Of a stretch of 64,000 nt of DNA, positions 1-64,000 are shown piece by piece. Source of the DNA: an uncultured Gaiellaceae bacterium. Its GTDB lineage: Bacteria > Actinomycetota > Thermoleophilia > Gaiellales > Gaiellaceae. The position numbers were made by a program, and so were the translations under genes. The notes under the pieces were generated by a model that was not told the DNA's origin, made no database searches, and was given only the letters and a program-made list of their open reading frames with translations. The stretch covers positions 106,456 to 170,455 of the forward strand of contig CAVRRU010000009.1 of the NCBI GenBank assembly GCA_963723695.1, written 5' to 3'. Each line of letters starts with the position of its first letter. Within the stretch, counting starts at the first letter, position 1.

Positions 1-26
1 CGCCCGTCTGTCCGCGGGCGCAGCGC

Positions 27-530
27 GTGAGTTGGCAGAAGCTCGCGAACGAGATCCAGGCGCCCGTCTACTGTCCCTCCTGGCTCCCGCAGCCCCTCGT
101 CGGGAAGTTCGAGGGGAGGTTCTTCAACGGCCGCTCCGTGGATCCGGATCGCTCGTATCTCGTCAGCTGGGCGTGGTTCGAGACGGGGGGAGGAATCATC
201 CAGGAGGTGCACGTGAATCTCCGCGGCTATCCGGGCTCCACGCGGATCCCGACCTGCGAGGACACCTTGACGGTGGACGGGACGACCGTTCGCAAGAAGA
301 TCCCCTGCTTCAGCGACAACCAGGGACGGAAGCGACTCGGAGGAGAGACCGTCACGGTCTACACGGCGAACCAGGGCGCCGACATGTGGCACGTCCTCTA
401 CGCCTGGCGAGATCGCGGCTCGCTGTACACGATCTCCGAGCATGTCGCGCCTCCCTACACGTACGAGCAGGTCAGCGCGCACCTCGATCGAATGACGCGC
501 ACGCTCGTGCGTCTGCAGCCCCAGACCTAG
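27..530 (+). CDS. hypothetical protein (possibly 5'-truncated by window edge)
   Basis: 167-aa ORF with high GC3. The frame stays open back to position 3, so the true start may lie upstream of the window. No recognisable motifs. Confidence 0.4.
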   Translation: MSWQKLANEIQAPVYCPSWLPQPLVGKFEGRFFNGRSVDPDRSYLVSWAWFETGGGIIQEVHVNLRGYPGSTRIPTCEDTLTVDGTTVRKKIPCFSDNQGRKRLGGETVTVYTANQGADMWHVLYAWRDRGSLYTISEHVAPPYTYEQVSAHLDRMTRTLVRLQPQT

Positions 531-532
531 AC

Positions 533-1951
533 GTGCGGCTGACCCGGAAGGAGCTCATCGGCGGGGCCGCCGCTGCGTCGGCGCTCGCCGCAACGGGCAT
601 CTACAAGCTGGTCGACCAGCTGACCGCACCGCCTGCGCGGGTGACGGCGGGCGCGACCGTTCCCGAGCAGCACCTTCTGGACGGAATTCAGGTCGCGCTC
701 GACAACGCCGTCGAAGTGCTCGTGCCGCCGCTCCACCATCAGGTCGTGACGGCGACGCTCCGTGTCGGCGAGTCCCCGTTCGAGCTCGGGGATGCCCGCG
801 AGGAACTGGAGAATGCTCTTCGCCGGCTCGACCAGCGCTTCGAGCCCACCCCGGCGGGTCTCGGCGTGACCGTGGCCTGGGGGCTTCCCTACTTCCAGCG
901 CTTCGTGCCCACGCAAGCGGATCGGCATCTCCCGCTCGACCGCCGGGCGTCGGAGACGCGGAAGACGCCTGTGCGCGTGCTCGAGGACGCAATCCGGTTT
1001 CCGAGCGATCCGGAGACGACGCTCCTCGAGCAGAACGACGTCGCGGTGCTGCTCCGAAGTGACATCCTCGACCACATCGCTGCGGGATCCGCAGCGATCT
1101 TCGACGATCTGGGTGGCCTGTTCCGGGTGACGAGCGTCCGCAAAGGCTTCGTCGGGGGCGGATTCGACGGCGGCGCGGGGCTCCCGAAGCAGATGGCGCT
1201 CGCAGCGCGCATCGAAGGTGCCGACCTCATCCCCGACGGTGCGGAGCTGTTCCTCGGGTTCACCTCCACGCAGAAGGCGGGGCTCGGCCCGTCGAGGATC
1301 GCGAACCTGGAGACACTCGGCTATGCGGACCTCGGCCCCGGTGGCTACTTCACGCACGGGACGCACATGCATCTCTCGCACCTGTTCGAGGACATCGCGG
1401 CCTGGTATCTGACCTTCGACTTCCAGAGCCGCCTCGACACGACGTTCCGACCGGGACTCGACGTCCCCTCGGCGACGCAGACCGTCGCGCAAGGCCCCGA
1501 CGACGCGCAGACCGGGCGCGAGGTGCGCCATGACTACGCTCGCTACCGGCAGATCGGTCACTCGGGTTCGATCCAGCCCGCCTCTCGTCTCGAGCGCGAC
1601 GTGGTGGGCGTCGACGGGACTCGCTATTCGAAGGGGACCGCGGTCCCCCAGCGTGCTGATTTCAACACGCTCGACAATCCCTTCTTCTGGACGGCGTACG
1701 AGGGCCGCGACACGTTCTCCGAGGAGCCGCGTGCCGGACTCCACTTCGTCGTCTTCAATCCGTCGAGCGACGACTTCCGTCGCACTCGCCTCGCCATGGA
1801 CGGCGTCATGCCCGACGGCACGACTCTAGCGTTCGAGACCGGAAGTACGGGCCGTGGCTTCAACTCGATCCTCGCCACGACACACCGGCAGAACTTCCTC
1901 GTGCCCCCGCGCGCTCATCGCTCGTTCCCCCTCTCGGACCTTCGCGGCTGA
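533..1951 (+). CDS. Tat-signal secreted DyP-type peroxidase-like protein (tentative)
   Basis: In-frame GTG at 533 inside ORF 32..1951. N-terminus RLTRKELIGGAAAASALAATG resembles a twin-arginine signal. FLGFTSTQ, GLHFVVFNP and NFLVPP segments resemble DyP/EfeB-fold proteins. Motif recognition only. Confidence 0.4.
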   Translation: MRLTRKELIGGAAAASALAATGIYKLVDQLTAPPARVTAGATVPEQHLLDGIQVALDNAVEVLVPPLHHQVVTATLRVGESPFELGDAREELENALRRLDQRFEPTPAGLGVTVAWGLPYFQRFVPTQADRHLPLDRRASETRKTPVRVLEDAIRFPSDPETTLLEQNDVAVLLRSDILDHIAAGSAAIFDDLGGLFRVTSVRKGFVGGGFDGGAGLPKQMALAARIEGADLIPDGAELFLGFTSTQKAGLGPSRIANLETLGYADLGPGGYFTHGTHMHLSHLFEDIAAWYLTFDFQSRLDTTFRPGLDVPSATQTVAQGPDDAQTGREVRHDYARYRQIGHSGSIQPASRLERDVVGVDGTRYSKGTAVPQRADFNTLDNPFFWTAYEGRDTFSEEPRAGLHFVVFNPSSDDFRRTRLAMDGVMPDGTTLAFETGSTGRGFNSILATTHRQNFLVPPRAHRSFPLSDLRG

Positions 1952-1978
1952 CGCGTGTTATGAGAGTTGAACACGCGT
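1951..1978 (+). terminator. 9-bp perfect inverted repeat (ACGCGTGTT / AACACGCGT, 10-nt loop) overlapping the stop codon
   Basis: Stem 1951-1959 pairs with 1970-1978, read directly. It could be a terminator for the upstream gene or an operator for the liv operon. There is no T-tail. Confidence 0.4.
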
Positions 1979-2061
1979 GCCGAAGGAGCGATACTCACGG
2001 CGTACGACGGGTGCGGCACGCACCCTCAGACGCCATCGATCGGTAACCGAGGAGGGAATGA

Positions 2062-3399
2062 GTGAAATCAAGGATCATGATCGGCGGAGCGATCGTTGCC
2101 GTCATCGGGCTCGCGCTGGGTGCTGCCGCAGCTGCCGGGCCTCTCTCGAGCAGCGGCTCGTCGACGCTTCCGTCGTCTTCGTGCGGGCCCGTGTTCTACA
2201 AGGGCTCGGGGAGCCCGCAGTACCTCATCGCTTCGGACTTGCCGCTGCAAGGAGCAGGCCGTGCGCAGCTGCTGGCGATGCAACAGGCGGTTCAGTTCGT
2301 GCTCGAGAAGCAGTTCAACTTCAAGGCAGGGAAGTTCACGGTCGGATACCAGGGCTGCGACGACTCGACCGCGCAGACCGGCGCATGGGATCCGGCCAAA
2401 TGCTCGTCGAACGCGCGGGCGTATGCAGCGGACAAGTCAGTGCTTGGCGTCCTCGGGACGTTCAACTCCGGCTGCGCGAAGCTCGTCCTTCCGATCCTGA
2501 ACCGGGCTCCGGGTGGAGCGGTTGCGATGCTCAGTTCGGCGAACACGAACGTGGGGCTCACGCACAACGCGCCGTGGAACAGCCCCGGGGAGCCCAAGGT
2601 CTTCTACCCCACGGGTGTGAGGAACTACGCGCGTGTGGCCGCGAGCGACGACTACCAGGGACCTGCAGCCGTGGCTCTGCTCCAGAGCAAGGCATTCAGG
2701 CTTGCGCAGGGTAGGAGGTTCAAGGCGATCCGGAACGTGTTCATCCTTCACGACAATCAGACGTTCGGAAAGGGCGTCGCCCAGGCGTTCCAGGCCCGGG
2801 CCAAGGCCCGAGGCCTCAAGGTGTTGGGCTTCGTACCGTGGGACGCGAAGGCGACGAGCTACGAGGCGATCGGTGAGCAGATCAAGTCGACGGGAGCGCA
2901 GTCCGTGTACCTCGGCGGCATCGTCTGCAACAACGGCGTGAAGCTACTCAAGGACCTCCGCGCCGTTGTCGGGCCCGATGTCGTCTTCGTAGGCCCCGAC
3001 GGCTGGACGCCGTACTCGGCCACCCTCGGCGCAGGCTCGGCGGCCCAGAGCATGTACATCAGCTACGCGGGCCAGCCGCTCGAAAAACTCGGGCCGGCGG
3101 GAAAGAGGTTCCAGCGGGAGTTCAGGGCCTACGCGAAGATCAAGGGCAACATGCCTCCGTACGCGGTCTACCAGGCCCAGGCGGCACAGATCATGCTCGG
3201 CGCGATCGCGCGATCGGACGGCACGCGTGCTTCGGTGGTCAAGGAGATGTTCAAGACGCGAGTCCAGAACGGGATCATGGGCACGTTCCGCTTCGACAGG
3301 AACGGCGACATCGTCCCGAACAAGTGGATCAGCTTTGACCAGTTGCGAGGCAAGGCTGGCGTCCCCGTGTACGCGGTCGTCGAGAAGGTGGGGAAATAG
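2062..3399 (+). CDS. branched-chain amino-acid ABC transporter substrate-binding (lipo)protein, LivJ/LivK family
   Basis: 445-aa ORF. GAGGAGGG lies 5 nt before GTG 2062. Signal peptide with a Cys after PSSS. Type-1 periplasmic-binding-protein-like sequence (GYQGCDD, GTFNSGC, LSSANTNVGLT), followed by livHMGF. Confidence 0.8.
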   Translation: MKSRIMIGGAIVAVIGLALGAAAAAGPLSSSGSSTLPSSSCGPVFYKGSGSPQYLIASDLPLQGAGRAQLLAMQQAVQFVLEKQFNFKAGKFTVGYQGCDDSTAQTGAWDPAKCSSNARAYAADKSVLGVLGTFNSGCAKLVLPILNRAPGGAVAMLSSANTNVGLTHNAPWNSPGEPKVFYPTGVRNYARVAASDDYQGPAAVALLQSKAFRLAQGRRFKAIRNVFILHDNQTFGKGVAQAFQARAKARGLKVLGFVPWDAKATSYEAIGEQIKSTGAQSVYLGGIVCNNGVKLLKDLRAVVGPDVVFVGPDGWTPYSATLGAGSAAQSMYISYAGQPLEKLGPAGKRFQREFRAYAKIKGNMPPYAVYQAQAAQIMLGAIARSDGTRASVVKEMFKTRVQNGIMGTFRFDRNGDIVPNKWISFDQLRGKAGVPVYAVVEKVGK

Positions 3400-3427
3400 C
3401 AGGGCCGGCCCGCCCGCGGGAAGACCA

Positions 3428-3455
3428 GGGAAGAGCCCCTTTCGGGGCTCTTCCC
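3428..3455 (+). terminator. intercistronic GC-rich stem-loop (12-bp perfect stem, TTTC loop) between SBP and permease genes
   Basis: GGGAAGAGCCCC (3428-3439), TTTC, GGGGCTCTTCCC (3444-3455). No U-tract (TAATAA follows), so it is more likely an attenuator or mRNA stabiliser giving SBP excess than a full stop. Confidence 0.6.
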
Positions 3456-3461
3456 TAATAA

Positions 3462-4550
3462 CTGGGGGCCGACATCGCGACCGACGCTCAGGCGCAGGCC
3501 GTCGCGCTCAGAAGGCGGGTTCGGTCTTCCTCGGTCGTCGTCCCTGCGCTCGGGCTGATCCTTGTCGGTCTCGTCGTCGTCTGGCTGGGCGTCAATCTGG
3601 CGAGGGACTGGGACCTGTTCTTCAGGATCTTCCTCATCGGGCTGACGAACGGGTCCCTGTATGCGCTCATCGCGCTCGGCTACACGCTCGTCTACGGCAT
3701 CCTCGAGCTGATCAACTTCGCCCACGGCGACGTGTTCATGATCGGCGGGATGATCGCGGCGACGGTGGCGCTGAGCATGTTCAGCCTGACGGAGAACCCG
3801 GCTCTCGGCACCCTCATTCCTGCGATCCTCGTTGCCCTCCTGATCGCCATGGCCGGCTGTGCCCTGCTCAATTCGACGATCGAGCGTGTTGCGTACAGGC
3901 CGCTACGGCGGGCCCCGCGTCTCGTGCCGCTGATAACGGCGATCGGCGTTTCGTTCATCCTCCAGAACGTCGCTCTGCTGTGGAAGGGCTCCGCTCCGGT
4001 CGCGATGCCGAAGTCGCTGCCGGACGGAGCGATCTTCACGGTGGGGACGTGCCCGGACTGCGTCGTCTATCGCTGGGACCGCCTCTTTCCCATCCTGATC
4101 ACCGTTCCGGTCCTCGTCGGCCTCGTCTGGCTCGTCCGCTACACGAGGCGCGGGAAGGCGATGCGCGCCACCGCGCAGGACAAGGATGCCGCCGCGATGA
4201 TGGGTATCGACGTCAATCGCACGATCGGGTTCGTCTTCCTGCTGGCGGGCGCCCTCGCCGGAGCGGCCGGCGTCCTCTTCGCCTTCTACTTCCAGACGAT
4301 CCGCTACGACACCGGTTTCACGATCGGGCTCATCGCGTTCACCGCCGCGGTGCTGGGAGGGATCGGCAACCTGTCCGGGGCCGTTCTCGGCGCATTGCTC
4401 ATCGGCTTGACCCAGGCCTTCGTGGAGGGTCTGTCCTGGCACTCGCCCGGCGCCGGCTGGACGACGACGGTCGTCTTCACGATCCTGATCCTCATCCTCG
4501 TGTTCCGTCCCGAGGGGCTCCTCGGCGAGCGGACGCCCGAGGGGGGCTGA
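3462..4550 (+). CDS. livH: branched-chain amino-acid ABC transporter permease LivH (start codon unresolved)
   Basis: FFRIFLIGLTNGSLYALIALGYTLVYGILELINFAHGD is a canonical LivH N-terminus but lies upstream of the first ATG/GTG/TTG (3732). The frame is open from 3462 with coding-like GC3. The stop TGA 4548-4550 abuts the livM GTG. Confidence 0.85.
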   Translation: MGADIATDAQAQAVALRRRVRSSSVVVPALGLILVGLVVVWLGVNLARDWDLFFRIFLIGLTNGSLYALIALGYTLVYGILELINFAHGDVFMIGGMIAATVALSMFSLTENPALGTLIPAILVALLIAMAGCALLNSTIERVAYRPLRRAPRLVPLITAIGVSFILQNVALLWKGSAPVAMPKSLPDGAIFTVGTCPDCVVYRWDRLFPILITVPVLVGLVWLVRYTRRGKAMRATAQDKDAAAMMGIDVNRTIGFVFLLAGALAGAAGVLFAFYFQTIRYDTGFTIGLIAFTAAVLGGIGNLSGAVLGALLIGLTQAFVEGLSWHSPGAGWTTTVVFTILILILVFRPEGLLGERTPEGG

Positions 4551-4551
4551 C

Positions 4552-6084
4552 GTGGCGAAGTTGAACGCGCGGGGTCGTGTCCAGGCAGGCTTCTGGCGGG
4601 CGCTCGAAGCTGTCGGGGTCAGGGACGCGCGCATGCGCTGGGAGAGGCAGTCCCCGTTCCTGCAGCGGGCCGTGCCGCCACTCGTGATCGCCGTCCTCGT
4701 GCTCGGGCTCGCGTGGCTGGCGGGTGTGCCGCCGCATCCGACGTTCGTCGCGCTGCTCGTGATCGTCTACGTCCTCTACCTGCTGCCGCACACGCATCCG
4801 AAGGATCGCGGTGCCGCTGACCGTGTTGGCCGTCGCCATCGCCTACCCGGTCCTGTGGGCGAACGAGCTGACCGGGACCAACACCTTGTTCGAGATTCCG
4901 ATCTTCAAAGCATTCCCGAACATGGACACCATGGTCGCGATCGTGATCTTCGCGATGATGGCGATCGGGCTGAACATCGTCGTGGGTTACGCGGGCCTGC
5001 TCGACCTCGGCTATGTCGCCTTCTACGCGATCGGCGCCTATATCGCCGCCTGGCTCGCCTCGCCGCACTTCGCTTCGGAAGGCATCGACTTCGAGTTCGG
5101 AGGGATCGGCGTCCCGCAGGACGTCGGCGGCATCCACATCTCTATCTGGATCGTTCTCGTCGCCGCGGCGATCACGACGGCGATCGCGGGCGTGCTCATC
5201 GGCCTGCCGACGCTGCGCCTGCGGGGCGACTACCTCGCCATCGTCACGCTGGGCTTCGGGGAGATCATCCACCAGGCGGCCGTGCAGGGGAACGCCGACG
5301 GGATCAGCGCGCTGATCGGCTCACCGACGGACTTCAACCTCACGAACGGTGCGTTCGGGATCAACCCCGTCGACCCGCCGGGGTTCGGAGGCTGGCTGTC
5401 GGACCACCTCGGGCTGCCGGCCAACTTCATCGTCGAGAACGGCTCGTACGTGAACTTCGTCAGCCTCGTCTACTGGTCGGCGATCGGGCTCCTGCTGATC
5501 ACGCTCTTCTGCAGCATCCGGCTACGGGACTCACGGCTCGGGCGTGCGTGGATCGCGATTCGCGAGGACGAGGTCGCGGCCGCCGCGATGGGGATTCCGC
5601 TGATGCGGACGAAGACCTGGTCCTATGCGAGCGGTGCCTTCTTCGGCGGTGTGGCGGGCGCCTGGTACGGCTCGTTCAAGCAGGGCGTCTTTCCCGACGA
5701 CTTCCTCTTCAACTTCTCGATCTTCATCCTCTGCATGGTCATTCTCGGCGGGATGGGAAACGTCTGGGGCGCGATCGCCGGTGCCGCCCTCCTCACCTAC
5801 CTCGACAAGGAAGGGCTGTCGAACGTGGCGGGGTGGTTCAACGAGAAGGACTTCATCCTGTTCCAGTGCGAGCCCGTCGCGCAGGATCCGTCGAGGCCGA
5901 TCAGTGCGGGCTGCCTGAACGCGCCCCTCCTCGCAACAGGCATCTACGGCTCCATTCTCGTCCTAGCCATGCTCTTCCGGCCGCAGGGCCTGATCCCCGA
6001 GCAGCGCCGGCAGCGCGAAATCGAGGAGGGCGTTCACGACGAGCCGCTGATGGACGTTCGCCATGCCCCCGAAGCGGGGCCAGG

Positions 6085-6088
<4 letters not shown>
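4552..6088 (+). CDS. livM: branched-chain amino-acid ABC transporter permease LivM (apparent +1 frameshift near 4808)
   Basis: ORF 4811..6088 has the LivM core (NIVVGYAGLLDLGYVAFYAIGAY). The membrane-like N-terminal extension is read from GTG 4552 in another frame (PPLVIAVLVLGLAWLAG, FVALLVIVYVLYLL). ATGA overlap with livG. Confidence 0.8.
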
Positions 6089-6857
<769 letters not shown>

Positions 6858-6861
<4 letters not shown>

Positions 6862-7586
6862 CCGACGGACGCGGTGCGATTCTCTCGGTCGCGAACGTCC
6901 ACACCTTCTACGGGACGATCGAGGCGCTCAAGGGCGTCTCGATCGAAGTGCACGACGGCGAGATCGTGACGTTGATCGGTGCCAACGGCGCGGGTAAGTC
7001 GACGACGCTTCGCTCGGTCAACGGGCTCAACCACCCGCGCACGGGAACGATCACATTCATGGGCGAGGACATCACGAGCAAGCCGGCGCACGAGATCGTC
7101 CGCATGGGCATCTCCCAGTCGCCCGAGGGCCGAAAGCTCTTCCCGCGCATGACGGTCGTCGAGAACCTCGAGATGGGGGCCTTCCAGCGGACCGACCGCG
7201 CGGAGATCAAGGAGGACATGGACCACGTGTTCACGCTCTTTCCGCGGCTCGAGGAGCGCAGGACCCAGAAGGCCGGGACGCTGTCCGGCGGCGAGCAGCA
7301 GATGTGCGCGATCGGGCGCGCGATGATGGCGCGGCCGAAGCTGCTCATGCTCGACGAGCCGTCGATGGGCCTCGCGCCGATCTTCGTCGAGCGGATCTTC
7401 GAGACGGTGGTCGAGATCAACAACGAGGGGACTCCGATCCTGCTCGTCGAGCAGAACGCGCTCATGGCGCTCGATGTCGCCAGACGCGGCTACGTCATGG
7501 AAACGGGCCGCATCGCGCTCGAGGGGCCGGCGAGTGAGCTGAAGACGAACGAGCAGGTCCGCAAGACGTATCTCGGCGAGGGCTAG
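6858..7586 (+). CDS. livF: branched-chain amino-acid ABC transporter ATP-binding protein LivF
   Basis: 242-aa ORF with GANGAGKSTT, LSGGEQQM, LLMLDEPSMGLAP. 4-nt overlap with livG. Confidence 0.9.
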
Positions 7587-9139
7587 GCCGCCGTTCCGAC
7601 GAGGAGCGGCGCGTAGGGCGGAGCGAGCAGGACGCCGACGCGCGCGCGTCCGCCCGCCAGCCCGTGTGCCATCTCGAGCGCGCTTGCGATCGAGTGGCTG
7701 GGAACGAACCCGAGGGCCCGTGCTGCGGCGGCGTCCCTGCTGCCCGCGACGATGACGCGACCGAGCCGCGACAGCGCCGGCCCGCACCCGGCCCAGTCGG
7801 CGTAGGGAAGCAGCGGGTGGCAGGCACGGCCGGAGTGGTACGCCGCAAGCGCCCGCGCGTCGTCCGCTGCTGCCCGCTCCGAGCTCACGAGCGCCTCGTC
7901 ACCGCCGGCGAGGAGCGCGTCGAAGAGCCGGCGGTAGGGCGCCTGAGTCCCGTGCGCGAACGTGCGCGTCAGCGAGTGGACGAGCACGAGCGTACCGTCG
8001 GGCCGAATGGGGAAGTCGTCCCGCCAGAGCCGGAGCGCGTGCCCGAGGGACATCGCCGCGGATGTGACCGGGTTGAGCGGCTCGCGCGGGAGGTGCGGCC
8101 CGACCCACGGCACACCGACGACGAGGGCGTCGACCGGTTCGTCGAGCGGAAGGCCGCGAAGGTCGACACTGCGCACGAGGGCCTCGGCATGAGCGACGGA
8201 TGGCGTCCCAGCGAACGCCGCCGTCGCCCTGAGCACCCGGCTCTGGTCACGAAGGATCCTCCGGCGCAATCCCGCGGGCAGTCGCGAGTACAGGCGCCGG
8301 AGCGGTGACCGCGAGACGTGCGCGAGCGATTCGGGATCGTGCGGGTAGTCGCGGAAGCGGCCGGTGAGACGGGGGTGGTCCAGCACGAGCGAGACGCCCG
8401 TCAGCGGGACGTCGGCCGCAACCGCTCGCTCGAGGGCCAATACGAGACCCCAGGCGGGTTCTCCGGCCGCCTGAACAAGCGATTCGGCTGGAGCCGAACG
8501 GCGCACAGTGGAGGCGTCGCACGCGGCGAGCAGGGCGGCTGCGCCGCCGTGGAGCACCGTCTCGGCCGACGACACGACGACCACGAGGTCGGTCTCGACG
8601 AGCGCACGGCTGGCACGCGCCCCGGTCCCGTCCCCGGGAAGCGCCGCGAGATCCGCATCGGTGGCGTCGTGGACGAGCACGCGTCCGTGAAACTCGCGCG
8701 CCTGCGGCGGTGGCAGCAGCCACTCGAGGTCCTGTGGCCCGAGACGACGGGAGAGGCCACCAGCGACGAGGATCGTCTGCCGCTCGTCCGGAATGCCGAG
8801 CTCCACCAGGTGCTGGAGAACTGTTGCCAGCGCCGCCTGCCTCGGGTCGGTCTGGGCGCCCGGGACCGGAAGTGACGGCGGCTCCACGACGATCGTCGCG
8901 CGGCCGCGTCGGAGCGACAGGTCTGCCACGGGGTCGCCGTCGAGCGGGAACTGCAATGCATCCCGAACGGCCGCTGCGACGTCGATGACAGCCGAGGGCG
9001 GGGGAGGCGGCCGGAGAACGACGTCGTCGTCGCCGATCGGGATGTGGACGACCCGCGAGCCCGAGAGGAGCGGGACGCGATGCACGGCCCTCAGTCTTGC
9101 GCAAGGCGGCGGATCTCCGGCGGAGATCCGCCGACGCAC
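7583..9139 (-). CDS. LarA N-terminal-like (DUF2088-like) domain protein, divergent
   Basis: 518-aa ORF. ATIVVEPPSLPVP and ILVAGGLSRRLGPQDLEWLL resemble the lactate-racemase N-domain layout, but with non-canonical residues. The start is uncertain (several in-frame candidates). 4-nt convergent overlap with livF. Confidence 0.35.
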   Translation of the reverse strand: MRRRISAGDPPPCARLRAVHRVPLLSGSRVVHIPIGDDDVVLRPPPPPSAVIDVAAAVRDALQFPLDGDPVADLSLRRGRATIVVEPPSLPVPGAQTDPRQAALATVLQHLVELGIPDERQTILVAGGLSRRLGPQDLEWLLPPPQAREFHGRVLVHDATDADLAALPGDGTGARASRALVETDLVVVVSSAETVLHGGAAALLAACDASTVRRSAPAESLVQAAGEPAWGLVLALERAVAADVPLTGVSLVLDHPRLTGRFRDYPHDPESLAHVSRSPLRRLYSRLPAGLRRRILRDQSRVLRATAAFAGTPSVAHAEALVRSVDLRGLPLDEPVDALVVGVPWVGPHLPREPLNPVTSAAMSLGHALRLWRDDFPIRPDGTLVLVHSLTRTFAHGTQAPYRRLFDALLAGGDEALVSSERAAADDARALAAYHSGRACHPLLPYADWAGCGPALSRLGRVIVAGSRDAAAARALGFVPSHSIASALEMAHGLAGGRARVGVLLAPPYAPLLVGTAA

Positions 9140-9205
9140 GAAGACCCCTGAAGGCGGCCGCTTCGCGGCCGCTGCGGGAGCGTCTCACGGACGTAGAGTC
9201 TCGGC

Positions 9206-11785
9206 ATGGCCCCGAAGACGCTCACGGGCGAGGAGCTCGTCCTCGACGACGGGCCGGCGCACGACGCCGAGCTTTTCCTCGTCGACGGCAACAACCTCGC
9301 TTACCGCGCGTTCTTTGCCCTCCCGGAGGAGCTCCAGACGACCGAAGGGCAGCCGACGAACGCGCTCCTCGGCTTCACGAACATGCTCTTCAAGCTGCTC
9401 TCCGACTACAAGCCGCGCGGGGTCGCGGTGGCGTGGGACACGCAAGCCTGTCCACCGCAAGGAGATCGACGCCGAGTACAAGGCCGACCGCCGCTCGATG
9501 CCGGACCTTCTTCGCGAGCAGTTCCCGCATTTCCGCCCGATCGTCGAGGCGTTCGGCTATCAGAACCTCGAGTTCGAAGGCTGGGAGGCCGACGACGTCA
9601 TCGCGACGCTCGCGACGCAGGCGGACGAGGCAGGAGTGAAGACGTGCGTCGTCTCGACCGACCGTGACGCGTTCCAGCTCGTGTCGGAGAACGTCTGCCT
9701 GATGATGACGCCGCGCGGGGTCGCCGACGTCCAGGTCTACACGCCCGAGCGCGTAGAGGCCCGCTACGGGATCCGGCCCGACCAGATCCCCGACTTCATC
9801 GGCCTGAAAGGCGACTCGAGCGACAACATCCCGGGTATCCCGGGTATCGGCGACAAGACCGCTGGACAGCTGATCTCGCAGTACGGATCGGTCGAGGGCG
9901 TGATCGAGCATGCGTCCGAGCTCTCGCCGGCGCGGTCGAAGGCGATCGCCGAGAACGCGGAGCAGGCCGAGAGCGTCGAAGCTGCTCGCCACGATGCGGC
10001 GCGACCTCGAGCTCGACGTCGACTCGGCCGATCTCGTCCTGCAGCCTCCCGACCGCTCCGAGCTGAAGGAGATCTTCCGCCGTTTCGAGTTCCGCGGGCT
10101 GCTCAGCCGCGTCGACACGCTCGACGAGGCGCTGCCCGGCCGCCGAGCGGCCGCACGTCGAGACCGAGAAGGTGCCCTGGCGCGAGGGCGAGCTGAAGGG
10201 CCTGCGGGGCCGAGTCGGCGTCGCCGCCGACGCCGAGCGAATCGCGGTCGCGACCGAAGCCGGCGAGGTGATCGTCGCACCCGGGCCGAGTGACACAGTG
10301 TCACAAGGCGATCTCCAGTTGATCGCGCACGACGCGAAGCAGCTCCGGCTCGGCGAGCCTGCCGCGGAGGACACGATGATCGCGGCCTATCTCGATCGAC
10401 CCGGGTCGCGCGGAGTACGAGCTCGACGACCTCATGGCCGAGTACGGCATCGAGCTCGAGCCGGATCCGCCCGCGGAGGAGGAGACCGCGGAGCTCGTCC
10501 GCCACGCGGAGGCTGCCCGACGCCTCGCTCGGCCGCTCGTCGCGAAGGTCGCCGAGCGTGGCTCCGAACGGCTCTACCGCGACACGGAGCTGCCGCTCAC
10601 CGTCGTCCTGGCAGCGATGGAGGACTCAGGCGTATCGCATCGACACGTACCGGATGGGCGAGATCACCGCGCGGCTCTCGGACCGCATCGAGGAGCTCGA
10701 GGCTCGTGCGTACGAGCTCGCCGGCGAGGAGTTCGTCATCGGCTCGCCGCTGCAGCTCGGCCGGATCCTGTTCGAGAAGCTCGAGCTCACGCCCGGCCGC
10801 AAGGGGAAGACCGGCTACTCGACGGACGGCAAGGTGCTTCGCGCGATCCGCGACGACCACGAGATCGTCCCGGCGATCGAGGAGTGGCGCGAGCTCACGA
10901 AGCTCGTGAACACGTACCTCGGCCCGCTGCCGACGCTCATCGGCGAGGACGGCCGGCTGCACACGACGATCAACCAGACGGTCGCGGCGACCGGGCGCCT
11001 CTCGACGACGAGCCCGAACCTGCAGGCGATCCCGATTCGTACCGAGCTCGGGCGCGAGATCCGCTCGGCGTTCGTCGCGGAGCCGGGGCACCGGCTGCTC
11101 TCTGCGGACTACTCGCAGATCGAGCTGCGCATCCTCGCGCACGTCTCCGGCGAGCCGAAGCTCCGAGATGCCTTCGCTCGCGGCGAGGACATCCACACGG
11201 CGACCGCCGCCGAGGTGCTCGGGAAGGACCCGGCGACGCTGACGAAGGACGAGCGGAACGTCGCGAAGATGATCAACTTCGGGATCGTCTACGGGATCTC
11301 CGCGTTCGGGCTGTCGGAGAACCTCGACATCCCGAAGGAGCAGGCGCAGGCGTACATCGACGCCTACCTGGCCCGTTTCCCGCTCGTGCAGGCGTTCATC
11401 GCCCGGACGATCGTGCAGGCGTCGGAGGACGGCTACGCCACGAGCCTGCTCGGACGGCGGCGACCCGTGCCCGAGCTGCGCGCTTCGAACCGGCAGACAC
11501 GCGGCTTCGGCGAGCGCGTCGCCGTGAACTTCGTCATGCAGGGCTCGAACGCGGACATCATCAAGGTCGCGATGGTCAGCGATCCACGACCGGCTGCGAG
11601 CGGAGGGGAGAGGCGCGCGCCTCGTCCTGCAGGTGCACGACGAGCTCCTGCTCGAGGTGCCCGAGACCGAGGTGACGAAGGTCCGCGAGCTCGTCCGCGA
11701 GGAGATGGTCGGCGCCTACCCGCTCGATCCGCCGCTGGCCGTCGACGTCGGCGTCGGCGACGACTGGGCGGAGGCGAAGTCCTAG
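9206..11785 (+). pseudogene. polA: DNA polymerase I (polA); frame interrupted by about six single-base shifts, probably sequence errors
   Basis: The 5'-nuclease (LFLVDGNNLAYRAFFALP, DNIPGIPGIGDKTA) and Pol A motifs (LLSADYSQIELRILAH, INFGIVYGIS, LQVHDELLLEV) are spread over frames 2>0>1>2>0>1>2. Switches occur near 9440, 9972, 10138, 10393, 10632 and 11580. Stop TAG 11783-11785. Confidence 0.9.
10290..10304. promoter_or_regulatory. Rex-operator-like palindrome GTGACACAGTGTCAC inside polA coding sequence
   Basis: Perfect 7-1-7 inverted repeat, followed by AAGG. The same 18-mer CGAGTGACACAGTGTCAC recurs at 63475-63492, and near-identical copies lie at 54796 and 62806. Confidence 0.35.
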
Positions 11786-11787
11786 GG

Positions 11788-11803
11788 GCGAGGCTTGCCT
11801 CGC
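11788..11803. terminator. short hairpin between convergent polA and MBL-fold genes
   Basis: GCGAGGC TT GCCTCGC read directly. Short stem, no U-tract. Weak. Confidence 0.25.
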
Positions 11804-11811
11804 GCTCGGCC

Positions 11812-12525
11812 CTACAGCTCGAGTGTCTCGCCGTCGTTCGGGACGAGCACGCCCGGGACCGACGCGCGCAGCTCCGCGCGCGTGAGGAAGCAGTGGTTGA
11901 GCGCCTCGAGGTGCACGGCAACGACTGTCGGCACGCGCGCTGCGACCTCCCGCACGTCCTCGACGCCCATCACGATGGGGCCGCCCTCCGTGAACTCTGC
12001 GCCGCCCGCGTTGACGATCGCGACACGAGGACGGTGGCGCTCGATCGTCTCTGCCACGCCTTCGTACCAGACGGTGTCGCCGGCGAGATAGAGGTCGTCG
12101 AGCACGAACCCGCTGACCGGCGCGAGCGCCTCCGCGATCGCTCCCGACCCGTGCCGTGCCGGCGTTCGCGTGATGCCGAGCCCTTCCCACTCGAGCTCGG
12201 AGACGACTGCGCGCGCGTCGAGACCGAGCTCCCGAAGTGCGTCTTCGTCCTCGGGCTGGCAGAAGACCGGGATGTCGCGCGGCAGGAGCTCTTCTGCGCG
12301 AGCGTCGAGGTGATCCCTGTGCCGGTGAGTGACGATCACCGCGTCGAGGCCGCGCACGACCTCCTCGGCTGGAAACGGGAGCGGCACTGTCGGGTTGGGC
12401 ACCGGGTTCGCGGTGCCCCCGATCGGGGGACGGGCGCCGACGTCGTCCAGCATCGGATCGACCAGGATCCGCTTGCCGTCGAGCTCGAGGATGAGGGTCG
12501 CGCTGCGGACGAGCGTGAGGCGCAT
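11812..12525 (-). CDS. MBL-fold metallo-hydrolase
   Basis: 237-aa ORF with the HxHxDH motif (THRHRDH) and a beta-lactamase-fold-like layout. Confidence 0.7.
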   Translation of the reverse strand: MRLTLVRSATLILELDGKRILVDPMLDDVGARPPIGGTANPVPNPTVPLPFPAEEVVRGLDAVIVTHRHRDHLDARAEELLPRDIPVFCQPEDEDALRELGLDARAVVSELEWEGLGITRTPARHGSGAIAEALAPVSGFVLDDLYLAGDTVWYEGVAETIERHRPRVAIVNAGGAEFTEGGPIVMGVEDVREVAARVPTVVAVHLEALNHCFLTRAELRASVPGVLVPNDGETLEL

Positions 12526-12599
12526 GCAGGGTTTCTAGCCGATGCCCGAGCCCTTTCCGACCGTTCGGACGGTAGACCTGAATTTACGCTGCATCTGGC

Positions 12600-12605
12600 T
12601 ATACT
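12600..12605 (+). promoter_or_regulatory. -10 hexamer TATACT for a (near-)leaderless rpsA transcript
   Basis: TATACT lies 10 nt upstream of ATG 12616, with no Shine-Dalgarno between them. Confidence 0.45.
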
Positions 12606-12615
12606 CCGCGCTCCG

Positions 12616-14049
12616 ATGGCGAACGACATCGCCGAAAAGCCCGCTGCCGCCGAAGAAGGGGTCTGGACGACAGGTCCCGACGGGGAGCTCGTGCCTGACT
12701 ACGACTCCGCCTTCCCGGAGATAAACGAGGGCGAGGTCGTGCACGGAACGGTCGTTCGTGTGGACAAGGACGAGGTGCTCGTCGACATCGGCTACAAGTC
12801 CGAAGGGGTCATCCCGGTCGCCGAGCTGACGATTCGCCGGTCGGTCAACCCGGCCGACGAGGTCGCGGTCGGCGAGGAGATCGACGCGCTCGTCCTCACG
12901 AAGGAGGACGCCGACGGCCGCCTCATCCTCTCGAAGAAGCGCGCCCGCTTCGAGCTCGCGTGGAAGCGCATCGAGGGGGCGGCCGAGTCGGGCGAGCCGG
13001 TCAACGGGAAGGTGATCGAGGTCGTCAAGGGAGGCCTCATCCTCGACCTCGGGGTGCGCGGCTTCCTGCCTGCCTCGCTCGTCGACATCCGGCGCGTGCA
13101 GGACCTCGACGAGTTCCTCGGCAAGGAGCTCCGCTGCAAGGTCATCGAGCTGAACCGCTCCCGCAACAACGTCGTCCTCTCGCGCCGCGCGGTGCTCGAG
13201 GACGAGCGCAAGGAGATGCGGCAGGCGATCCTCGACCGATTGAGCCCCGGCGACGTCATCGAAGGCCAGATCTCGAACATCGTCGACTTCGGCGCCTTCG
13301 TCGACCTCGACGGCATGGACGGTCTCATCCACATCTCCGAGCTCAGCTGGAGCCACGTGAACCATCCGTCCGAGGTGCTCGACATCGGACAGACGGTGAA
13401 GGTCAAGGTTCTGGACATCGACCGCGAGCGCCAGCGGATCTCGCTCGGGCTCAAGCAGACCCAGACGGACCCGTGGCAGCAGGTCGTCGAGAGCTACCGC
13501 GAGGACGACGTCGTCGAGGGCCGCGTGGCGAAGGTCGTCACGTTCGGCGCCTTCGTCGAGATCCTCCCCGGAGTCGAAGGCCTCGTGCACATCTCCGAGC
13601 TCGCCCCGCACCATGTCGAGAATCCGCGCGAGGTCGTCTCGCAGGGTGACGCGGTGAACGTCCGCATCCTCGAGATCGACGGCGAGCGCAGGCGCCTCTC
13701 CCTCTCGCTGAAGCGCGTCGAGGAGGGCGACGAGCCCGTTCCACGCGCGGACGGCGCGGAGTCCGTGCACACGATGCCCGACCTCAAGCTTTCGGAAGAG
13801 GCGTTCCCGACGTCTGCTGCGGCCGCCCGAGGTCGATGTCGAGGCCGGGCCGGCGGAGGAGATCGCCGAGGAGGTCGGGTCGGAAGTAGAGCTTCCCGAG
13901 GCCGAGGTGTCGGAGGCGGAGCCGCCGGAAGCGATCTGCGGAGCCGGAGCAGCCGAGGCCGAGACAGAGGCCGAGCCCGAAGCAGAGGCCGAGGCCGAGG
14001 CGCCGAGGAGCTCTCGGAAGTCGGCTCCGAGCAGCAAGACCCCGACTAG
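12616..14049 (+). CDS. rpsA: 30S ribosomal protein S1 (C-terminal tail read through two compensating frame shifts)
   Basis: Four S1 repeats (GTVVRVDKDEVLVDIGYKSEGVIP, GKVIEVVKGGLILDLGVRGFLPAS, GQISNIVDFGAFVDLDGMDGLIHISEL, GRVAKVVTFGAFVEILPGVEGLVHISEL). ATG 12616 lies within the long ORF 10558..14049. Confidence 0.95.
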   Translation: MANDIAEKPAAAEEGVWTTGPDGELVPDYDSAFPEINEGEVVHGTVVRVDKDEVLVDIGYKSEGVIPVAELTIRRSVNPADEVAVGEEIDALVLTKEDADGRLILSKKRARFELAWKRIEGAAESGEPVNGKVIEVVKGGLILDLGVRGFLPASLVDIRRVQDLDEFLGKELRCKVIELNRSRNNVVLSRRAVLEDERKEMRQAILDRLSPGDVIEGQISNIVDFGAFVDLDGMDGLIHISELSWSHVNHPSEVLDIGQTVKVKVLDIDRERQRISLGLKQTQTDPWQQVVESYREDDVVEGRVAKVVTFGAFVEILPGVEGLVHISELAPHHVENPREVVSQGDAVNVRILEIDGERRRLSLSLKRVEEGDEPVPRADGAESVHTMPDLKLSEEAFPTSAAAARGRCRGRAGGGDRRGGRVGSRASRGRGVGGGAAGSDLRSRSSRGRDRGRARSRGRGRGAEELSEVGSEQQDPD

Positions 14050-14055
14050 CGCGAC

Positions 14056-14650
14056 TTGCCCCGCCCACTCGCGGTCGCGATCACCGGAGGGATCGGCGCC
14101 GGCAAGTCGACGGCGCTCGACGCCTTCCGGCGGCACGGTGCGGCGACCGTGTCGAGCGACGAGATCGTCCACCACCTGCTCGCGACGGACCCGGAGGTGA
14201 GGAGTGCCCTCGTCGATCGTCTCGGCGAGGAGATCCTCGGAGAGGACGGAGCGCCCGATCGCGAGCGGATCGCAGTGCGCGTCTTCAAGGACCGCGAAGC
14301 GCTCGACTTCCTCGAGAAGCTGCTCCATCCACTCGTGTCCCGCGAGTACATGGCTTGGCGAGAGCAGCTCGCTGCACTTCCGAACCCCCCCGAGGTGTGT
14401 GTCACCGAGGTGCCGCTCCTCTACGAGGTCGGCGCGGAGAGCCGATTCGACAAGGTGGTCGTCATCACCGCGCCGCCGAAGCTGCGCGACGCCCGTCGGG
14501 GCGGACGGAAGGACGACCGCGAAGATCGGCTCATCTCCGATCGCGAGAAGGCGAAGCGGGCGGACTTCACATACGTGAACACCGGGACACCCGAGCAGCT
14601 GGACGCGTGGGTTGCCGAGGTGATGGCTACCCTGACCGAGCTCGTCCTGA
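14056..14650 (+). CDS. coaE: dephospho-CoA kinase CoaE (natural stop apparently lost; ORF runs on to 15051)
   Basis: TTG 14056. AITGGIGAGKST P-loop, VTEVPLLYEVG, about 195 aa of CoaE-like sequence ending near AEVMATLTE. The remaining 400 nt of the ORF overlaps the SLT gene in another frame. Confidence 0.8.
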
Positions 14651-14663
14651 CGCTCACCTTCTC

Positions 14664-15221
14664 GTGCGGTACCTGGTCGCCTCAGCGCTCGCCGTGCTCG
14701 CGTTCGCGGGCGCCGCAGCGTGGGTCGTCGAGTCGGAGCCCGACTGGTACCTCCGTGCTCGCTATCAGCTCGAGTACGAGCACATCCTGCGAGCGCACTC
14801 GCGGAACTACGACCTCGACCCGGCGCTGCTCGCTGCCGTCGTGTACTCGGAGAGCAGGTTCGACCCGAATGTCGAGTCCGCCGCCGGCGCCGTTGGGCTC
14901 ATGCAGCTCCTTCCCGACACCGCGAAGGGCATCGCGCTCCGCACCGGTGGCGACCGCTTCGTCGTCGCCGACCTGCGCGACCCCGAGATCAACGTGCGCT
15001 ACGGCTGCTGGTATCTCGACCACCTGCGCGAGCGCTACGACGGCGACATGACGCTGGCGCTGGCCGCCTACCACGCCGGGCAGGGGAACGTCGACCGCTG
15101 GCAGCGGAACGGGGGTGGTGGTGGGATCGAGTTCCCGGAGACGCGGGCCTACGTCGAGGAGGTCGAGCGCGTCAGGCGGGTGTACGCGTCCGCGTACCCC
15201 GAGGAGCTCGGGCTCCGATAG
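14664..15221 (+). CDS. membrane-anchored lytic transglycosylase (SLT domain)
   Basis: GTG 14664 in ORF 14355..15221. N-terminal anchor YLVASALAVLAFAGAAAWVV. SLT motif YSESRFDPNVESAAGAVGLMQLLPDTA and AAYHAGQGNV. Confidence 0.85.
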   Translation: MRYLVASALAVLAFAGAAAWVVESEPDWYLRARYQLEYEHILRAHSRNYDLDPALLAAVVYSESRFDPNVESAAGAVGLMQLLPDTAKGIALRTGGDRFVVADLRDPEINVRYGCWYLDHLRERYDGDMTLALAAYHAGQGNVDRWQRNGGGGGIEFPETRAYVEEVERVRRVYASAYPEELGLR

Positions 15222-15762
15222 CGTCGCGCAGCAGGCCGAGAACGAGCTCGGTCTTCGGGAGCTCCTCGCCGCCGGCCCGCATGAGCGCGAGCCCGTTCAG
15301 CACGAGGTTCACGAACGTGCCGATCTCCTTCGACGAGAGGTCATCGCGAAACTCCCCGCGTCGCTGCGCCTCCTCGAGGCGCGCTCGGTTCGCCGGAACG
15401 ATCTCGCTCTGCCTCGCGTCGATTCGCGCGTGGAACTCGGGATCTGTGCGAATGCGCCGGAACAGCTCGAGGTAGACGGAGAGCCAGGCGGGATCGAGTT
15501 CCATGACCTCGTGCACCACGGCTTCGAGCCCGTCGCCGATCCACAGCTCCGACATGCGCGCGCTGTCCCGGACGGCGAGCTCGATGAAGAGGTCCTCCTT
15601 CGACGGGAAGTAGTTGAAGATTGCGCCGCGCGAGAGGCCGATCTCGCGCTCGAGCTTCGCCACCGTCGCGCCTTCGTAGCCGTGCTCGGCGAAGCAGCGG
15701 CGAGCTCCCTCGAGGATCTGCTCGCGTCGTGCTTCCTTTCGCTCTTCGGAGATCTTGGGCAT
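15172..15762 (-). CDS. TetR/AcrR family transcriptional regulator
   Basis: 196-aa ORF with a TetR HTH (ILEGARRCFAEHGYEGATVAKLEREIGLSRGAIFNYFPSKEDLF). Divergent from the MFS gene. Its 3' end overlaps the SLT gene by 50 nt. Confidence 0.85.
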   Translation of the reverse strand: MPKISEERKEARREQILEGARRCFAEHGYEGATVAKLEREIGLSRGAIFNYFPSKEDLFIELAVRDSARMSELWIGDGLEAVVHEVMELDPAWLSVYLELFRRIRTDPEFHARIDARQSEIVPANRARLEEAQRRGEFRDDLSSKEIGTFVNLVLNGLALMRAGGEELPKTELVLGLLRDAIGARAPRGTRTRTPA

Positions 15763-15815
15763 TTCGACGGATCGTACTTTACAAAACCGTACAGACGTTT
15801 TATTATCTCGGCCGC
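15763..15815. promoter_or_regulatory. AT-rich divergent TetR/MFS promoter-operator region
   Basis: The only AT-rich stretch nearby. TATTAT (15801-15806) lies 9 nt before the MFS ATG. TAAAGT on the minus strand lies 13 nt before the TetR ATG. CGTAC repeats may be the operator. Confidence 0.4.
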
Positions 15816-17049
15816 ATGATCACCTCGGCGGCGACGGACGTGAAGAAGACCGCTGTGTCGGCGCTCGTCGCCGCCGAGACGATCTCGGTGCTCGGCACGC
15901 GCATGACGTATCTCGCTTTGCCGTGGTTCGTCCTCGTGACGACGGGCTCGCCGAGCAAGATGACGCTCGTCCTCGCCGCGGAGATCCTGCCGATGGCCGT
16001 GCTCGGCATCCCGAGCGGTGTCGTCGTCCAGCGGCTCGGTTCGCGTACGACGATGCTCGTCTCCGACCTCGCGCGGGCACCGATCCTCGCGTCGATCCCG
16101 CTCCTGCACTCGGCCGGAGTGCTCAGCTTCGGCCTCCTGCTCGGTCTCGTCGCGTTGCTCGGCTGCTTCATGCCGCCGTACTTCGCGTCGCAGCGGACGA
16201 TTCTCCCGGAGCTCGTCGGAGAGGACGAGCGGCGGATGTCGCAGGCGAACAGCTCGATCGAGGGCGGCAGCGCACTGGCCGCGATGCTCGGTCCCGCGAT
16301 CGCCGGGCTGCTCATCCCGTTCATCGGAGCGCCGAACGTCCTGTACGTGGACGCGGCGACCTACCTGATCGCGTTCCTTCTCGTCCTCGTCTTCGTCCCG
16401 CGGCGCAAGCCGCTCGCGGCCTCGGTGCAGCACGGCGTGCTCGCCGGACTTCGCTTCCTCGCGCGGGATCGGCTCCTCGCCCCGATGGCGGCCACGGTGG
16501 TTGCGTTCGGCTTCCTCGGGGCAGGGCTGTCGGCGGGTCTTCCGGTTTATGCATACGACGAGTTCGGCGGAAGCTCCTGGATCGCCGGCCTCTTCTACTC
16601 TGCGCTCGGCGCCGGAGCCGTCGTCGGGAGCGTGCTGGCGGTCTTCGCGGTGAAGCGGATCCCTCCCCTCCGACTCGCTGCGGTCGGCATCCTCGCGTTC
16701 TCGATTCCGCATGTGGGTGCTGCCGTTTCTCCCGCCATGGCCTGTCGTCTTCGTCGCGCTGTTCGCCGCCATGCTCTTCACACCGCTCGTCAACGGGCCT
16801 ACGCTGGGCGTCCTGACAGCCCGAACTCCGGAGAGCCTGCGGCCGAAGGTCATGACTGCCGTGATCACGGCGAACACGCTCGCCGCGCCACTGGGCTTCC
16901 TCATCGCGGGGCAGGTGCTCGAGCACTGGGGCGTCGTGCCGCTGTTCACCGCGGTCGTTCTCGGGATCACGTGGATGGCGATCGTCTTCGCCGCGATCGT
17001 CTGGCGGCACGACGACGGCGAGCCCATACCCGAACTCGCCGCGACGTAG
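15816..17049 (+). CDS. MFS transporter (apparent +1 frameshift near 16708)
   Basis: About 12 hydrophobic helices. The N-terminal 297 aa are read from ATG 15816 (ORF 15621..17384 frame). The C-terminal part continues in ORF 16711..17049 (WVLPFLPPWPVVFVALFAAMLF...). Confidence 0.8.
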
Positions 17050-17052
17050 GAC

Positions 17053-17088
17053 GACCGCCGGCGCGGGACGGACTGCGCGCCGGCGGTC
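17053..17088. terminator. bidirectional GC-rich hairpin (13-bp perfect stem) between convergent MFS and RTX genes
   Basis: GACCGCCGGCGCG (17053-17065) pairs with CGCGCCGGCGGTC (17076-17088); 10-nt loop. Confidence 0.6.
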
Positions 17089-17105
17089 GAGCCCCTCCCC
17101 TGCCG

Positions 17106-17876
17106 TCAGGACTGGAGCGTTGCCGTGTAGGTCTTCAGGCCGCTCGAGCACTTGTAGTGCGTACCCTCGAGATCGAACTCCGCGGTTCCCGTCACGGTGC
17201 CGGTGACCGTCGCGCCCTCGATCTTCCCTGTGACCGTGTCGGTGAAGGTTGCCGGCTTGTCGTCGACGGTCCCTGTCCCGGAGCTCGACGCAGAGAACGT
17301 TCCGTCGGTGGCGATCCGGAACCTGCTCGCTCCCCACTCGAGCGTCCCGTAGACGTAGAGGTTGTCGTTGCAGTCCTCGCGTAGGTAGTTCGACCGGAAC
17401 CCAGTGATCGTTCGATCCGCCAGGATCTGGAAGAAGACGAAGTTGCCGTCCAACAGGCCCTGGTACGAACCAGCCGTGATCGGAGTGACAGGAGGCGGAG
17501 GCGGTGCAGTCGGAGGCGGAGGGACCGGCACAGGCACCGTCGTCTGTACACCCATGACGACCTCGCAGTCGCCGCCGATCTTGTCCAGGCGGTCTCCGCG
17601 CGCAATGTCCTGTCCGCCGCCACAAGACAGCTTGTCGGCACCTCGGCCTCCGACCAGCAAGTCGTCTCCCGGGCCGCCGTTCAGGACATCGTTCCCCGCA
17701 GCGCCGTAGAGCTTGTCGTTGCCGCCCTTGCCGTTGAGCGCGTCGGCCTTGGCGCCTCCCCGCAGTGTGTCGTTCCCCGCTGTTCCCTTGATCGTCGTTG
17801 CACCCACCGTCGCGGCTGCGATCAGTGCGCCGCAGACGAGGATCGGGATGATGCTCGTGCGCCTCTTGAGTGACAT
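17106..17876 (-). CDS. secreted calcium-binding RTX-repeat protein
   Basis: Signal peptide. GGxGxD nonapeptide repeats (GTAGNDTLRGGAKADALNGKGGNDKLYGAAGNDVLNGGPGDDLL). Pro-rich linker plus a C-terminal beta-rich domain. GGAGGGAG RBS 8 nt before the ATG. Confidence 0.75.
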   Translation of the reverse strand: MSLKRRTSIIPILVCGALIAAATVGATTIKGTAGNDTLRGGAKADALNGKGGNDKLYGAAGNDVLNGGPGDDLLVGGRGADKLSCGGGQDIARGDRLDKIGGDCEVVMGVQTTVPVPVPPPPTAPPPPPVTPITAGSYQGLLDGNFVFFQILADRTITGFRSNYLREDCNDNLYVYGTLEWGASRFRIATDGTFSASSSGTGTVDDKPATFTDTVTGKIEGATVTGTVTGTAEFDLEGTHYKCSSGLKTYTATLQS

Positions 17877-17922
17877 CGTGGGTACTCCCTCCTGCGCCTC
17901 GTCGGCGCACTGTGTTGGAGGC

Positions 17923-17955
17923 AGCGTCGGTGCTGCTGCTCAAGAAACGCTCAAG
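17923..17955 (-). promoter_or_regulatory. SARP-type promoter: TTGAGCG-N4-TTGAGCA, 8 bp, -10 GACGCT
   Basis: Minus-strand reading. Heptamers at 17948-17954 and 17937-17943 (11-bp phase), hexamer at 17923-17928. Upstream of the RTX gene start at 17876. Confidence 0.55.
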
Positions 17956-19300
17956 CTGACCGTACGAAGAGCGCGCGGGCGGCCGCGTCCGCCTTCATGG
18001 GCAGCGTGCATGCAACCACGCGACCCCGACACGCACCCGACCAGCCCTTGAAGCGCCAGCCCTTGGTGGCCTTCGCGGTGAGTCGCAACGGCACGTAGGA
18101 CGGCACGAGCGTCGAGCACCGCCTGGGGCACGCGAGCGCGAGCCGAGACGCGCGTACGGTGCCGCGTCCGGCAACCGCAAGCTTCAGCCGCACGTTGATC
18201 GGCGCGAAGAGCACGGACACGTTCGTTGCACGGGACAGGCTCACCGAGCATTCGAACACTGCTCCGCAGCCCGCTCCCCACGAGATGAGCTTCGCGTCCG
18301 GCGCGGGTTCTCCGGTGAGCTTGACGCTGGTGTTCGCGTTCCACGCGGTGGTGCAGCTTTCGGTGCACCGCAGGCCCGGGAGGTCGGCGGTGACCGTTCC
18401 CCGCCCGGTGAGCGCGAGTTGCAGTGGCACCTGCCGATCGAGCTGCACGAGCCATGGCGAGTCCCGCACGTCGAGTTGCGAGCCCGCGTGGGCGTAGTAG
18501 TCGTCGCGAGCGGAGTCGAGGCTCAGGCCGCTGATGGGCGTCTCGTCCCCGAACGGATACATCATGTCGTAGGAGTCGTCGCACACGTGGCCGTCGTGCG
18601 GTAGCGGGCAGTCGTGGGGTGCGCCGACTGGCACGGCGCCGAGCGTGTGCAGTAACTCATGAGTCGAGGTCGTGGTCGGTGGAACGCCGGCGCACGCGCG
18701 GACGTACACGATCGCGTATCCGTATCCGTCCTCGTGGCTGCCGCCTTGCCCGCAGATGTCCGGGTGGCTCGGTCCGTCGTAGTACACGACGTACTTCGTA
18801 TGACGGGACGAGAAGCCGAGCGCGACGAGCGCTTCTGCGATCCGCACGAAGCGCGTGTCGTCATCGGCGAGCTCGGCTCCGCTCTGTGAGAGTCGAATCT
18901 GCGTGAGGTCCAGCTGGGGACCACAGGAGAGCTGCGTGAGGTCGTTCCGCGGTGTCCGAGTCCCATCCTGCGACCGCCACCACGCGTCGATCGACTCCGC
19001 GTCGGTCTGCATCGCGCTCGCGTACGTTACGAAGCTGTCTGCACCGTCGAACGGTGTCACGTAGATCCAGTGAGCGGCGTAGCCGGCAATGGCATTCGGC
19101 GTCACGTCGACCTGCGACGGCGTGCCGCACCATGCAACGGACGTCCTCGAGCGTGCGGGCTCGGACGCGCCGGCGATCCCCGGGGCTCGTGTCGCGCGCG
19201 TAAGGGAGTGGACGCTCCACCCGCGGTCGGGCAGTTGCTCGCCTCCAGCGCTTGCGACGGCGACCGCGATCACCGCTACGACAAAGCTTCTCCTGACCAT
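17951..19300 (-). CDS. secreted HExxH zinc metalloprotease-like protein with two Cys-rich C-terminal repeat domains
   Basis: Signal peptide MVRRSFVVAVIAVAVASA. THELLHTLGAV (HExxH). Two C-terminal repeats of the pattern G.GTV...C...C....GW.G.C.G...C resemble divergent InlB B-repeat domains. Confidence 0.6.
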   Translation of the reverse strand: MVRRSFVVAVIAVAVASAGGEQLPDRGWSVHSLTRATRAPGIAGASEPARSRTSVAWCGTPSQVDVTPNAIAGYAAHWIYVTPFDGADSFVTYASAMQTDAESIDAWWRSQDGTRTPRNDLTQLSCGPQLDLTQIRLSQSGAELADDDTRFVRIAEALVALGFSSRHTKYVVYYDGPSHPDICGQGGSHEDGYGYAIVYVRACAGVPPTTTSTHELLHTLGAVPVGAPHDCPLPHDGHVCDDSYDMMYPFGDETPISGLSLDSARDDYYAHAGSQLDVRDSPWLVQLDRQVPLQLALTGRGTVTADLPGLRCTESCTTAWNANTSVKLTGEPAPDAKLISWGAGCGAVFECSVSLSRATNVSVLFAPINVRLKLAVAGRGTVRASRLALACPRRCSTLVPSYVPLRLTAKATKGWRFKGWSGACRGRVVACTLPMKADAAARALFVRSA

Positions 19301-19307
19301 GGAGGAC

Positions 19308-19340
19308 AGCGTGCTCGTCCTCCCTCAAGAATCGCTCAAG
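19308..19340 (-). promoter_or_regulatory. SARP-type promoter: TTGAGCG-N4-TTGAGGG, 8 bp, -10 CACGCT; leaderless geometry
   Basis: Heptamers at 19333-19339 and 19322-19328, hexamer at 19308-19313. The A of ATG 19300 lies 8 nt after the hexamer. Confidence 0.55.
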
Positions 19341-19722
19341 CCTCGACGAACTGGATCGCTGCTCGGCTCGAGATGATCAGGCGGCCGCCGTCGTACCAGC
19401 GTCCGGAGAAGTCATGCCAGCCCGCAGCAAGGCCGTTGGGAAACTCCGCAATGTTTGACTTCCGTACCGGCACACCGGCCTCGGTCTGCACATCGGTGAG
19501 CATCGAGATGGCCTTGCCGTCCACGTCGAGCTCGAACCGTGTGCTGGCATCGTCCAGACGCACGCCGTCGTCGGGCTCGGCCGCGAACCCGTAGCCGACC
19601 CAGAAGCTCGTCTCGGCGGCGTGCATCGTCGGCGTCGCTCCTCCGGGGAAGATCCCGATCCGTCCCTCCTTCTCCGCCATTCCGTCCGACGGCGAGACGG
19701 TGAAGACCACGAGTGCAGCCAT
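19336..19722 (-). CDS. hypothetical small protein
   Basis: 128-aa ORF. Strong RBS AAGGAGG 5 nt before ATG 19722. No recognisable domain. Confidence 0.6.
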   Translation of the reverse strand: MAALVVFTVSPSDGMAEKEGRIGIFPGGATPTMHAAETSFWVGYGFAAEPDDGVRLDDASTRFELDVDGKAISMLTDVQTEAGVPVRKSNIAEFPNGLAAGWHDFSGRWYDGGRLIISSRAAIQFVEA

Positions 19723-19754
19723 GACGACCTCCTTGGTGGGTTACCCATCGCCGC

Positions 19755-19787
19755 AGCGTGCCCGCGATAGCTCAAGCTCGGCTCAAA
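19755..19787 (-). promoter_or_regulatory. SARP-type promoter: TTGAGCC-N4-TTGAGCT, 8 bp, -10 CACGCT
   Basis: Heptamers at 19780-19786 and 19769-19775, hexamer at 19755-19760. Upstream of the gene starting at 19722, in the divergent intergenic region shared with the SARP-cyclase gene. Confidence 0.5.
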
Positions 19788-19854
19788 GCGGGGATGGAAA
19801 TTCGGCGTGCCCCGTGAGAAAGTGCGAACCGCACAAGCACCGAGGGGAAGTCGG

Positions 19855-22800
19855 ATGGACGGAGCGAGTCGGGCAGGCACCCAAGCGCTCGACGTACGCC
19901 TTCTCGGCCCAATCGAGGTCGAGCGAGGCGGCGTTCCTGCGGCGCTCGGAGGCCAGAAGCCGCGTGCGCTCCTGACTGTTCTCGCACTCGAGCCGGGTCG
20001 CGTCGTGTCGGTCGACCGGCTCGTCGAGTCGCTTTGGCCGGGCGAGCCGCCGGAGACGGCCTCGCATGCCGTCCAGGTCTACGTCTCCCAGCTGCGCAAG
20101 GCGCTCGGCCCGAAAACGCTCGTCACGCAAGCGCCGGGCTACGTCCTCGAGCTCCAGGCCGACGGCGTCGACGTCCATCGCTTCTTGCGCCTTGCCCAGG
20201 AAGGAAGCGCGGCCCTCGAGTCGGGCGAGGCGGCAGCGGCCGAAGTCGCGCTCCGCGAAGCGCTGGCCTTGTGGCGCGGGCCTGCACTCGCGGACTTCCT
20301 CTACGAGCCGTTCGCCCAGACGCACATCGCTCGTCTCGAGGAGCTACGCACAGTCGTCGTCGAGGAGCGGATCGAGGCAGACCTGGCCCTCGGGCGTCAC
20401 GCCGAGCTCGTCGCCGAGCTCGAGGCGCTCGTTCAGGCGGAGCGGCTTCGCGAGCGTCCGCGAGCGCAGCTCATGCTTGCGCTTTACCGGTCCGGCCGGC
20501 AGGCCGATGCGCTCGCCGCGTATCGCGATGCGCGCGAGACGCTCGTCGACGAGCTCGGCATCGAGCCGGGCCACGAGCTCAGGGGGCTCGAGGCCGCGAT
20601 CCTGCGGCAGGACGAGTCGCTGCTGCTCGAGGAGGTCCCGCTCGCGAAGTCGGCGATGCAGTTCCGACGGCTCGTCACGATTCTCTTCGTTGACGTCGTC
20701 GAGTCGATGTCGATTGCGGAGGCGCTCGACGCCGAGGCCCTCAGTCTCGTCCTGCGCCGGTACTTCGAGACCGTCTCTGCGGCGATTACGCGACACGGAG
20801 GAGCGATCGAGAAGTACGCCGGAGACTCCGTCATGGCGGCCTTCGGTATTCCGGTTTCGCACGAGGACGACGCGCTCCGCGCCGCCCGCAGTGCGCTCGA
20901 CATCCGGGCCGGGGTTGCCGCACTGAACGAACAACTCATGCGCGAGTACGGGATGGGACTCGATGTTCGGATCGGGTTCGAGGCGGGGGAGGTCGTCGCC
21001 ACGCCCACAGAAGCGCGGCAGCGGCTCGTCGCCGGCGAGGCGGTCGGGATCGCCTCACGGCTCGAGCAGGCGGCGGGCTCCCACGAGATCCTCGTCGGCG
21101 AGCTCGCCGGTCGACTGATCGACCACGCAGCGGTGCTCGACCCCCTCGGCGAGCTCGACATCAAAGGGAGGCGCCAGCCCGTCCGTGCGTACCGGCTGCT
21201 GGAGCTCACGCCTGTTGCGCCCGCATTCGAAGCGCGGAACGAGGCGCCGCTCGTCGGTCGCAAGCGAGAGCTTGCGGCCCTGCGTAAGGCGCTCAAGCGT
21301 GCGACCGACGCGGGCAGCGTTCATGTCGCCCTGGTCACGGGGCCGCCCGGCGTCGGAAAGTCGCGCCTCGCTGCCGAGCTCACCCGCCGCGCGAAGGGCG
21401 TGACGACACTCTGGGGCCGGTGTCTCTCGTACGGCGAAGGCATCACCTACTGGCCCCTTCGCGAGGTCGTTGCCCAGGCGCCCGAAAGCGGTGCGCGCGA
21501 CGCATTCATCGCTGCGCTGGATGCCGGGACGCCTCCGCCTGCGCCAGAGATCGCGCTCCTGTTCCGGCAGTTCTGCAGCGCTCTTGCGCACGAGAAGCCG
21601 CTCGTTCTCGCCCTCGACGACGTCCACTGGGCCGAGCCCACGCTGCTCGAGTTGGTCGAGCAGCTCGCCGCTAAGGGCACCGGGCCGGCGCTCGTCGTAT
21701 GCGTCGCCCGCGAAGAGCTCCTCGACGAGCGGACGGGGTTCCTCGACGGGCAGAGCAACGTCGCCCGGATCGGTCTCGACGCGCTCTCCGGCGAGGAAGC
21801 GGATGCGCTCATCGACGGCCTTGGTGGCACAGTCCTCGAGTCCGATCAACGCGCGCGGGTCGCGTCGGCGGCGGAGGGTAATCCCTTCTTCCTCGAACAG
21901 CTGCTCGCCCTCGCGCTCGAAGGTGGGCTCGGCACGGGGACGATCCCCGAGACCGTGCAGGCGCTCCTAGCAGCCCGCCTCGACCGGCTCGGCCCCGGCG
22001 AGCGCGCGGTGCTCGAGCGAGGGGCCGTGATCGGGAAGGAGTTCAGGCTCGACGACGTCGTCGCCCTCCTCGAGCCTGACGCTGCGCCGACGACCGAGGT
22101 GCACATGAACGCGCTCGCCGCTCGGGGCTTCCTCCGGCCGGCTGCGCCGGGAGAGTTCCGTTTTCGGCATGTCCTCGTCCAGCAAGCCGTGTATCGCGCC
22201 GCCCCTAAGCGATTGCGCGCTGAGCTGCACGAGCGCTACGCGGATCGACTTGATACCGAATCGCCGGATCTCCCCGATCTCGACGAGTTCGTCGGCTACC
22301 ACCTCGAGGGAGCGTACTTCCTCCGGACTGAGCTATCCGGGTCAGATCGACGCACCCAGCGGCTGGCTGAGGATGGGGGAAAACGGCTGCGATCGGCGGG
22401 AATGCGGGCACTTCGCCGCGGTGACATGCCCGCGGCGAGTGCCGTGCTCAGGCGGTCATCACAGCTTCTTCCCGCTGACGACGCGGCACGGCGCGAGGTC
22501 GTGTGCGATCTCGCGCTCTCGTACTACGCGCAGCACGAGACGGAACGTGCGATCGCTCTGCTCGAGAGCTTGCTCGAGGAACCTGTCTCACCAGCGACTG
22601 CGAACACGCGAGCCCGCGCACGTACCGAGCTCGAGTTCATTCGTCTTCGCAATGAAGTCGGTCGGACGGCTGACGCCCTGCTCGAAGCGATCGAAAGCGG
22701 CATTCCCATCTTCGAGCGTCTCCGCGACGATCGAGCGCTTGGTAGAGCGTTGCTGCTGTCCGGTTGGGTCCATGGCGGCCGCCGAGGAAGAAATGCCGCT

Positions 22801-23616
22801 TGGACAGCCGATGCAGAAAGAGCACTGGAGCACTACGAATCGGCCGGCTGGCCGCTCTCGCTTTGTTTGGGCCAGATCGCGATCTCGCTCTACTGGGGCC
22901 CTACACCCGTCGCGGACGCCATGACGCGCATCGAGACCCTTCGCGATCGGGTAGAAACCGATCTTCAGGGCACCGCGAACCTGGACACGTTCCTGGGCGG
23001 GCTCGTTGCCCAGCTCGGCGACTTCGAGCGGGCCCGCGAGGTGGTCGGCGGAGCGCGATCAGTTTTCGAGAGTCTCGGACTGCGAGCGCAGGCCCTCACA
23101 TACCCGGTCACCGTTCTCGGAGAGATCGAGCTCCTCGCCGGCAACGCGGCAAGTGCAGAGGCAGTCCTTCATGAACTCTGCGCGGACCTCGAGAGGTACG
23201 GAGAGTTCAGTCACCTTGCTAGTAGGGCGAGCGATCTCGCCGAGACTCTGTTCTTGCTCGACCGCATCGACGAAGCGGAGAAGTGGACCGGCGTCGCTCG
23301 AAGGTACGCGGCGCACGACGATGTCCAGGCGCAGATGATGTGGCGTCCCGTACAGGCGAGGATCGAGCTGCGCAAAGGCGCCGTCGATCTTGCCGATCGA
23401 CTCGCGCGAGAGGGTCTGTCCGTAGCCAATACGACCGACGATCTCAACCGGCGTGCCAAGGCATATGCCGCGCTCGGAACGGTTCTCCGTGCAACTGGGC
23501 GACAGGGGGCAGCCGAGAGCGCCTATCGGCAGGCGATCCATCTCTACGAGCAGAAGGGGAACGTGGCCGGCGTTGAGCAGCTCCGCATGCTCGACGCGAA
23601 GCTCGCTCGGGTCTGA
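19855..23616 (+). CDS. large multidomain regulator: SARP (wHTH+BTAD) - class III adenylate/guanylate cyclase - P-loop ATPase - TPR
   Basis: VRLLGPIEV and ALWRGPALADF (SARP/BTAD). VTILFVDVVESMS...EKYAGDSVMAAFG (cyclase, about 20670-21200). VALVTGPPGVGKSRL (about 21340). Long helical/TPR tail. ATG 19855 preferred over GTG 19807. Confidence 0.8.
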   Translation: MDGASRAGTQALDVRLLGPIEVERGGVPAALGGQKPRALLTVLALEPGRVVSVDRLVESLWPGEPPETASHAVQVYVSQLRKALGPKTLVTQAPGYVLELQADGVDVHRFLRLAQEGSAALESGEAAAAEVALREALALWRGPALADFLYEPFAQTHIARLEELRTVVVEERIEADLALGRHAELVAELEALVQAERLRERPRAQLMLALYRSGRQADALAAYRDARETLVDELGIEPGHELRGLEAAILRQDESLLLEEVPLAKSAMQFRRLVTILFVDVVESMSIAEALDAEALSLVLRRYFETVSAAITRHGGAIEKYAGDSVMAAFGIPVSHEDDALRAARSALDIRAGVAALNEQLMREYGMGLDVRIGFEAGEVVATPTEARQRLVAGEAVGIASRLEQAAGSHEILVGELAGRLIDHAAVLDPLGELDIKGRRQPVRAYRLLELTPVAPAFEARNEAPLVGRKRELAALRKALKRATDAGSVHVALVTGPPGVGKSRLAAELTRRAKGVTTLWGRCLSYGEGITYWPLREVVAQAPESGARDAFIAALDAGTPPPAPEIALLFRQFCSALAHEKPLVLALDDVHWAEPTLLELVEQLAAKGTGPALVVCVAREELLDERTGFLDGQSNVARIGLDALSGEEADALIDGLGGTVLESDQRARVASAAEGNPFFLEQLLALALEGGLGTGTIPETVQALLAARLDRLGPGERAVLERGAVIGKEFRLDDVVALLEPDAAPTTEVHMNALAARGFLRPAAPGEFRFRHVLVQQAVYRAAPKRLRAELHERYADRLDTESPDLPDLDEFVGYHLEGAYFLRTELSGSDRRTQRLAEDGGKRLRSAGMRALRRGDMPAASAVLRRSSQLLPADDAARREVVCDLALSYYAQHETERAIALLESLLEEPVSPATANTRARARTELEFIRLRNEVGRTADALLEAIESGIPIFERLRDDRALGRALLLSGWVHGGRRGRNAAWTADAERALEHYESAGWPLSLCLGQIAISLYWGPTPVADAMTRIETLRDRVETDLQGTANLDTFLGGLVAQLGDFERAREVVGGARSVFESLGLRAQALTYPVTVLGEIELLAGNAASAEAVLHELCADLERYGEFSHLASRASDLAETLFLLDRIDEAEKWTGVARRYAAHDDVQAQMMWRPVQARIELRKGAVDLADRLAREGLSVANTTDDLNRRAKAYAALGTVLRATGRQGAAESAYRQAIHLYEQKGNVAGVEQLRMLDAKLARV

Positions 23617-23671
23617 CGAACGAGCAAGGCCCGCCTCGCGACGAGCCTTGCGCATCGAGATAGGGCCGTAT

Positions 23672-23785
23672 CTAGCCGACTCCAGGGCTGCCGCCGTCCG
23701 CATATGCGACGAGCGGTGCCGCGAGCGCGAGCAGACCGACTGCGAGCACGACGAGCGTGCGGTGCAGTGAGGTGACCTGGCGCAT
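23672..23785 (-). CDS. unlisted 37-aa hydrophobic peptide (MRQVTSLHRTLVVLAVGLLALAAPLVAYADGGSPGVG)
   Basis: Below the ORF-track cutoff. GGGAGGGA RBS 4 nt before ATG 23785. Signal-peptide/TM-like core. TAG at 23672-23674. Confidence 0.45.
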   Translation of the reverse strand: MRQVTSLHRTLVVLAVGLLALAAPLVAYADGGSPGVG

Positions 23786-23955
23786 CGTTCCCTCCCTTCC
23801 GAGGTGATCGAGTTCCTCCGATCACGCTCGGGGAGGGCGCTAATCGCATAGCCACAATTCGCTAACCAGCTGCAAACAGCAATTGGTCGAGACAGACGGA
23901 AAAGGTGCGCGCGCCAATACGCTCGACAATTCACGTGCGATTTCGGTGCCGTGGT

Positions 23956-24108
23956 CTACGCGGCTGCCGCTGCAGGAGCATCGCGCGGAACGAGCTCGCG
24001 ACGCCACTTCGGCGGGCACTCCTCTGCCCGGAAGGCCTCGACGACGGCGAGGTATCGCTCGACCTCCTGGATCAGTCGCATTGGGTCGATGTTGGCTAGA
24101 CGTTCCAT
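23956..24108 (-). CDS. unlisted 50-aa ORF (MERLANIDPMRLIQEVERYLAVVEAFRAEECPPKWRRELVPRDAPAAAAA)
   Basis: Below the ORF-track cutoff. Good GC3. ATG 24108 lies 7 nt after the -10-like hexamer of a SARP-type promoter (leaderless geometry, same as the 19300 gene). Confidence 0.4.
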   Translation of the reverse strand: MERLANIDPMRLIQEVERYLAVVEAFRAEECPPKWRRELVPRDAPAAAAA

Positions 24109-24114
24109 GGCGTC

Positions 24115-24147
24115 ATGGTCGTCCGTGTTTCTCAAGATCCGCTCAAG
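24115..24147 (-). promoter_or_regulatory. SARP-type promoter: TTGAGCG-N4-TTGAGAA, 8 bp, -10 GACCAT
   Basis: Heptamers at 24140-24146 and 24129-24135, hexamer at 24115-24120. Sits between the deacetylase stop (24155) and the 50-aa ORF. Confidence 0.5.
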
Positions 24148-24154
24148 TCAGCAG

Positions 24155-24913
24155 CTAGCTATCGAGCTTGTCCGCAAGGCCGTCGACGCCATCACTTCCG
24201 CCAACGCGAACGCGGCGCAGCTCGTACGGCTCGTCCGGCCTCGCGAGTCCCTCCACAGTCGTCGTCGCGCCGAGATAGCCGGCGCGGCGGACTGCGCGGA
24301 TTACGCTCGAGTCGTACCTGCCAGCCGGATAGCAGATGAAGTCGACAGGCACTCCGAAGCGGGACCGGAGTATCGCTCTCGAGCGCGTCACTTCGCGCCT
24401 GAGTGTGGGTTCATCGAGGCTTGTGAGATCCGGGTGAGTGAGCGTGTGCGACGCGAGCTCCCAGCCTGCTGCAATGAGCATCCGCACTCTGTATTGGCTC
24501 AGCCCGCCCGAAACGCGAAGATTCTTGACCGTCAGGTTGAGGACTCCCGGCCACGATCTCTTCTGCATGTGGGGCAGCGCTGCCTCGGCGACGCTGCGGT
24601 ATCCGTCGTCGAACGAGATGACGATGGGCTTCGCAGGCAACGCGCTGCCCCGGTGCCAGTGATTCCAGAGGTCGCGTTGCGTCACTGCCGTGTATCCGTG
24701 GCGCGCAAGCCATTTCATCTGACCTGCGAAGTCGGGCTCACTGACATAGAGGTCCGGGTACGGAGCGCCCGCCGGCGCATCGGCGATTACGTGGTACATG
24801 AGGATCGGGACCGGGGTGGCGGAGTGGGACGCGTTGGTTGCGGACTGGCCGCATGCGGCGAAGACGAGGGCGGCGACGAGCGCCGCGGCTGAGGTGATGC
24901 GTGAGGTAGTCAT
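24155..24913 (-). CDS. secreted polysaccharide deacetylase (NodB homology domain)
   Basis: Lipoprotein-like signal MTTSRITSAAALVAALVFAACG. ISFDDGYRS, ASHTLTHPDL, ICYPAGRY motifs. ATG 24913 preferred over TTG 24940. Confidence 0.8.
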   Translation of the reverse strand: MTTSRITSAAALVAALVFAACGQSATNASHSATPVPILMYHVIADAPAGAPYPDLYVSEPDFAGQMKWLARHGYTAVTQRDLWNHWHRGSALPAKPIVISFDDGYRSVAEAALPHMQKRSWPGVLNLTVKNLRVSGGLSQYRVRMLIAAGWELASHTLTHPDLTSLDEPTLRREVTRSRAILRSRFGVPVDFICYPAGRYDSSVIRAVRRAGYLGATTTVEGLARPDEPYELRRVRVGGSDGVDGLADKLDS

Positions 24914-24978
24914 GGCCCGCACGGTCGGAGGGGCCTCCAACCGGCCGGCAACGGGCTGCCAACGTCTCGCTAACTGCC
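24885..24978 (-). repeat. copy A of a 94-nt duplicated leader plus signal-peptide start (about 87% identical to 25908-26001)
   Basis: Ungapped alignment by eye. Includes the conserved hairpin CGGTTGGAG-NCCC-CTCCGACCG (24922-24943, minus-strand sense) and GTTAGCGAG (24968-24976). Confidence 0.8.
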
Positions 24979-24979
24979 A

Positions 24980-25936
24980 CTACAGGTCGAGTGGGAAGTA
25001 CGCGCGGGTGGTGTTGTTTCGGGTGTCGAGTGCGACGATCTCGATGACGTACGAGCTGCGGCGGAGCTCGCTCAGCTCGCCGGCGCGGTTCAGGTGGAGC
25101 CGGTAACGGCCGGGCTCGCGTACGTGGTTCTGCGTGGTTCCGTCCGCCCAGATCGAGTCGAACTCGGACGCGGAAGGGATCGTCTGGCGGAAGTCGACAG
25201 CGTTCCTCCACGGAAGGAGCGGCCTGCGGTCTTTGCTCAGGAGCCGCCAGCGGACGAGCGCGGGCATGACCGGCAGGTCGTGCCAGGGGCGCGGGACGGC
25301 CAGCGGGGTTTCGTCGTACGCCTCGGCCACCAGCATCGTGTCCTCGATTGAGAGCGATCGCACGCTTGGCGAGGTGTTGTCGGCATACGGGCCGAGCGCG
25401 CCGCCTCGGAGCGGGTTCAGGTACCGGCCGTGGCGACGCTCGGAGAAGTGGACGTGTCCGTAGGGCGCCTCGATGTGGCCGACGACTGTCTTGTACGCGA
25501 CCACGCGCTGGCCTCCCCGGATGACGGGGACGACGTGCCAGTAGCTGAACTCGACACCTGAGTCGGCGACGACCAGGATCGTCGTCGGATGCAGTGGATG
25601 GATGTACGCCCGCCCCGTCAGAGTTGCGTAGACGGGCGCGCCGTTGGGAGCGGAGATGTCGACGCCGAAGTGGAACTGGCGGGACTCGCCGTGGTTGGCG
25701 ACCCGCGGATCGCCGAAAAAGCCGCGGACGGGGTGCTGTCGACGGAACGGCTTGACGGGCCATGCATACGCGTACTTCTCGGTCGACGCTCGCGTTCTCG
25801 GAGCTGGCAGCACAGTGCCTGTTGAGATCTGCCGGCTCGACGCATTGGCTGCGTTGCCCCCGACGCCTGCGCTCGCAGCTGCGAGGGCGAGTGCGGTGAT
25901 TGCCACCGCGGCTTGAGTGATGCGTGAGGTAGTCAT
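24980..25936 (-). CDS. secreted M23/LytM family peptidase
   Basis: Signal MTTSRITQAAVAITALALAAASA. HFGVDISAPNGAPVYA and GHVHFSE are M23 zinc-site motifs. ATG 25936 preferred over GTG 25975. Confidence 0.8.
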   Translation of the reverse strand: MTTSRITQAAVAITALALAAASAGVGGNAANASSRQISTGTVLPAPRTRASTEKYAYAWPVKPFRRQHPVRGFFGDPRVANHGESRQFHFGVDISAPNGAPVYATLTGRAYIHPLHPTTILVVADSGVEFSYWHVVPVIRGGQRVVAYKTVVGHIEAPYGHVHFSERRHGRYLNPLRGGALGPYADNTSPSVRSLSIEDTMLVAEAYDETPLAVPRPWHDLPVMPALVRWRLLSKDRRPLLPWRNAVDFRQTIPSASEFDSIWADGTTQNHVREPGRYRLHLNRAGELSELRRSSYVIEIVALDTRNNTTRAYFPLDL

Positions 25937-26001
25937 GACCGGCACGGTCGGAGGGGTCTCCAACCGGCCGGCCACCGCCTGACAACGGCTCGCTAACCGC
26001 G
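25908..26001 (-). repeat. copy B of the duplicated leader plus signal-peptide start
   Basis: See copy A. Hairpin at 25945-25966, GTTAGCGAG at 25991-25999. Confidence 0.8.
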
Positions 26002-26002
26002 T

Positions 26003-26035
26003 CTTGAGCGGGTCTTGAGCGCATTCGAGTGATCT
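26003..26035 (+). promoter_or_regulatory. three tandem heptamers (TTGAGCG, TTGAGCG, TCGAGTG; 11-bp phase) plus -10-like TGATCT upstream of the SARP-SIR2 gene
   Basis: Heptamers at 26004-26010, 26015-26021 and 26025-26031. TGATCT at 26030-26035 lies 8 bp after the second heptamer and 9 nt before ATG 26045 (leaderless geometry). Confidence 0.55.
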
Positions 26036-26044
26036 GTGTCCCGG

Positions 26045-27697
26045 ATGCTGGACACAGCACAGCCGGACGATCTAAGGTCGCCCGTGACGCTCGACTTCCG
26101 GATACTCGGCCCTCTCGAGGTCTCCGACGAGACCGGGCCCGTCGCGCTGGGCGGTCCCAAGCAGCGCGCGCTGCTCGCGATTCTCGTGCTCGATGTCGGC
26201 CGGGTCGTCCCGACCGATCGGCTGATCGACCAGCTGTGGGGTCGAGAGGCGCCCAAGACGGCCAACGCATCGCTCCAGAATTCGGTGGGCCGTCTGCGCC
26301 GAGCCCTGGGCACCGAGGTTCTCAAGACTCGATCGCCCGGTTACGTGTTGAACGCCGACCCGGCCCAGATCGACGCACGGCGCTTCGAGCGGGCGCTGGG
26401 GGATGCGAGGCGGTCGCCCGCCGAAGAGCGCCGTGCGCGCTTGCAGGCAGCGCTCGCGCTCTGGCGTGGCCCGGCGCTCGCGGAGTTCGCCTTCGACGAC
26501 TTCGCCCAGCCGGAGATCCGCAGGCTCGAGGAGCTACGGCTCGTTGCTCATGGGGAGCGGATCGACGCGGACCTCGAGCTTGGGCGGCATGGCGACGTCA
26601 TCGGCGAGCTCGAGGCGCTCGTCAGCGAGCATCCGCTGCGGGAGACCTTCCGGACGCAGTTGATGCTGGCGTTCTACCGGGCGGGCCGGCAAGCGGAAGC
26701 CCTCGATGTCTACCAGGACGCGCGCTCACGTTTCATCGACGAGCTCGGAATCGAGCCCGGACCGGAGCTCAAGCGGCTCCAGTCGGAGATCCTTCGCCAC
26801 GAGGCCGGCCTGGCCGTGTCCGATCAGCCGGCCCCAACGGACGAGGAGGGCGAGATCATCCGGGCCCTTCTCGCGGGCCGGGTGGTCCCCGTGATCGGTC
26901 TCGACGGTGCCGGCGACCTCGCCGAACATCTCGCCAAGGCGTTCTCGGTTCCCGACGACCGACCCGTCGACCTCGCGCGCGTTTCCCAGTACGTGGCGAC
27001 GATGCAGGGATCGGGGCCACTGTACGACGAGCTCCATACGCGGTTCGAGGCGGCTGTCGAGCCGAGCCCGCTTCATCGCTTCCTTGCGCGTTTGCCGGCA
27101 CTGCTACGCGAACGAGGTGCTCCTCACCAGCTCATCGTCACCACCAACTACGACCTCGCGCTCGAGCGCGCCTTCGAGGAGACCGGTGAAGAGCTCGACA
27201 TCGTCTCCTACGTCGCGACGGGGCCGCATCGCGGCCGCTTCTGGCATCGGCCACCCGGGGAGCCGCCTCGACCAATCGACGTTCCCAACACGTATGCGAC
27301 GGAGCTCAGCCTCGATCGTCGTACGATCCTCCTGAAGCTGCACGGTGCGGTCGACCCGCTCCCCGAGCGCGAGTGGGAGAGCTTCGTGATCACTGAGGAC
27401 GACTACATCGACTATCTCGGTCGCGCAGAGCTGACTGCGGTCGTCCCCGTGGCTCTCGCCGCCAGGCTCCGGCGCAGCCACTTCCTCTTCCTCGGCTACG
27501 AGATGGCCGACTGGAACCTTCGCCTCATCCTCAACAGGATCTGGGGCGAGCGGCCCGTCGCGTACCGCTCATGGGCCGTTCAGCATTCTCCGAGCCCGCT
27601 CGCGCAGGCGTTCTGGCGACGGTTCGACGTCGCCGCATTGGACGTCGATCCGCGCTCGTACGTCGAGCTCCTCGAGCGACGGCTCGAGGCAGCATGA
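26045..27697 (+). CDS. SARP-family wHTH+BTAD DNA-binding module fused to a SIR2_2-type (sirtuin-like) domain
   Basis: FRILGPLEV, ALWRGPALAEF, AFYRAGRQAEAL (SARP/BTAD), then VVPVIGLDGAG, TTNYD (27140-27154), KLHG (27335-27346), FLFLGYEMADWN (SIR2_2-like). Alternative starts GTG 26036 and GTG 26084. Confidence 0.75.
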   Translation: MLDTAQPDDLRSPVTLDFRILGPLEVSDETGPVALGGPKQRALLAILVLDVGRVVPTDRLIDQLWGREAPKTANASLQNSVGRLRRALGTEVLKTRSPGYVLNADPAQIDARRFERALGDARRSPAEERRARLQAALALWRGPALAEFAFDDFAQPEIRRLEELRLVAHGERIDADLELGRHGDVIGELEALVSEHPLRETFRTQLMLAFYRAGRQAEALDVYQDARSRFIDELGIEPGPELKRLQSEILRHEAGLAVSDQPAPTDEEGEIIRALLAGRVVPVIGLDGAGDLAEHLAKAFSVPDDRPVDLARVSQYVATMQGSGPLYDELHTRFEAAVEPSPLHRFLARLPALLRERGAPHQLIVTTNYDLALERAFEETGEELDIVSYVATGPHRGRFWHRPPGEPPRPIDVPNTYATELSLDRRTILLKLHGAVDPLPEREWESFVITEDDYIDYLGRAELTAVVPVALAARLRRSHFLFLGYEMADWNLRLILNRIWGERPVAYRSWAVQHSPSPLAQAFWRRFDVAALDVDPRSYVELLERRLEAA

Positions 27698-30600
27698 GCG
27701 CGAAGCCCGAGTCGCCGTACAAGGGCCTGAATCCGTTCGACGACTCGGAGGTCGACGCGCTTCTCTTCTTCGGGCGGGAGCGAGAGACGGCGATCGTCGT
27801 AGCGAACCTGATCGCCGCTCGGCTGACGGTGCTTTACGGCCCGAGCGGTGTCGGGAAGTCCTCACTTCTGAGCGCGGCCGTGGCCCGTTCGCTGCGCGCG
27901 CTCGCCGAGGGACCGCTCGTCGTCGTGTTCTCGAGCTGGAGCGACGATCCGAACCCCGCTCTCGCCGAGGCGGTCGGGAAAGCGGCCGGGCTCACGACTG
28001 ACGGCTCCGCGGTCGGGGCGCTCGAGCTGGCGCAGTCCGAGCGCGACGTGTACCTCATCCTCGACCAGGCCGAGGAGTACTTCCTGTACCACGCCGACGA
28101 CGGTGGCCCCGGGTCGTTCGCGGAGGCGCTACCGGCCATCCTCGCCGCCCCGACCCGCGTGAACGTGCTGGTCTCCCTGCGCGAGGATTCGCTTGCGAAG
28201 CTCGACCGCTTCACGGGCCGGATTCCGGGGTTGTTTGCGAACACACTTCGACTCGATCGGCTCGATCGCGGCGCCGCGCGCAAGGCTGTGCTCCGACCGG
28301 CCGAGCGCTATGCGGAGCTGACCGGCGAATCGGTGATCATCGAGCCGGCGCTCGTCGAGCGTGTCCTCGACGAGGTCGGTGCGGGGCGGATCGAGCCTGC
28401 CCTCGGGGGCCTCGGCACAGTCGAAGCACTCGACGCGGGCGGACGGATCGAAGCGCCCTACCTCCAGCTCGTCATGCAGCGCCTGTGGGACGAGGAGCGC
28501 GCATCCGGCTCGACGGAGCTCAGAGCTGAGACCTTCGAGCGACTGGGCGGCGCGCAACACATCGTGGAGGAGCACCTCGAGGGTGCGATGGCCGAGCTCA
28601 CCATCGCGCAGAGCGACCTAGCCGCGCGGATCTTCAACCACCTCGTCACGCCGTCGGGGACGAAGATCGCCCACGAAGTCGCCGACCTCGCCGATTTCGG
28701 CCGTGTCAGTGAGCCCGAGCTTACCCCGGTTCTGACGACGCTCACGGACCGGCGCATCCTGCGGTCGATCGACGAGGGTCGCGGTGTCCGGTACGAGATC
28801 TTCCACGACGTCCTCGGAGAGCCGGTGCTCGCGTGGCGAACCCGACACCGCACGGAGCGGGAGATCGAGCGACAGGTCGAGGAGCAGGCGAGACGCCGAA
28901 CGCGCATGCAGCGCCTCATCGGACTCGCGCTCGGGCTACTCGCCCTCCTGCTCGCCGTCGCCGCGTTCGGCGTCCTGCAGCAGCGCAACGCCGACGAGCA
29001 GTCGCGTGACGCGCAGGCGCGCACGCTTGATGCGTCGGCTATCGCCCTCCTGCCCGAGGATCCCGAGTTGAGCGTTCTCCTGGCGCGCGAGTCGGCGCGG
29101 ATGGCTCCTGGACCGACTGCGGAGGACGCACTCCTCCAGTCGCTCCTCACGTCGCACCTGCGAGACGTCCGATCGACGGCCGGCGCCATCACGTCGATGG
29201 ACTCCACTGGGGGAGGGAGCAAGCTCGTCGCTTACGCCAGTGACGACGGCGTCGCGCGGGTCGTCGACCTGCGCACCGGTACTCGACGCTTCACGACGAA
29301 GGTCGGCACGGGCGGGCGAGTCTCATTCTCTCCGAGTGGCTCGACGGTTCTCGTCTCCGGCGGCGCAGGCCCGCCGCGAGTGCTCGACGTCGCGAAGGGC
29401 CGGGCCGTGTGCAGGCTGGGCGACCGGGCGAGCGCGCCGTCGGCGGACGCGGTTTTGCTCGCGAACCGTGCGGTTGCGGTCCGCAACGGGGTCGCATACG
29501 TCTGGAATACGCGCACGTGCCGGCTCGTCCACACCCTCGGGCGGGTGGGTAGGACCGCGGTACGCGTCGTCGCGAGCCCGGATGGCATGCGTGTCGCGTT
29601 CCTGTCTGGGCGTGAAGCGCGAGTCGCGGACCCCGTACGCGGACGGCTTCTCTTCCGCCTGAGGCACCCGGGCGACATCACGAGCGTCGCGTTCAGCACG
29701 GACGGCAATCGCATCGTGACGGGCGGGCGTGATCGGCTCGCACGCATTTGGAACGGTCGCACCGGAAGGCTGGTTCACGAGCTGAGTGGGCACTCGGGTC
29801 AGGTGCTGGACGTCGCGATCGGGCCTCCGGGAACCGAGGTCGCGACTGCCAGCACAGACGGCACGGCACGCGTCTGGGACGTGTCGACCGGCCTCCTGCT
29901 CGCGCCCCTCTTCGGGCACACGAACTTCGTTCGCTCCGTCGACTTCAGCGCCGACGGCCAGACGGTCGTCACAGGGAGCGACGACGGGACCGGGCGAACA
30001 TGGGCTCTCAACGGGCGCCGGCTCGCCACGCTCGCACGTCACTCCGGCGCGGTGGTGGACGCACTTCTGACTTCGGACGGATTCGACGTCGTCACGGCCG
30101 GAGAGGACGGCACGGTACGGCTGTGGGACGCTGCCACGCGACCGGACCTGGTGCGCTCGCGCCGCGCCCAACCGCCCCCCGCTCCCCAGACGACGGCAGA
30201 GAGCTCCACCGGCGACGCGAAGGCGACGATCGACGACCACGTCGTCCGTCTCGAGCGCGATGGCGAGGCAATCGACCTCGAGGGTCATCGCCTGGCCGTT
30301 ACGAGCGTCGCCTTCTCGCCGGACGGCACGCGCCTGCTCACGGCGGCTCGAGATCACGAGGTGCGGCTCTGGGATGTGGCGACCGGCGGATCGCTGCGCG
30401 TACTCCGTGGTCACTTCGGCACGGTGAACGACGCGCGTTTCAGCCCTGACGGTCGTTGGATCGTCACCGCCGGCCCGAGATCGGTCGGCCTGTGGCGCGC
30501 ATCCGATGGTCGCCTGATCCGCCTGCTCGCGGGGCCGGAAGGCCCGTTTCTCGCCGCCGGGTTCGAAGCCGACTCACGCACGATCGTCGCGCGATCGGCC

Positions 30601-30732
30601 GGCGACGTGATCAGCGCGTACGACTGCCGGATCTGCGCCGGCATTCCGGAGCTGCTCGCACTCGCAGACGAACGCCTGCGCGCGAGCGAGAGGGAGCTAA
30701 CGGCCGAGGAGCGCGCGCTCTACTTCGGCTGA
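27694..30732 (+). CDS. novel-STAND (NACHT-like) P-loop NTPase - single TM helix - WD40 beta-propeller protein
   Basis: The ATG overlaps the upstream TGA (ATGA 27694-27697). SPYKGLNPFDDSEVDALLFFGRERE, GPSGVGKSS, VYLILDQAEE. Hydrophobic LIGLALGLLALLLAVAAFGVL (about 28915-28980). Many WD40 blades (GHSGQVLDVA, GHTNFVRSVDFSADG, GHRLAVTSVAFSPDG, VRLWD). Confidence 0.8.
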   Translation: MSAKPESPYKGLNPFDDSEVDALLFFGRERETAIVVANLIAARLTVLYGPSGVGKSSLLSAAVARSLRALAEGPLVVVFSSWSDDPNPALAEAVGKAAGLTTDGSAVGALELAQSERDVYLILDQAEEYFLYHADDGGPGSFAEALPAILAAPTRVNVLVSLREDSLAKLDRFTGRIPGLFANTLRLDRLDRGAARKAVLRPAERYAELTGESVIIEPALVERVLDEVGAGRIEPALGGLGTVEALDAGGRIEAPYLQLVMQRLWDEERASGSTELRAETFERLGGAQHIVEEHLEGAMAELTIAQSDLAARIFNHLVTPSGTKIAHEVADLADFGRVSEPELTPVLTTLTDRRILRSIDEGRGVRYEIFHDVLGEPVLAWRTRHRTEREIERQVEEQARRRTRMQRLIGLALGLLALLLAVAAFGVLQQRNADEQSRDAQARTLDASAIALLPEDPELSVLLARESARMAPGPTAEDALLQSLLTSHLRDVRSTAGAITSMDSTGGGSKLVAYASDDGVARVVDLRTGTRRFTTKVGTGGRVSFSPSGSTVLVSGGAGPPRVLDVAKGRAVCRLGDRASAPSADAVLLANRAVAVRNGVAYVWNTRTCRLVHTLGRVGRTAVRVVASPDGMRVAFLSGREARVADPVRGRLLFRLRHPGDITSVAFSTDGNRIVTGGRDRLARIWNGRTGRLVHELSGHSGQVLDVAIGPPGTEVATASTDGTARVWDVSTGLLLAPLFGHTNFVRSVDFSADGQTVVTGSDDGTGRTWALNGRRLATLARHSGAVVDALLTSDGFDVVTAGEDGTVRLWDAATRPDLVRSRRAQPPPAPQTTAESSTGDAKATIDDHVVRLERDGEAIDLEGHRLAVTSVAFSPDGTRLLTAARDHEVRLWDVATGGSLRVLRGHFGTVNDARFSPDGRWIVTAGPRSVGLWRASDGRLIRLLAGPEGPFLAAGFEADSRTIVARSAGDVISAYDCRICAGIPELLALADERLRASERELTAEERALYFG

Positions 30733-30745
30733 CCGATTCTCGGTC
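30731..30745. terminator. small hairpin between convergent STAND-WD40 and 30758 genes
   Basis: GACCGA TTC TCGGTC overlapping the TGA of the STAND gene. Short stem, weak. Confidence 0.3.
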
Positions 30746-30757
30746 CGACCATGCTCG

Positions 30758-31513
30758 CTAACAGCGGCCGGGAGGCAGGAAGCCTGCGGCGCACAGCTCC
30801 GGACGCGGCGCGCTGACGGCGAACGCGCTGCGGAGATCATCGGTGAACCAGACGTGGAGCATCTCGCTTGCCCCCTGCCGGAGTCGCGCGCCCGGCGGGC
30901 ACCCGCCGCCGGCGAGAGGCTTCAGACCACGCTTCTTGCCTTGCTTGCAGACGACGTGCGAGTGCCAGCGCAGGATCGGCCCAGCCGGCGTCGGCCCGAG
31001 CTCGCCGTCTCGCGTGCTCCACATGGCGCCGACGAGGACGAGCGGTCGTCCCGGTGCGTTCGCGTATATGAGCGCCTTCGGCCGCGTGAAGTCGAAGATG
31101 GACCGACCGCGCGGCTCCTGGCGCCGCTCGGCGTGGAAGAAGAAGACGCTTCGGTCTCCGCGCTTGCGAGGACGCGAACGTGTGTCGTAGCCCGCGCGAG
31201 CCGCGGCGCGCAGGTCATCCCACCTCCCACGCTTCGCGGCAGCGACGAGTCGGGTTAGTACGAGCGTCGCTCGCGCGCGCTGGCGCGGCGTGGCAATGGC
31301 CACGACCGGATACTGCGGGAGGTGGTTGATGAGGCCGCGACGAGCGGTGGGCGGGAGCTCTTCGCTGCCTTGTGGGAGCGTGCAGACGAGGAGTGGAGGC
31401 ACAGCTGTACGTGCCTCACCTACGATCGCACCTAGCGCGATCGCGACCGCGGCACCGACGACTGCCCCGATCGCACGTGTACTCACTTGATAACCATCGG
31501 CACATCGGCGCAA
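30758..31513 (-). CDS. hypothetical membrane-anchored/secreted protein
   Basis: 251-aa ORF with an N-terminal hydrophobic segment AIGAVVGAAVAIALGAIVG. 12-nt gap after the upstream gene, so likely an operon. No recognised domain. Confidence 0.55.
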   Translation of the reverse strand: MRRCADGYQVSTRAIGAVVGAAVAIALGAIVGEARTAVPPLLVCTLPQGSEELPPTARRGLINHLPQYPVVAIATPRQRARATLVLTRLVAAAKRGRWDDLRAAARAGYDTRSRPRKRGDRSVFFFHAERRQEPRGRSIFDFTRPKALIYANAPGRPLVLVGAMWSTRDGELGPTPAGPILRWHSHVVCKQGKKRGLKPLAGGGCPPGARLRQGASEMLHVWFTDDLRSAFAVSAPRPELCAAGFLPPGRC

Positions 31514-31525
31514 GACTCGCTCCGT

Positions 31526-33364
31526 TCAGCCTCTGACGAGGAGTAACGCATGCGCGCTTGCGCTCGGGCTGGCCGCTCGCGTGCCGACGAAGAAAGCGCG
31601 GACACGCCAACGTCCCACCGCAGGCGGCGACCACGACACGGTTGCGAGGCCACCGCTTCCGACGCGCGCGACGAGGATCCGCGAGAACTGCCAGCCTTCG
31701 ATCGGATCGAAGTGATCGATGCGGAATCGCACGTGTCCTCCTACGGCGGCGTCAGGCGTCACGCCAGACGAGAGTTGGACGTCGCGACTGTATTCCGCCG
31801 TCGCGGTTGGCACTCCTTCGACGAGTGCGATCGTCGTCGAGATCTCGCGAATCAGCAGCGAGACTCGGTACTCACCTGCGTTCTGGCCGCGCGCGCGAAT
31901 TGCGACGAAATACTGACCCTCCTCGAGTTTCGCGCGAAGCTCGGGCCTCCGTGCCGCCCCGCAGACGCACTTGACGTAGTTGCCCTCGCTCGACAGCAAG
32001 AAAAGTTCGAAGGTCGCCTTCCGAGGAGTCCGGAGTCGTGCCGTCACCTCGGTCCGGTGGGTCACATCGAAGCGATAGAGATCGAGCACGTCGATTGAGC
32101 GCGCTGACAAGGAACCTCGGCGTGTCTGACCGTTGCGGATGAGAAGACCGGGAGCCAAGTCGTCGCGCCCGGCTCGAGCGACCTGCAGCCGATAGCGCTG
32201 TGCTCCGCCCCGGTGCCCCTCCGACCTGACGAGCAGGCTGTAGCGTCCGCCCTCGTCGGGGCCCGGCGTGAAGACGAGGTACCCGCCGCAGGGACGTCGA
32301 TCCACAACGCGGCGATCGTCGAACGAGGAGGTCCCGGGCCTGAACAGGGACAGCGGGAGACAGCGGCCGCGATCCGGCGCGAGGTTCAATCGGTATGTCC
32401 GTCCGGCTGTCAGTGCGACCGACCATGCAGCTTCCGGCCGGCTCAGCGGGTCCACGCTCGACCTCGCCCCGCCGGTGGGAAGGCGCGCTCCGGGCGCCTT
32501 CGCGAGCGGAGGTGCGAAGAGCTCGAGCCGAAATGTGCTCGACGCCGAGTCTGACCGCTCGCCGACGACGATGAGGTGCTGGCGTCCCCGCTCCGCCTGG
32601 AAGGCCACTCCGCCGATTCCGTTCTCGTCCGTCGGCACGCAGCCGAGCGGCTTGTACTGCGAGCGCACACGCCGGAAGACTGCCACGACTGCATCGAGCC
32701 TTCCGCGAGCACGAATCCGGACGGCGATCCGTCCACGCAGGCGCGTCGTGAGGCTGTACCACACCGTCGAGCCTGACGCCCCGCAGCCGAGCTCGGGGTC
32801 CGAGTAGTCGGAGGTTGCACCGATCGTCGTCCCATCGATCGACGACGGGGGAGTGTGGAGCATGGCCGCGTTTCGGCGCGCGTCGTTCGTAGGCGTGACA
32901 TAGACCTCGGTGCGTCCCACGCCGGCAGCATGCGTTTCGCTTCCGGAGTACGACGCGGTGATCGTGTGTGTCCCGTTGCCGATCGCTTCGGGCTGGTACG
33001 CCATCGAGCAAGTCGCAGCCGCCGCGGCGCTGGCCGCAAGTGTGCAGCTTTCGGGGTCGAACGACCCGGGCCCGGTGCTTGCCAAGCCCACCGTTCCGGC
33101 CGGAGCGGCCTTCTTGCCGGAGCCGGTATCGGCGACCTTCGCGGTGCAGAGAGCCGATGCTCCTGGCGTCAGCGTCTCTTGGTTGCACGTCACGGTCGTC
33201 CTGGTCGATCTGAGCGCGGTGATGCCGTCTGCCGACACGGGCGCCGAGGCAGCCGGGGTGGGGCCGACAACGCCGACGACCGCGACCGTCGTTGGAACGA
33301 GCACGGCGATCCTGAGTACCGACCTACCACGATCCGCGAACGAGCTGAGCGAGATGCGCTTCAC
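31526..33364 (-). CDS. large secreted protein with Ig-like and PPC-like beta-domains (hypothetical)
   Basis: 612-aa ORF. AAGGAGG RBS 5 nt before GTG 33364. Signal/anchor, then Cys-containing beta-rich repeats. No catalytic motif recognised. Confidence 0.6.
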   Translation of the reverse strand: MKRISLSSFADRGRSVLRIAVLVPTTVAVVGVVGPTPAASAPVSADGITALRSTRTTVTCNQETLTPGASALCTAKVADTGSGKKAAPAGTVGLASTGPGSFDPESCTLAASAAAAATCSMAYQPEAIGNGTHTITASYSGSETHAAGVGRTEVYVTPTNDARRNAAMLHTPPSSIDGTTIGATSDYSDPELGCGASGSTVWYSLTTRLRGRIAVRIRARGRLDAVVAVFRRVRSQYKPLGCVPTDENGIGGVAFQAERGRQHLIVVGERSDSASSTFRLELFAPPLAKAPGARLPTGGARSSVDPLSRPEAAWSVALTAGRTYRLNLAPDRGRCLPLSLFRPGTSSFDDRRVVDRRPCGGYLVFTPGPDEGGRYSLLVRSEGHRGGAQRYRLQVARAGRDDLAPGLLIRNGQTRRGSLSARSIDVLDLYRFDVTHRTEVTARLRTPRKATFELFLLSSEGNYVKCVCGAARRPELRAKLEEGQYFVAIRARGQNAGEYRVSLLIREISTTIALVEGVPTATAEYSRDVQLSSGVTPDAAVGGHVRFRIDHFDPIEGWQFSRILVARVGSGGLATVSWSPPAVGRWRVRAFFVGTRAASPSASAHALLLVRG

Positions 33365-33386
33365 GCGAGCCTCCTTGTCGCAGCGG

Positions 33387-33419
33387 ATCTTCCGCGCCGA
33401 TCCTCAAGGAATGCTCAAG
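33387..33419 (-). promoter_or_regulatory. SARP-type promoter: TTGAGCA-N4-TTGAGGA, 8 bp, -10 GAAGAT
   Basis: Heptamers at 33412-33418 and 33401-33407, hexamer at 33387-33392. It lies in the 57-nt divergent gap between the 33364 gene and uvrB. Confidence 0.5.
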
Positions 33420-33421
33420 AC

Positions 33422-35446
33422 GTGGACGGCTACGCTGCGCCGGTGCGCCCGTTCAAGGCTTCGGACCTGTACGCGCCCCTTGGCGACCAGCCGCGAGCGA
33501 TCGACGAGATCGCCGAATCGGTGGCTGCCGGCAACCGTTTTCAGACGATTCTCGGCGCGACCGGGACCGGGAAGACGGCCACGATGGCGTGGACCATCGA
33601 GAAGCTCCAGCGGCCCGCGCTCGTCATCGCGCACAACAAGACGCTCGCCGCGCAGCTCTGTAACGAGTTCCGCGAGTTCTTCCCGGAGAACGCCGTCGAG
33701 TACTTCGTCTCGTACTACGACTACTTCCAGCCCGAGGCGTACATCCCGCAGGCCGACCTCTACATCGAGAAGGACTCGTCCCAGAACGACGACATCGCCC
33801 GGCTGCGGCTCTCCGCGACCTCGTCGCTCCTCACCCGGCGGGATGTCGTCGTCGTCGCCTCGGTGTCGTGCATCTACGGCATCGGCTCGCCGGAGGAGTG
33901 GCGCGAGCGCGTCCTCATTCTCGACGTGGGGGAGACCCACGACCGCGACGAGGTGCTTCGCAAGCTCATCGAGAGCCAGTACGTCCGCAATGACACGGTG
34001 CTCGGGCGCGGGCGCTTCCGTGTGAAAGGCGACATCGTCGAGATCCAGCCCGCGAACGTGGAGACTGCGTACCGCGTCTCGTTCTTCGGCGACGAGGTGG
34101 AGCAGGTCACGCACTTCGACCCGCTGACGGGCGAGGTCTATGCGCGGCTCGACAACCTCGTCATCTGGCCCGCGACGGAGTACGTCACCTCGCGGCCGAC
34201 GGTCGAGCGCGCGATCGACCAGCTTCGGGCCGAGCTGGAGCAGCAGGTGGCGAAGTTCGAGACCGAGGGCCGCATGCTCGAGGCACACCGAATCCGGCAG
34301 CGCACGGAGTACGACCTCGAGATGCTGAAGGAGCTCGGGTTCTGCAACGGCATCGAGAACTACTCACGCGCGCTCGAAGGCCGCCCTGTCGGCTCGCATC
34401 CGTTCACGCTCATCGACTACTTCCACGACGACTTCGTCTGCTTCGTCGACGAGTCGCATCAGACGGTGCCGCAGCTCGGCGGCATGTACGAGGGCGACCG
34501 CTCGCGCAAGCAAACCCTCATCGACTTCGGGTTCCGGCTCCCGTCGGCGCTCGACAACCGCCCTCTGCGGTTCGACGAGTTCCTCGGGAAGGTGCAGCAG
34601 CTCGTGTTCGTGTCGGCGACGCCCGGCCCGTTCGAGCTGTCGCGGTCGAAGGTCGTTGCCGAGCAGCTCATCCGGCCGACCGGCGTCGTCGACCCGGAGG
34701 TCGAGCTGCGCCCGACGAAGAACCAGATCGACGACCTGCTGAACGAGATTCGCCACCGCGAAGAAGTGGGCGAGCGCGTGCTCGTCACGACGCTGACGAA
34801 GAAGATGGCCGAGGACCTGACCGACTATCTCCTCGAGGCTGGAGTCCGCGCGCGCTACCTGCACTCCGAGATCGACACGCTCGACCGGATCGCGATCATC
34901 CGCGAGCTGCGCCTCGGCGACTTCGACGTCCTCGTCGGCGTCAACCTCTTGCGCGAGGGCCTCGATCTCCCGGAGGTGTCTCTGGTGGCGGTGCTCGATG
35001 CCGACAAGGAGGGCTTCCTTCGCGGCAAGACCGCCCTCATCCAGACGACTGGGCGCGCAGCCCGAAACACGGCGGGCAAGGTGTTGCTCTACGCCGACAA
35101 GCGCACGGAGGCGATCGTCGGCGCGATGGAGGAGACTCGGCGCCGGCGCGAGTACCAGGCCGCCTACAACGAGGAGCACGGGATCACGCCGGAGTCGATC
35201 GTGAAGGGCGTCTCCGACATCTCCGAGCTCCTCTCGATGGAGGCGCCGCACGTCCCGGCTTCGCGACGTCGCCGCGGCAAGGCCGAGGTCGAGGGGATGT
35301 CGCGTGAGGAGCTCGAGAAGCTCGTGATCACGCTCGAGGAGGAGATGTACCTCGCGGCCGAGGAGCTTCGCTTCGAGTACGCAGCCAAGCTTCGCGACGA
35401 GATCAAGGACCTGCGACGCGAGCTCGACGCGCTGACTGCGGCCTGA
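33422..35446 (+). CDS. uvrB: excinuclease ABC subunit B
   Basis: GDQPRAIDEI, GATGTGKTATMA, YFVSYYDYFQPEAY, helicase motifs, C-terminal UVR domain (AAKLRDEIKDLRREL). GTG 33422 or GTG 33443. The upstream part of ORF 32855..35446 is antisense to another gene. Confidence 0.95.
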   Translation: MDGYAAPVRPFKASDLYAPLGDQPRAIDEIAESVAAGNRFQTILGATGTGKTATMAWTIEKLQRPALVIAHNKTLAAQLCNEFREFFPENAVEYFVSYYDYFQPEAYIPQADLYIEKDSSQNDDIARLRLSATSSLLTRRDVVVVASVSCIYGIGSPEEWRERVLILDVGETHDRDEVLRKLIESQYVRNDTVLGRGRFRVKGDIVEIQPANVETAYRVSFFGDEVEQVTHFDPLTGEVYARLDNLVIWPATEYVTSRPTVERAIDQLRAELEQQVAKFETEGRMLEAHRIRQRTEYDLEMLKELGFCNGIENYSRALEGRPVGSHPFTLIDYFHDDFVCFVDESHQTVPQLGGMYEGDRSRKQTLIDFGFRLPSALDNRPLRFDEFLGKVQQLVFVSATPGPFELSRSKVVAEQLIRPTGVVDPEVELRPTKNQIDDLLNEIRHREEVGERVLVTTLTKKMAEDLTDYLLEAGVRARYLHSEIDTLDRIAIIRELRLGDFDVLVGVNLLREGLDLPEVSLVAVLDADKEGFLRGKTALIQTTGRAARNTAGKVLLYADKRTEAIVGAMEETRRRREYQAAYNEEHGITPESIVKGVSDISELLSMEAPHVPASRRRRGKAEVEGMSREELEKLVITLEEEMYLAAEELRFEYAAKLRDEIKDLRRELDALTAA

Positions 35447-35462
35447 GCGCTAAGGTCGTGGC

Positions 35463-35741
35463 ATGTGCAGGAACATCAGAACACTCCACAACTTCGAGCC
35501 GCCGGCGACGGACGACGAGGTCCAGGCTGCTGCGCTCCAGTACGTGCGGAAGGTGAGCGGCTCGGCGAAGCCGTCGAAGGCCAACGAAGCCGCTTTCGAA
35601 CGCGCCGTGGACGAGGTCGCCCACGTGACGCGGCACCTGCTCGCCGAGCTCGTGACGACGGCGCCCCCGCGCGACCGCGAGGTCGAGGCCGCCCGTGCCC
35701 GCGCTCGCGCCGAGAAGCGGTTCGGCGCCGCCGCCGCTTAG
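35463..35741 (+). CDS. small conserved actinobacterial protein (DUF2277-like)
   Basis: 92-aa ORF MCRNIRTLHNFEPPATDDEVQAAALQYVRKVSG...; this N-terminal pattern is recalled as DUF2277. Not verified. Confidence 0.5.
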   Translation: MCRNIRTLHNFEPPATDDEVQAAALQYVRKVSGSAKPSKANEAAFERAVDEVAHVTRHLLAELVTTAPPRDREVEAARARARAEKRFGAAAA

Positions 35742-35792
35742 AGATCACGCCGCGCGTCACGCAAGCGCCGCTCCGAGCTCGCCCGCCGCCGT

Positions 35793-37007
35793 CTAGCGCG
35801 CGACGAGGTGTGAGACGACGTGCTCGGCGTCCTCGCCGACGCCGCCGAAGAGCGCCGACTTCCGCTTGTGGAGCCAGTTCACGCCGACGAAGTACAGGCC
35901 CGGATGCTTGGAGACGCCACGTTCCTGAACGGGCCAGCCGAATTCGTCGGTGACCTCGAGCTCGATCCAGGCGTAGTCCGGCAGAAAGCCACTCGCCCAG
36001 AGGATGGTCGTGATCCCAGCGTCGCGAAGGTCGATGCGCGTGACGTCGGCAATCGGTGACGGAAGGCTCTCGCGCTCTTCCTGCGCGGCGGCCTCGAGAC
36101 CGTGCTCGGCGATGTATTCGTCGATCCGAGCGATCACCGAGTACGCGAACTGATCGCCGGCCGCGAGCGTCTCCTCGATCCCGGGCGCGAAGTGAGCCGC
36201 GCCGTCGCGCACGCCTTCGAGTCGGCCGACAACTACGGCGCCGCGCGCAGCGAGCCAGCGCGGGTGACAGTCGTGGCCGCCGTCGTTCCCCGAGATGGGC
36301 GGGTTGCACGCGAGCCGTGCAGCCGGGCCGGGGAGCGAGTCGACGGTGTCGTCGAGAATTCCAGCCTTCACAACCCAGTGAACCCAGTCGTGACCTCGGT
36401 GCCTGCGCGGGAACCAGGCGCAGCCGCCCGCGGAGAGGTAGACGGAGCGACCCGCGCCGAGCAGCTCGTCCGAGATCTGGCACCCGGACTGCCCGCTCCC
36501 GACGACGAGAACGGCTCCCTCGGGGAGCTGATCCGGCCAGCGGTACTCGCTCGTCGTCAGCTGGAGCTCGACCGGCGCGGAGTCGACCCCGGACACTCGC
36601 GGTCGCGGCTGCTGGAAAGCCCCGCTGGCCACGACGACGTTCGTCGCTGACAACGTCTCTCCGGCCGTCTGGACGAGGTAGCCGTCATCGGCGGGGCGGA
36701 GCGCGGCCACCTCGACGTTCCCCCGGACTGGAGCGGCGAACGATCGTGCGTAGTCCTCCAGGTACTCGATCACCTCGGCGAGTGGCGCGAACGCGTCGGG
36801 GTCGTTGCCGTCGTACTCACCGCCCGGAAGCTGCAGGAACCAGTTCGGCGTATTGAGGAAGAACCCGTCCCAGCGCTGCGAGCGCCACGTCTCGCCGACC
36901 TCGCCCCGCTCGAGCACGACGTGCTCACGGCCGTGCTGCGTCAGGAAGTAGCTCGCGGAGAGACCGGCCTGTCCAGCGCCGATGACGATCGTGTCGATGC
37001 GCTCCAC
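35793..37007 (-). CDS. FAD/NAD(P)-binding oxidoreductase (flavin monooxygenase-like)
   Basis: GTG 37007 in ORF 35793..37850. Two dinucleotide-binding motifs, VIGAGQAGLS and VVGSGQSGCQ. The upstream part of the ORF overlaps the M32 gene out of frame. Confidence 0.7.
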   Translation of the reverse strand: MERIDTIVIGAGQAGLSASYFLTQHGREHVVLERGEVGETWRSQRWDGFFLNTPNWFLQLPGGEYDGNDPDAFAPLAEVIEYLEDYARSFAAPVRGNVEVAALRPADDGYLVQTAGETLSATNVVVASGAFQQPRPRVSGVDSAPVELQLTTSEYRWPDQLPEGAVLVVGSGQSGCQISDELLGAGRSVYLSAGGCAWFPRRHRGHDWVHWVVKAGILDDTVDSLPGPAARLACNPPISGNDGGHDCHPRWLAARGAVVVGRLEGVRDGAAHFAPGIEETLAAGDQFAYSVIARIDEYIAEHGLEAAAQEERESLPSPIADVTRIDLRDAGITTILWASGFLPDYAWIELEVTDEFGWPVQERGVSKHPGLYFVGVNWLHKRKSALFGGVGEDAEHVVSHLVAR

Positions 37008-38509
37008 GGCGGGGCTACTCGCGGCGCGAAGGGCTCTAGCTTGTCGCCGAGGTAGGCGAGGTACGGCTGGGGGTCGATCCGCCCGCCGACGACGCGCTCG
37101 ATCGTCTCCGCCGGCGTGAGCTTCCGACCGAGCGAGTAGAGGTTCTCGCGGAGCCACGAGTGCAGGTCGGCGAACTCTCCGCGCTCGATCTGCTCCTCGA
37201 TGTCGGGGATCGCCGCGCTCGCCTTCTCCCAGATCTGGACGGAGAGAACGGACCCGAGGAGGTAGGTCGGAAAGTAGCCGAGGCTGCCGGTCGACCAGTG
37301 CGCGTCCTGGAGCACGCCGAGCGCGTCCGACGGCACCGCGAGGCCGACGAGCTCCTCGAAACGGGTGTTCCAGGCCTCCGGCAGGTCCTTCACGGCCAGC
37401 CGTCCCGATATGAGCTCCTGCTCGAGCTCGAAGCGGAGGATGATGTGCAAGCCGTAGCTCGTCTCGTCCGCGTCGACGCGGATGAACGTGCGCTGCGCGC
37501 GGTTCACCGCCCGGTGGAAATCCTCGACCGGTACATCGCCGAGCCTGTCCGGGAACGTCTCCTGCACGCGCGGGTAGAACCAGTGCCAGAACGGGAGCGA
37601 GCGTCCGACGATGTTCTCCCAGAGCCGGCTCTGAGACTCGTGCAAGGTCATCGACGCGCCCATCGAGAGCGGCGTCCGCTCGAGCGACGGGCTGACGCCC
37701 CATTCGTACAGGCCGTGCCCTCCCTCGTGGAGCGCGGTGAAGAGTGCGTTCAGATCGCCCTCCGTGTACCGGCTCGTGAGCCGGATGTCGCCGAGCCCGA
37801 ACGTGATCTGGAACGGATGCACGGTCTTGTCGAGTCGGAACTGGTCCCACGTCGCCCCGATCGCCTCCACGAGCTCTCGCGAGAGCGCCTCCTGGCGGTC
37901 GACCGGGAACGGCCCGCGCATGAACTCGTCGTCTTCATCTGTGGCGTGCTCTGCCACGAGCGCCTGGAGCTCCGGTGTCAGGACGGCGAAGATCTCACGG
38001 ATCTCTGAGGTCCTCATGCCGGGCTCGTAGTCCTCGAGGAGCACGTCGTACGCGTCGTCGTAAGGCGCGAAGCACTCGATGTAGCGTTTGCGAAGCTCGA
38101 GGACGCGCTCGAGCCACGGAGCAAAGGCTGCGAAATCCGACTCCTCGCGTGCCTTGACCCACGCCTCGTACGACTGCGCGCCGACGAGCGCGATTTCCGC
38201 GGCGAGCGCGACCGGGACCCGCCGCGCGCGGTCCCAGTCGCGGCGCGCGACGCGGATGAGCGAGGCGTCGTCGGAGTCGTGCGGCAGCTCGGCTGCGTAC
38301 GGCACGAGCTCCTCGAAGAGCTCGCCGAAGCGCTCATCGACGACACGCTCGTGGACGATCTCCTCGAGCGTCGCGACTTGCGCTGCACGCGTGGGTGCGC
38401 CGCCGGGCGGCATGAACACGGTCATGTCCCAGACGAGCACACCCTCGGTCCGGCGGAGGTCCGTGAGCTTGCCGAGGCGCTCCTTCAGCTCGGTGAGGGC
38501 CTGGTCCAT
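36941..38509 (-). CDS. M32 family carboxypeptidase (Taq-type)
   Basis: 522-aa ORF with HEGGHGLY (HExxH), HESQSRLWEN and IRVDADETSYGLHIILRFE, which are canonical M32 motifs. The last 30 aa overlap the next gene by 67 nt. Confidence 0.9.
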   Translation of the reverse strand: MDQALTELKERLGKLTDLRRTEGVLVWDMTVFMPPGGAPTRAAQVATLEEIVHERVVDERFGELFEELVPYAAELPHDSDDASLIRVARRDWDRARRVPVALAAEIALVGAQSYEAWVKAREESDFAAFAPWLERVLELRKRYIECFAPYDDAYDVLLEDYEPGMRTSEIREIFAVLTPELQALVAEHATDEDDEFMRGPFPVDRQEALSRELVEAIGATWDQFRLDKTVHPFQITFGLGDIRLTSRYTEGDLNALFTALHEGGHGLYEWGVSPSLERTPLSMGASMTLHESQSRLWENIVGRSLPFWHWFYPRVQETFPDRLGDVPVEDFHRAVNRAQRTFIRVDADETSYGLHIILRFELEQELISGRLAVKDLPEAWNTRFEELVGLAVPSDALGVLQDAHWSTGSLGYFPTYLLGSVLSVQIWEKASAAIPDIEEQIERGEFADLHSWLRENLYSLGRKLTPAETIERVVGGRIDPQPYLAYLGDKLEPFAPRVAPPWSASTRSSSALDRPVSPRATS

Positions 38510-38582
38510 GGCGGCGGACTCTACCCACGCAACGCATTCCTGCAGCGGCCGTGTCAGCCCTTGTCACCGCCGGGGCACGAGC

Positions 38583-38588
38583 TACACT
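38583..38588 (+). promoter_or_regulatory. -10 hexamer TACACT, leaderless geometry
   Basis: 6 nt upstream of GTG 38595. Confidence 0.35.
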
Positions 38589-38594
38589 CGCGCC

Positions 38595-38840
38595 GTGGCT
38601 GACGAGTCGGCGGAGCTGTTCGACGACATCTACCTCGGCCTCCGGGCCGGAGGCGCCGCGCGGAAGCAGCGGCGAGGCGAGCCCCTCTCGGCCGAGGAGA
38701 AAGAGGCGATCGGCCGCTGGCAGCGACTCCATTTCTGGCGGAAGCTCATCGCGATCGGGGCGTTCGCCCTCGGGACGTTCGGGCTCGGGTTCACGGTCGG
38801 CGGTCTCGTCTTCGGCCGCTGGCGCGCGGCGCGTCGCTGA
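38595..38840 (+). CDS. small membrane protein (hypothetical)
   Basis: 81 aa from GTG 38595 (in frame in ORF 38088..38840). C-terminal TM helix LIAIGAFALGTFGLGFTVGGLVF. Confidence 0.5.
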   Translation: MADESAELFDDIYLGLRAGGAARKQRRGEPLSAEEKEAIGRWQRLHFWRKLIAIGAFALGTFGLGFTVGGLVFGRWRAARR

Positions 38841-38902
38841 CTCGGGAAACCGGGGCCGGACCCGGTACGTAGTACCTGGTGTCGAATGACCCAGGAGGAC
38901 AG

Positions 38903-39427
38903 ATGCTGAAGCCACTTGCGGCGGTGGCGGCCGGTGCGGCACTCGTTGTCGCGGGCTTCGCGATTGCCGCTCCCAAGGACGCCTACAAGCTCACCGCCAA
39001 CCTCAAGGCCGGCTTCGAGGTCCCGAAGCCGCAGGGCGTGCCTACGGGGGCGACCGGCACCTTTACGGGCACTGCGGTGGAGGTGGAAAACGACCGAGCG
39101 CGTCTCACGTGGCGCCTGACCTTCTCGAAGATGTCGGGCAAGGCGGCCGCGGCGCACATCCACGCTGGCAAGGCCGGGAAGGCTGGACGAGTCCTCGTGC
39201 CGTTGTGTGGGCCCTGCAGGAGCGGTCAGCGCGGCACGTCGAGCATCACGCACGCGCAGCTGCGGACGATTCGAGCGGGTGCAACCTATGTGAACGTCCA
39301 CACGGCGAAGAACGCCGCCGGAGAGATTCGCGGCCAGGTGAAAGCGACCAAGACGTCGAGCTCGGGTGAGGACCCGCCGCCCCCGACGACGCCGGAGCCG
39401 CCGCCGTATCCGCCGTACGACCCCTAG
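38903..39427 (+). CDS. secreted CHRD domain protein
   Basis: AGGAGG 4 nt before ATG 38903. Signal peptide. AHIHAGKAGKAGRVLVPL and YVNVHTAKNAAGEIRGQV are CHRD-type motifs. Pro-rich tail. Confidence 0.7.
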   Translation: MLKPLAAVAAGAALVVAGFAIAAPKDAYKLTANLKAGFEVPKPQGVPTGATGTFTGTAVEVENDRARLTWRLTFSKMSGKAAAAHIHAGKAGKAGRVLVPLCGPCRSGQRGTSSITHAQLRTIRAGATYVNVHTAKNAAGEIRGQVKATKTSSSGEDPPPPTTPEPPPYPPYDP

Positions 39428-39439
39428 GAGCGAGATGGC

Positions 39440-39465
39440 CTGGGGGAACCGGGAGGTTCCCCCAG
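39440..39465. terminator. bidirectional hairpin, 11-bp perfect stem
   Basis: CTGGGGGAACC GGGA GGTTCCCCCAG between convergent genes. Confidence 0.65.
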
Positions 39466-39482
39466 CTTGTGGGATCAATTAC

Positions 39483-39839
39483 CTAGGCGAATGCGGCGAC
39501 CTGCTCGACGTAGAACTCCATCTGGCGTTGGAGCCTCTCGGCCAGGTCGGCGCCGACGACTCCGAAGCCGTCGACGATCAAGGTCGCCTTGAGCGTCAAC
39601 TGCGTGAACTCCTCGCTCACGCGCAGCGCGGCGAGCTTCTCGGCATTGCCGCGAACGAGGACGAAGCCGTTGAGATCGCCGCCGTGCGGCTCGAGGAACA
39701 CGGGCTCGAAGCTTTCGATCGTCCCCTCTTCCTGAAGCCGCGTGTAGTAGCCGAGAGTCTCGTTGAAGATCTCGACCGCTTCGGTCTCGCGTCCCCGGAC
39801 GACCTCGCCCCACCCGATGAAGAGACCTGCGTCCGCCAT
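39483..39839 (-). CDS. hypothetical cytoplasmic protein
   Basis: ORF 39483..45 with ATG 39839 ([14 protein letters not shown]...) preferred. No recognised domain. Confidence 0.5.
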
Positions 39840-39899
39840 TCCCACCTCCTTCTGGAAGCTGACAGGCCGAGCATTCCAAGTCCGTCGCCCGCGCGCTAC

Positions 39900-39925
39900 C
39901 GAACGTCTGTTCGCCTCGGTACAAT
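39900..39925 (+). promoter_or_regulatory. LexA/SOS (Cheo-type) box CGAACGTCTGTTCG abutting -10 TACAAT of a leaderless uvrA promoter
   Basis: GAAC-N4-GTTC palindrome at 39900-39913. TACAAT at 39920-39925 lies 9 nt before ATG 39935. Confidence 0.65.
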
Positions 39926-39934
39926 GGCGCGCCT

Positions 39935-42778
<2,844 letters not shown>

Positions 42779-42785
42779 GGACGCA

Positions 42786-42811
42786 GAAGGCCGGGCGTTC
42801 ACCCGGCCTTC
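42786..42811. terminator. bidirectional hairpin, 10-bp perfect stem
   Basis: GAAGGCCGGG CGTTCA CCCGGCCTTC, 8 nt after the uvrA stop. Confidence 0.65.
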
Positions 42812-42832
42812 GCTTCGTTCACTGAGGCTCGA

Positions 42833-43363
42833 CTATCTGCAGCTCACGCCTTTGAGACGCGCCTGCCAGTTGAACCTGACCGTCGGCCCATCGCCACGGG
42901 CGATGTGGCCACCCGTGACCCGGCAGCTTCGAGCCTTCTTGATCGCCAGGCCTCCGCTGATGTCACGCGTGAACTTCGTCCCTTGCACGTGCTCCGCATC
43001 GATGAACTTCGTCGTCACGACCTGCGAGCCCGAGTAGCGGACGTTGATCGGCGTGCCCGAGAACGTGACATTGGCGACTCCGGTGATCCTCGAGCCGACG
43101 CTGCCTGATCCGGTCTGAAGGGTCCTCAACGTGCCCTCGCCGGTGACCCTGCCGTTCCTCGACACGTTGAGCGTGAACGTGAGGTTCGTGCTCAGGAGCG
43201 TGATCAGGTCCCCGTCGAGAGCGATCTCTGCTTCCCCGTATCCGCCTCCTATCCACGTGCCCGCCGGAAAGCCCGGCTTCGGCGTCGACTGCGCCGCCGA
43301 TGCGCTGATTGCGAGTGCCGCAAACAGCAGCAATGTGATGAGTGTGTGAAACCTGAGCTTCAT
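42833..43363 (-). CDS. secreted hypothetical protein
   Basis: GAGGAG RBS before ATG 43363. Signal peptide MKLRFHTLITLLLFAALAISASA. The ORF track extends to 43405, but that extension lacks an RBS. Confidence 0.6.
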   Translation of the reverse strand: MKLRFHTLITLLLFAALAISASAAQSTPKPGFPAGTWIGGGYGEAEIALDGDLITLLSTNLTFTLNVSRNGRVTGEGTLRTLQTGSGSVGSRITGVANVTFSGTPINVRYSGSQVVTTKFIDAEHVQGTKFTRDISGGLAIKKARSCRVTGGHIARGDGPTVRFNWQARLKGVSCR

Positions 43364-43409
43364 CGTCTCTCTCCTCTTTCGTGTTGTCGATCTCGTTGTG
43401 CGCAAGACC

Positions 43410-43811
43410 TCAAGCGACGAGCTTGAGCCGGAACGTGCCTCTCCAGACGACCTCGTAGTCCTCGTTGCTCGTCCTCGCCTCGATGACGAGCGTCGAGCGC
43501 CGATGCGACTTGAGCCAATAGCGGACGTTCGGCTCGAGGTTGAAGACGAGCTTCTCCGACTGACCTTGGGCGACCTTGAAGATCTGGCCGCCGAGTCCGC
43601 CGTTCTTGACGTCGATGCGCGCGGTGAGCACGCTCTGGCACTCCGCGTCCCCGATGCACGTCGCGTTCAAGACGAGCTTGCCGTTCTTGACCTTGACGAC
43701 GGACGGCCCGATCTTGAGCTTCGGCACTTCGGCGGTGGCGCCTGCGGCCAGGCTGCTCGAGGCGAGCGCTGCGACCGCGATCGCAGCGACGACGAGCTTC
43801 TTGACCTTCAT
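43410..43811 (-). CDS. secreted hypothetical protein
   Basis: AAAGGAGGAGGAAA immediately before ATG 43811. Signal peptide MKVKKLVVAAIAVAALASSSLAAGATA. The upstream 47 aa of ORF 43410..43952 are Arg/Pro-rich and unlikely to be translated. Confidence 0.6.
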   Translation of the reverse strand: MKVKKLVVAAIAVAALASSSLAAGATAEVPKLKIGPSVVKVKNGKLVLNATCIGDAECQSVLTARIDVKNGGLGGQIFKVAQGQSEKLVFNLEPNVRYWLKSHRRSTLVIEARTSNEDYEVVWRGTFRLKLVA

Positions 43812-43887
43812 TTTCCTCCTCCTTTGAGTCGGTTGCCCAGGTGCGGGGCTATGGCTCGATGGTCTCGCGGAGGGCGTCTCACTCGCG

Positions 43888-43903
43888 CCAGGGATATCCC
43901 TGG
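43888..43903. promoter_or_regulatory. perfect 16-bp palindrome CCAGGGATATCCCTGG (candidate operator)
   Basis: 77 nt upstream of the 43811 gene. Related copy GCGCCAGGGACATCCCT at 44970-44986. Confidence 0.45.
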
Positions 43904-43958
43904 TCCAACCCCCGACGAGCGGGCGGGGGCGAGTGGGCGCTCGCCCCCGCATCGGGTC

Positions 43959-44475
43959 TCAGAAGAGCGTCTCGACTCGCCTGCGGACGTCCGTCGCCCG
44001 GTCGATACGCGCGCGGTCGAGGCCGAGCCCGCCGTCAACGCGATCCCGGATTCGGTCGCGTGCGTAGAGCACGTCGATCCCTCGGCCGCCAACGAGCGTG
44101 TCGCTCCCGCGCCCCCCGACGAGCAAGTCGGCGCCGCCGGCACCCTGGAGAATGTCGTCGCCCGTACCAGCGATCAGCGTGTCGTTACCGCCGAGCCCGC
44201 AGAGGACGTCGCGGCCAGGCGAGGCGTCGAGAACCACCTCCCAGGGAAACGAGCCATCGTAGGTGTTGACGTAATCCCACGAACATCGGCCAGGACAGTC
44301 GATCGTGTTCGGGTGATGGTCGGCGACGCGTCCGCTACCGGCTCCGATCAAGTGGACGCTGACGACCGCGGTCCTGCTGGGGCGGCGAGCGTGCCTCCGG
44401 CGCACCAGCGACAGCGACCGCGAGGAGTGCGACGACAACTGGAAGTAGACGTTGGATGACGATCGATGGGGTCAT
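43959..44475 (-). CDS. secreted RTX-repeat calcium-binding protein (apparent frameshift near 44380)
   Basis: AAAGGAGGGAAC RBS and signal peptide MTPSIVIQRLLPVVVALLAVAVAGA from ATG 44475. The body (GGNDTLIAGTGDDILQGAGGADLLVGGRGSDTLVGGRGIDVL) is in ORF 43959..44438, one frame away. Confidence 0.65.
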
Positions 44476-44933
44476 GTTTCGTTCCCTCCTTTGCTTCGTT
44501 TGGTCGTGAAGACGACGCCGAGCTGGCTCTCCGTCAGATCACCCGTGTCGCTCAGAAAGAAGTTCGATGTCACACGGCCGCGTGCGCTCTCGAACGCTCC
44601 CATGCCATCCGCCACCTCCCATACCGCCGTTCCGTGACGAAGGTTCGGGTCGGGACTTGCCGCAAGCTCGCCGGCGCCCCGGAGATGCAGCTCATGCCCG
44701 CGAGCGAACACGATCGTCCCCAGCTCCTCGAAGCTCGCGTCGCCCGTGAAGGTGACCAACGACTCGAAGAGCGCCTCGTCGTCGTCCGGCAACCACACGT
44801 AACGGCCTTCTGGGCCGTCCGACGTCAGGCTGGTGACGAGCGCACAGCCAGGTGCGCGTCCTTCCTTCCGTAGGCCGCCGTCGAGCTCGGCGATCTGGCC
44901 TCGGAACTGCAGTGAGTACGTCATCGGCCTCAT
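44472..44933 (-). CDS. hypothetical protein, first gene of a small operon
   Basis: 153-aa ORF. Its TGA overlaps the next ATG (ATGA at 44472-44475). CACCCT -10-like hexamer 10 nt before ATG 44933. Confidence 0.55.
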   Translation of the reverse strand: MRPMTYSLQFRGQIAELDGGLRKEGRAPGCALVTSLTSDGPEGRYVWLPDDDEALFESLVTFTGDASFEELGTIVFARGHELHLRGAGELAASPDPNLRHGTAVWEVADGMGAFESARGRVTSNFFLSDTGDLTESQLGVVFTTKRSKGGNET

Positions 44934-44952
44934 GACTGCTCGGAGGGTGCTT

Positions 44953-44986
44953 GCGCCAGGGCTCGGATCGCGCCAGGGACATCCCT
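44953..44986. promoter_or_regulatory. GCGCCAGGG-N8-GCGCCAGGGACATCCCT motif in the divergent LuxR / 44933 intergenic region
   Basis: Shares GCGCCAGGGA(T/C)ATCCCT with 43884-43901. Read directly. Confidence 0.4.
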
Positions 44987-45041
44987 AAGCTGCTCGGGTT
45001 GCGTTGTTGTCGGCAGGTGAGTCCCCGTCTAGGTTGACCCT

Positions 45042-47798
45042 GTGCTGATCGGACGCGAGAGCGAGTGCGAGCGACTCGATGAACTGCTCGACCGGGCTCG
45101 TATGGGCCGAAGCGGCGCGCTCGTGCTACGTGGCGAGCCGGGAATCGGCAAGACCGTGCTCCTCGACTACGCGGCCGAGCGCGCCGCCGACATGACAGTC
45201 GTCCGGACGCTCGGCGTCGAGTCTGAGGCCGAGCTCGAGTTCTCTGCTTTGCTCGACGTCTGCAGGCCGCTCCTCGACGGCCTCGGCGAGATACCTGAGC
45301 AGCAGGCGGAGGTACTCCGGGGAGCTCTTGGGCTCGGCCCTCCGCTCGCACTCGACAGGTTCGCGATCGGCGCTGCGACGCTCGGTCTGTTGGCGGCTGC
45401 AGCCGAGGAGCTCCCGCTCCTGGTGCTCGTCGACGACGCGCAATGGGTCGACCAGTCGTCGGCGGATGCGCTGCTCTTCGCGACGAGGCGCCTGCACGCC
45501 GATCGAGCGATCCTGCTCTTCGCGGCGCGCGACGGCGACGGGCGGTCGTTCGAGGCTCCCGGAATCGAGACGGTGTCGCTCGAGGGACTCGAGCAAGGTG
45601 ACGCCTCGCGCCTCCTTGCGAGCCAGGCGGAAGTCTCGAGCAGCGTCGCAGACCGTCTCTACGCGGCGACTGGAGGGAACCCGCTTGCGCTCGTCGAGCT
45701 TCCACGCCTTCTCTCGGCCGGCCAACTCTCTGGAGTCGATCCCCTCGAGGAACTCGTACCGGCGGGAACAGGCGTCGAGCAAGCGTTCGCGCGGAGGGCC
45801 GAGGCACTGCCGGACGACACACGAAGGGCGCTGCTTGTCGCCGCGGTCTCGATCTCGAATGCTGCCGAAGTGATCGTCGACGCGCTCGCGAGCCTCGGCA
45901 TCGACGTGCGTGCCCTCGAGCCCGCCGAGGACGCCGGCCTCCTCGAGGTCGTCAACGGGAAAGTCGAGTTCCGGCATCCACTCGTGCGGTCGGCTGTGTA
46001 CCACGCCGCTCCGCCGTCCGAGCGCCGGGCGGCGCACAGAGCGATGGCGGACGCGTGCCGAGACAGCGGGCCGGAGGAGCGCGCGTGGCACTTGGCCGCT
46101 GCCGCCGTCGGCCCGGACGACGGCGTCGCCGCGGCGCTCGAACAGGCGGCGGAAGAAGCGCGACGTCGCTCGGGCTTCGCAGCTGCTGCGACGGCCCTCG
46201 AGCGAGCCGCGCGACTGACGCTCGAGCCGGAGGCGAAGACCCGGCGGCTCGCTGCGGCCGCCAACGCCGCATGGCTGGCAGGACGCTCGGAAGCAGCTGA
46301 GGCGCTCGTCGACGAGACGCTCGTCTCCGTGAAGGATCCGGAGCTGCGGGCGACCGTGTTGCGCCTCCGCGGCGCCATCGACTACTTCAGAGGAAGGGGG
46401 GACACGGCCTCAGAGGCCTTGCTCGAAGCCATCGAGCTGCTCGAAGGCTTCGACCGGGACGGGGCCGTAGCGGCCGCGGCGGACGCTGTCAACGCCTTGG
46501 TGCGGATTCGGAAACCCGAGCTTGCTCTCGAGACCGCGCAACGAGGGAAGTTGCTGGCGCCACAAGACGGAGGTGAGACGGACGTCGCCGCAACCACGGC
46601 CCTGGGGTACGCACTGTGCTTCAACGGTCGCTACGCGGAAGCGGAGCCGCACCTGCAACGGGCGGTCGAGCTCGCCGAGACGACAACGACCATGTCGAGC
46701 CCGCTCGAGGCGGTGCGACTCGCTACCGCCCTCGCCTGGCTCGGGCGCTTCGACGATGCGCGCGAGCTCCTGTCGCGCGCGGTCGACCATGCTCGTGCGG
46801 TCGGCGCCGTGGGATCGCTTCCGCTCCTCCTTGCCGGGTCGGGCTGGCAGGGGCTTCACGCCGGCCGCTGGAACGAGGCGCAGGCCGACGCCGGCGAGGC
46901 GGTCGAGCTCGCCGGCGAGTTCGGCCATCCCGCAACGGGAGTACTCGCGCTCGGCATCCTTACGTGGGTACACGCGCTTCGGGGGGACGAGTCCGCGTGC
47001 CGTTCCTACGGTGACGAGACCCGCGGGCGAGCGGACGCGCACGGATTCCGGCTCGACGGGCTGCTCGTCTCGGTGTGCTTCGGCCTGCTCCACCTGGGAG
47101 CGGGCCGCGTCGACGAGGCGATTTCCGAGCTCGAGGAGATCGCGAGCTATGCCGAGGAGCGGCGGCTGATGATCCCGGGCGTCGCCCCGCAGCTCGAGCT
47201 CGCCGAGGCGTACGTCCGCGCCGGCAGGGTCGAGGACGCGAGGGACCTCGTCGCCGCGTACGAACGCTCAGAGCTCGGGGCTGGGCCGTACCTGACGGTC
47301 GTCTCGAAGCGGTTGCAGGCTCTGCTCGCCGACGAGGACGAGTTCGCATCGCGGTTCGAGGACGCTCTCTCGCTGCACGCGGCGGTTTCGAGCCCGTTCG
47401 CGCTCGCGCGCACCCGACTCTGCTACGGAGAGCGGCTGAGGCGTGCGGGTCGCCGCGTCGAGGCGCGCGAGCACCTGCGAGCCGCACTGGACGTCTTCGA
47501 GAGCCTGGGTGCCGCTCCGTGGTCCGAGCGGGCTCGCTCGGAGCTACGTGCCAGCGGTGAACGACTGCGTCGGCGGGAGGCGATCGAGGCCGAGCAGCTC
47601 ACGCCGCAGGAGCTCCAGATCGCGCTTCAGGTCGCGGAAGGAAAGACGAACAAGGAGGTCGGCGCCGCGCTCTTCCTGAGCCACAAGACGGTCGAGTTCC
47701 ACCTCTCGCGGATCTACCGCAAGCTCGACATGAGCTCGCGCGCGGAGCTGATCAGGCGCTTCGCGGAGTCCGGCGAGCGAGCCTTGGTCAGCTCATGA
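45042..47798 (+). CDS. LAL-type regulator (N-terminal P-loop ATPase, TPR-like middle, C-terminal LuxR HTH)
   Basis: LVLRGEPGIGKTVLL Walker A, LLVLVDDAQWVD Walker B, C-terminal LTPQELQIALQVAEGKTNKEVGAALFLSHKTVEFHLSRIYRKL. Confidence 0.85.
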   Translation: MLIGRESECERLDELLDRARMGRSGALVLRGEPGIGKTVLLDYAAERAADMTVVRTLGVESEAELEFSALLDVCRPLLDGLGEIPEQQAEVLRGALGLGPPLALDRFAIGAATLGLLAAAAEELPLLVLVDDAQWVDQSSADALLFATRRLHADRAILLFAARDGDGRSFEAPGIETVSLEGLEQGDASRLLASQAEVSSSVADRLYAATGGNPLALVELPRLLSAGQLSGVDPLEELVPAGTGVEQAFARRAEALPDDTRRALLVAAVSISNAAEVIVDALASLGIDVRALEPAEDAGLLEVVNGKVEFRHPLVRSAVYHAAPPSERRAAHRAMADACRDSGPEERAWHLAAAAVGPDDGVAAALEQAAEEARRRSGFAAAATALERAARLTLEPEAKTRRLAAAANAAWLAGRSEAAEALVDETLVSVKDPELRATVLRLRGAIDYFRGRGDTASEALLEAIELLEGFDRDGAVAAAADAVNALVRIRKPELALETAQRGKLLAPQDGGETDVAATTALGYALCFNGRYAEAEPHLQRAVELAETTTTMSSPLEAVRLATALAWLGRFDDARELLSRAVDHARAVGAVGSLPLLLAGSGWQGLHAGRWNEAQADAGEAVELAGEFGHPATGVLALGILTWVHALRGDESACRSYGDETRGRADAHGFRLDGLLVSVCFGLLHLGAGRVDEAISELEEIASYAEERRLMIPGVAPQLELAEAYVRAGRVEDARDLVAAYERSELGAGPYLTVVSKRLQALLADEDEFASRFEDALSLHAAVSSPFALARTRLCYGERLRRAGRRVEAREHLRAALDVFESLGAAPWSERARSELRASGERLRRREAIEAEQLTPQELQIALQVAEGKTNKEVGAALFLSHKTVEFHLSRIYRKLDMSSRAELIRRFAESGERALVSS

Positions 47799-50700
47799 GC
47801 GCTCTCTCGCGCGAACCCGTCGCTTCGATCGCTTCGATGCGCTCGCGGAGGCGCACCCAGCGCAGCCGCTCGGCGATCTCCCGGGCCTCGGCGAGAAGCG
47901 GTTCGGCGTCCTCGCGTCGCTCGTCCGCGATGAGCGAAGCCGCGTAGTCGACGAGGATCTCGGCCACCCATGGGACGTAGTCGAGGCTGCGGGCTGCGGC
48001 GAGCGCAACCCCGAACTGCTCGACGGCGGCGTCGTGATCGCCACGCAGAGCCGCCAGCACGCCCTCGAGCCTCGCGGTCGTCGCGGTCACGGTGCGCGGC
48101 GCGTCCCCGGCGAAGGCATCCTTGACGGCCGCGAGTGTGCGTTCCGCGGGCGAGCGATCCGCGACGAGCGGCACGAGCGAAGCGGCGGGGCGAAGCGCGA
48201 GCGCGATGAACAGGTCCTGCTCCCGGCTTTCGAGCTGGAGCGGCGACCTCCTCCAGCGCCGTCTCGAGAGCCCCGTCGAAGCTCCGGTCGAGGATGTAGC
48301 GCGTTCGGCGTGCCATGAGGAGCGCCTGTCGCCACTGCCGGTCGCCCGGGTCCGCCGATGCAGTGGCGATGCGATCGAGTCGAGTCCGGCTCTCGCTCGC
48401 GTCACCGCGCTCCCATGCGATTTCGGCGAGCTCGGCGTACGCCTGCAGAGACCCGATGTCCGTCGTAGCCGGTTCGTACTCCTGGGCGTGCGCCTCGGCC
48501 TCGTCCCAGCGACCCCTCACGATAGACTCGGTGATGGCGGCGGCGGTGAGTCTGTCGAGCCACTGACGGTCGCCGCGACGCCGCGCGAGAGCGAGTGCCT
48601 CCTCCAACAGCGGAAGCATGTCTTCGCTCCGGTCCAGCTGCTCGAGCTGAACCATGCTGTTGTTGTAGGCGCGCAGCGCTTCGAAGACGAGGTCGTGGTC
48701 GAGGGCGATACGAAGCGCGGCGTGCACGAGCGCGTACGCCTCGTGCGGGCGATCGATGCTGTAGAGCAACGACTTCGTGTTCAGCGTGCTAGCGAGCAGC
48801 GCCATGTCCTTCGTCCGCTCGGCGACAGGGATGGCGCTCTCGATCCGCGCCATCGCGGTGTCGAGGTCGCCGACGAAGTAATGCAGACGTGCCAGCTCCG
48901 CCGCGAGCGCCGCGCCGTCGCGGTCGAGCTCGTCCGCGCCGAGAACTTCATAGGCTTCTTCGGCGAGCCGGATGGCGTCCTCGGTTCGGCCGTAGGAAAC
49001 GAGCGCGCGTGAGATGCTTGCCGCGGTCCGGGCCGATCCGTGTGGGTCGCCCGCCTGCGTGTACAGATCGCGCGCCTGCGTGAGGAGCCCCTCGGCGTCG
49101 TTCATGCGGTTCCCCATCCGCGCCATGTCGCCTGCGCGTTCGATCAGACCCGCGCGCTCCAACGGGTCGTCGGCGAGCTCGGCCGCAGCCTGGAAGGCGC
49201 GCTGTGCCTCCTCGGCTGCCGCCAGCGAGGTCGCCCGCTCGGCCGCTCGCTCGAGCCAGCCGCGTGCGTTCGCCCGGATGTCCGCAGCATCCTCCGCGTC
49301 TTCGTCGGCGCGGAACGCGTCGAGGTAGTGGGCGGCGACGACCTCGGCGATCTCGTCGGGATCGATCCCGGCGTGCTCTGCGAGGTAGGCCGCGGCGGCG
49401 AGATGCTTGGCCTTCCGATCCCTCCGCGAGAGCGTCTCGTAGGCGACTCGCTGGACGAGCGCCTGCAGGAACCCGTACTGGCCGCGCTCGGGCGAGAACG
49501 GATCGCTGTCGAGATAGAGGAGTTCCTTGCGGGCGAGGTCGTCGAGCAGCGGGCGCAGCGAAGCCTCGTCGCCGCCTGCGAGCGCGGCGAGGCCGCGTGC
49601 GGTGAACGTGCGCCCGAGGACGCTCGCGTCCTGGAGGAGCGCTCTCTCGTCGGCTTCGAGGGCGTCGAGCCGGGCTGCGATCAGCGTCTGCAGCGTTTCG
49701 GGAACTTGAAGCGACGAGAGATCGCCGGTCACGCGGTAGCCCGCCTCGCCGGGCTCGAGCAGCCCGCGGTCGAGCAGCATGCGTACGGTCTCGACTGCGT
49801 AGAACGGCACGCCCTCGGCACGCTCGCGGATGCGCTCGATCGCGTCGTCGTCGATACCGGGGACGAGACCCCGCAGGAGCGCGTCGATCGCGTCGTCGTC
49901 GAGCGGATCGAGCGTCACCGAGGTGAACGATCGGACGCGGGCTCCCCAACCGGGGTGGCGATCGACGAGGTCTGGCCGCGCGAGCGTGAGCACGAAGATC
50001 GGATGCGACCGTGACCGCTCGAGCAGAGCTTCGACGAACTCGAGCAGCGCGGCATCCGCCCAGTGGATGTCCTCGAACACCATGACGACCGGGTCCTGCT
50101 GGGCCATTCGCTCGACGAAGAGGCGCCAGGCGGAGAAGAGGTCTTCTCGGTCCGGCGCCACTCGCTCTGTGAGCCCGAGCAGGTGCTGGAGCCGAGGCTC
50201 GATGAACGCTCGCTCCTCGGGATCGTCCACGGCTTCGGCGATCGCTTCCGAGAGCTTCGTGATCGCGGTCTCCGCGGCTCGTCCTCCGTGATTCGCGCGC
50301 GCATGCGGACCATGTCCGCGAGCGCCCAGTAGGCGACGCCCTCGCCGTACGCGAGGCAGCGGCCGCGATGCCAGTACACGTTGTCGAGGAGCCCGTCGAG
50401 GTACTTCTCGAACTCCCACGAGAGGCGCGACTTGCCCAAGCCGGCGGCGCCGACGATGGACAGGAGCCGGGCGCTGCCTCGTCGACCGTGGCGTGGAAGA
50501 GCTCCTTCGCCAGGCGGAGCTCGCGCTCGCGTCCGACGAACGGGGACTCGAGGCCGACGGAGCGTCCTTCGCCACCGCGGTTGGCGATGACCCGCAGGGC
50601 CTGCCACAGCTGGACGGGCTCGGCCTTCCCCTTGAGCTCGCGCTCGCCGGCGGCCGTGTACGCGATCGCGGCCTCGGTTGCCCGGTGCGTCGAGTCGCCG

Positions 50701-51336
50701 ACGAGGACCGTGCCGGGCGCCGCGGCCGCCTGGATGCGCGACGCGGTGTTGACGAGGTCGCCGGTGACCATGCCCTGGCCCTCGGCTCCGACCGTGACCG
50801 CCGCTTCGCCGGTGAGCACTCCGGCGCGGAGCCGAAGGTCGGCAGCGATCCACTTCCGGCCATCGTGGCGACGGCGTCGACGAGCTCGAGCGCCGCTCGC
50901 ACGGCCCGCTCGGCGTCGTCCTCGCGCGCGACGGGGGCGCCCCAGACGGCCATGACCGCGTCGCCGATGAACTTCTCGACCGTGCCGCCGTAGCGCTCGA
51001 TGACGGTGCGAGCGGTGTCGAAGTAGCGCGTCTGCAGGTCGCGCACGTCCTCGAAGTCGCGGCCCTCGGAGAGCGCGGTGTAGCCGACGAGGTCGGCGAA
51101 GAGGACCGACACGAGGCGGCGCTCCGCCGCCGGGGCGGCAGCCGGAGCTCGGGGTGTCGCGGGCGCGCTTGCGCGAGCGCCGTCCCGCACTCGCCGCAGA
51201 ACTTGACCGCAGGCGAGTTCGCTGCGCCACACGACGGGCAGGTGACCGCCAGCGGTGACCCGCACTCGCCGCAGAACTTTCGTCCCGCATCGTTGGCGCT
51301 CCGAGCCGCAAATGCTCTTCGTAGACACCTGCGCAC
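47788..51336 (-). pseudogene. Zn-ribbon - adenylate/guanylate cyclase - P-loop ATPase - TPR regulator, frame broken about 5 times
   Basis: KFCGECGSPLAVTCPSCGAANSPAVKFCGECG, VLFADLVGYT...EKFIGDAVMAVWG, MVTGDLVNTASRIQ, IVGAAGLGKSRL, VMVFEDIHWAD and a long TPR tail. These are spread over ORFs 49915..51942, 47714..51568, 48948..51350 and 47788..48405. Confidence 0.8.
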
Positions 51337-51372
51337 TCTGGTCCGCGCAATCGAGCGCGCTACGCTCCCATC

Positions 51373-52029
51373 GTGTTCCTCGAGAGCGCTGAGCCGCGTG
51401 AGGGACTCTCTCCGGAGAGGGCCTGGTGGCTCCGAATTCCCGCGACGCTGCTGAGCCCGCGCTCGGTCTTCTTCGCTCTCCGCGAGGACGACGAGGACGA
51501 CGTCGCCGCGCGATCCGAGCCGCTCTTGCTCGTGATCTGGATCGCCGGGATGGCCGCAGTGCTTGCAACGCCGACCGCGGCGGACATCCTCGACAATCCC
51601 GAGTACGACACCGTCCTGCTCACGATCTGGACGTTCATCGCCGGGGGCATCTACGGCTCCGTGGGGTACTTCCTCGTCGGCTTCGCGCTGTTCTTCGGCG
51701 TACGGCTTCTCGGGAGCCTCGGCAGCTTCCGGCGCGCACGCCAGACCGTGGGCTTTGCGCTCGTCCCGCTTGCGGCCTCGCTCCTCCTGCTGCTCCCGCT
51801 TCGCCTCGCGGTCTACGGCGGCGACACGTTCCGTGCGGGTGGCGCCGACGAGGGAGCGGGGGAGACCGCACTGCTCGGTCTTCAGCTCGGCTTCGCCGCG
51901 TGGTCGCTTGCGCTGCTCGCAATCGGCGTGCAGGTCACGCATGGCTGGAGCGGGGAGCGCTCGCTCGCTGCGATCGGCGGCGCCGCAGCGCTGTTAGCGG
52001 CGATCGTCGGCGTGTTCGCGATGCTCTGA
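51373..52029 (+). CDS. Yip1-like polytopic membrane protein
   Basis: 218-aa ORF with five hydrophobic helices after an acidic N-terminus. The family call is tentative. Confidence 0.5.
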   Translation: MFLESAEPREGLSPERAWWLRIPATLLSPRSVFFALREDDEDDVAARSEPLLLVIWIAGMAAVLATPTAADILDNPEYDTVLLTIWTFIAGGIYGSVGYFLVGFALFFGVRLLGSLGSFRRARQTVGFALVPLAASLLLLLPLRLAVYGGDTFRAGGADEGAGETALLGLQLGFAAWSLALLAIGVQVTHGWSGERSLAAIGGAAALLAAIVGVFAML

Positions 52030-52908
52030 GACCGCCCCCTCGAACAGCGCGAGTTCGTCCTCGGGCATCGCGTACGTGTGCTGCTCCTCGGGGAAGCGCC
52101 GCTCGCGAACGTCTTCGGCGTACTCGGACAACGCAGCACGTATCGCCTCGCCGATCTCCGCGTACCGCTTCACGAAGCGAGCGGTGTGCCCGGCGTAGAG
52201 GCCGAGGAGGTCGTGCCAGACGAGCACCTGCCCGTCGCAGTCGACGCCGGCCCCGATGCCGATCGTCGGGATGGTGAGCGCGCTCGTGATCCGCGCGGCG
52301 ACGGAGGCGGGAACCGCCTCGAGCACCAGCGAGAAGCAACCGGCGGCCTCGAGCGCGCGCGCGTCGTCGTAGAGCCCGATCGCCTTCTCTGCGGAACGCC
52401 CCTGTGCCTTGTAGCCGCCGAGCATCGTCGCGGACTGCGGCGTGAGCCCGAGGTGGCCCATGACCGGGATCCCCGCGCCGACGATGGCGCGGACGCGCGA
52501 CAGCATCACGCCCGCGCCCTCGAGCTTGACGGCGTCCGCTCCGGCCTCCTTCACGAACCGGATCGCGTTGCGCACGGCGTCCTCGTCCGAGACCTGGAAC
52601 GAGCCGAACGGCATGTCGGCGATGACGAGTGGCCGCTCCGCGCCACGGGTGACCGCGCGCGTGAGGACCAGCATCTCATCCATCGTCGCCGGCACCGTCG
52701 AGTCGTGGCCGAGGACGGTCATCGCTGCGGAGTCGCCGACGAGGACGAGGTCGGCTCCGCCCTCGTCTGCCAGCCGGCCGCCAGGGGCGTCGTACGCGGT
52801 GACCATGACGATCGGCTGGTGGCGGGTCTTCATCTCGGCGAGCTCCGTGATCGGGAGCTTCCCCGGCGCTGGAGTGGCCGGCGCGGGCTTCTGCGGGCGG
52901 ATGCTCAT
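51994..52908 (-). CDS. panB: 3-methyl-2-oxobutanoate hydroxymethyltransferase
   Basis: MVTAYDAPGG, LVGDSAAMTVLGH, VKLEGG-like, GHLGLTPQS motifs. Upstream panC overlaps by 4 nt. Confidence 0.92.
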   Translation of the reverse strand: MSIRPQKPAPATPAPGKLPITELAEMKTRHQPIVMVTAYDAPGGRLADEGGADLVLVGDSAAMTVLGHDSTVPATMDEMLVLTRAVTRGAERPLVIADMPFGSFQVSDEDAVRNAIRFVKEAGADAVKLEGAGVMLSRVRAIVGAGIPVMGHLGLTPQSATMLGGYKAQGRSAEKAIGLYDDARALEAAGCFSLVLEAVPASVAARITSALTIPTIGIGAGVDCDGQVLVWHDLLGLYAGHTARFVKRYAEIGEAIRAALSEYAEDVRERRFPEEQHTYAMPEDELALFEGAVSEHREHADDRR

Positions 52909-53684
52909 GTCTCGTCTCCTTCCAGGGGAACGTTGTCGATGAGTCGCGTCGAGCCGACACGGATTGCGCCGGCGAGGACGGGTGGGTCGAAGTCGGCGAC
53001 TTCGACGTAGTCGACTGCGAGGCCGTTGGATGCGCGTAGCTCTTCGAGGGCGGCGTCGCGGTCGCGAAGCGCAAGCGCACGTGAGAGAGCGAGTGCTCGG
53101 GCGCGCTGCTCCGACGACAGGAGGGCGTTACGCGACGACAGAGCGAGCCCGTCGGCGTCGCGCACGGTCGGAACGACGCGCAGCTCGACCTCGAGCGCGA
53201 GGTCGCGGATCATGCGGCGAATCACCTCCACCTGCTGTGCGTCCTTCTGGCCGAAGTACGCCCGGTTCGGGTCGACGACGCAGAACAGCTTGAGGACGAC
53301 GGTCGCGACGCCGCGGAAGTGGCCCGGTCGAAACCGGCCCTCGAGGATCGAGCCGAGCTCGGTCACCTCGACCCAGGTCTGGAAGCCCTCCGGGTACATC
53401 TCCTCCGCGGACGGAGCGAAGACGAGGTCGACACCCTCATCGCGAGCGAGCGCGACGTCCCGCTCCTCGTCGCGCGGGTAGCGCGCGAGATCCCCGCCGC
53501 CGGCGAACTGAGCCGGGTTGACGAACAGGCTCATCACGACCGAGTCGTTCTCCTCGCGCGCTGAACGAAGGAGCGCCAGGTGGCCCTCGTGGAGGGCGCC
53601 CATGGTCGGCACCAAGCCGATCGTCCCCGTGCGAAGCGGTTCGAGCGTCTCGCGCACCTCAGCGATCGTCCGGCTGACGTTCAT
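52905..53684 (-). CDS. panC: pantoate--beta-alanine ligase
   Basis: GLVPTMGALHEGHLALL, VMSLFVNPAQF, GQKDAQQ motifs. Confidence 0.92.
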   Translation of the reverse strand: MNVSRTIAEVRETLEPLRTGTIGLVPTMGALHEGHLALLRSAREENDSVVMSLFVNPAQFAGGGDLARYPRDEERDVALARDEGVDLVFAPSAEEMYPEGFQTWVEVTELGSILEGRFRPGHFRGVATVVLKLFCVVDPNRAYFGQKDAQQVEVIRRMIRDLALEVELRVVPTVRDADGLALSSRNALLSSEQRARALALSRALALRDRDAALEELRASNGLAVDYVEVADFDPPVLAGAIRVGSTRLIDNVPLEGDET

Positions 53685-54376
53685 GCAGGGACCTCGTGCG
53701 GGTCGCGTCCTGCGAGACGGGCGGTCGCCTCGGCGAGCACGACGTACAGCTCCTCGAGCTCCGGCCGTTCGGCGCGGATCAGGGCGAGGTGCCGCTCGAC
53801 CGTCTCCCAGTCCCCGCGAGCGATCGGCCCGGTCAGCTCGAATCCGGTGTCCATGACGCCGCGGATGAGCGGATCGAGCGCCTCCGCAGGTGCGCCGGCG
53901 GTTTCCAGCAGCGAGCCGGCGGCCGCGCGCAGGGTCACGAGGTAGTTCGAGGCCATCGCGGCGCCTGCGTGGTAGGCGGCGCGCTTGTCATCGTCCAGGT
54001 CGAACGGGCGAAGCCCGAGCGTCTCGGCGAGCCGGCGGCCGACCGCGCGGGCCTCCTCCGACTCCGCGGTGACCGCTGCCCACGCGCCATCGAGCTGCTC
54101 CGGGCCGAGCGCCTTGGAGAACGTCTGCAGAGGATGCAGTCCGAAGCGGCGCATGTGCGGGTCGAGCGCGTCGAGCGGAGTCGCGCCGCTGACATGCGCG
54201 ATCCACGGCCCCGGCGGCGTCTCCGCCGCGACCTCGGCGATCGCGCGATCCGGTACGCAGAGGACGACGATCTCCGGATCGGCGGAGTCGAGAGCGATGC
54301 CCCGCTGGACGAGCCGGGCGCTCAGCGCCGAGCCGACACGCCCGCGCTCACCAACGATCCGGATTGTCTCGATCAT
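53681..54376 (-). CDS. Rossmann-fold / DUF2520-like protein (putative ketopantoate-reductase-type partner of panBC)
   Basis: 231-aa ORF overlapping panC by 4 nt. It has the N-terminal short Rossmann plus C-terminal helical layout typical of DUF2520 genes found next to panC. Family recalled, not verified. Confidence 0.5.
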   Translation of the reverse strand: MIETIRIVGERGRVGSALSARLVQRGIALDSADPEIVVLCVPDRAIAEVAAETPPGPWIAHVSGATPLDALDPHMRRFGLHPLQTFSKALGPEQLDGAWAAVTAESEEARAVGRRLAETLGLRPFDLDDDKRAAYHAGAAMASNYLVTLRAAAGSLLETAGAPAEALDPLIRGVMDTGFELTGPIARGDWETVERHLALIRAERPELEELYVVLAEATARLAGRDPHEVPA

Positions 54377-54432
54377 CTCGTAGCTCCAGTTCCCGTTCGG
54401 GATACCGGGCAGCGGAAGTGTGCCTTGCGCGG

Positions 54433-55035
54433 CTACTTCTGGGCAAGCCGCGCTTCAAGGCGCGCGCGAACGGAGGGCCACTCGTCGTCCGTGACGGCGT
54501 ACCAGGCGCTGTCGCGGTTCTCGCCCCCGCGAACGAGCATGTGCTTGCGATGGACTCCCTCGAAGGTCGCGCCCAGCGCATCGAGAGCCCCACGCGAGCG
54601 CTCGTTCAGCGCGTCGGTCTTCAGCTCGACGCGGCGGCAGGCCCACACGTCGAATGCGTGCTGCAGCTGGAGGAGCTTCGCCTCGATGTTCGCTCCGATG
54701 CCCCACGCGGAGGGGTGAAGCCAGGTCCAGCCGATCTCGACGGACCCGTGCTCCGGCCGGAGCGCGAGAAACCGCGTCGAGCCGACGACCTCGTCGTGAC
54801 TCAGTGTCACAAGGGGGATCTCGCGACCCTCGTCAGCCGCTGTGACGGCTTGCGCGACGAACGCATTCCACTCCTCGCGGGTCTGCGGCTGGACGACGCT
54901 CAGCCACCGCCAGGTCCGCGGGTCGCGTGACGCGCGCCAGAGCCCTTCCTCGTGCTCGAGGCGAAGGGGTTCCAGCCGCACGATTCGACCCTCGAGCGTC
55001 GGTGCGCTCCACTCCGCCACCGCCCGACAGTACAC
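54433..55035 (-). CDS. GNAT family N-acetyltransferase (RimJ/RimL-like)
   Basis: RIVRLEPLRLEHEE..., VEIGWTWLHPSAWGIGANIEAKLLQLQHAF, RVELKTDALNERSRGAL. Confidence 0.75.
   Translation of the reverse strand: MYCRAVAEWSAPTLEGRIVRLEPLRLEHEEGLWRASRDPRTWRWLSVVQPQTREEWNAFVAQAVTAADEGREIPLVTLSHDEVVGSTRFLALRPEHGSVEIGWTWLHPSAWGIGANIEAKLLQLQHAFDVWACRRVELKTDALNERSRGALDALGATFEGVHRKHMLVRGGENRDSAWYAVTDDEWPSVRARLEARLAQK
54796..54810. promoter_or_regulatory. Rex-operator-like palindrome GTGACTCAGTGTCAC inside the GNAT gene
   Basis: 18 of the 19 bases GTGACNCAGTGTCACAAGG match the polA copy at 10290-10308. Confidence 0.3.
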
Positions 55036-55042
55036 TCGGGAT

Positions 55043-55264
55043 GTGCCGATCTACGAGTACGCATGCATGGAGTGCGAGTCGCACTTCGAGGAGCTCGTGC
55101 GCTCCTCGGAGCAGGCGGTGACGTGCCCGGAGTGCGGTGCGGCGAAGGTCCTCAAGCAGCTCTCGAGCTTCGCTGTTCACGGCGCCTCGTCGAAGCCCGC
55201 GTTCAGCGGTCCCGCGGGTGGCGGCGGGGGCTGTTGCGGCGGCTCGTGCGGCTGCGGCCACTGA
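55043..55264 (+). CDS. FmdB-family zinc-ribbon protein
   Basis: VPIYEYACMECESHFEELV...VTCPECGA, Gly/Cys-rich tail. GTG 55043 in ORF 54842..55264. Confidence 0.8.
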   Translation: MPIYEYACMECESHFEELVRSSEQAVTCPECGAAKVLKQLSSFAVHGASSKPAFSGPAGGGGGCCGGSCGCGH

Positions 55265-55312
55265 GCAACATCCACGTTGCTCAGACTCGCGGCGGCGAGC
55301 TATAACCGAGGC

Positions 55313-55525
55313 ATGGACAAGAATCGCGTAGGCGCCGTCGTCGGCGCAGCAGGCGCGATCCTCCTGGTCCTCTCGGCGTTTGCCGATTCGTTCGGTTACG
55401 GGGACGAGGGGTTCGGCTGGCTGCAGACGCTCGGTGTCGTCATCGGCGCGGGAGCGCTGGTGCTCGGGCTCGCTGCCATATTCTGGAAGCGGGGCGAGGC
55501 AACCTCTCCGCGACCGAGCCACTGA
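55313..55525 (+). CDS. small two-helix membrane protein (hypothetical)
   Basis: ATG 55313 (MDKNRVGAVVGAAGAILLVLSAF...) within ORF 55277..55525. Confidence 0.45.
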   Translation: MDKNRVGAVVGAAGAILLVLSAFADSFGYGDEGFGWLQTLGVVIGAGALVLGLAAIFWKRGEATSPRPSH

Positions 55526-55586
55526 CTCGGTTTCGCCACCGATAGAGGACACGCGCGACGCGCTCGGACGCATCCGGGCGGCGGCG

Positions 55587-55592
55587 TAAACT
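55587..55592 (+). promoter_or_regulatory. -10 hexamer TAAACT, leaderless geometry
   Basis: 9 nt before ATG 55602. Confidence 0.4.
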
Positions 55593-55601
55593 GGCGGTCC
55601 G

Positions 55602-56264
55602 ATGGACGCGGTCGAGCGCGCAGCGGCGCTTCGCAAGTACTCCGAGGAGACTTCGACCTGCACGAGGTGTGCGCTCGCGCAGGGGCGAACGCAGGTCGTG
55701 TTCGGATCCGGGAGCCCGAACGCCGACCTCATGTTCGTCGGCGAAGCACCAGGATTCCACGAGGATCAGCAGGGCGTTCCGTTCGTGGGTCAGGCCGGGA
55801 AGCTGCTCGACAAGCTGCTCGGCGGCATCGGGCTCACGCGAGCCGACGTCTTTGTCGTAAACGTCCTCAAATGCAGGCCTCCCGGGAACCGCGACCCGCA
55901 GCCCGAGGAGATCTCGGCTTGCGAGCCGCACCTCTTCCGCCAGATCGAGTTGATCGAGCCGAAGCTCGTCGCGACGCTCGGCAACTTCGCGACGAAGCTC
56001 CTGTCGGGGAAGCCGGCCGGCATCACGCGCGTGCACGGGTACGAGCAGGAGGTGACGCTGGGAGCCCGGACGGTTCTCCTCTACCCGCTCTACCACCCGG
56101 CGGCTGCGCTCTATACGCCGTCGATGCTGAAGGTGCTCGAGGAGGACTTCGCGCTCATCCCCGGAATCCTCGAGCGCGTCTTCGCGGAGCCGGACGCGGA
56201 GATCGAGGCGTCGGCGCACGCGGACGAGCCAGACCCCGAGTCGGTACAGCTCGGCCTCTTCTGA
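55602..56264 (+). CDS. uracil-DNA glycosylase, family 4
   Basis: CTRCALAQGRTQVVFGSG, FVGEAPGFHEDQQGVPFVGQAGKLL, LKCRPPGNR, YHPAAAL motifs. Confidence 0.85.
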   Translation: MDAVERAAALRKYSEETSTCTRCALAQGRTQVVFGSGSPNADLMFVGEAPGFHEDQQGVPFVGQAGKLLDKLLGGIGLTRADVFVVNVLKCRPPGNRDPQPEEISACEPHLFRQIELIEPKLVATLGNFATKLLSGKPAGITRVHGYEQEVTLGARTVLLYPLYHPAAALYTPSMLKVLEEDFALIPGILERVFAEPDAEIEASAHADEPDPESVQLGLF

Positions 56265-56268
56265 CGAC

Positions 56269-56712
56269 GTGCGCTTGGAGCTCGCCAGCGCCTCGGCGGG
56301 CGAGACCGAGCGGATAGCGGGTGCGCTGGCGGCGCGTCTCGAGCCCGGCGACGTCGTGACCGTGGCGGGGGAGCTCGGCGCGGGCAAGACGACGTTCGTA
56401 CGCGGCGCCTGTCGTGCGCTCGGGGTGTCATCCCCCGTGACGAGCCCGACCTTCACGATCGGGCATCGCTACGACGGCGAGGTCGCGGTCTCCCACCTCG
56501 ATCTCTACCGCTTCGCCACGGTGTCCCCGGCCGAGTGGGCTGACCTCGAGCCGTACTTCGATGACGCCGTCATCTTCGTCGAGTGGCCGCAAGCGGGCGC
56601 CGGCGTGCTTCCGTCCGCGCGCGTCGAGGTCATGCTGGAGCATGCAGGCGCCGACGAGCGCAGCATCACGCTGACCTCCATCGACAGGGCGCTGCTAGAA
56701 GGCATTTCCTAG
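56269..56712 (+). CDS. tsaE: tRNA t6A37 biosynthesis ATPase TsaE
   Basis: GELGAGKTTFVRG and SPTFTIGHRY motifs. Followed by tsaB-rimI-tsaD. Confidence 0.85.
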   Translation: MRLELASASAGETERIAGALAARLEPGDVVTVAGELGAGKTTFVRGACRALGVSSPVTSPTFTIGHRYDGEVAVSHLDLYRFATVSPAEWADLEPYFDDAVIFVEWPQAGAGVLPSARVEVMLEHAGADERSITLTSIDRALLEGIS

Positions 56713-57300
56713 ATGCTGGTCCTGGCTTTCGACACCGCGACGGACGTCGCGACGAGCGCGCTCCTCCGCGAGGGGCTCATGCTCGGCGAGCGAACGGGAG
56801 TCGCTCGCACGCTGCTCGAGGACGCCGACGAGCTCCTCTCCGCTGCCGGCGCCGCACCGACGGACCTCGACGCCATCGTCGTCGGCACGGGTCCCGGCAG
56901 CTTCACGAGCACACGGATCGGCCTGGCGGTCGCACGGGGGCTGGCGCTTGCGCTCGACGTACCCGGCGCTGGGATCCCGACGCTCGACGCGCTCGCGACT
57001 GCGCATCCCGGGGCGTACCCGGTCGTGGACGCGAGGCGCCGCGAAGTCTTCGTCACGGGGCCCCGCGCCGTCTCACCGGACGATCTCGACCTCGAGCCGG
57101 GAACGCTCTGCATCGGTAACGGTGCCGTCCGGTACCGGCCGGCGCTCGAGCGGATGGGCGGGGTCGTCCCGCCCGACGACGATCCGCTCCACCTGCCTCA
57201 CGCGCGGTTGCACGCGGCGCTCGCGACGGAATACGGCCAGGTGGACGCGATCGAGCCGATCTACGTGAGGCTGTCCGACGCCGAGGCCGCGCGGGCGTGA
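56713..57300 (+). CDS. tsaB: tRNA t6A37 biosynthesis protein TsaB
   Basis: MLVLAFDTATDV..., GTGPGSFTSTRIGLAVARGLA (YeaZ-type). Confidence 0.85.
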   Translation: MLVLAFDTATDVATSALLREGLMLGERTGVARTLLEDADELLSAAGAAPTDLDAIVVGTGPGSFTSTRIGLAVARGLALALDVPGAGIPTLDALATAHPGAYPVVDARRREVFVTGPRAVSPDDLDLEPGTLCIGNGAVRYRPALERMGGVVPPDDDPLHLPHARLHAALATEYGQVDAIEPIYVRLSDAEAARA

Positions 57301-57761
57301 ACGTCGAGCTCCGGCGGCTCGAGGCAGGAGATCTCGACGACGTCGAGGCGATCGAGCGCGACTCGTATCCGACTCCTTGGTCGCGGTCGATGTTCGACGC
57401 CGAGATGCGCAAGCCGAGCTCGCTCGCGCTCGGTGCGTTCAGCGAGGAGAACGGGCTCGTCGGCTACGCGTTCATCTCGCGCTACGTGGATGCCTGGCAC
57501 GTGATGAACGTCGCGGTCGTCCCCGACTTCCGTCGCCGCGGAATCGCCTCGGCTCTGCTCGAACGACTCTTCGCCGTGACCTCCACCGATCCGCGGCGCG
57601 GCTACACGCTGGAGGTCCGGATGTCGAACACCGGGGCGATCAAGCTGTACGAGCGGCTCGGGTTCGAGCCGCGCGGTGTGCGCCGCGGCTACTACACGGA
57701 CAACCGCGAGGACGCGCTGATCATGTGGCGCGAGCCGTCGCCCTCCGAGCAGGCGTCGTGA
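57297..57761 (+). CDS. rimI: ribosomal-protein-alanine N-acetyltransferase
   Basis: GNAT core VAVVPDFRRRGIASALL and YERLGFEPRGVRRGYY. Conserved position between tsaB and tsaD. Confidence 0.8.
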   Translation: MNVELRRLEAGDLDDVEAIERDSYPTPWSRSMFDAEMRKPSSLALGAFSEENGLVGYAFISRYVDAWHVMNVAVVPDFRRRGIASALLERLFAVTSTDPRRGYTLEVRMSNTGAIKLYERLGFEPRGVRRGYYTDNREDALIMWREPSPSEQAS

Positions 57762-58723
57762 TCCTCGGGATCGAGACCTCCTGCGACGAGACCGCCGCAG
57801 CCGTCGTCACGGAGGACGGCCGTGTGCTCTCGTCCATCGTGTCGTCCCAGGCAGAGCTCCACGCGCGGTTCGGCGGCGTCGTGCCCGAGGTCGCTTCGCG
57901 GCGGCACCTCGAGCTCGTCGGGCCGGTCGTCAGCGCAGCGCTCGAGTCCGCGGAGGTACCTCTCGAGCGTGTCGATCGGATCGCCGTCACGCAGGGCCCG
58001 GGGCTCGTTGGCGCGCTGCTCGTCGGCATCTCCGCCGCGAAGGCGCTCGCCTGGGCGCGCCGGCTGCCGCTCACACCCGTCGATCACCTCGAGGGGCATC
58101 TCGCGTCGCTCTACCTCGAGCCCAACCCGCTCGAGCCGCCGTTCACGTGCCTGCTTGCGAGCGGTGGGCACACGCTCCTCCTCGGCGTCTCGGAGCGCGG
58201 GGGCTCAGAGCGGCTGGGAACGACCCTCGACGACGCGGCGGGCGAGGCGTTCGACAAGGGCGCTCGGCTGCTCGGCCTCGGCTATCCGGGAGGCGCGGCG
58301 ATCGACCGGCTCGCGCGGGACGGCGACGCAGACGCCTTCGATTTCCCGGTCGCCAGAGTTCCGGGCCTCGACTTCTCATTCTCGGGTCTGAAGACCGCAT
58401 TGCTCTACGCCGTCCGCGATCTCGGAGAGGCCGAAGTCGAGCGCCGGAGGGCCGATCTCGCAGCCTCGTACCAACGCGCGATCGTCCGTGCGCTCGTCCA
58501 GCGCCTGCGCGAGGCGGCGGACGTGACAGGCTTCGAGCGTCTCGCGGTCGTCGGCGGTGTCGCCGCGAACTCGGAACTACGGGCGGCACTATCCGAAGCG
58601 ACCTTTGCGCCGCTGGATCTGTGCACGGACAACGCCGCGATGATCGCGTCCGGCGCCCGGTTCGTCGAAGCCGTCCCGTACCCTCACTACCTCGATCTCG
58701 ATGCGTACGCGTCTCTCTCGTAG
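57758..58723 (+). CDS. tsaD: tRNA N6-adenosine threonylcarbamoyltransferase TsaD
   Basis: GTG 57758 (GTGA overlap with rimI). ILGIETSCDETAAAVV, GVVPEVASRRH, TQGPGLVGALLVG, GGVAANS. Confidence 0.92.
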   Translation: MILGIETSCDETAAAVVTEDGRVLSSIVSSQAELHARFGGVVPEVASRRHLELVGPVVSAALESAEVPLERVDRIAVTQGPGLVGALLVGISAAKALAWARRLPLTPVDHLEGHLASLYLEPNPLEPPFTCLLASGGHTLLLGVSERGGSERLGTTLDDAAGEAFDKGARLLGLGYPGGAAIDRLARDGDADAFDFPVARVPGLDFSFSGLKTALLYAVRDLGEAEVERRRADLAASYQRAIVRALVQRLREAADVTGFERLAVVGGVAANSELRAALSEATFAPLDLCTDNAAMIASGARFVEAVPYPHYLDLDAYASLS

Positions 58724-61199
58724 ACTCGCTCCGGCCGCGGTGCTGGTGCTCCTGCTCGCCGCAGGGGGGAGCCGCGCGCAGGAGCAGCCCGCGCAGCCGG
58801 TCGACGAGGCCGGCTGGCAGGGAGTGCTCGGCGTACGCGCGCCGGTCTCGACGGCGCAGCGCTACATCGTCCTCCTGAAGCCTCCGTCGCTCGCGGCGCG
58901 CGTCAAGGCCGCCGGGGGGCGTGTCACAGAGGCGGAGATGATGGCGTGGTCGGCGGCCGCGGTCGGGCAGCAGGAGCAGTTCCTCGCGCGGCTCGCGGCC
59001 GTGGGCGCGCGTATCGCCCCCGAGTACCGCTACACCCGCGTCGTGAACGGCTTCTCGGCGCGGCTCGACCCCACGTCACTCGCGCTACTCGACGGCGACC
59101 GCGAGGTCACGGGCATCTACCCCGTTCGCATCGCGTATCCGGCCCAGACGGACGAGCCCGGCGGAGTCCTGCCGTCGGCTGTGGCCGATCTCGAGATCGC
59201 CGGCCTCGACGGCTCGGGCGTCACCGTGGCGCTGCTCGATACCGGCGTGGACCCGTCGCACCCGTTCCTCCGGCGGCGCGTCCTCTCCGGCGTCGACGTG
59301 GTCAACCCGGGCAGCGGTGGCATCGCGCAGCCTCATCCGACGATCCCGGGCCGCCCCGAGCGTCACGCGACCGAGCTCGCGGGGATCGTCGCCGGCACGG
59401 AAGGCCCCGACGGCCTGCACGGGATCGCGCCCGGCGCGTCGATCTTGCCCGTTCGTGTAGGCGGCTGGCAGCCGAACTCGGAGGGCGGGTACAGCATCTA
59501 CTCACGCACCGATCAGATCCTCGCCGGCCTCGAGGCGGCGGTCGACCCGAACGACGACGGTGACACCCACGATGCGGCGCGAGTAGCCCTCATCGGCATG
59601 GTCGAGCCGTACGCAGCGTTCGTCGACGGACCGGTTCCGCGCGGAATCGCGGGCGCCGCCGAGCTCGACACGCTCACGATCGTCCCCGCAGGGAACGACG
59701 GCAGCGCCGGGCCCGGTTACGGGAGCATCGCCGGGCCGGGCGCCGCGGAGTCCGCGATCACCGTCGCGGCTGCCGACGGCCGGCTCGCCGCGCCTACGGT
59801 TCGAGTGCACGTGCGGGCCGGGCTACGCGTCTTCTACGAGGAGGACGTGCCGCTCGGCGGCGCACCTTCGCGAACCATCACGGGTGGCGTCGTGCTCGTC
59901 GACCGACGGACCGCGGCGCGCGGCATCACCGGGCTCTTCTCCGACGAGGGCGTCAGCACGGTCGCGGGTCGTGTCGTGCTCCTGCCCCGAGCAGCGCTCT
60001 CGGACGACACGGTCGAGGAGGCGACTTCGGCCGGCGCGCTGGGCGTGGTCGTCGACGGCCCACTCCCTGCGGGAGCCTTCAGTCTCGACGTGCCGGCTGG
60101 AGTTCCGGTTGTCGGGCTCGCAGGGCAAGTGGTCGACGAGATGCGAGCGATGATCGCGGCCGGGGTGCCGGTCACGGTGGCGATCGGCAACGTCGAGGTG
60201 GCGACACGAGAGGCCGAAGGGTCGATCGCAGCCTTCTCGTCACGCGGCCTCGTGCTCGACGGCGCTCTGAAGCCGAGCCTCGCCGCGCCGGGCGTTTCCG
60301 TCCCGACCTCCGAGCCCGGACGCGGTGACGACGGGGACGTTCGCTTCGGGACGATCAGCGGTACGAGCGCGGCGGCGGCCGTCACGGCGGGGGTTGCGGC
60401 AGTTCTCGCGCAGGGGCGACCGGCTCTCGGAGCCCGTGCACTCCACGGCTTGCTCGTCGGATCTGCCCAGCGAGCCGATCTCGACCCCACGGCGTCGGGG
60501 GCGGGAGTCGTCGACCTCCGGACCGCGGTCCAGCTCGAGGTGTTCGCCGCGCCCTCGCTCCTCTCGTTCGGCGTCGTCGGGCCGTCGGGGACCGAGCGTG
60601 TCGTCAAGGTCACGAACGTCTCCACCCGACGGTTGTCGGTCTCGGTGGGAACGGCGGCGATCGCGCCGAAGGGCGTCCAGATAACGGTCGACCCGGCCCG
60701 GGTCCGCATCCGGCCGGGCCGGAGCGCTCAGGTCGTGGTCAGGGCGGACACGTCTGACCTCTCGCAGGAAGCGGGCGCCGCGACCGGCGAGCTCGTCCTC
60801 CGCGTCGGCGACTCCCCGGAAGTCCACGTTCCGTGGGCCGTCGCCGTGCCCGGCAGCGTGGACCTCGTCTCGCAGGTCAGGCTCCGGGCCACGGGAACGC
60901 GGCTCTCGGACGCGACGCCCGCTGCGCTCTCGTTCGTCGCCGGCTCGGTGACCGCGACACCGGATCCACAGGTCCGCGCGGTCGAGCTGCTCGAGGTGGA
61001 GCTCTGGCGCGGAGGAGAGCGCCTCGGGTTGCTCGCTCGGCGGCGCGAGCTTCTCCCCGGCCGCTACACGTTCGGCCTCACCGGCCGCGGCCCGACGGGC
61101 GAGCGGCTCCCTCGCGGGACCTACGCGGTTCGGCTCGTCGCGCACCCCGGAGACGGCACCCGCAGGCAGTCGGACACGATCGAGTATCGCGTGCGCTGA
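58701..61199 (+). CDS. secreted subtilisin-like (S8) serine protease with PA-like insert and C-terminal beta-domains
   Basis: Signal peptide. Catalytic triad contexts VALLDTGVD, HATELAGIVAG, GTSAAAAVTAG. 832 aa. Confidence 0.85.
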   Translation: MRTRLSRRLAPAAVLVLLLAAGGSRAQEQPAQPVDEAGWQGVLGVRAPVSTAQRYIVLLKPPSLAARVKAAGGRVTEAEMMAWSAAAVGQQEQFLARLAAVGARIAPEYRYTRVVNGFSARLDPTSLALLDGDREVTGIYPVRIAYPAQTDEPGGVLPSAVADLEIAGLDGSGVTVALLDTGVDPSHPFLRRRVLSGVDVVNPGSGGIAQPHPTIPGRPERHATELAGIVAGTEGPDGLHGIAPGASILPVRVGGWQPNSEGGYSIYSRTDQILAGLEAAVDPNDDGDTHDAARVALIGMVEPYAAFVDGPVPRGIAGAAELDTLTIVPAGNDGSAGPGYGSIAGPGAAESAITVAAADGRLAAPTVRVHVRAGLRVFYEEDVPLGGAPSRTITGGVVLVDRRTAARGITGLFSDEGVSTVAGRVVLLPRAALSDDTVEEATSAGALGVVVDGPLPAGAFSLDVPAGVPVVGLAGQVVDEMRAMIAAGVPVTVAIGNVEVATREAEGSIAAFSSRGLVLDGALKPSLAAPGVSVPTSEPGRGDDGDVRFGTISGTSAAAAVTAGVAAVLAQGRPALGARALHGLLVGSAQRADLDPTASGAGVVDLRTAVQLEVFAAPSLLSFGVVGPSGTERVVKVTNVSTRRLSVSVGTAAIAPKGVQITVDPARVRIRPGRSAQVVVRADTSDLSQEAGAATGELVLRVGDSPEVHVPWAVAVPGSVDLVSQVRLRATGTRLSDATPAALSFVAGSVTATPDPQVRAVELLEVELWRGGERLGLLARRRELLPGRYTFGLTGRGPTGERLPRGTYAVRLVAHPGDGTRRQSDTIEYRVR

Positions 61200-61208
61200 C
61201 GTCGGTCA

Positions 61209-61214
61209 TATACT
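61209..61214 (+). promoter_or_regulatory. -10 hexamer TATACT for gdh (leadered; GGGAGG RBS at 61236-61241)
   Basis: Read directly. 37 nt upstream of ATG 61252. Confidence 0.4.
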
Positions 61215-61251
61215 CGCCACCGTCCAGTCGAGCCAGGGAGGCGAAAGGTCG

Positions 61252-62523
61252 ATGTCATCCGCCGTGGCGGAGTCCCATCTCCGCGAGAACCCCTACGAGC
61301 TGGCGAAGACACAGCTGCGCCAGGTAGGTGAGATCTTCGCTCTCGACCCGAACCTGATCCGGGTTCTCTCGCAATGCAAGAAAGCCGTCGAGGTCTCGAT
61401 TCCCGTGTCGATGGACGACGGGTCGATCGAGGTCTTCAGGGGCTTCCGTGTGACACACAACATCGCGCGCGGGCCCTCGAAGGGAGGGATCCGCTACCAC
61501 CCCGACGTCACCGAGGACGAAGTGAAGGCGCTGGCGATGTGGATGACGTGGAAGTGCGCGCTGATGGGTCTCCCGTTCGGCGGCGCGAAGGGCGGCGTCG
61601 TGTGCGACCCGAAGGTGCTCTCCACCGGCGAGCTCGAGCGGATGACCCGCCGCTATACGAGCGAGATCATCAACGACATCGGCCCGGAGCGAGACATCCC
61701 GGCGCCTGACGTCGGTACGGACGGTCGCGTCATGGCGTGGATCTTCGACACGTACTCGATGAACAAGGGGCACTCGGTGCTCGGCGTCGTCACCGGGAAG
61801 CCACTCTCGGTCGGAGGCTCACTCGGACGCGAGGAGGCGACGGCCCGCGGAGCGCTCAACTGCATTCAGGCGCTCTCCGTGAAGCAGGCCAAGCGGATGA
61901 GCGAGTACTCGGTCGCGATCCAGGGGTTCGGCAATGTCGGGTCCCATCTCGCGCGGCTCCTCCACTCGGAGGGGGCCACGGTCGTCGCGGTGTCGGACTC
62001 GCAGGGCGGCGTGTACAACCCCGACGGGCTCGACGTCCCTACGGCGGTCGCGCACAAGCAGGAGCACGGTGTGCTTGCGGGACTTGCGAACGCCGACGCC
62101 GTGACGAACAAGGAGCTCGTCGAGCTTCCCTGCGACATCTTCGCGCCGTGCGCCCTCGAGCAGGTCGTCACCGAGTCGAACGCCGATCGCGTGAAGGCGA
62201 CAGTGATCTGCGAGGGCGCGAACGGGCCTGTGACACCCACTGCGGATGCGATTCTCGAAGACCGCGGCGTGCTCGTCCTTCCGGACGTGCTCGCGAACGC
62301 GGGCGGAGTCGTCGTCTCCTACTTCGAGTGGGTGCAGGGCCTTCAGGAGTACTTCTGGCGTGAGGACGAGGTGAACGCGAAGCTGCACGACATCGTCGCT
62401 CGCGCGTTCGAGGACGCTTGGCAGACTCGGGACAGCTACGGGACGACCCTGCGGATGGCCTCGTACGGGATCGCCGTTCAGCGTGTGGCCGAGGCGACGA
62501 CGACGAGGGGCCTGTACCCGTAA
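61252..62523 (+). CDS. gdhA: glutamate dehydrogenase (Glu/Leu/Phe/Val dehydrogenase family)
   Basis: GPSKGGIRYHP, MTWKCALMGLPFGGAKGG, GFGNVGSH, ANAGGV motifs. 423 aa. Confidence 0.9.
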   Translation: MSSAVAESHLRENPYELAKTQLRQVGEIFALDPNLIRVLSQCKKAVEVSIPVSMDDGSIEVFRGFRVTHNIARGPSKGGIRYHPDVTEDEVKALAMWMTWKCALMGLPFGGAKGGVVCDPKVLSTGELERMTRRYTSEIINDIGPERDIPAPDVGTDGRVMAWIFDTYSMNKGHSVLGVVTGKPLSVGGSLGREEATARGALNCIQALSVKQAKRMSEYSVAIQGFGNVGSHLARLLHSEGATVVAVSDSQGGVYNPDGLDVPTAVAHKQEHGVLAGLANADAVTNKELVELPCDIFAPCALEQVVTESNADRVKATVICEGANGPVTPTADAILEDRGVLVLPDVLANAGGVVVSYFEWVQGLQEYFWREDEVNAKLHDIVARAFEDAWQTRDSYGTTLRMASYGIAVQRVAEATTTRGLYP

Positions 62524-62759
62524 CGCGCCGGGTCACGGTCTACAGCAGCTCCGACTGCAGCCTCTGCTCGCGAGCGCTCGAGGTGATCGAGGGGTTGCGA
62601 GAGGAGCTGGGCTTCGAGCTCGACATCGTCGACGTCCGGGGGCAGCCCGAGCTCGAGTCGCGCTACCGCGAGCTCCTTCCGGTCGTCGAGATCGACGGTG
62701 AGCACGCGTTCTCCTACTTCGTGGACCGCGAAGCGCTCCGGAGCCGGCTCCAGCACTGA
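62418..62759 (+). CDS. glutaredoxin-like (CxxC) small protein; functional start probably near 62530
   Basis: VTVYSSSDCSLCSRALEVI...LPVVEIDGEHAF resembles a glutaredoxin-2/DUF836-type fold. The only canonical start in frame is TTG 62418, 100 nt inside gdh. Confidence 0.55.
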   Translation: MADSGQLRDDPADGLVRDRRSACGRGDDDEGPVPVTRRVTVYSSSDCSLCSRALEVIEGLREELGFELDIVDVRGQPELESRYRELLPVVEIDGEHAFSYFVDREALRSRLQH

Positions 62760-62805
62760 CCCCGACGGTTGTTGCGACGGCGGCGGAAAGGGCGCTGGCA
62801 GAATC

Positions 62806-62820
62806 GTGACGCTTTGTCAC
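62806..62820 (+). promoter_or_regulatory. Rex-operator-like palindrome GTGACGCTTTGTCAC (plus TTGTCACAAGCGATCACAA) upstream of rex
   Basis: 22 nt before GTG 62843. Half-sites resemble the TTGTGA/TCACAA Rex box. Confidence 0.5.
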
Positions 62821-62842
62821 AAGCGATCACAAAGGGGAGTGA

Positions 62843-63463
62843 GTGGCCGAACGGCTGACCGTCGGCGTCGCGGCCCGTCTGAGCCGCTACCTCCAGGTGC
62901 TCACGCAGGCACGAAAGATGGGTAAGGAGCGGATCTCGTCTCAGGAGATCGCCGAGTACACGAACATCAACGCGACGCAGATTCGCCGCGACCTGTCGGC
63001 CTTCGGGCGTTTCGGCAAACGCGGAGTCGGCTACCGCACGGACGCGCTCCTCGACGAGATCCGCCAGATCCTCCGGACGCAGGGCCAGCACAACATCGCG
63101 CTCGTCGGCGCGGGCCGGCTCGGAAGCGCTATCGCGAGCTCTCCGATCTTCGCCGAGCACGGTATTACGATCGCGGCCGTCCTCGACAACGATCCAGAGA
63201 AGGTCGGCAGCCGCGTGGGCGACCTCACGGTCAGCCCGATCGGCGACATCCGCGCGATCGCGCGCGAGCGGAACATCATCGTGGGGGTCATCGCCGTTCC
63301 GGCGGACTCGGCGCAGGACGCTGCCGACGCCCTCATCGGCGCCGGCGCGAAGATCATCTTCAACTATTCGGAAGCGTTGCTCGACGTCCCGGCGGACGTC
63401 AACGTGCACACGTCGAATCCGGCCGTCGATCTGCTCTACGCCTTGTACTTCCACCTCGCGTAG
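62843..63463 (+). CDS. rex: redox-sensing transcriptional repressor Rex
   Basis: RLSRYLQVL, ISSQEIAEYTNINATQIRRDLSAFGRFGKRGVGY, LVGAGRLG Rossmann motif, ILNF-like IIFNYS. Confidence 0.9.
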   Translation: MAERLTVGVAARLSRYLQVLTQARKMGKERISSQEIAEYTNINATQIRRDLSAFGRFGKRGVGYRTDALLDEIRQILRTQGQHNIALVGAGRLGSAIASSPIFAEHGITIAAVLDNDPEKVGSRVGDLTVSPIGDIRAIARERNIIVGVIAVPADSAQDAADALIGAGAKIIFNYSEALLDVPADVNVHTSNPAVDLLYALYFHLA

Positions 63464-63477
63464 TCGCCGAGACACGA

Positions 63478-63492
63478 GTGACACAGTGTCAC
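63478..63492 (+). promoter_or_regulatory. Rex-operator-like perfect palindrome GTGACACAGTGTCAC upstream of the glycosyltransferase gene
   Basis: 5 nt before ATG 63498. Identical to the polA-internal copy. Confidence 0.5.
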
Positions 63493-63497
63493 TTGGC

Positions 63498-64000
63498 ATG
63501 AAGATCCTCATCTGGCACGGGTACTTGCTGGGCGGGACGGGCTCGAACGTCTACACGCGACAGCTCGCGCGCGAGTGGGCGCGGGCGGGTCACGAGGTCA
63601 CGGTCCTCTGTCAGGAACCGCACCCGGAGCGCTACGACCTGGGCGGCGCGGAGGTCGTCCGGCCAGACGTCGGCGGTCTCCTGCCGGTCTTCGTGCTCGA
63701 CCACTACGAGGGCTACGACGTGAAGCTGCTGCAGGACTGCACGCGCGAGGAGCTCGACGGCTGGGTCGAGGCCAACGCTTCGGCCGTGCGTGAGCGCCTG
63801 CCTGTCGATCTCGTCTTCTGCAACCACGTTCTGCTCGGTGGCGCCGTCGGCCGGGCGAGCGGCGCCCCGTACGCCCTGAAGGCGCACGGATCCGAGCTCG
63901 AGTACTCGATGCGCGGACGTCCGGAGCTCGAGGACTGGGGGCGAGAGGTGTTGGGTGCGGCCGATGCCGTGTTCGTGGGATCGGCTCACATCCGTGACGT
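63498..64000 (+). CDS. GT4-family glycosyltransferase, 3'-truncated by window end
   Basis: Open frame from ATG 63498 to the window end (not in the ORF track because it has no stop). MKILIWHGYLLGGTGSNVYTRQLAREWARAGHEVTVL and KAHGSELEY. Confidence 0.6.
   Translation, partial: MKILIWHGYLLGGTGSNVYTRQLAREWARAGHEVTVLCQEPHPERYDLGGAEVVRPDVGGLLPVFVLDHYEGYDVKLLQDCTREELDGWVEANASAVRERLPVDLVFCNHVLLGGAVGRASGAPYALKAHGSELEYSMRGRPELEDWGREVLGAADAVFVGSAHIRD

Follow-up and report, generated by a model that had tools for sequence, protein, structure and literature searches.

Phased heptamer pairs with the architecture of SARP-type promoters around two SARP genes in a Gaiellaceae island

Two SARP genes and six phased heptamer pairs

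The window, which is the whole 64-kb stretch of DNA that was analysed, from a soil actinobacterium of the Gaiellaceae, contains two genes for SARP-domain proteins, as an earlier sequence-only reading had noticed. Both products carry Trans_reg_C and BTAD domains and match AfsR and EmbR across the whole SARP domain. One is a large PimR-like SARP (19807-23616, plus strand, starting at GTG 19807 or ATG 19855) with additional class III cyclase, AAA_16 and TPR regions. The other, SARP-SIR2 (26045-27697, plus strand), has a SIR2_2 domain that retains the ThsA-type TTNYD Asn and the HG His. It is adjoined in all clades by the gene for an nSTAND1 NTPase with a WD40 propeller (27694-30732, plus strand), whose ATG overlaps the SARP-SIR2 stop codon (ATGA), so that both genes form one operon.

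The sequence-only reading had proposed that six promoters in this block share phased TTGAGCG-like pairs. We searched the window with the exact pattern TTGAG-N6-TTGAG, which leaves the -10 columns outside the selection, and recovered six matches, all at the proposed places (17939-17954, 19324-19339, 19771-19786, 24131-24146 and 33403-33418 on the minus strand; 26004-26019 on the plus strand), against 0.01 expected by chance; none of 100 shuffles reached six. The outer coordinates given earlier each lay one base too far upstream (17955, for example, should read 17954). All six pairs, which we call class A, fall within 16 kb around both SARP genes and none in the remaining 48 kb, and a relaxed search allowing one mismatch added only three matches in the window, none of them convincing. 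Since lone TTGAG is not enriched in the window (58 found, 63 expected), the signal is the phased pair. The six sites have unrelated flanks, with invariant columns in the motif only, and a repeat search found no longer repeat spanning them; therefore the sites are not copies of one duplicated segment. Every pair lies directly 5' of a gene start, with fixed orientation and distance to it, and no canonical sigma-70-type promoter was found anywhere in the island.

The genes behind the six sites are those described in the sequence-only reading. On the minus strand, the site at 17923-17954 (TTGAGCG-tttc-TTGAGCA-8 nt-GACGCT) precedes a gene for an RTX-repeat protein with a signal peptide (17106-17876), which starts at ATG 17876 after a Shine-Dalgarno sequence. 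The site at 19308-19339 (TTGAGCG-attc-TTGAGGG-8 nt-CACGCT) belongs to a 449-aa secreted HExxH (THELLHTLG) protein with an InlB B-repeat (17951-19300), whose ATG at 19300 lies 7 nt past the hexamer, so that from the predicted start site the mRNA would be leaderless. A beta-rich 128-aa protein confined to this lineage (19336-19722) follows the site at 19755-19786 (TTGAGCC-gagc-TTGAGCT-8 nt-CACGCT), a promoter that is divergent from the PimR-like SARP gene and is kept as an orthologous promoter in 15 loci. The best-conserved class A target is a presumably leaderless 50-aa protein (MERLANIDPMRLIQEVERYLAVVEAFRAEECPPKW..., 23956-24108) with its site at 24115-24146 (TTGAGCG-gatc-TTGAGAA-8 nt-GACCAT-6 nt-ATG, the ATG at 24108); this ATG stands exactly at offset 38 in 19/19 orthologous promoters. 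The last minus-strand site, at 33387-33418 (TTGAGCA-ttcc-TTGAGGA-8 nt-GAAGAT), serves a 612-aa secreted Ig-like protein with a Big_3_5 domain (31526-33364, GTG 33364 preceded by a Shine-Dalgarno sequence). The sites are intergenic by the gene calls, as claimed, with the caveats that TGA stops of upstream genes lie inside the distal heptamers of the RTX and HExxH sites (17953-17951 and 19338-19336) and that the 612-aa gene site abuts uvrB, which probably starts at GTG 33422, 3 nt from the end of the site.

The only plus-strand site is the operator of the SARP-SIR2/nSTAND-WD40 operon (26004-26035, TTGAGCG-ggtc-TTGAGCG-8 nt-TGATCT, with the ATG at 26045). Its hexamer is atypical: the nAnnnT element proposed for all six promoters is exact at five of them, and here position 2 is G instead of A. 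Among orthologous sites T6 is kept in 24/24 but A2 is present in only 1/24; the SARP-SIR2 own promoter is the only one to depart consistently from the -10 rule. Since the -10 A is absent in 23 of the 24 genomes, this site may not be a simple activated promoter.

The -10 hexamer and start codon in related genomes

Loci orthologous to the island in 34 other Gaiellaceae genomes (1.37 Mb) yielded 115 further matches to TTGAG-N6-TTGAG, against about 0.2 expected, giving 121 class A sites with the six of the window. In columns that the pattern does not select, these sites have A2 in 93 and T6 in 115, with the hexamer exactly 8 nt past the second heptamer; counted by independent downstream gene families, nAnnnT occurs at 8 nt in 28/32, against a background of 2%. 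Further, an ATG is found at offset 38, about 6-7 nt past the hexamer, in 32/121 sites (26%, background 0.6%), indicating that many class A transcripts are probably leaderless. Placing the predicted +1 at offset 38 would put the first T of the heptamers at -38 and -27. Orthologous promoters keep the motif, with varying spacers, even where protein identity has fallen to about 74%, and the downstream genes, metagenome contigs included, code mostly for signal-peptide proteins.

At SARP targets, direct repeats are spaced by 11 (or 22) bp and the -10 element is 8 bp from the 3' repeat (PMC10936776), and every part of this rule that can be read from sequence is found at the sites. The proposal that they are SARP promoters is therefore supported by what the relatives add: the nAnnnT at 8 nt, the start codon offset and the AfsR/afsS register. 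The idea that the pairs are non-functional (chance matches, remnants of a duplicated segment or the end of a mobile element) is effectively refuted by the conservation data. The shuffled controls and the unrelated flanks argue against it, as do the fixed orientation and start distance and the persistence of the motif in orthologous promoters; moreover, neither the -10 nor the start-codon signal was part of the search pattern.

A second promoter class and the assignment of the two SARPs

A second, discrete promoter class (class B), absent from the sequence-only reading, precedes three more genes of the window. It consists of three or four (G/A)TTAG-type heptamers and follows the same 8-nt rule. 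Phased pairs were either TTGAG/TTGAG (121) or RTTAG/RTTAG (75); mixed TTGAG/RTTAG pairs numbered zero, the two classes never being combined in one operator. All three class B promoters are on the minus strand. That of an M23-like peptidase with a signal peptide (24980-25936, start corrected to 25936) lies at 25944-25997 and reads GTTAGCG/GTTGTCA/GTGGCCG/GTTGGAG in 11-nt phase, an 8-nt gap and GACCGT; the ATG at 25936 is 7 nt past this hexamer, again predicting a leaderless mRNA. This array, beside SARP-SIR2, is kept in nearly all 80 loci and in all clades. The promoter of a polysaccharide deacetylase lipoprotein (gene 24155-24913; promoter 24921-24974, GTTAGCG/GTTGGCA/GTTGCCG/GTTGGAG, 8-nt gap, GACCGT, 7 nt, ATG 24913) duplicates, together with the first codons, 123 nt of the M23 promoter region at 82% identity. 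Finally, a 37-aa pre-peptide (MRQVTSLHRTLVVLAVGLLALAAPLVAYA|DGGSPGVG, 23672-23785) follows GTTAGCG/GTGGCTA/ATTAGCG, an 8-nt gap and GAGCGT at 23824-23866.

We assigned regulators to operators from which genomes carry which elements. Of the 20 loci that hold the whole coaE-uvrB interval, three carry a PimR-like gene and 4-5 class A sites each; the other 17 lack the gene and have no such site, except one locus with a single one. This exception (L033), a class A-like site in a complete island devoid of the PimR-like gene, counts against the PimR-like protein as class A activator. L017 has neither the PimR-like gene nor class A sites, and L016 and L024 have both, with the same SARP-SIR2 helix in all three. 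In the PimR-like protein the recognition helix (HAVQVYVSQLRK) hardly varies between orthologues, with two conservative V/I substitutions only, and conservation is just as high in the TTGAGCG core and the positions flanking it. The helix of SARP-SIR2 differs among class A genomes, which have, for instance, R or Q where AfsR has R92. A distant clade has no SARP in the island other than SARP-SIR2, whose own promoter reads ATTAGCG-N4-ATTAGCG-N8-GAGAGT, and the divergent M23 gene carries a class B array. Together, these distributions suggest that the operators of the two SARPs probably differ, that the class A activator is most likely the PimR-like SARP-cyclase-ATPase-TPR protein, and that class B is most likely bound by SARP-SIR2.

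Rather doubtful in our judgement, yet with evidence of its own, is the reading in which the promoters are SARP-type but SARP-SIR2 is the TTGAGCG activator, with positive autoregulation, and the PimR-like protein binds the TTAG class or something else. In 24 genomes SARP-SIR2 is immediately preceded by a TTGAGCG pair. At the position of AfsR R92, the residue that touches the first T of the repeat, the window SARP-SIR2 has Arg and the PimR-like protein Gln, so that by this analogy SARP-SIR2 would fit TTGAGCG better, against our assignment; however, L025, L027 and L031 have Gln there and still TTGAGCG at the SARP-SIR2 promoter and elsewhere. The motif at that promoter shifts with the recognition helix across clades (TTGAGCG, ATTAGGA, ATTAGCG), a co-variation confounded by common descent. 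In the 10 kb fetched for some class A loci (L014, L018, L023 and L075) no PimR-like gene is seen, which also speaks against its role; in L007, L016, L024 and L031 the gene is visibly cut at the boundary of the fetched 10 kb. The PimR-like gene and class A could also occur together through joint gain of a module whose promoters SARP-SIR2 reads. Against this reading, the operators of the distant clade, where SARP-SIR2 stands alone, are all of the TTAG class, so that a specificity swap would be needed, and the class B array beside SARP-SIR2 is kept in all clades.

We consider it quite improbable that another winged-helix activator encoded elsewhere, such as an OmpR/PhoB-family response regulator, binds the pairs and that the neighbouring SARP genes are coincidental. 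Direct repeats in 11-bp phase replacing the -35 are a general OmpR/PhoB-type property, and the tie between sites and SARPs rests on sequence. But the 8-nt gap and the -38/-27 register agree with the SARP rule and the AfsR structure, the six sites cluster around two SARP genes, class A tracks the PimR-like SARP in the 20 complete loci apart from L033, and no response regulator was among the window ORFs scanned.

We thus favour, with moderate confidence, SARP-type promoters in which the PimR-like SARP would act on class A and SARP-SIR2 on class B. Two SARP protomers would bind side by side on the TTGAGCG heptamers, starting at about -38 and -27, substitute for the missing -35 contact and bring RNA polymerase to a weak -10, (G/C)A(C)nnT, beginning 8 nt past the second heptamer. 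Transcription would start 6-7 nt past the hexamer, often at the A of the start codon, yielding leaderless mRNA. The predicted class A regulon comprises the conserved 50-aa protein, the 128-aa protein, the SARP-SIR2/nSTAND-WD40 operon and a variable part of secreted RTX, HExxH protease, Ig-like and propeller proteins. SARP-SIR2 on class B operators would in turn switch on the M23-like peptidase, the polysaccharide deacetylase and the 37-aa exported pre-peptide. Since the class A activator would drive SARP-SIR2, and SARP-SIR2 class B, a two-tier cascade is likely. If this is true, a regulator family known for antibiotics here controls secreted and cell-wall proteins instead, with a design kept in 34 related genomes.

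Comparison with known systems

At the pho boxes of PhoB/PhoP, direct repeats in 11-bp phase likewise take the place of the -35, and winged-helix protomers in tandem touch sigma region 4. Unlike class A, pho boxes are spaced differently from the -10, and the protein that binds them has a phosphorylated receiver domain; no gene for such a protein is linked to class A sites. Promoters of the ActII-ORF4/DnrI type share with class A heptameric direct repeats in 11-bp phase overlapping the -35, and the class A heptamer is one base from TCGAGCG, which their heptamers resemble; these SARPs are small, lie within antibiotic gene clusters and often use three repeats. The general rule for SARP heptameric direct repeats has been reviewed (PMC10972967).

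PimR and other SARP-LAL regulators (SanG, PolR, PteR, FilR; PMC5930380) share with the protein at 19807-23616 the order SARP domain, guanylate/adenylate-cyclase-like region, P-loop ATPase and TPR, with no LuxR helix-turn-helix. PimR operators also have heptamers with 4-nt spacers, and PimR heads a two-step cascade by activating another transcription factor, as would be the case here. In contrast, PimR recognizes CGGCAAG heptamers, its three-repeat main operator does not overlap the -35, and it has one target, within an antibiotic gene cluster (PMC5930380); here TTGAGCG occurs twice in an afsS-like position, before at least six predicted targets and away from any biosynthetic cluster.

The closest parallel in architecture is the AfsR-dependent afsS promoter of Streptomyces coelicolor, for which SARP initiation complexes are available (PDB 8HVR, 8K60, 8JKE; PMC10936776). 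There, as here, a 22-bp box made of two direct repeats of 11 bp overlaps the -35 and stands in for it, and the 3' repeat is 8 bp from a suboptimal -10 (CACTGT in afsS; CACGCT or GACGCT here). The afsS repeat core TTCAGC begins at -38, with AfsR R92 contacting its first T (PMC10936776); TTGAGC would begin at -38 in class A, with the second repeat at -27, so that the AfsR contact positions coincide with those predicted for the class A heptamers. Like AfsR, the proposed activator is a large SARP with NTPase and TPR repeats. The systems differ in heptamer sequence and in host (Gaiellaceae, of the Thermoleophilia, instead of Streptomyces), and many transcripts here are probably leaderless. Further, AfsR has one main target, afsS, a small pleiotropic antibiotic regulator, whereas many targets per genome are predicted here, secreted proteins and another SARP among them, with the 50-aa protein the best kept.

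Phased heptamer pairs between coaE and uvrB

The exact pattern TTGAG-N6-TTGAG is found six times in the 64-kb window, against 0.01 expected from 100 dinucleotide-preserving shuffles of the same sequence, none of which reached six pairs. All six exact matches fall where the sequence-only reading had listed its six SARP-type promoters. TTGAG alone is not enriched in the window (58 occurrences against 63 expected), so the signal is the phased pair. The start-to-start spacing is exactly 11 nt in all six sites (hereafter class A) and in 115 further sites from related loci; repeats spaced by 10 or 12 nt show no enrichment, and a one-mismatch search of the window added three matches that were unconvincing. 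As proposed, each of the six sites lies between genes and is directed at the gene that follows. The proposed hexamer nAnnnT is present at five of them, exactly 8 nt past the second heptamer, but is missing from the site of the SARP-SIR2 gene, which carries TGATCT. In an alignment of the six regions the motif columns are the only invariant ones, and no longer repeat family covering the sites was found in the window, which shows that the sites did not arise by copying of a single segment; given these unrelated flanks and the lack of a covering repeat, a duplicated segment or a mobile element is ruled out as their origin. No tRNA genes or Rfam families were found in the window, whose G+C content is 65-72%.

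The sites belong to a block, or island, bounded by coaE (14056-15051) and uvrB (from about 33422), a conserved housekeeping neighbour pair, in which genes were called from G+C at codon position 3, Pfam matches and inspection of starts. The block encodes the two SARP-domain proteins previously claimed for it, each with an OmpR-type winged helix and a BTAD domain according to Pfam: a PimR-like protein combining a SARP domain, a class III cyclase, AAA_16 and TPR (19807-23616, plus strand) and SARP-SIR2 (26045-27697, plus strand). Both can be aligned to AfsR and EmbR over the entire SARP domain, with E values of 1e-42 to 1e-47. The ATG of an nSTAND1-WD40 NTPase gene (27694-30732, plus strand) overlaps the SARP-SIR2 stop (ATGA, 27694-27697), and translation of the two is probably coupled. 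The minus strand carries genes for an RTX protein (17106-17876), a 449-aa HExxH protein with a signal peptide (17951-19300), a 128-aa protein (19336-19722), a 37-aa pre-peptide (23672-23785), a 50-aa protein (23956-24108), a polysaccharide deacetylase lipoprotein (24155-24913), an M23-like peptidase (24980-25936), a 251-aa protein (30758-31513) and a 612-aa Ig-like protein (31526-33364). Pfam and NCBIfam gave no family for the 50-aa, 128-aa, 251-aa and 37-aa products. AlphaFold returned a beta-rich model of low confidence for the 128-aa protein (pLDDT 63), for which Foldseek listed generic beta-sandwich folds only, all at E values of 0.001 or higher.

The RTX, 449-aa and 128-aa genes lie head to tail and tightly packed, each with its own operator, and the TGA stops of the 449-aa gene (17951-17953) and the 128-aa gene (19336-19338) are located inside the distal heptamers of class A sites 1 and 2. 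The probable start of uvrB (GTG 33422) is 3 nt from site 6 (33403-33424 region), and a possible -10, AATGCT (33410-33415, plus strand), lies between the heptamers of that site; occupancy of the site by a SARP might hinder transcription of uvrB. Between site 3, which precedes the 128-aa gene, and the PimR-like gene, the sequence GGGGATGGAAATTC (19788-19805, plus strand) is conserved, for example in the orthologous loci L003, L022 and L061, and may be part of the PimR-like gene's own promoter, or an operator. Elsewhere in the window we noted a large STAND-type regulator of AAA_16-TPR-LuxR (LAL) architecture (45033-47798, plus strand), a second cyclase-AAA_16-TPR protein, STAND-type and without a recognisable DNA-binding domain (47714-51619, minus strand), a further RTX gene without a class A site (43959-44471), and one stop-free frame (10294-14049, plus strand) that contains both the C-terminal region of a DNA polymerase A and four S1 domains (polA and rpsA), which may be a genuine fusion, an effect of high G+C on the reading frame or a fault in the assembly.

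Conservation and predicted -10 architecture of class A sites

Orthologues of SARP-SIR2 with 55-95% identity are present in 80 loci, of which the named ones all belong to Gaiellaceae/Gaiella and the others are labelled only Thermoleophilia, Actinomycetes or Actinomycetota. These related loci (1.37 Mb) contain 115 exact TTGAG pairs against about 0.2 expected, confined to 34 loci in which the identity of SARP-SIR2 is about 70% or higher. The consensus of 121 distinct class A sites is (T/C)C-TTGAGCG-nn(T/C)C-TTGAGCG, and a 22-bp class A box reads TCTTGAGCGnnTCTTGAGCGnn. Columns that had not been selected by the search are conserved as well: counting offsets along the site, A is found at offset 27 (A2 of the hexamer) in 93 and T at offset 31 (T6) in 115 of the 121 sites; offset 37 is C in 83 sites, and offset 38 is A in 55. 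As many of the sites are orthologous to one another, we grouped them by downstream-protein family for the -10 statistics, and nAnnnT at offsets 26-31 occurs in 28 of the resulting 32 families against a background of 2%. An ATG stands exactly at offset 38 in 32/121 sites (background 0.6%), including all 19 promoters of the 50-aa protein. The frequency of the hexamer and the position of this ATG argue that the -10 downstream of the class A pair is real, that transcription most likely starts 6-7 nt past it, and that many class A mRNAs are most likely leaderless, both latter points being predictions from sequence.

No canonical sigma-70 promoter was detected by a simple scan of window positions 16500-34000. 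The class A heptamers are 20 and 9 nt away from the hexamer, where a canonical -35 would need 16-18 nt, and these spacers rule them out as ordinary -35 elements; the repeats instead appear to overlap or replace the -35. The 11-nt repeats, the 8-nt rule for the -10 in five of six sites, the replaced -35 and the two SARP proteins nearby support the original SARP interpretation, and class A sites are very probably SARP-type activated promoters, with binding and activation predicted.

The site of SARP-SIR2 itself is the sole exception to the 8-nt rule among the window sites. Its hexamer is of another type (TGATCT, TCTCAT, TGTCAT or TCTGAT; 26030-26045 in the window, orthologues L001-L073), with T6 in 24/24 sites and A2 in 1/24, and none of the 24 has a start codon at offset 37-39. 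Another sigma factor or a different mode of action may operate there. A different peculiarity is seen in class A genes led by a Shine-Dalgarno sequence, where a cATG is kept at the predicted +1 (19746-19749 in the window, and orthologues) while the annotated gene starts about 26 nt beyond it, behind the Shine-Dalgarno sequence and in a different frame; this cATG could be a leaderless upstream ORF, or just a preferred start context.

Across loci, class A sites precede the SARP-SIR2 operon (24 loci), a 50-60-aa protein of predicted leaderless start (19 loci) and the 128-aa family (15 loci). The other targets change between loci and are signal-peptide proteins, including RTX, HExxH, Ig-like and propeller proteins, and no biosynthetic gene cluster was found among class A targets. 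We also scanned metagenome contigs with the stricter pattern TTGAGCGNNTCTTGAGCG, which gave a mixed set but was supportive: among the matches listed, the hexamer is in the right place in 25/55 high-G+C contigs versus 9/65 low-G+C contigs, many of these 25 contigs carry island genes, and the genes downstream encode mostly signal-peptide proteins. Five unrelated low-GC contigs among the matches listed (L094, L112, L159, L173 and L193) have TTGAGCGATTCTTGAGCGatttcccaGAGCTTatcaagctttga... in common; this conserved element stems from some other organism, and its match to the search pattern is coincidental.

A second operator class and the candidate regulators

Three further promoters in the window, of a second SARP-type class which we call class B, consist of three or four heptamers of the (G/A)TTAG type in 11-nt phase, the same 8-nt gap and GA(C/G)CGT. 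In nearly all loci a four-heptamer array in 11-nt phase lies upstream of SARP-SIR2 on the opposite strand, with the consensus, in order, (G/A)TTAGC(G/C), GTT(A/G)GCC, GT(G/T)nnnG and GTT(A/G/T)G(A/G)G, followed by 8 nt, GAC(C/G)GT, 6-7 nt and the ATG of the M23-like gene. In the window this promoter runs from 25997 to 25944 (minus strand; predicted leaderless ATG at 25936) and that of the deacetylase from 24974 to 24921 (minus strand; predicted leaderless ATG at 24913). A 123-nt direct repeat of 82% identity (24855-24977 and 25878-26000) comprises the class B promoter and the first codons (MTTSRIT), its copies serving the deacetylase and the M23-like gene, respectively. The third promoter (23824-23866, minus strand) has three heptamers and the hexamer GAGCGT (23829-23824), precedes the gene of the pre-peptide MRQVTSLHRTLVVLAVGLLALAAPLVAYADGGSPGVG and is conserved in about 30 loci. 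The gene itself has a strong Shine-Dalgarno sequence, and hardly any of its bases differ among some 30 related loci; its product, MRQVTSLHRTLVVLAVGLLALAAPLVAYA followed by DGGSPGVG, is a signal peptide plus about 8 residues, and could be an exported signalling peptide.

With the heptamers aligned on their spacing from the -10, positions 1 and 3 distinguish TTGAGCG from GTTAGCG. Phased pairs are either TTGAG/TTGAG (121) or RTTAG/RTTAG (75) and never mixed (0), which points to two DNA-binding specificities and not to one tolerant protein; a single tolerant regulator for both classes was rejected as the leading model on these counts.

We lean towards the PimR-like protein as the one that binds class A sites. 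Over all 80 loci its gene often lies beyond the 10-kb reach, so that co-occurrence is not clean, and the comparison was limited to the 20 loci with the whole coaE-uvrB interval, which gave a clean result: the three with the PimR-like gene have 4-5 class A sites each, and 16 of the 17 without it have none, the remaining one having a single site. Co-gain of a gene module would produce the same pattern of co-occurrence. Loci L016, L017, L023 and L024 share the same SARP-SIR2 helix type; of these, L016 and L024 carry the PimR-like gene together with class A sites, and L017 carries neither. Among orthologues of the PimR-like protein the recognition helix, HAVQVYVSQLRK, hardly varies (two conservative V/I substitutions only), and the class A core and flanks are as conserved as this helix; the SARP-SIR2 helix is variable among class A genomes. 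That SARP-SIR2 itself binds class A seems less likely to us. Against our preference, the window protein has Arg at the position of AfsR R92, which would suit a T in first position. The AfsR base contacts (T88, R92) do not tell which SARP reads which operator: depending on the genome, position 92 of SARP-SIR2 is R, Q, A or H, and the class A motif shows no matching change.

In a distant clade the island holds SARP-SIR2 and nSTAND-WD40 only, the SARP-SIR2 promoter is ATTAGCG-N4-ATTAGCG-N8-GAGAGT in 12/15 loci and the M23 gene has a class B array. In the simplest reading, SARP-SIR2 would recognise the TTAG class in every clade, the PimR-like protein would recognise TTGAGCG, and the SARP-SIR2 operon of the window's own lineage would have come under the PimR-like protein, creating a cascade. 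The class A site at SARP-SIR2, which lacks the A of the -10 in 23/24 genomes, counts against such a cascade. No OmpR/PhoB-type receiver-domain regulator was found among the window ORFs scanned.

Two other arrangements were observed in related loci. In L034-L042, a clade of 66-71% identity, another large SARP lies about 5 kb upstream of SARP-SIR2; it is 33-40% identical to the PimR-like protein, its helix reads VVQNAVSR or YVQNCVSR, and GTTAGCG-N4-GTTAGCG pairs, on the opposite strand, precede it by about 550 nt. In far-clade loci (e.g. L050, L053 and L057), a conserved GTGTTACAAnnnnCAC-ATG at the start of SARP-SIR2, besides the distal ATTAGCG pair, suggests a second, proximal leaderless promoter.

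Wider reading and relation to known systems

The SIR2_2 domain of SARP-SIR2 is recognised by Pfam with E 1e-21, and an alignment with ThsA (6LHX) shows that the catalytic Asn of TTNYD and the His of HG are kept; this half is probably catalytic. PADLOC found no known defence system, only weak and partial matches to ThsA models and a partial PycC-like domain match. Defence islands typically have a patchy, mobile distribution. Throughout the family, the SARP-SIR2 and nSTAND-WD40 pair is located between coaE and uvrB, with 55-95% identity; this vertical conservation at a fixed chromosomal position sets the pair apart from a mobile defence system. The SARP-SIR2 architecture is common to thousands of database proteins, and the named ones among those listed have generic names only.

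A joint reading, which we offer as speculative, is a vertically inherited, family-wide, two-tier transcriptional circuit of NLR-like parts in which a STAND sensor and NAD chemistry would lead to gene activation and not to cell death. In the first tier, a PimR/AfsR-like SARP-cyclase-STAND-TPR sensor would activate the secretome via TTGAGCG promoters, and also a split second module formed by SARP-SIR2 and the nSTAND-WD40 NTPase. SARP-SIR2 would be a transcription activator fused to an apparently catalytic, ThsA-like NAD-consuming domain and, in the second tier, would drive the M23 peptidase, the polysaccharide deacetylase and the small exported peptide via TTAG-class promoters.

SARPs have been described as regulators of antibiotic and secondary-metabolite clusters, restricted to actinobacteria and mainly to streptomycetes (PMC10972967), and our literature search found no paper that links SARPs to SIR2 domains or to Gaiella. 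Because the mechanism is the one already established for SARPs, the system is not of a new kind. What is new is the Thermoleophilia lineage, with its heptamers and predicted leaderless starts; the nature of the targets, which are secretome and cell envelope and not antibiotic synthesis; and the presence of two discrete operator classes and two SARP paralogues in one island, one class being linked to a SARP-SIR2 fusion. The six promoters are confirmed as an observation and supported in their interpretation, to which conservation across the family and the second promoter class are added here. The afsS-type promoter geometry would be older and more widely used than the PMC10972967 description implies, running secreted and cell-envelope proteins in an uncultured, deep-branching soil lineage. 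The island offers a natural SARP pair, along with an alignment of about 200 natural operators, from which the reading of DNA by SARPs could be worked out. It also supplies a well-defined regulon, open to testing, in an abundant group for which genetics hardly exists.

Regarding known regulators, the protein at 19807-23616 has the PimR, or SARP-LAL, architecture: a SARP domain, a cyclase-like region, a P-loop ATPase and TPR, without a LuxR helix-turn-helix (PMC5930380). Its Pfam domains are Trans_reg_C (51-103), BTAD (121-266), Guanylate_cyc (289-464), AAA_16 (481-625) and C-terminal TPR, with no GerE match. The operator heptamer of PimR, SanG and PolR is CGGCAAG, whereas the candidate operator here is TTGAGCG; the protein is not a PimR orthologue of equal specificity.

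The closest parallel in promoter geometry is AfsR at afsS. The spacing rule cited by the sequence-only reading is the general one given in the AfsR cryo-EM paper, in which SARP targets are direct repeats 11 or 22 bp apart with the 3' repeat 8 bp from the -10 (PMC10936776). At afsS, a 22-bp box spans -40 to -19, with the upstream repeat TTCAGC at -38 to -33 and a weak -10, CACTGT, and two AfsR protomers bind side by side (PMC10936776). With +1 set at offset 38, the class A heptamers start at -38 and -27, in the same register; the sequences differ, with TTGAGC instead of TTCAGC and CACGCT or GACGCT instead of CACTGT. AfsR reaches T-38 and T-27 through R92 and the third position through T88 (PMC10936776). 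The side chains of AfsR thus read heptamer positions 1 and 3, the very positions that separate class A from class B and at which the operators of the two SARP paralogues appear to differ.

Follow-up and report, generated by a model that had tools for sequence, protein, structure and literature searches.

In the 2024 SARP review, SARP regulators fall into the small, medium, large and SARP-LAL classes only, and their binding sites are described as direct repeats of a heptamer, spaced at 11 bp and located at or near the -35 region, occupied by protomers lying side by side. Large SARPs of the AfsR type carry winged-helix DNA-binding (wHTH), BTAD, NB-ARC/NOD and TPR domains in one polypeptide, so that, as in the pair described below, a SARP is associated with a STAND-type NTPase and with a repeat sensor; EmbR combines the SARP domains with FHA. 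SIR2 domains are found in the anti-phage proteins KomC (Kongming), ThsA (Thoeris) and DSR2, as well as in Avs5 (SIR2-STAND, AVAST type 5), in which a defence-type SIR2 is fused to the N-terminus of a STAND NTPase with a C-terminal sensor and the whole protein is cytoplasmic. In Apaf-1, an AP-ATPase is followed by helical and winged-helix domains and a double WD40 propeller. NTPases of the nSTAND1 family have been described at the centre of predicted conflict systems (Kaur, Iyer, Burroughs and Aravind 2021, PMC8195603), where they are accompanied by variable effectors (TIR, caspase/CHAT, kinase, SIR2) and effector-associated domains.

The 2 genes considered here lie in a window of 64,000 nt, the whole stretch of DNA analysed, to which all coordinates refer. 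The first gene and its landmarks are as follows.

26045-27697, plus strand: gene 1, SARP-SIR2 fusion, ORF from ATG 26045 to TGA 27697, 550 aa
26153-26350, plus strand: OmpR-type winged-helix DNA-binding domain, aa 37-102 (Pfam Trans_reg_C PF00486, E 1.3e-9)
26369-26794, plus strand: BTAD helical domain, aa 109-250 (Pfam PF03704, E 1.9e-46)
26846-27694, plus strand: SIR2_2-type domain, aa 268-550, with the Gly loop VIGLDGAG, TTNYD and KLHG
27140-27154, plus strand: TTNYD motif, aa 366-370
27335-27346, plus strand: KLHG motif, aa 431-434
27694-27697, plus strand: ATGA overlap of the gene 1 TGA and the gene 2 ATG, translational coupling

The first-pass annotation had read gene 1 as a SARP-like wHTH-BTAD N-terminus carrying a SIR2_2-type domain in place of an NB-ARC/TPR tail, and profile-HMM searches and single-protein structure prediction upheld the domain calls in both proteins of the pair. 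The BTAD domain spans the full Pfam profile (1-146) directly C-terminal to the wHTH domain, and the NCBIfam AfsR model covers aa 14-265 (E 2.8e-59). In the AlphaFold (AF2) model (mean pLDDT 92.6), the N-terminal half matches the AfsR SARP domain in Foldseek with a TM-score of 0.91 on the target and 41% identity, and the wHTH fold resembles the DNA-binding domains of AfsR (8k60/8hvr) and EmbR. The C-terminal half resembles the SIR2 domains of KomC, ThsA and DSR2, each with a Foldseek probability of 1.00, and of Avs5 (9jap and 9nc9); Pfam SIR2_2 (PF13289) covers aa 363-525 (E 1.2e-21). Orthologue calls of 550, 553-556 or 537 aa correspond to starts at ATG 26045, GTG 26036 and GTG 26084, respectively, any of which may be the start codon of gene 1. 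Gene 1 thus has the wHTH and BTAD domains in common with AfsR and EmbR, but an assignment to the AfsR-type large SARPs was rejected: gene 1 ends after the SIR2 domain, and a second polypeptide carries the NTPase and the sensor, with nSTAND1 instead of NB-ARC and with WD40 repeats behind a transmembrane (TM) helix instead of TPR. No biosynthetic gene cluster was detected among the neighbouring genes scanned.

Among solved structures, the SIR2 half is most closely related to KomC, ThsA and DSR2, by sequence profile (E 1e-10 to 1e-6; 15-21% identity) as well as by fold, with the Asn and His positions aligned. A profile search against the PDB places TTNYD and K(L/I)HG of gene 1 on their counterparts in KomC and DSR2, and the KLHG histidine falls on KomC H146 and DSR2 H171, residues changed in deposited catalytic mutants, which agrees with the earlier placement of the 2 motifs, coordinates included, at the conserved-Asn and catalytic-His positions. 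Both N368 and H433 are present in gene 1 of the window, as in defence-type SIR2 domains. Across 110 members of the wider family, G285 of the Gly-rich NAD loop, a mark of the SIR2 Rossmann fold, is invariant, and the Asn and His are found in 88 and 98 members, respectively. Of the 83 Gaiellales orthologues, however, 39 have R, S, A or H in place of the catalytic Asn; the Asn is replaced in 2 of the 3 clades, yet the SIR2 domain there is still 60-80% identical, whereas the clade of the window keeps both Asn and His. Overall, SIR2 is the most conserved part of the Gaiellales pair, with 60-97% identity versus 28-66% for the WD40 region. Because the Asn is lost in 2 of the 3 clades, the suggested NAD-dependent chemistry may not be the conserved function. 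Within the clade of the window, cleavage of NAD+ by SARP-SIR2 is possible.

Matches to the ThsA model of PADLOC cover only part of the SIR2 domain and gene 1 is without SLOG or Macro; accordingly, an assignment to Thoeris was rejected. Neither KomA/B, a SLOG or Macro domain, ThsB nor the HEAT-like tail of DSR2 was found in the pair or the scanned neighbours, and no TIR gene was present among the window neighbours scanned.

Gene 2 is laid out as follows.

27694-30732, plus strand: gene 2, nSTAND1 NTPase, TM helix and WD40 region, 1012 aa (Pfam and AF2 model)
27715-28905, plus strand: nSTAND1 NTPase module, aa 8-404 (Pfam PF20703, E 1e-47, profile positions 1-373 of 379)
27838-27864, plus strand: Walker A motif GPSGVGKSS, aa 49-57
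28054-28077, plus strand: Walker B motif LILDQAEE, aa 121-128
28918-28974, plus strand: single predicted TM helix IGLALGLLALLLAVAAFGV, aa 409-427, hydropathy 2.64 over 19 aa
29158-30624, plus strand: WD40 beta-propeller region, aa 489-977, about 12 blades (Pfam WD40, E 3.1e-53)

The product of gene 2 is identical to P0271, encoded on a 195-kb public contig. Its initial description as a STAND-type NTPase with Walker motifs can be narrowed to nSTAND1 by Pfam; the N-terminus of the module carries the SPYKGLNPF..FFGRERE motif, this and the Walker motifs being conserved in 69-77 orthologues, with GxxGxGKS and hhhDQxEE invariant, as in members of nSTAND1. The Pfam nSTAND1 model begins at residue 8, and no effector domain of its own was found N-terminal to the NTPase. 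The hydrophobic helix expected near 28915-28980 was located within that interval and recurs within aa 387-457 in nearly all complete orthologues; the at least 10 WD40 blades counted previously become about 12 in the AF2 model, in which aa 489-977 form 47 beta-strands; an invariant CxxC and 2 helices come after the WD40 region. Confidence in the model is low for aa 11-27 and aa 231-250 and near the TM helix. The helix is preceded by RRRTRMQR, with positive charges on its N-terminal side, and, judging from hydropathy and charge, a single TM helix after nSTAND1 predicts that the WD40 domain faces outward, so that the sensor should lie outside the cell. The WD40 region is also the fastest-evolving part of the pair among Gaiellales, and gene 2 identity among relatives falls to 83% and then 69%, whereas that of gene 1 holds at 84-91%.

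Full-length gene 2 aligns with Apaf-1 in Foldseek over 1126-1161 columns (E about 2e-32), albeit with a global TM-score of 0.2-0.26, and the order of NTPase, helical and winged-helix domains and WD40 sensor is the same. Unlike Apaf-1, gene 2 lacks CARD or any other domain before the NTPase, which Pfam places in nSTAND1 rather than NB-ARC, and membership of the AP-ATPase/Apaf-1 family was rejected, only the architecture being alike. Furthermore, the TM helix between the NTPase and WD40 makes clamping of the NOD by the propellers in the manner of Apaf-1 unlikely. Avs5 resembles the pair in joining a defence-type SIR2 to a STAND NTPase and a C-terminal sensor, but here the SIR2 is supplied by a separate, coupled upstream gene, and the sensor follows an nSTAND1 NTPase and a TM helix. 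Avs5 was likewise rejected, given that the ATGA overlap, confirmed in the sequence, joins 2 ORFs and the pair is conserved as 2 ORFs with the 4-nt overlap in 65 of 79 Gaiellales loci.

The SARP-SIR2 gene is followed by the nSTAND1-WD40 gene in all 83 Gaiellales loci examined, which bears out the proposal that the 2 genes co-occur in relatives, and the best 80 genome matches among species-representative genomes were all from Gaiellales. In the window and 2 relatives (L001 and L002), the pair occupies a housekeeping locus between the S1/coaE side and uvrB with the M32 peptidase gene, and no mobile-element genes were found among the Pfam-scanned neighbours in the window. Presence in every Gaiellales locus and the housekeeping position do not fit the pattern of a patchy defence island; instead, the pair looks vertically inherited and fixed in this lineage. 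The literature searched contained no description of a SARP-SIR2 fusion or of a SIR2 and nSTAND1 pair, in line with the initial impression of an undescribed architecture, and the searched text of PMC8195603 mentions no SIR2-nSTAND1 two-gene cassette, SARP fusion or TM helix.

The pairing itself is real, but it is not an isolated oddity. We define the cassette, an unnamed family, as a SIR2 gene of this subfamily located directly upstream of an nSTAND1 gene, in most cases with an overlap, the nSTAND1 product carrying the N-terminal PYKGL..FFGRE motif. This arrangement was found in the window, in the 83 Gaiellales loci and in all 9 other contexts examined (L084-86 and each of L087 to L094), which include Chloroflexota and Acidobacteriota and in which the 2 genes overlap by 4-8 nt or sit a few nt apart. 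The cassette SIR2 is mostly a stand-alone protein of 320 aa, and all 6 of the 6 stand-alone partners checked keep TTN[YF]D and KIHG. SIR2 was at the N-terminus in none of the best 150 family representatives; the N-terminal additions in 49 long members comprise CHAT (9), nSTAND1 (8), BTAD (7), TIR (6), kinase (4), HTH_31 (4), EAD7 (3), cyclase (3) and caspase (1), SARP being one of many. Induced proximity is the mode of activation of caspases, TIR domains, class III cyclases and kinases. The nSTAND1 partners of L087, L088, L090, L093 and L094 have the TM helix, whereas that of L084 does not, indicating that membrane anchoring is not universal in the cassette. The SIR2-nSTAND1 order is invariant across phyla, with genes overlapping or almost abutting, which argues for a functional complex; a physical SIR2-nSTAND1 contact may be supposed from this adjacency.

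Promoters around the pair carry candidate SARP sites, which we list together with a second SARP gene.

26002-26031, plus strand: own-promoter SARP-type box of gene 1, TCTTGAGCG / TCTTGAGCG / (A)TTCGAGTG, with 11- and 10-bp spacing
25981-25997, minus strand: GTTAGC-N5-GTTGTC tandem box, oriented towards the gene for the M23 peptidase (24980-25936, minus strand)
24958-24974, minus strand: GTTAGC-N5-GTTGGC tandem box, upstream of a polysaccharide deacetylase gene (24155-24940, minus strand; Pfam Polysacc_deac_1)
24131-24147, minus strand: CTTGAG-N5-CTTGAG box, upstream of a 59-aa ORF (23956-24135, minus strand)
19771-19787, minus strand: TTTGAG-N5-CTTGAG box, ahead of a 128-aa ORF (19336-19722, minus strand), where this ORF and the second SARP gene diverge
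19324-19340, minus strand: CTTGAG-N5-CTTGAG box, 23 nt upstream of ATG 19300 of a gene (17951-19300, minus strand) whose secreted product has an InlB B-repeat
17939-17955, minus strand: CTTGAG-N5-CTTGAG box, ahead of the gene for an RTX-repeat protein (17106-17876, minus strand)
33403-33419, minus strand: CTTGAG-N5-CTTGAG box, ahead of the gene for a Big_3_5 (Ig-like) protein (31526-33364, minus strand)
19807-23616, plus strand: second SARP gene, SARP, guanylate-cyclase-like, AAA_16 and TPR domains, SARP-LAL type (Pfam)

The presence of SARP-type sites at the pair's own and neighbouring promoters, noticed at first sight, is strongly supported by their enrichment: CTTGAG-N5-CTTGAG occurs exactly 5 times versus 0.01 expected, and the broader KTKAGC-N5-KTKRG 7 times versus 0.42 expected, always upstream of ORFs and always within 17.9-33.4 kb, the interval in which tandem 11-bp heptamers (KTKAGCG) cluster at 8 promoters. 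Heptamers and period match the site rule of the 2024 SARP review, as known for AfsR and other large SARPs, and suit SARP binding. The own-promoter box ends 25 nt before ATG 26045 and is conserved at -43 or -85 in the clade of the window; a tandem T[GT]AG pair precedes gene 1 in 50 of 79 loci versus 1.9% of background windows. The boxes are real; their attribution to the pair is ambiguous, given the second SARP gene 2.4 kb upstream of gene 1 and the 2 box types, TTGAGCG and GTTAGC, in the window. The second SARP could equally own the TTGAGCG boxes.

Our best reading, held tentatively, is that of a split, membrane-bound STAND switch which would cluster SARP-SIR2 to activate a regulon of envelope proteins. 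Gene 2 would be an Apaf-1-like receptor with a cytoplasmic nSTAND1 module, a single TM helix as anchor and a roughly 12-blade WD40 domain facing the envelope, and the ATGA overlap would supply the 2 products in a fixed ratio. SARP-SIR2 would dock on nSTAND1 through the SIR2 domain, the constant partner of nSTAND1 across cassettes; upon detection of a cue by WD40, NTP-dependent oligomerisation of nSTAND1 would cluster SARP-SIR2, and the clustered SARP modules could bind cooperatively to the tandem KTKAGCG heptamers overlapping the -35 region, switching on the own operon and the genes for the M23 peptidase, the polysaccharide deacetylase and the RTX-, InlB-B- and Ig-like proteins. SIR2 was probably a proximity-activated NADase effector in the ancestral cassette, whereas Gaiellales would have kept it mainly as a scaffold for coupling and oligomerisation, a role that would fit its high conservation despite the loss of the Asn.

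Conflict or abortive infection, in which nSTAND1-WD40 senses an invader or damage, the SIR2 NADase depletes NAD+ and the SARP module serves only for autoregulation of the operon or as an additional transcriptional alarm, is a serious contender, if on the unlikely side. The SIR2 half is nearest to KomC, ThsA, DSR2, Avs5 and SIR2-HerA in sequence and fold, with His and Asn aligned; KomC H146A has no NADase activity, and the activity of KomC requires filament formation. Since the SIR2 of the window keeps Asn and His and its closest structural relatives are all anti-phage NADases, there is room for an NAD-depleting output. The CHAT, TIR, caspase and EAD7 fusions are typical of predicted conflict systems, the stand-alone partners checked retain both motifs, methylase, antitoxin, PLD and HNH genes lie near L094 and a TIR gene near L093, and the rapid divergence of WD40, and of gene 2 relative to gene 1, would fit as well. 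Against this, the pair is not patchy, there are no mobile-element genes among its scanned neighbours in the window, the PADLOC system models match neither protein beyond the partial SIR2 matches, and loss of the Asn from a domain still strongly constrained argues against a plain NADase defence role in Gaiellales. Moreover, given the conserved TM helix, the sensor would not be in the cytoplasm with phage proteins, and an outward WD40 fits better with outside-in signalling than with sensing of intracellular phage proteins.

The 2 other readings concern what SARP-SIR2 does at promoters. It is rather improbable that the TTGAGCG boxes are read by the SARP-LAL protein, placed above SARP-SIR2 in a cascade, with SARP-SIR2, signalling as in our best reading, recognising the boxes of GTTAGC type in front of the M23 peptidase and deacetylase genes. 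SARP cascades are known (2024 SARP review), 2 SARP genes and 2 box types occur together in the window, TTGAG-type boxes are confined to its clade, and GTTAGC-type boxes adjoin SARP-SIR2 in all clades, being present in the intergenic region between gene 1 and the M23 peptidase gene in most Gaiellales loci and facing SARP-SIR2 itself in the 60-80%-identity clades. However, TTGAGCG and GTTAGCG differ at 2 positions only, which could allow a single protein to read both; the Gaiella-like clade has hybrid sites, for example GTGAGCC-N4-GATTAG; a second SARP lies within 8 kb of the pair in only 29 of 83 loci, a count in which the flank limit may hide others; and own-promoter boxes are also present in the clade of about 60% identity, without a second SARP within 8 kb. 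Very unlikely, in our view, is that SARP-SIR2 acts at its target promoters as an NAD+-responsive, protein-modifying transcription factor (deacylase or ADP-ribosyltransferase) with the STAND protein merely an operon mate. The window protein has an intact Rossmann Gly loop, Asn and His, and DNA-binding N-termini (SARP, HTH_31) recur in this SIR2 subfamily, but the domain belongs to the SIR2_2 defence-type clade rather than to deacylase sirtuins, many orthologues have lost the Asn, and the invariant adjacency to nSTAND1 points to a functional complex.

The sequence-level statements of the first-pass annotation were all confirmed. The cassette follows the same logic of variable effectors beside an NTPase of the same family as the predicted conflict systems of PMC8195603, from which the Gaiellales version appears to differ in being vertically inherited. 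On the sequence comparisons made here, the Gaiellales pair is a special case of a widespread SIR2-nSTAND1 cassette, and this soil actinobacterium of the Gaiellaceae would thus carry a lineage-fixed variant of a widespread SIR2 and STAND pair.

The two genes of the pair lie in a window with a GC content of 65–72% and share bases within an ATGA (27694-27697) that holds the TGA of gene 1 and the ATG of gene 2.

26036/26045-27697, + strand: gene 1, SARP-SIR2, 550 aa counted from the ATG at 26045
27694-30732, + strand: gene 2, nSTAND1-TM-WD40, 1012 aa

Gene 1 matches the Pfam profiles Trans_reg_C (aa 37-102), BTAD (aa 109-250) and SIR2_2 (aa 363-525), and gene 2 matches nSTAND1 (aa 8-404; E 1e-47; profile positions 1-373 of 379) followed by WD40 repeats. 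The gene 2 product is identical to P0271, a protein-search match, and the gene 2 motifs named in the first-pass annotation were found where it had placed them. NCBIfam searches with the pair returned nothing above cutoff, AfsR (aligned to aa 14-265 of gene 1, far below the equivalog cutoff) and BagI being below-cutoff matches only. DNA-level conservation of the motif CTGGACA (26047-26053), just past the ATG at 26045, extends to relatives in which it sits in a different reading frame (loci L018, L020, L021, L029 and L036); instead of being coding sequence, it may act as a regulatory or leader element. Elsewhere in the window, one ORF (10558-14049, + strand) combines a DNA_pol_A match (aa 33-341; the profile ends at 315 of 381) with four S1 domains (rpsA-like) and may represent a frameshift or read-through artefact at the polA-rpsA junction.

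The AlphaFold2 model of gene 1, computed with 110 family sequences as input, has a mean pLDDT of 92.6 and a disordered linker at aa 259-263. Foldseek comparison with the PDB matched its N-terminal half to the SARP domain of AfsR (8k60 and 8hvr, both transcription-initiation complexes; target TM 0.88-0.91, 41% identity) and further to EmbR, and its C-terminal half to KomC, ThsA, DSR2, Avs5 and SIR2-HerA. The latter five are anti-phage SIR2 NADases, several of which work as helical filaments. The gene 2 model (pLDDT 84) comprises a P-loop NTPase that includes helical and winged-helix elements, a hydrophobic stretch (aa 409-427) between two long helices, 47 beta-strands at aa 489-977 amounting to ~12 blades, and two terminal helices, in agreement with the one hydrophobic helix and at least 10 WD40 blades read from the sequence at first pass. 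Apaf-1 is its sole full-length structural analogue (E ~2e-32, 1126-1161 columns, low global TM), and no solved relative came in below E = 0.19 when the nSTAND1 module was searched against PDB sequences. The WD40 region of gene 2 ends in two invariant cysteines, C978 and C981 (CxxC, aa 978-981; 30625-30636), which precede a conserved helical tail (ELL.LA..RL...R.LT..ER..Y) and, should this part of the protein be extracytoplasmic, could be joined by a disulfide.

With the SIR2 domain as query, a scan covering a single genome for each GTDB species yielded 464 confirmed loci, of which the best 80 all belonged to Gaiellales (60-97% identity); these 80, together with three further loci, make up the Gaiellales set. 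In all 83, wherever the contig allows, SARP lies directly 5′ of SIR2 and nSTAND1 directly 3′, followed by WD40, so the co-occurrence of SARP-SIR2 and STAND-WD40 genes, noted initially for a single stretch of DNA, extends to the relatives. The 4-nt overlap between the gene 1 stop and the gene 2 start is present at 65/79 loci, and many of the loci lacking it have truncated ORFs resembling assembly frameshifts. Truncated or shifted gene 2 ORFs were also seen on many 'MFD' MAG contigs (L016, L027, L029, L030, L032, L045, L057, L062, L064 and L065); these are consistent with assembly indel errors and should not be taken for pseudogenes unless the reads bear this out. Nearly all complete gene 2 orthologues have a hydrophobic helix at aa 387-457. 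Identity among loci decreases from SIR2 (60-97%) through SARP (36-86%, mostly 55-84%) and NTPase (37-86%, mostly 47-80%) to WD40 (28-66%). For gene 1, 120 90%-identity clusters span 91% to 84%; for gene 2, the nearest such clusters are at 83% and the next at 69%. Some gene 2 orthologues (P0350, P0357 and P0360-P0376 of the protein search) reach ~1310 aa, the added length being WD40 region, and because their NTPase half is still 68-83% identical, the lengthening of the sensor took place within this lineage. In the window and in the two relatives whose genes were called (L001 and L002), the pair is flanked by the rpsA(S1)-coaE side and by uvrB and an M32 peptidase gene, with polA and uvrA also nearby in the window. 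Such a setting is typical of a chromosomal gene pair passed down by vertical inheritance, rather than of a mobile island.

Searched against PDB sequences, the SIR2 profile retrieved the same proteins as Foldseek (E 1.8e-10 to 2.5e-6). The TTNYD of gene 1, which holds N368, aligns with the ttNYD of the matched NADases, and its K(L/I)HG pairs with KFHG; the His of this second motif, H433, corresponds to H146 of KomC and H171 of DSR2, both of which are changed in deposited catalytic mutants. Profile and motif alignment place TTNYD and KLHG at catalytic positions, upholding the initial assignment of this region to SIR2. In KomC, the H146A substitution almost abolishes NADase activity (PMC13454610). 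Of 110 diverse members of the wider family, 88 have the Asn, 98 have the His and all have G285 and G434; TTN[YF]D and KIHG are present in 6/6 stand-alone SIR2 proteins checked. Among the Gaiellales orthologues, 43/83 have the Asn, nearly all from the window's clade (≥82% identity; [TS]TN[YF]D), and 23/83, the L042 orthologue among them, have Arg instead and come nearly all from the clade resembling Gaiella (71-80% identity; S[TG]RYD); most members of the ~60%-identity clade carry Ser or Ala at this position. The His is kept in 80/83, and the YD and ITEDDY motifs have likewise stayed. In ThsA and DSR2, the Asn is required for NADase activity. Since SIR2 is the most conserved part of the Gaiellales locus despite the Asn loss, selection probably maintains something other than canonical NAD+ hydrolysis; the SIR2 of the window's clade may have kept NADase activity.

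We searched 1.84 billion cluster representatives exhaustively with HMMER, using the SIR2 half as query; 3166 clusters matched at E ≤ 1e-3, and 681 clusters (50% identity) did so at E ≤ 1e-30. Family members are mostly ~320 aa and consist of the SIR2 domain alone; in longer ones, SIR2 is C-terminal in 49/49, preceded by CHAT (9), nSTAND1 (8), BTAD/SARP (7), TIR_2 (6), protein kinase (4), HTH_31 (4), EAD7 (3), guanylate cyclase (3) or caspase (1) modules. The cassette SIR2 family spans at least Actinomycetota, Chloroflexota and Acidobacteriota, with stand-alone members placed by source name in Anaerolineae and Pyrinomonadaceae. In the independent contexts outside Gaiellales, the next gene is an nSTAND1 homologue in 9/9, with the N-terminal signature P(Y/F)KGL..FFGR(E/D); the genes overlap by 4-8 nt in most, and nSTAND1 starts a few nt later in two.

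L084-86, L087, L088, L089, L093 and L094: stand-alone SIR2
L091: CHAT-SIR2
L090: cyclase-SARP-SIR2, partner nSTAND1-WD40
L092, 3207-7647: two cassettes in a row, merged at their middle genes (SIR2, 326 aa; nSTAND1-linker-SIR2, 1053 aa; nSTAND1), both junctions with a 4-nt overlap

The partners in L087, L088, L090, L093 and L094 have at least one TM helix right behind the NTPase and then unrelated C-terminal regions; in L084, the NTPase runs straight into WD40 repeats without a TM helix. The L093 partner (5742-7475) has a multi-TM tail, and that of L094 (10951-13155) combines a single TM helix with a Thr/Ala/Pro-rich linker and a small domain that contains Cys. The L094 cassette neighbours restriction-type methylase (N6_Mtase/Eco57I), antitoxin (PhdYeFM), PLDc_2 and HNH genes, and a TIR gene lies near that of L093. 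We dropped the idea that SIR2 replaces the sensor in 'nSTAND1-SIR2' proteins; L092 indicates two tandem cassettes with a fused middle, an arrangement that would explain the eight family proteins of this type.

Because the PADLOC 2023 library gave only partial SIR2 matches (ThsA, 1.7e-15, aa 424-499; PDC-S25, 2.4e-6) and none for the NTPase, with no system model matched beyond partial SIR2, the pair is not a catalogued defence system in that library. Membership in Thoeris, DSR2, SIR2-HerA, pAgo-SIR2 or Kongming was rejected, partner or sensor parts being missing. All domains of the pair belong to known families; Avs5 is known to combine SIR2 with STAND modules, and AfsR is a known transcription factor combining SARP with STAND modules. 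The first-pass annotation had taken the architecture to be experimentally undescribed, and in the literature searched we likewise found no account of SARP-SIR2 with STAND, of a SARP-SIR2 fusion, of a two-gene SIR2→nSTAND1 cassette that is often anchored in the membrane, or of clade-wide SIR2 Asn loss in a conserved orthologue. A text search of Kaur et al. 2020 matched none of the architecture's terms (PMC7159879), and the classification of SARPs into small, medium, large and SARP-LAL does not include SARP-SIR2 (PMC10972967).

Published SARP sites consist of two or three heptamers in direct repeat, one per 11-bp unit, and usually lie over the -35 region (PMC10972967). Candidate sites had been proposed at the promoter of gene 1 and at five neighbouring promoters. 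In the window, single TCTTGAGCG sites with one mismatch allowed are not enriched (29 vs 26.7 expected), whereas CTTGAG-N5-CTTGAG occurs 5 times exactly (0.01 expected) and 11 times with up to 2 mismatches (4.0 expected). Significance is limited to the tandem 11-bp arrangement; single sites do not share it.

Gene 17106-17876, − strand: RTX-repeat gene, exact CTTGAG tandem upstream
Gene 17951-19300, − strand: signal-peptide protein with InlB B-repeat, exact CTTGAG tandem upstream at 19324-19340
ORF 19336-19722, − strand: 128-aa ORF, one-mismatch CTTGAG tandem upstream
Gene 19807-23616, + strand: second SARP (SARP-LAL type), 1269 aa, Trans_reg_C + BTAD + guanylate-cyclase-like + AAA_16 + TPR
ORF 23956-24135, − strand: 59-aa ORF, exact CTTGAG tandem upstream
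Box 24958-24974, − strand: GTTAGC-N5-GTT(A/G)G(C), 11-bp period, before a polysaccharide deacetylase gene
Box 25981-25997, − strand: GTTAGC-N5-GTT(A/G)G(C), 11-bp period, before an M23 peptidase gene
Box 26002-26031, + strand: exact CTTGAG tandem upstream of gene 1
Gene 31526-33364, − strand: Big_3_5 protein gene, exact CTTGAG tandem upstream at 33403-33419

The gene 1 promoter has three repeats (TTGAGCG, TTGAGCG and TCGAGTG) spaced by 11 and 10 bp. The second hexamer ends 25 nt upstream of the ATG at 26045, and the equivalent gap at the ATG at 19300 is 23 nt; such gaps would fit boxes over the -35 region of leaderless transcripts. The heptamers of the two box types, TTGAG and GTTAGC, differ at two positions, and the merged KTKAGC-N5-KTKRG has 7 exact occurrences (0.42 expected), all within 17.9-33.4 kb. 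Upstream of SARP-SIR2, 50/79 loci carry a tandem T[GT]AG pair with 11-bp period, at positions that depend on the clade; among random 200-nt windows, 1.9% contain such a pair. Outside the window's clade the strict TTGAG type is almost absent, and in more distant clades GTTAGC/GATTAGC boxes face the M23 gene and SARP-SIR2 alike. A GTTAGC-type tandem box occurs in most of the Gaiellales loci (L001-L083). The second SARP gene, 2.4 kb upstream of gene 1, is found within 8 kb at 29/83 loci. Because boxes before SARP-SIR2 persist in the ~60%-identity clade, where no second SARP lies within 8 kb, the simplest reading is that SARP-SIR2 would regulate itself, though either SARP may bind either box type.

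Beyond sequence anatomy and comparative patterns, what can be said of the pair is what we infer. The nSTAND1 protein lacks an effector domain, and SIR2 is always its co-translated neighbour; in the simplest model, the NTPase would recruit SIR2 and cluster it. To our knowledge, all N-terminal SIR2 add-ons seen are induced-proximity modules or side-by-side protomers; in the Gaiellales variant, this add-on is SARP. The conserved TM helix of gene 2 has five Arg on its N-terminal side and the NTPase requires ATP, which predicts a WD40 region outside the cytoplasm. With somewhat less than even confidence, we read the pair as a split membrane-bound STAND switch that would activate a local envelope/secreted-protein regulon, with SIR2 mainly a coupling scaffold. 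More doubtful is a bacterial trans-membrane NLR-like receptor, in which the extracytoplasmic WD40 propeller would govern the cytoplasmic nSTAND1 NTPase; the latter would oligomerise and use SIR2, its catalysis dispensable, as an adaptor assembling the SARP activator on the tandem promoter repeats, the output being transcription.

The main rival, which we regard as rather unlikely for the pair, is an abortive-infection or conflict system with SIR2 as NAD-depleting effector. Such a role is the likelier function for the ancestral stand-alone cassette, but it fits the Gaiellales copy less well, given its vertical inheritance, its Asn loss and its outward-facing sensor.

STAND/NLR proteins are known as cytoplasmic sensors that carry their own effector or are themselves transcription factors (MalT, AfsR). 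The locus points to a large candidate SIR2→nSTAND1 family (the 681 clusters) that departs from this norm in that SIR2, the effector, is encoded apart from the NTPase but translationally coupled to it, the NTPase appears often to be membrane-anchored, and the SIR2 protein takes many proximity-activated N-terminal modules. If the pair is indeed a receptor, it would have recruited a cell-suicide effector as scaffold and divided a STAND switch with transcriptional output between two polypeptides; this would give Actinomycetota an undescribed outside-in route separate from their two-component systems, ECF sigma factors and Ser/Thr kinases. Gaiellales offer a natural experiment, the module being core-genome-fixed and activator-fused, with the catalytic residue gone in whole clades, and could reveal how an NAD-depleting immune effector gets repurposed for signalling; the locus also supplies a candidate cell-envelope-protein regulon for an abundant, almost uncultured soil lineage.
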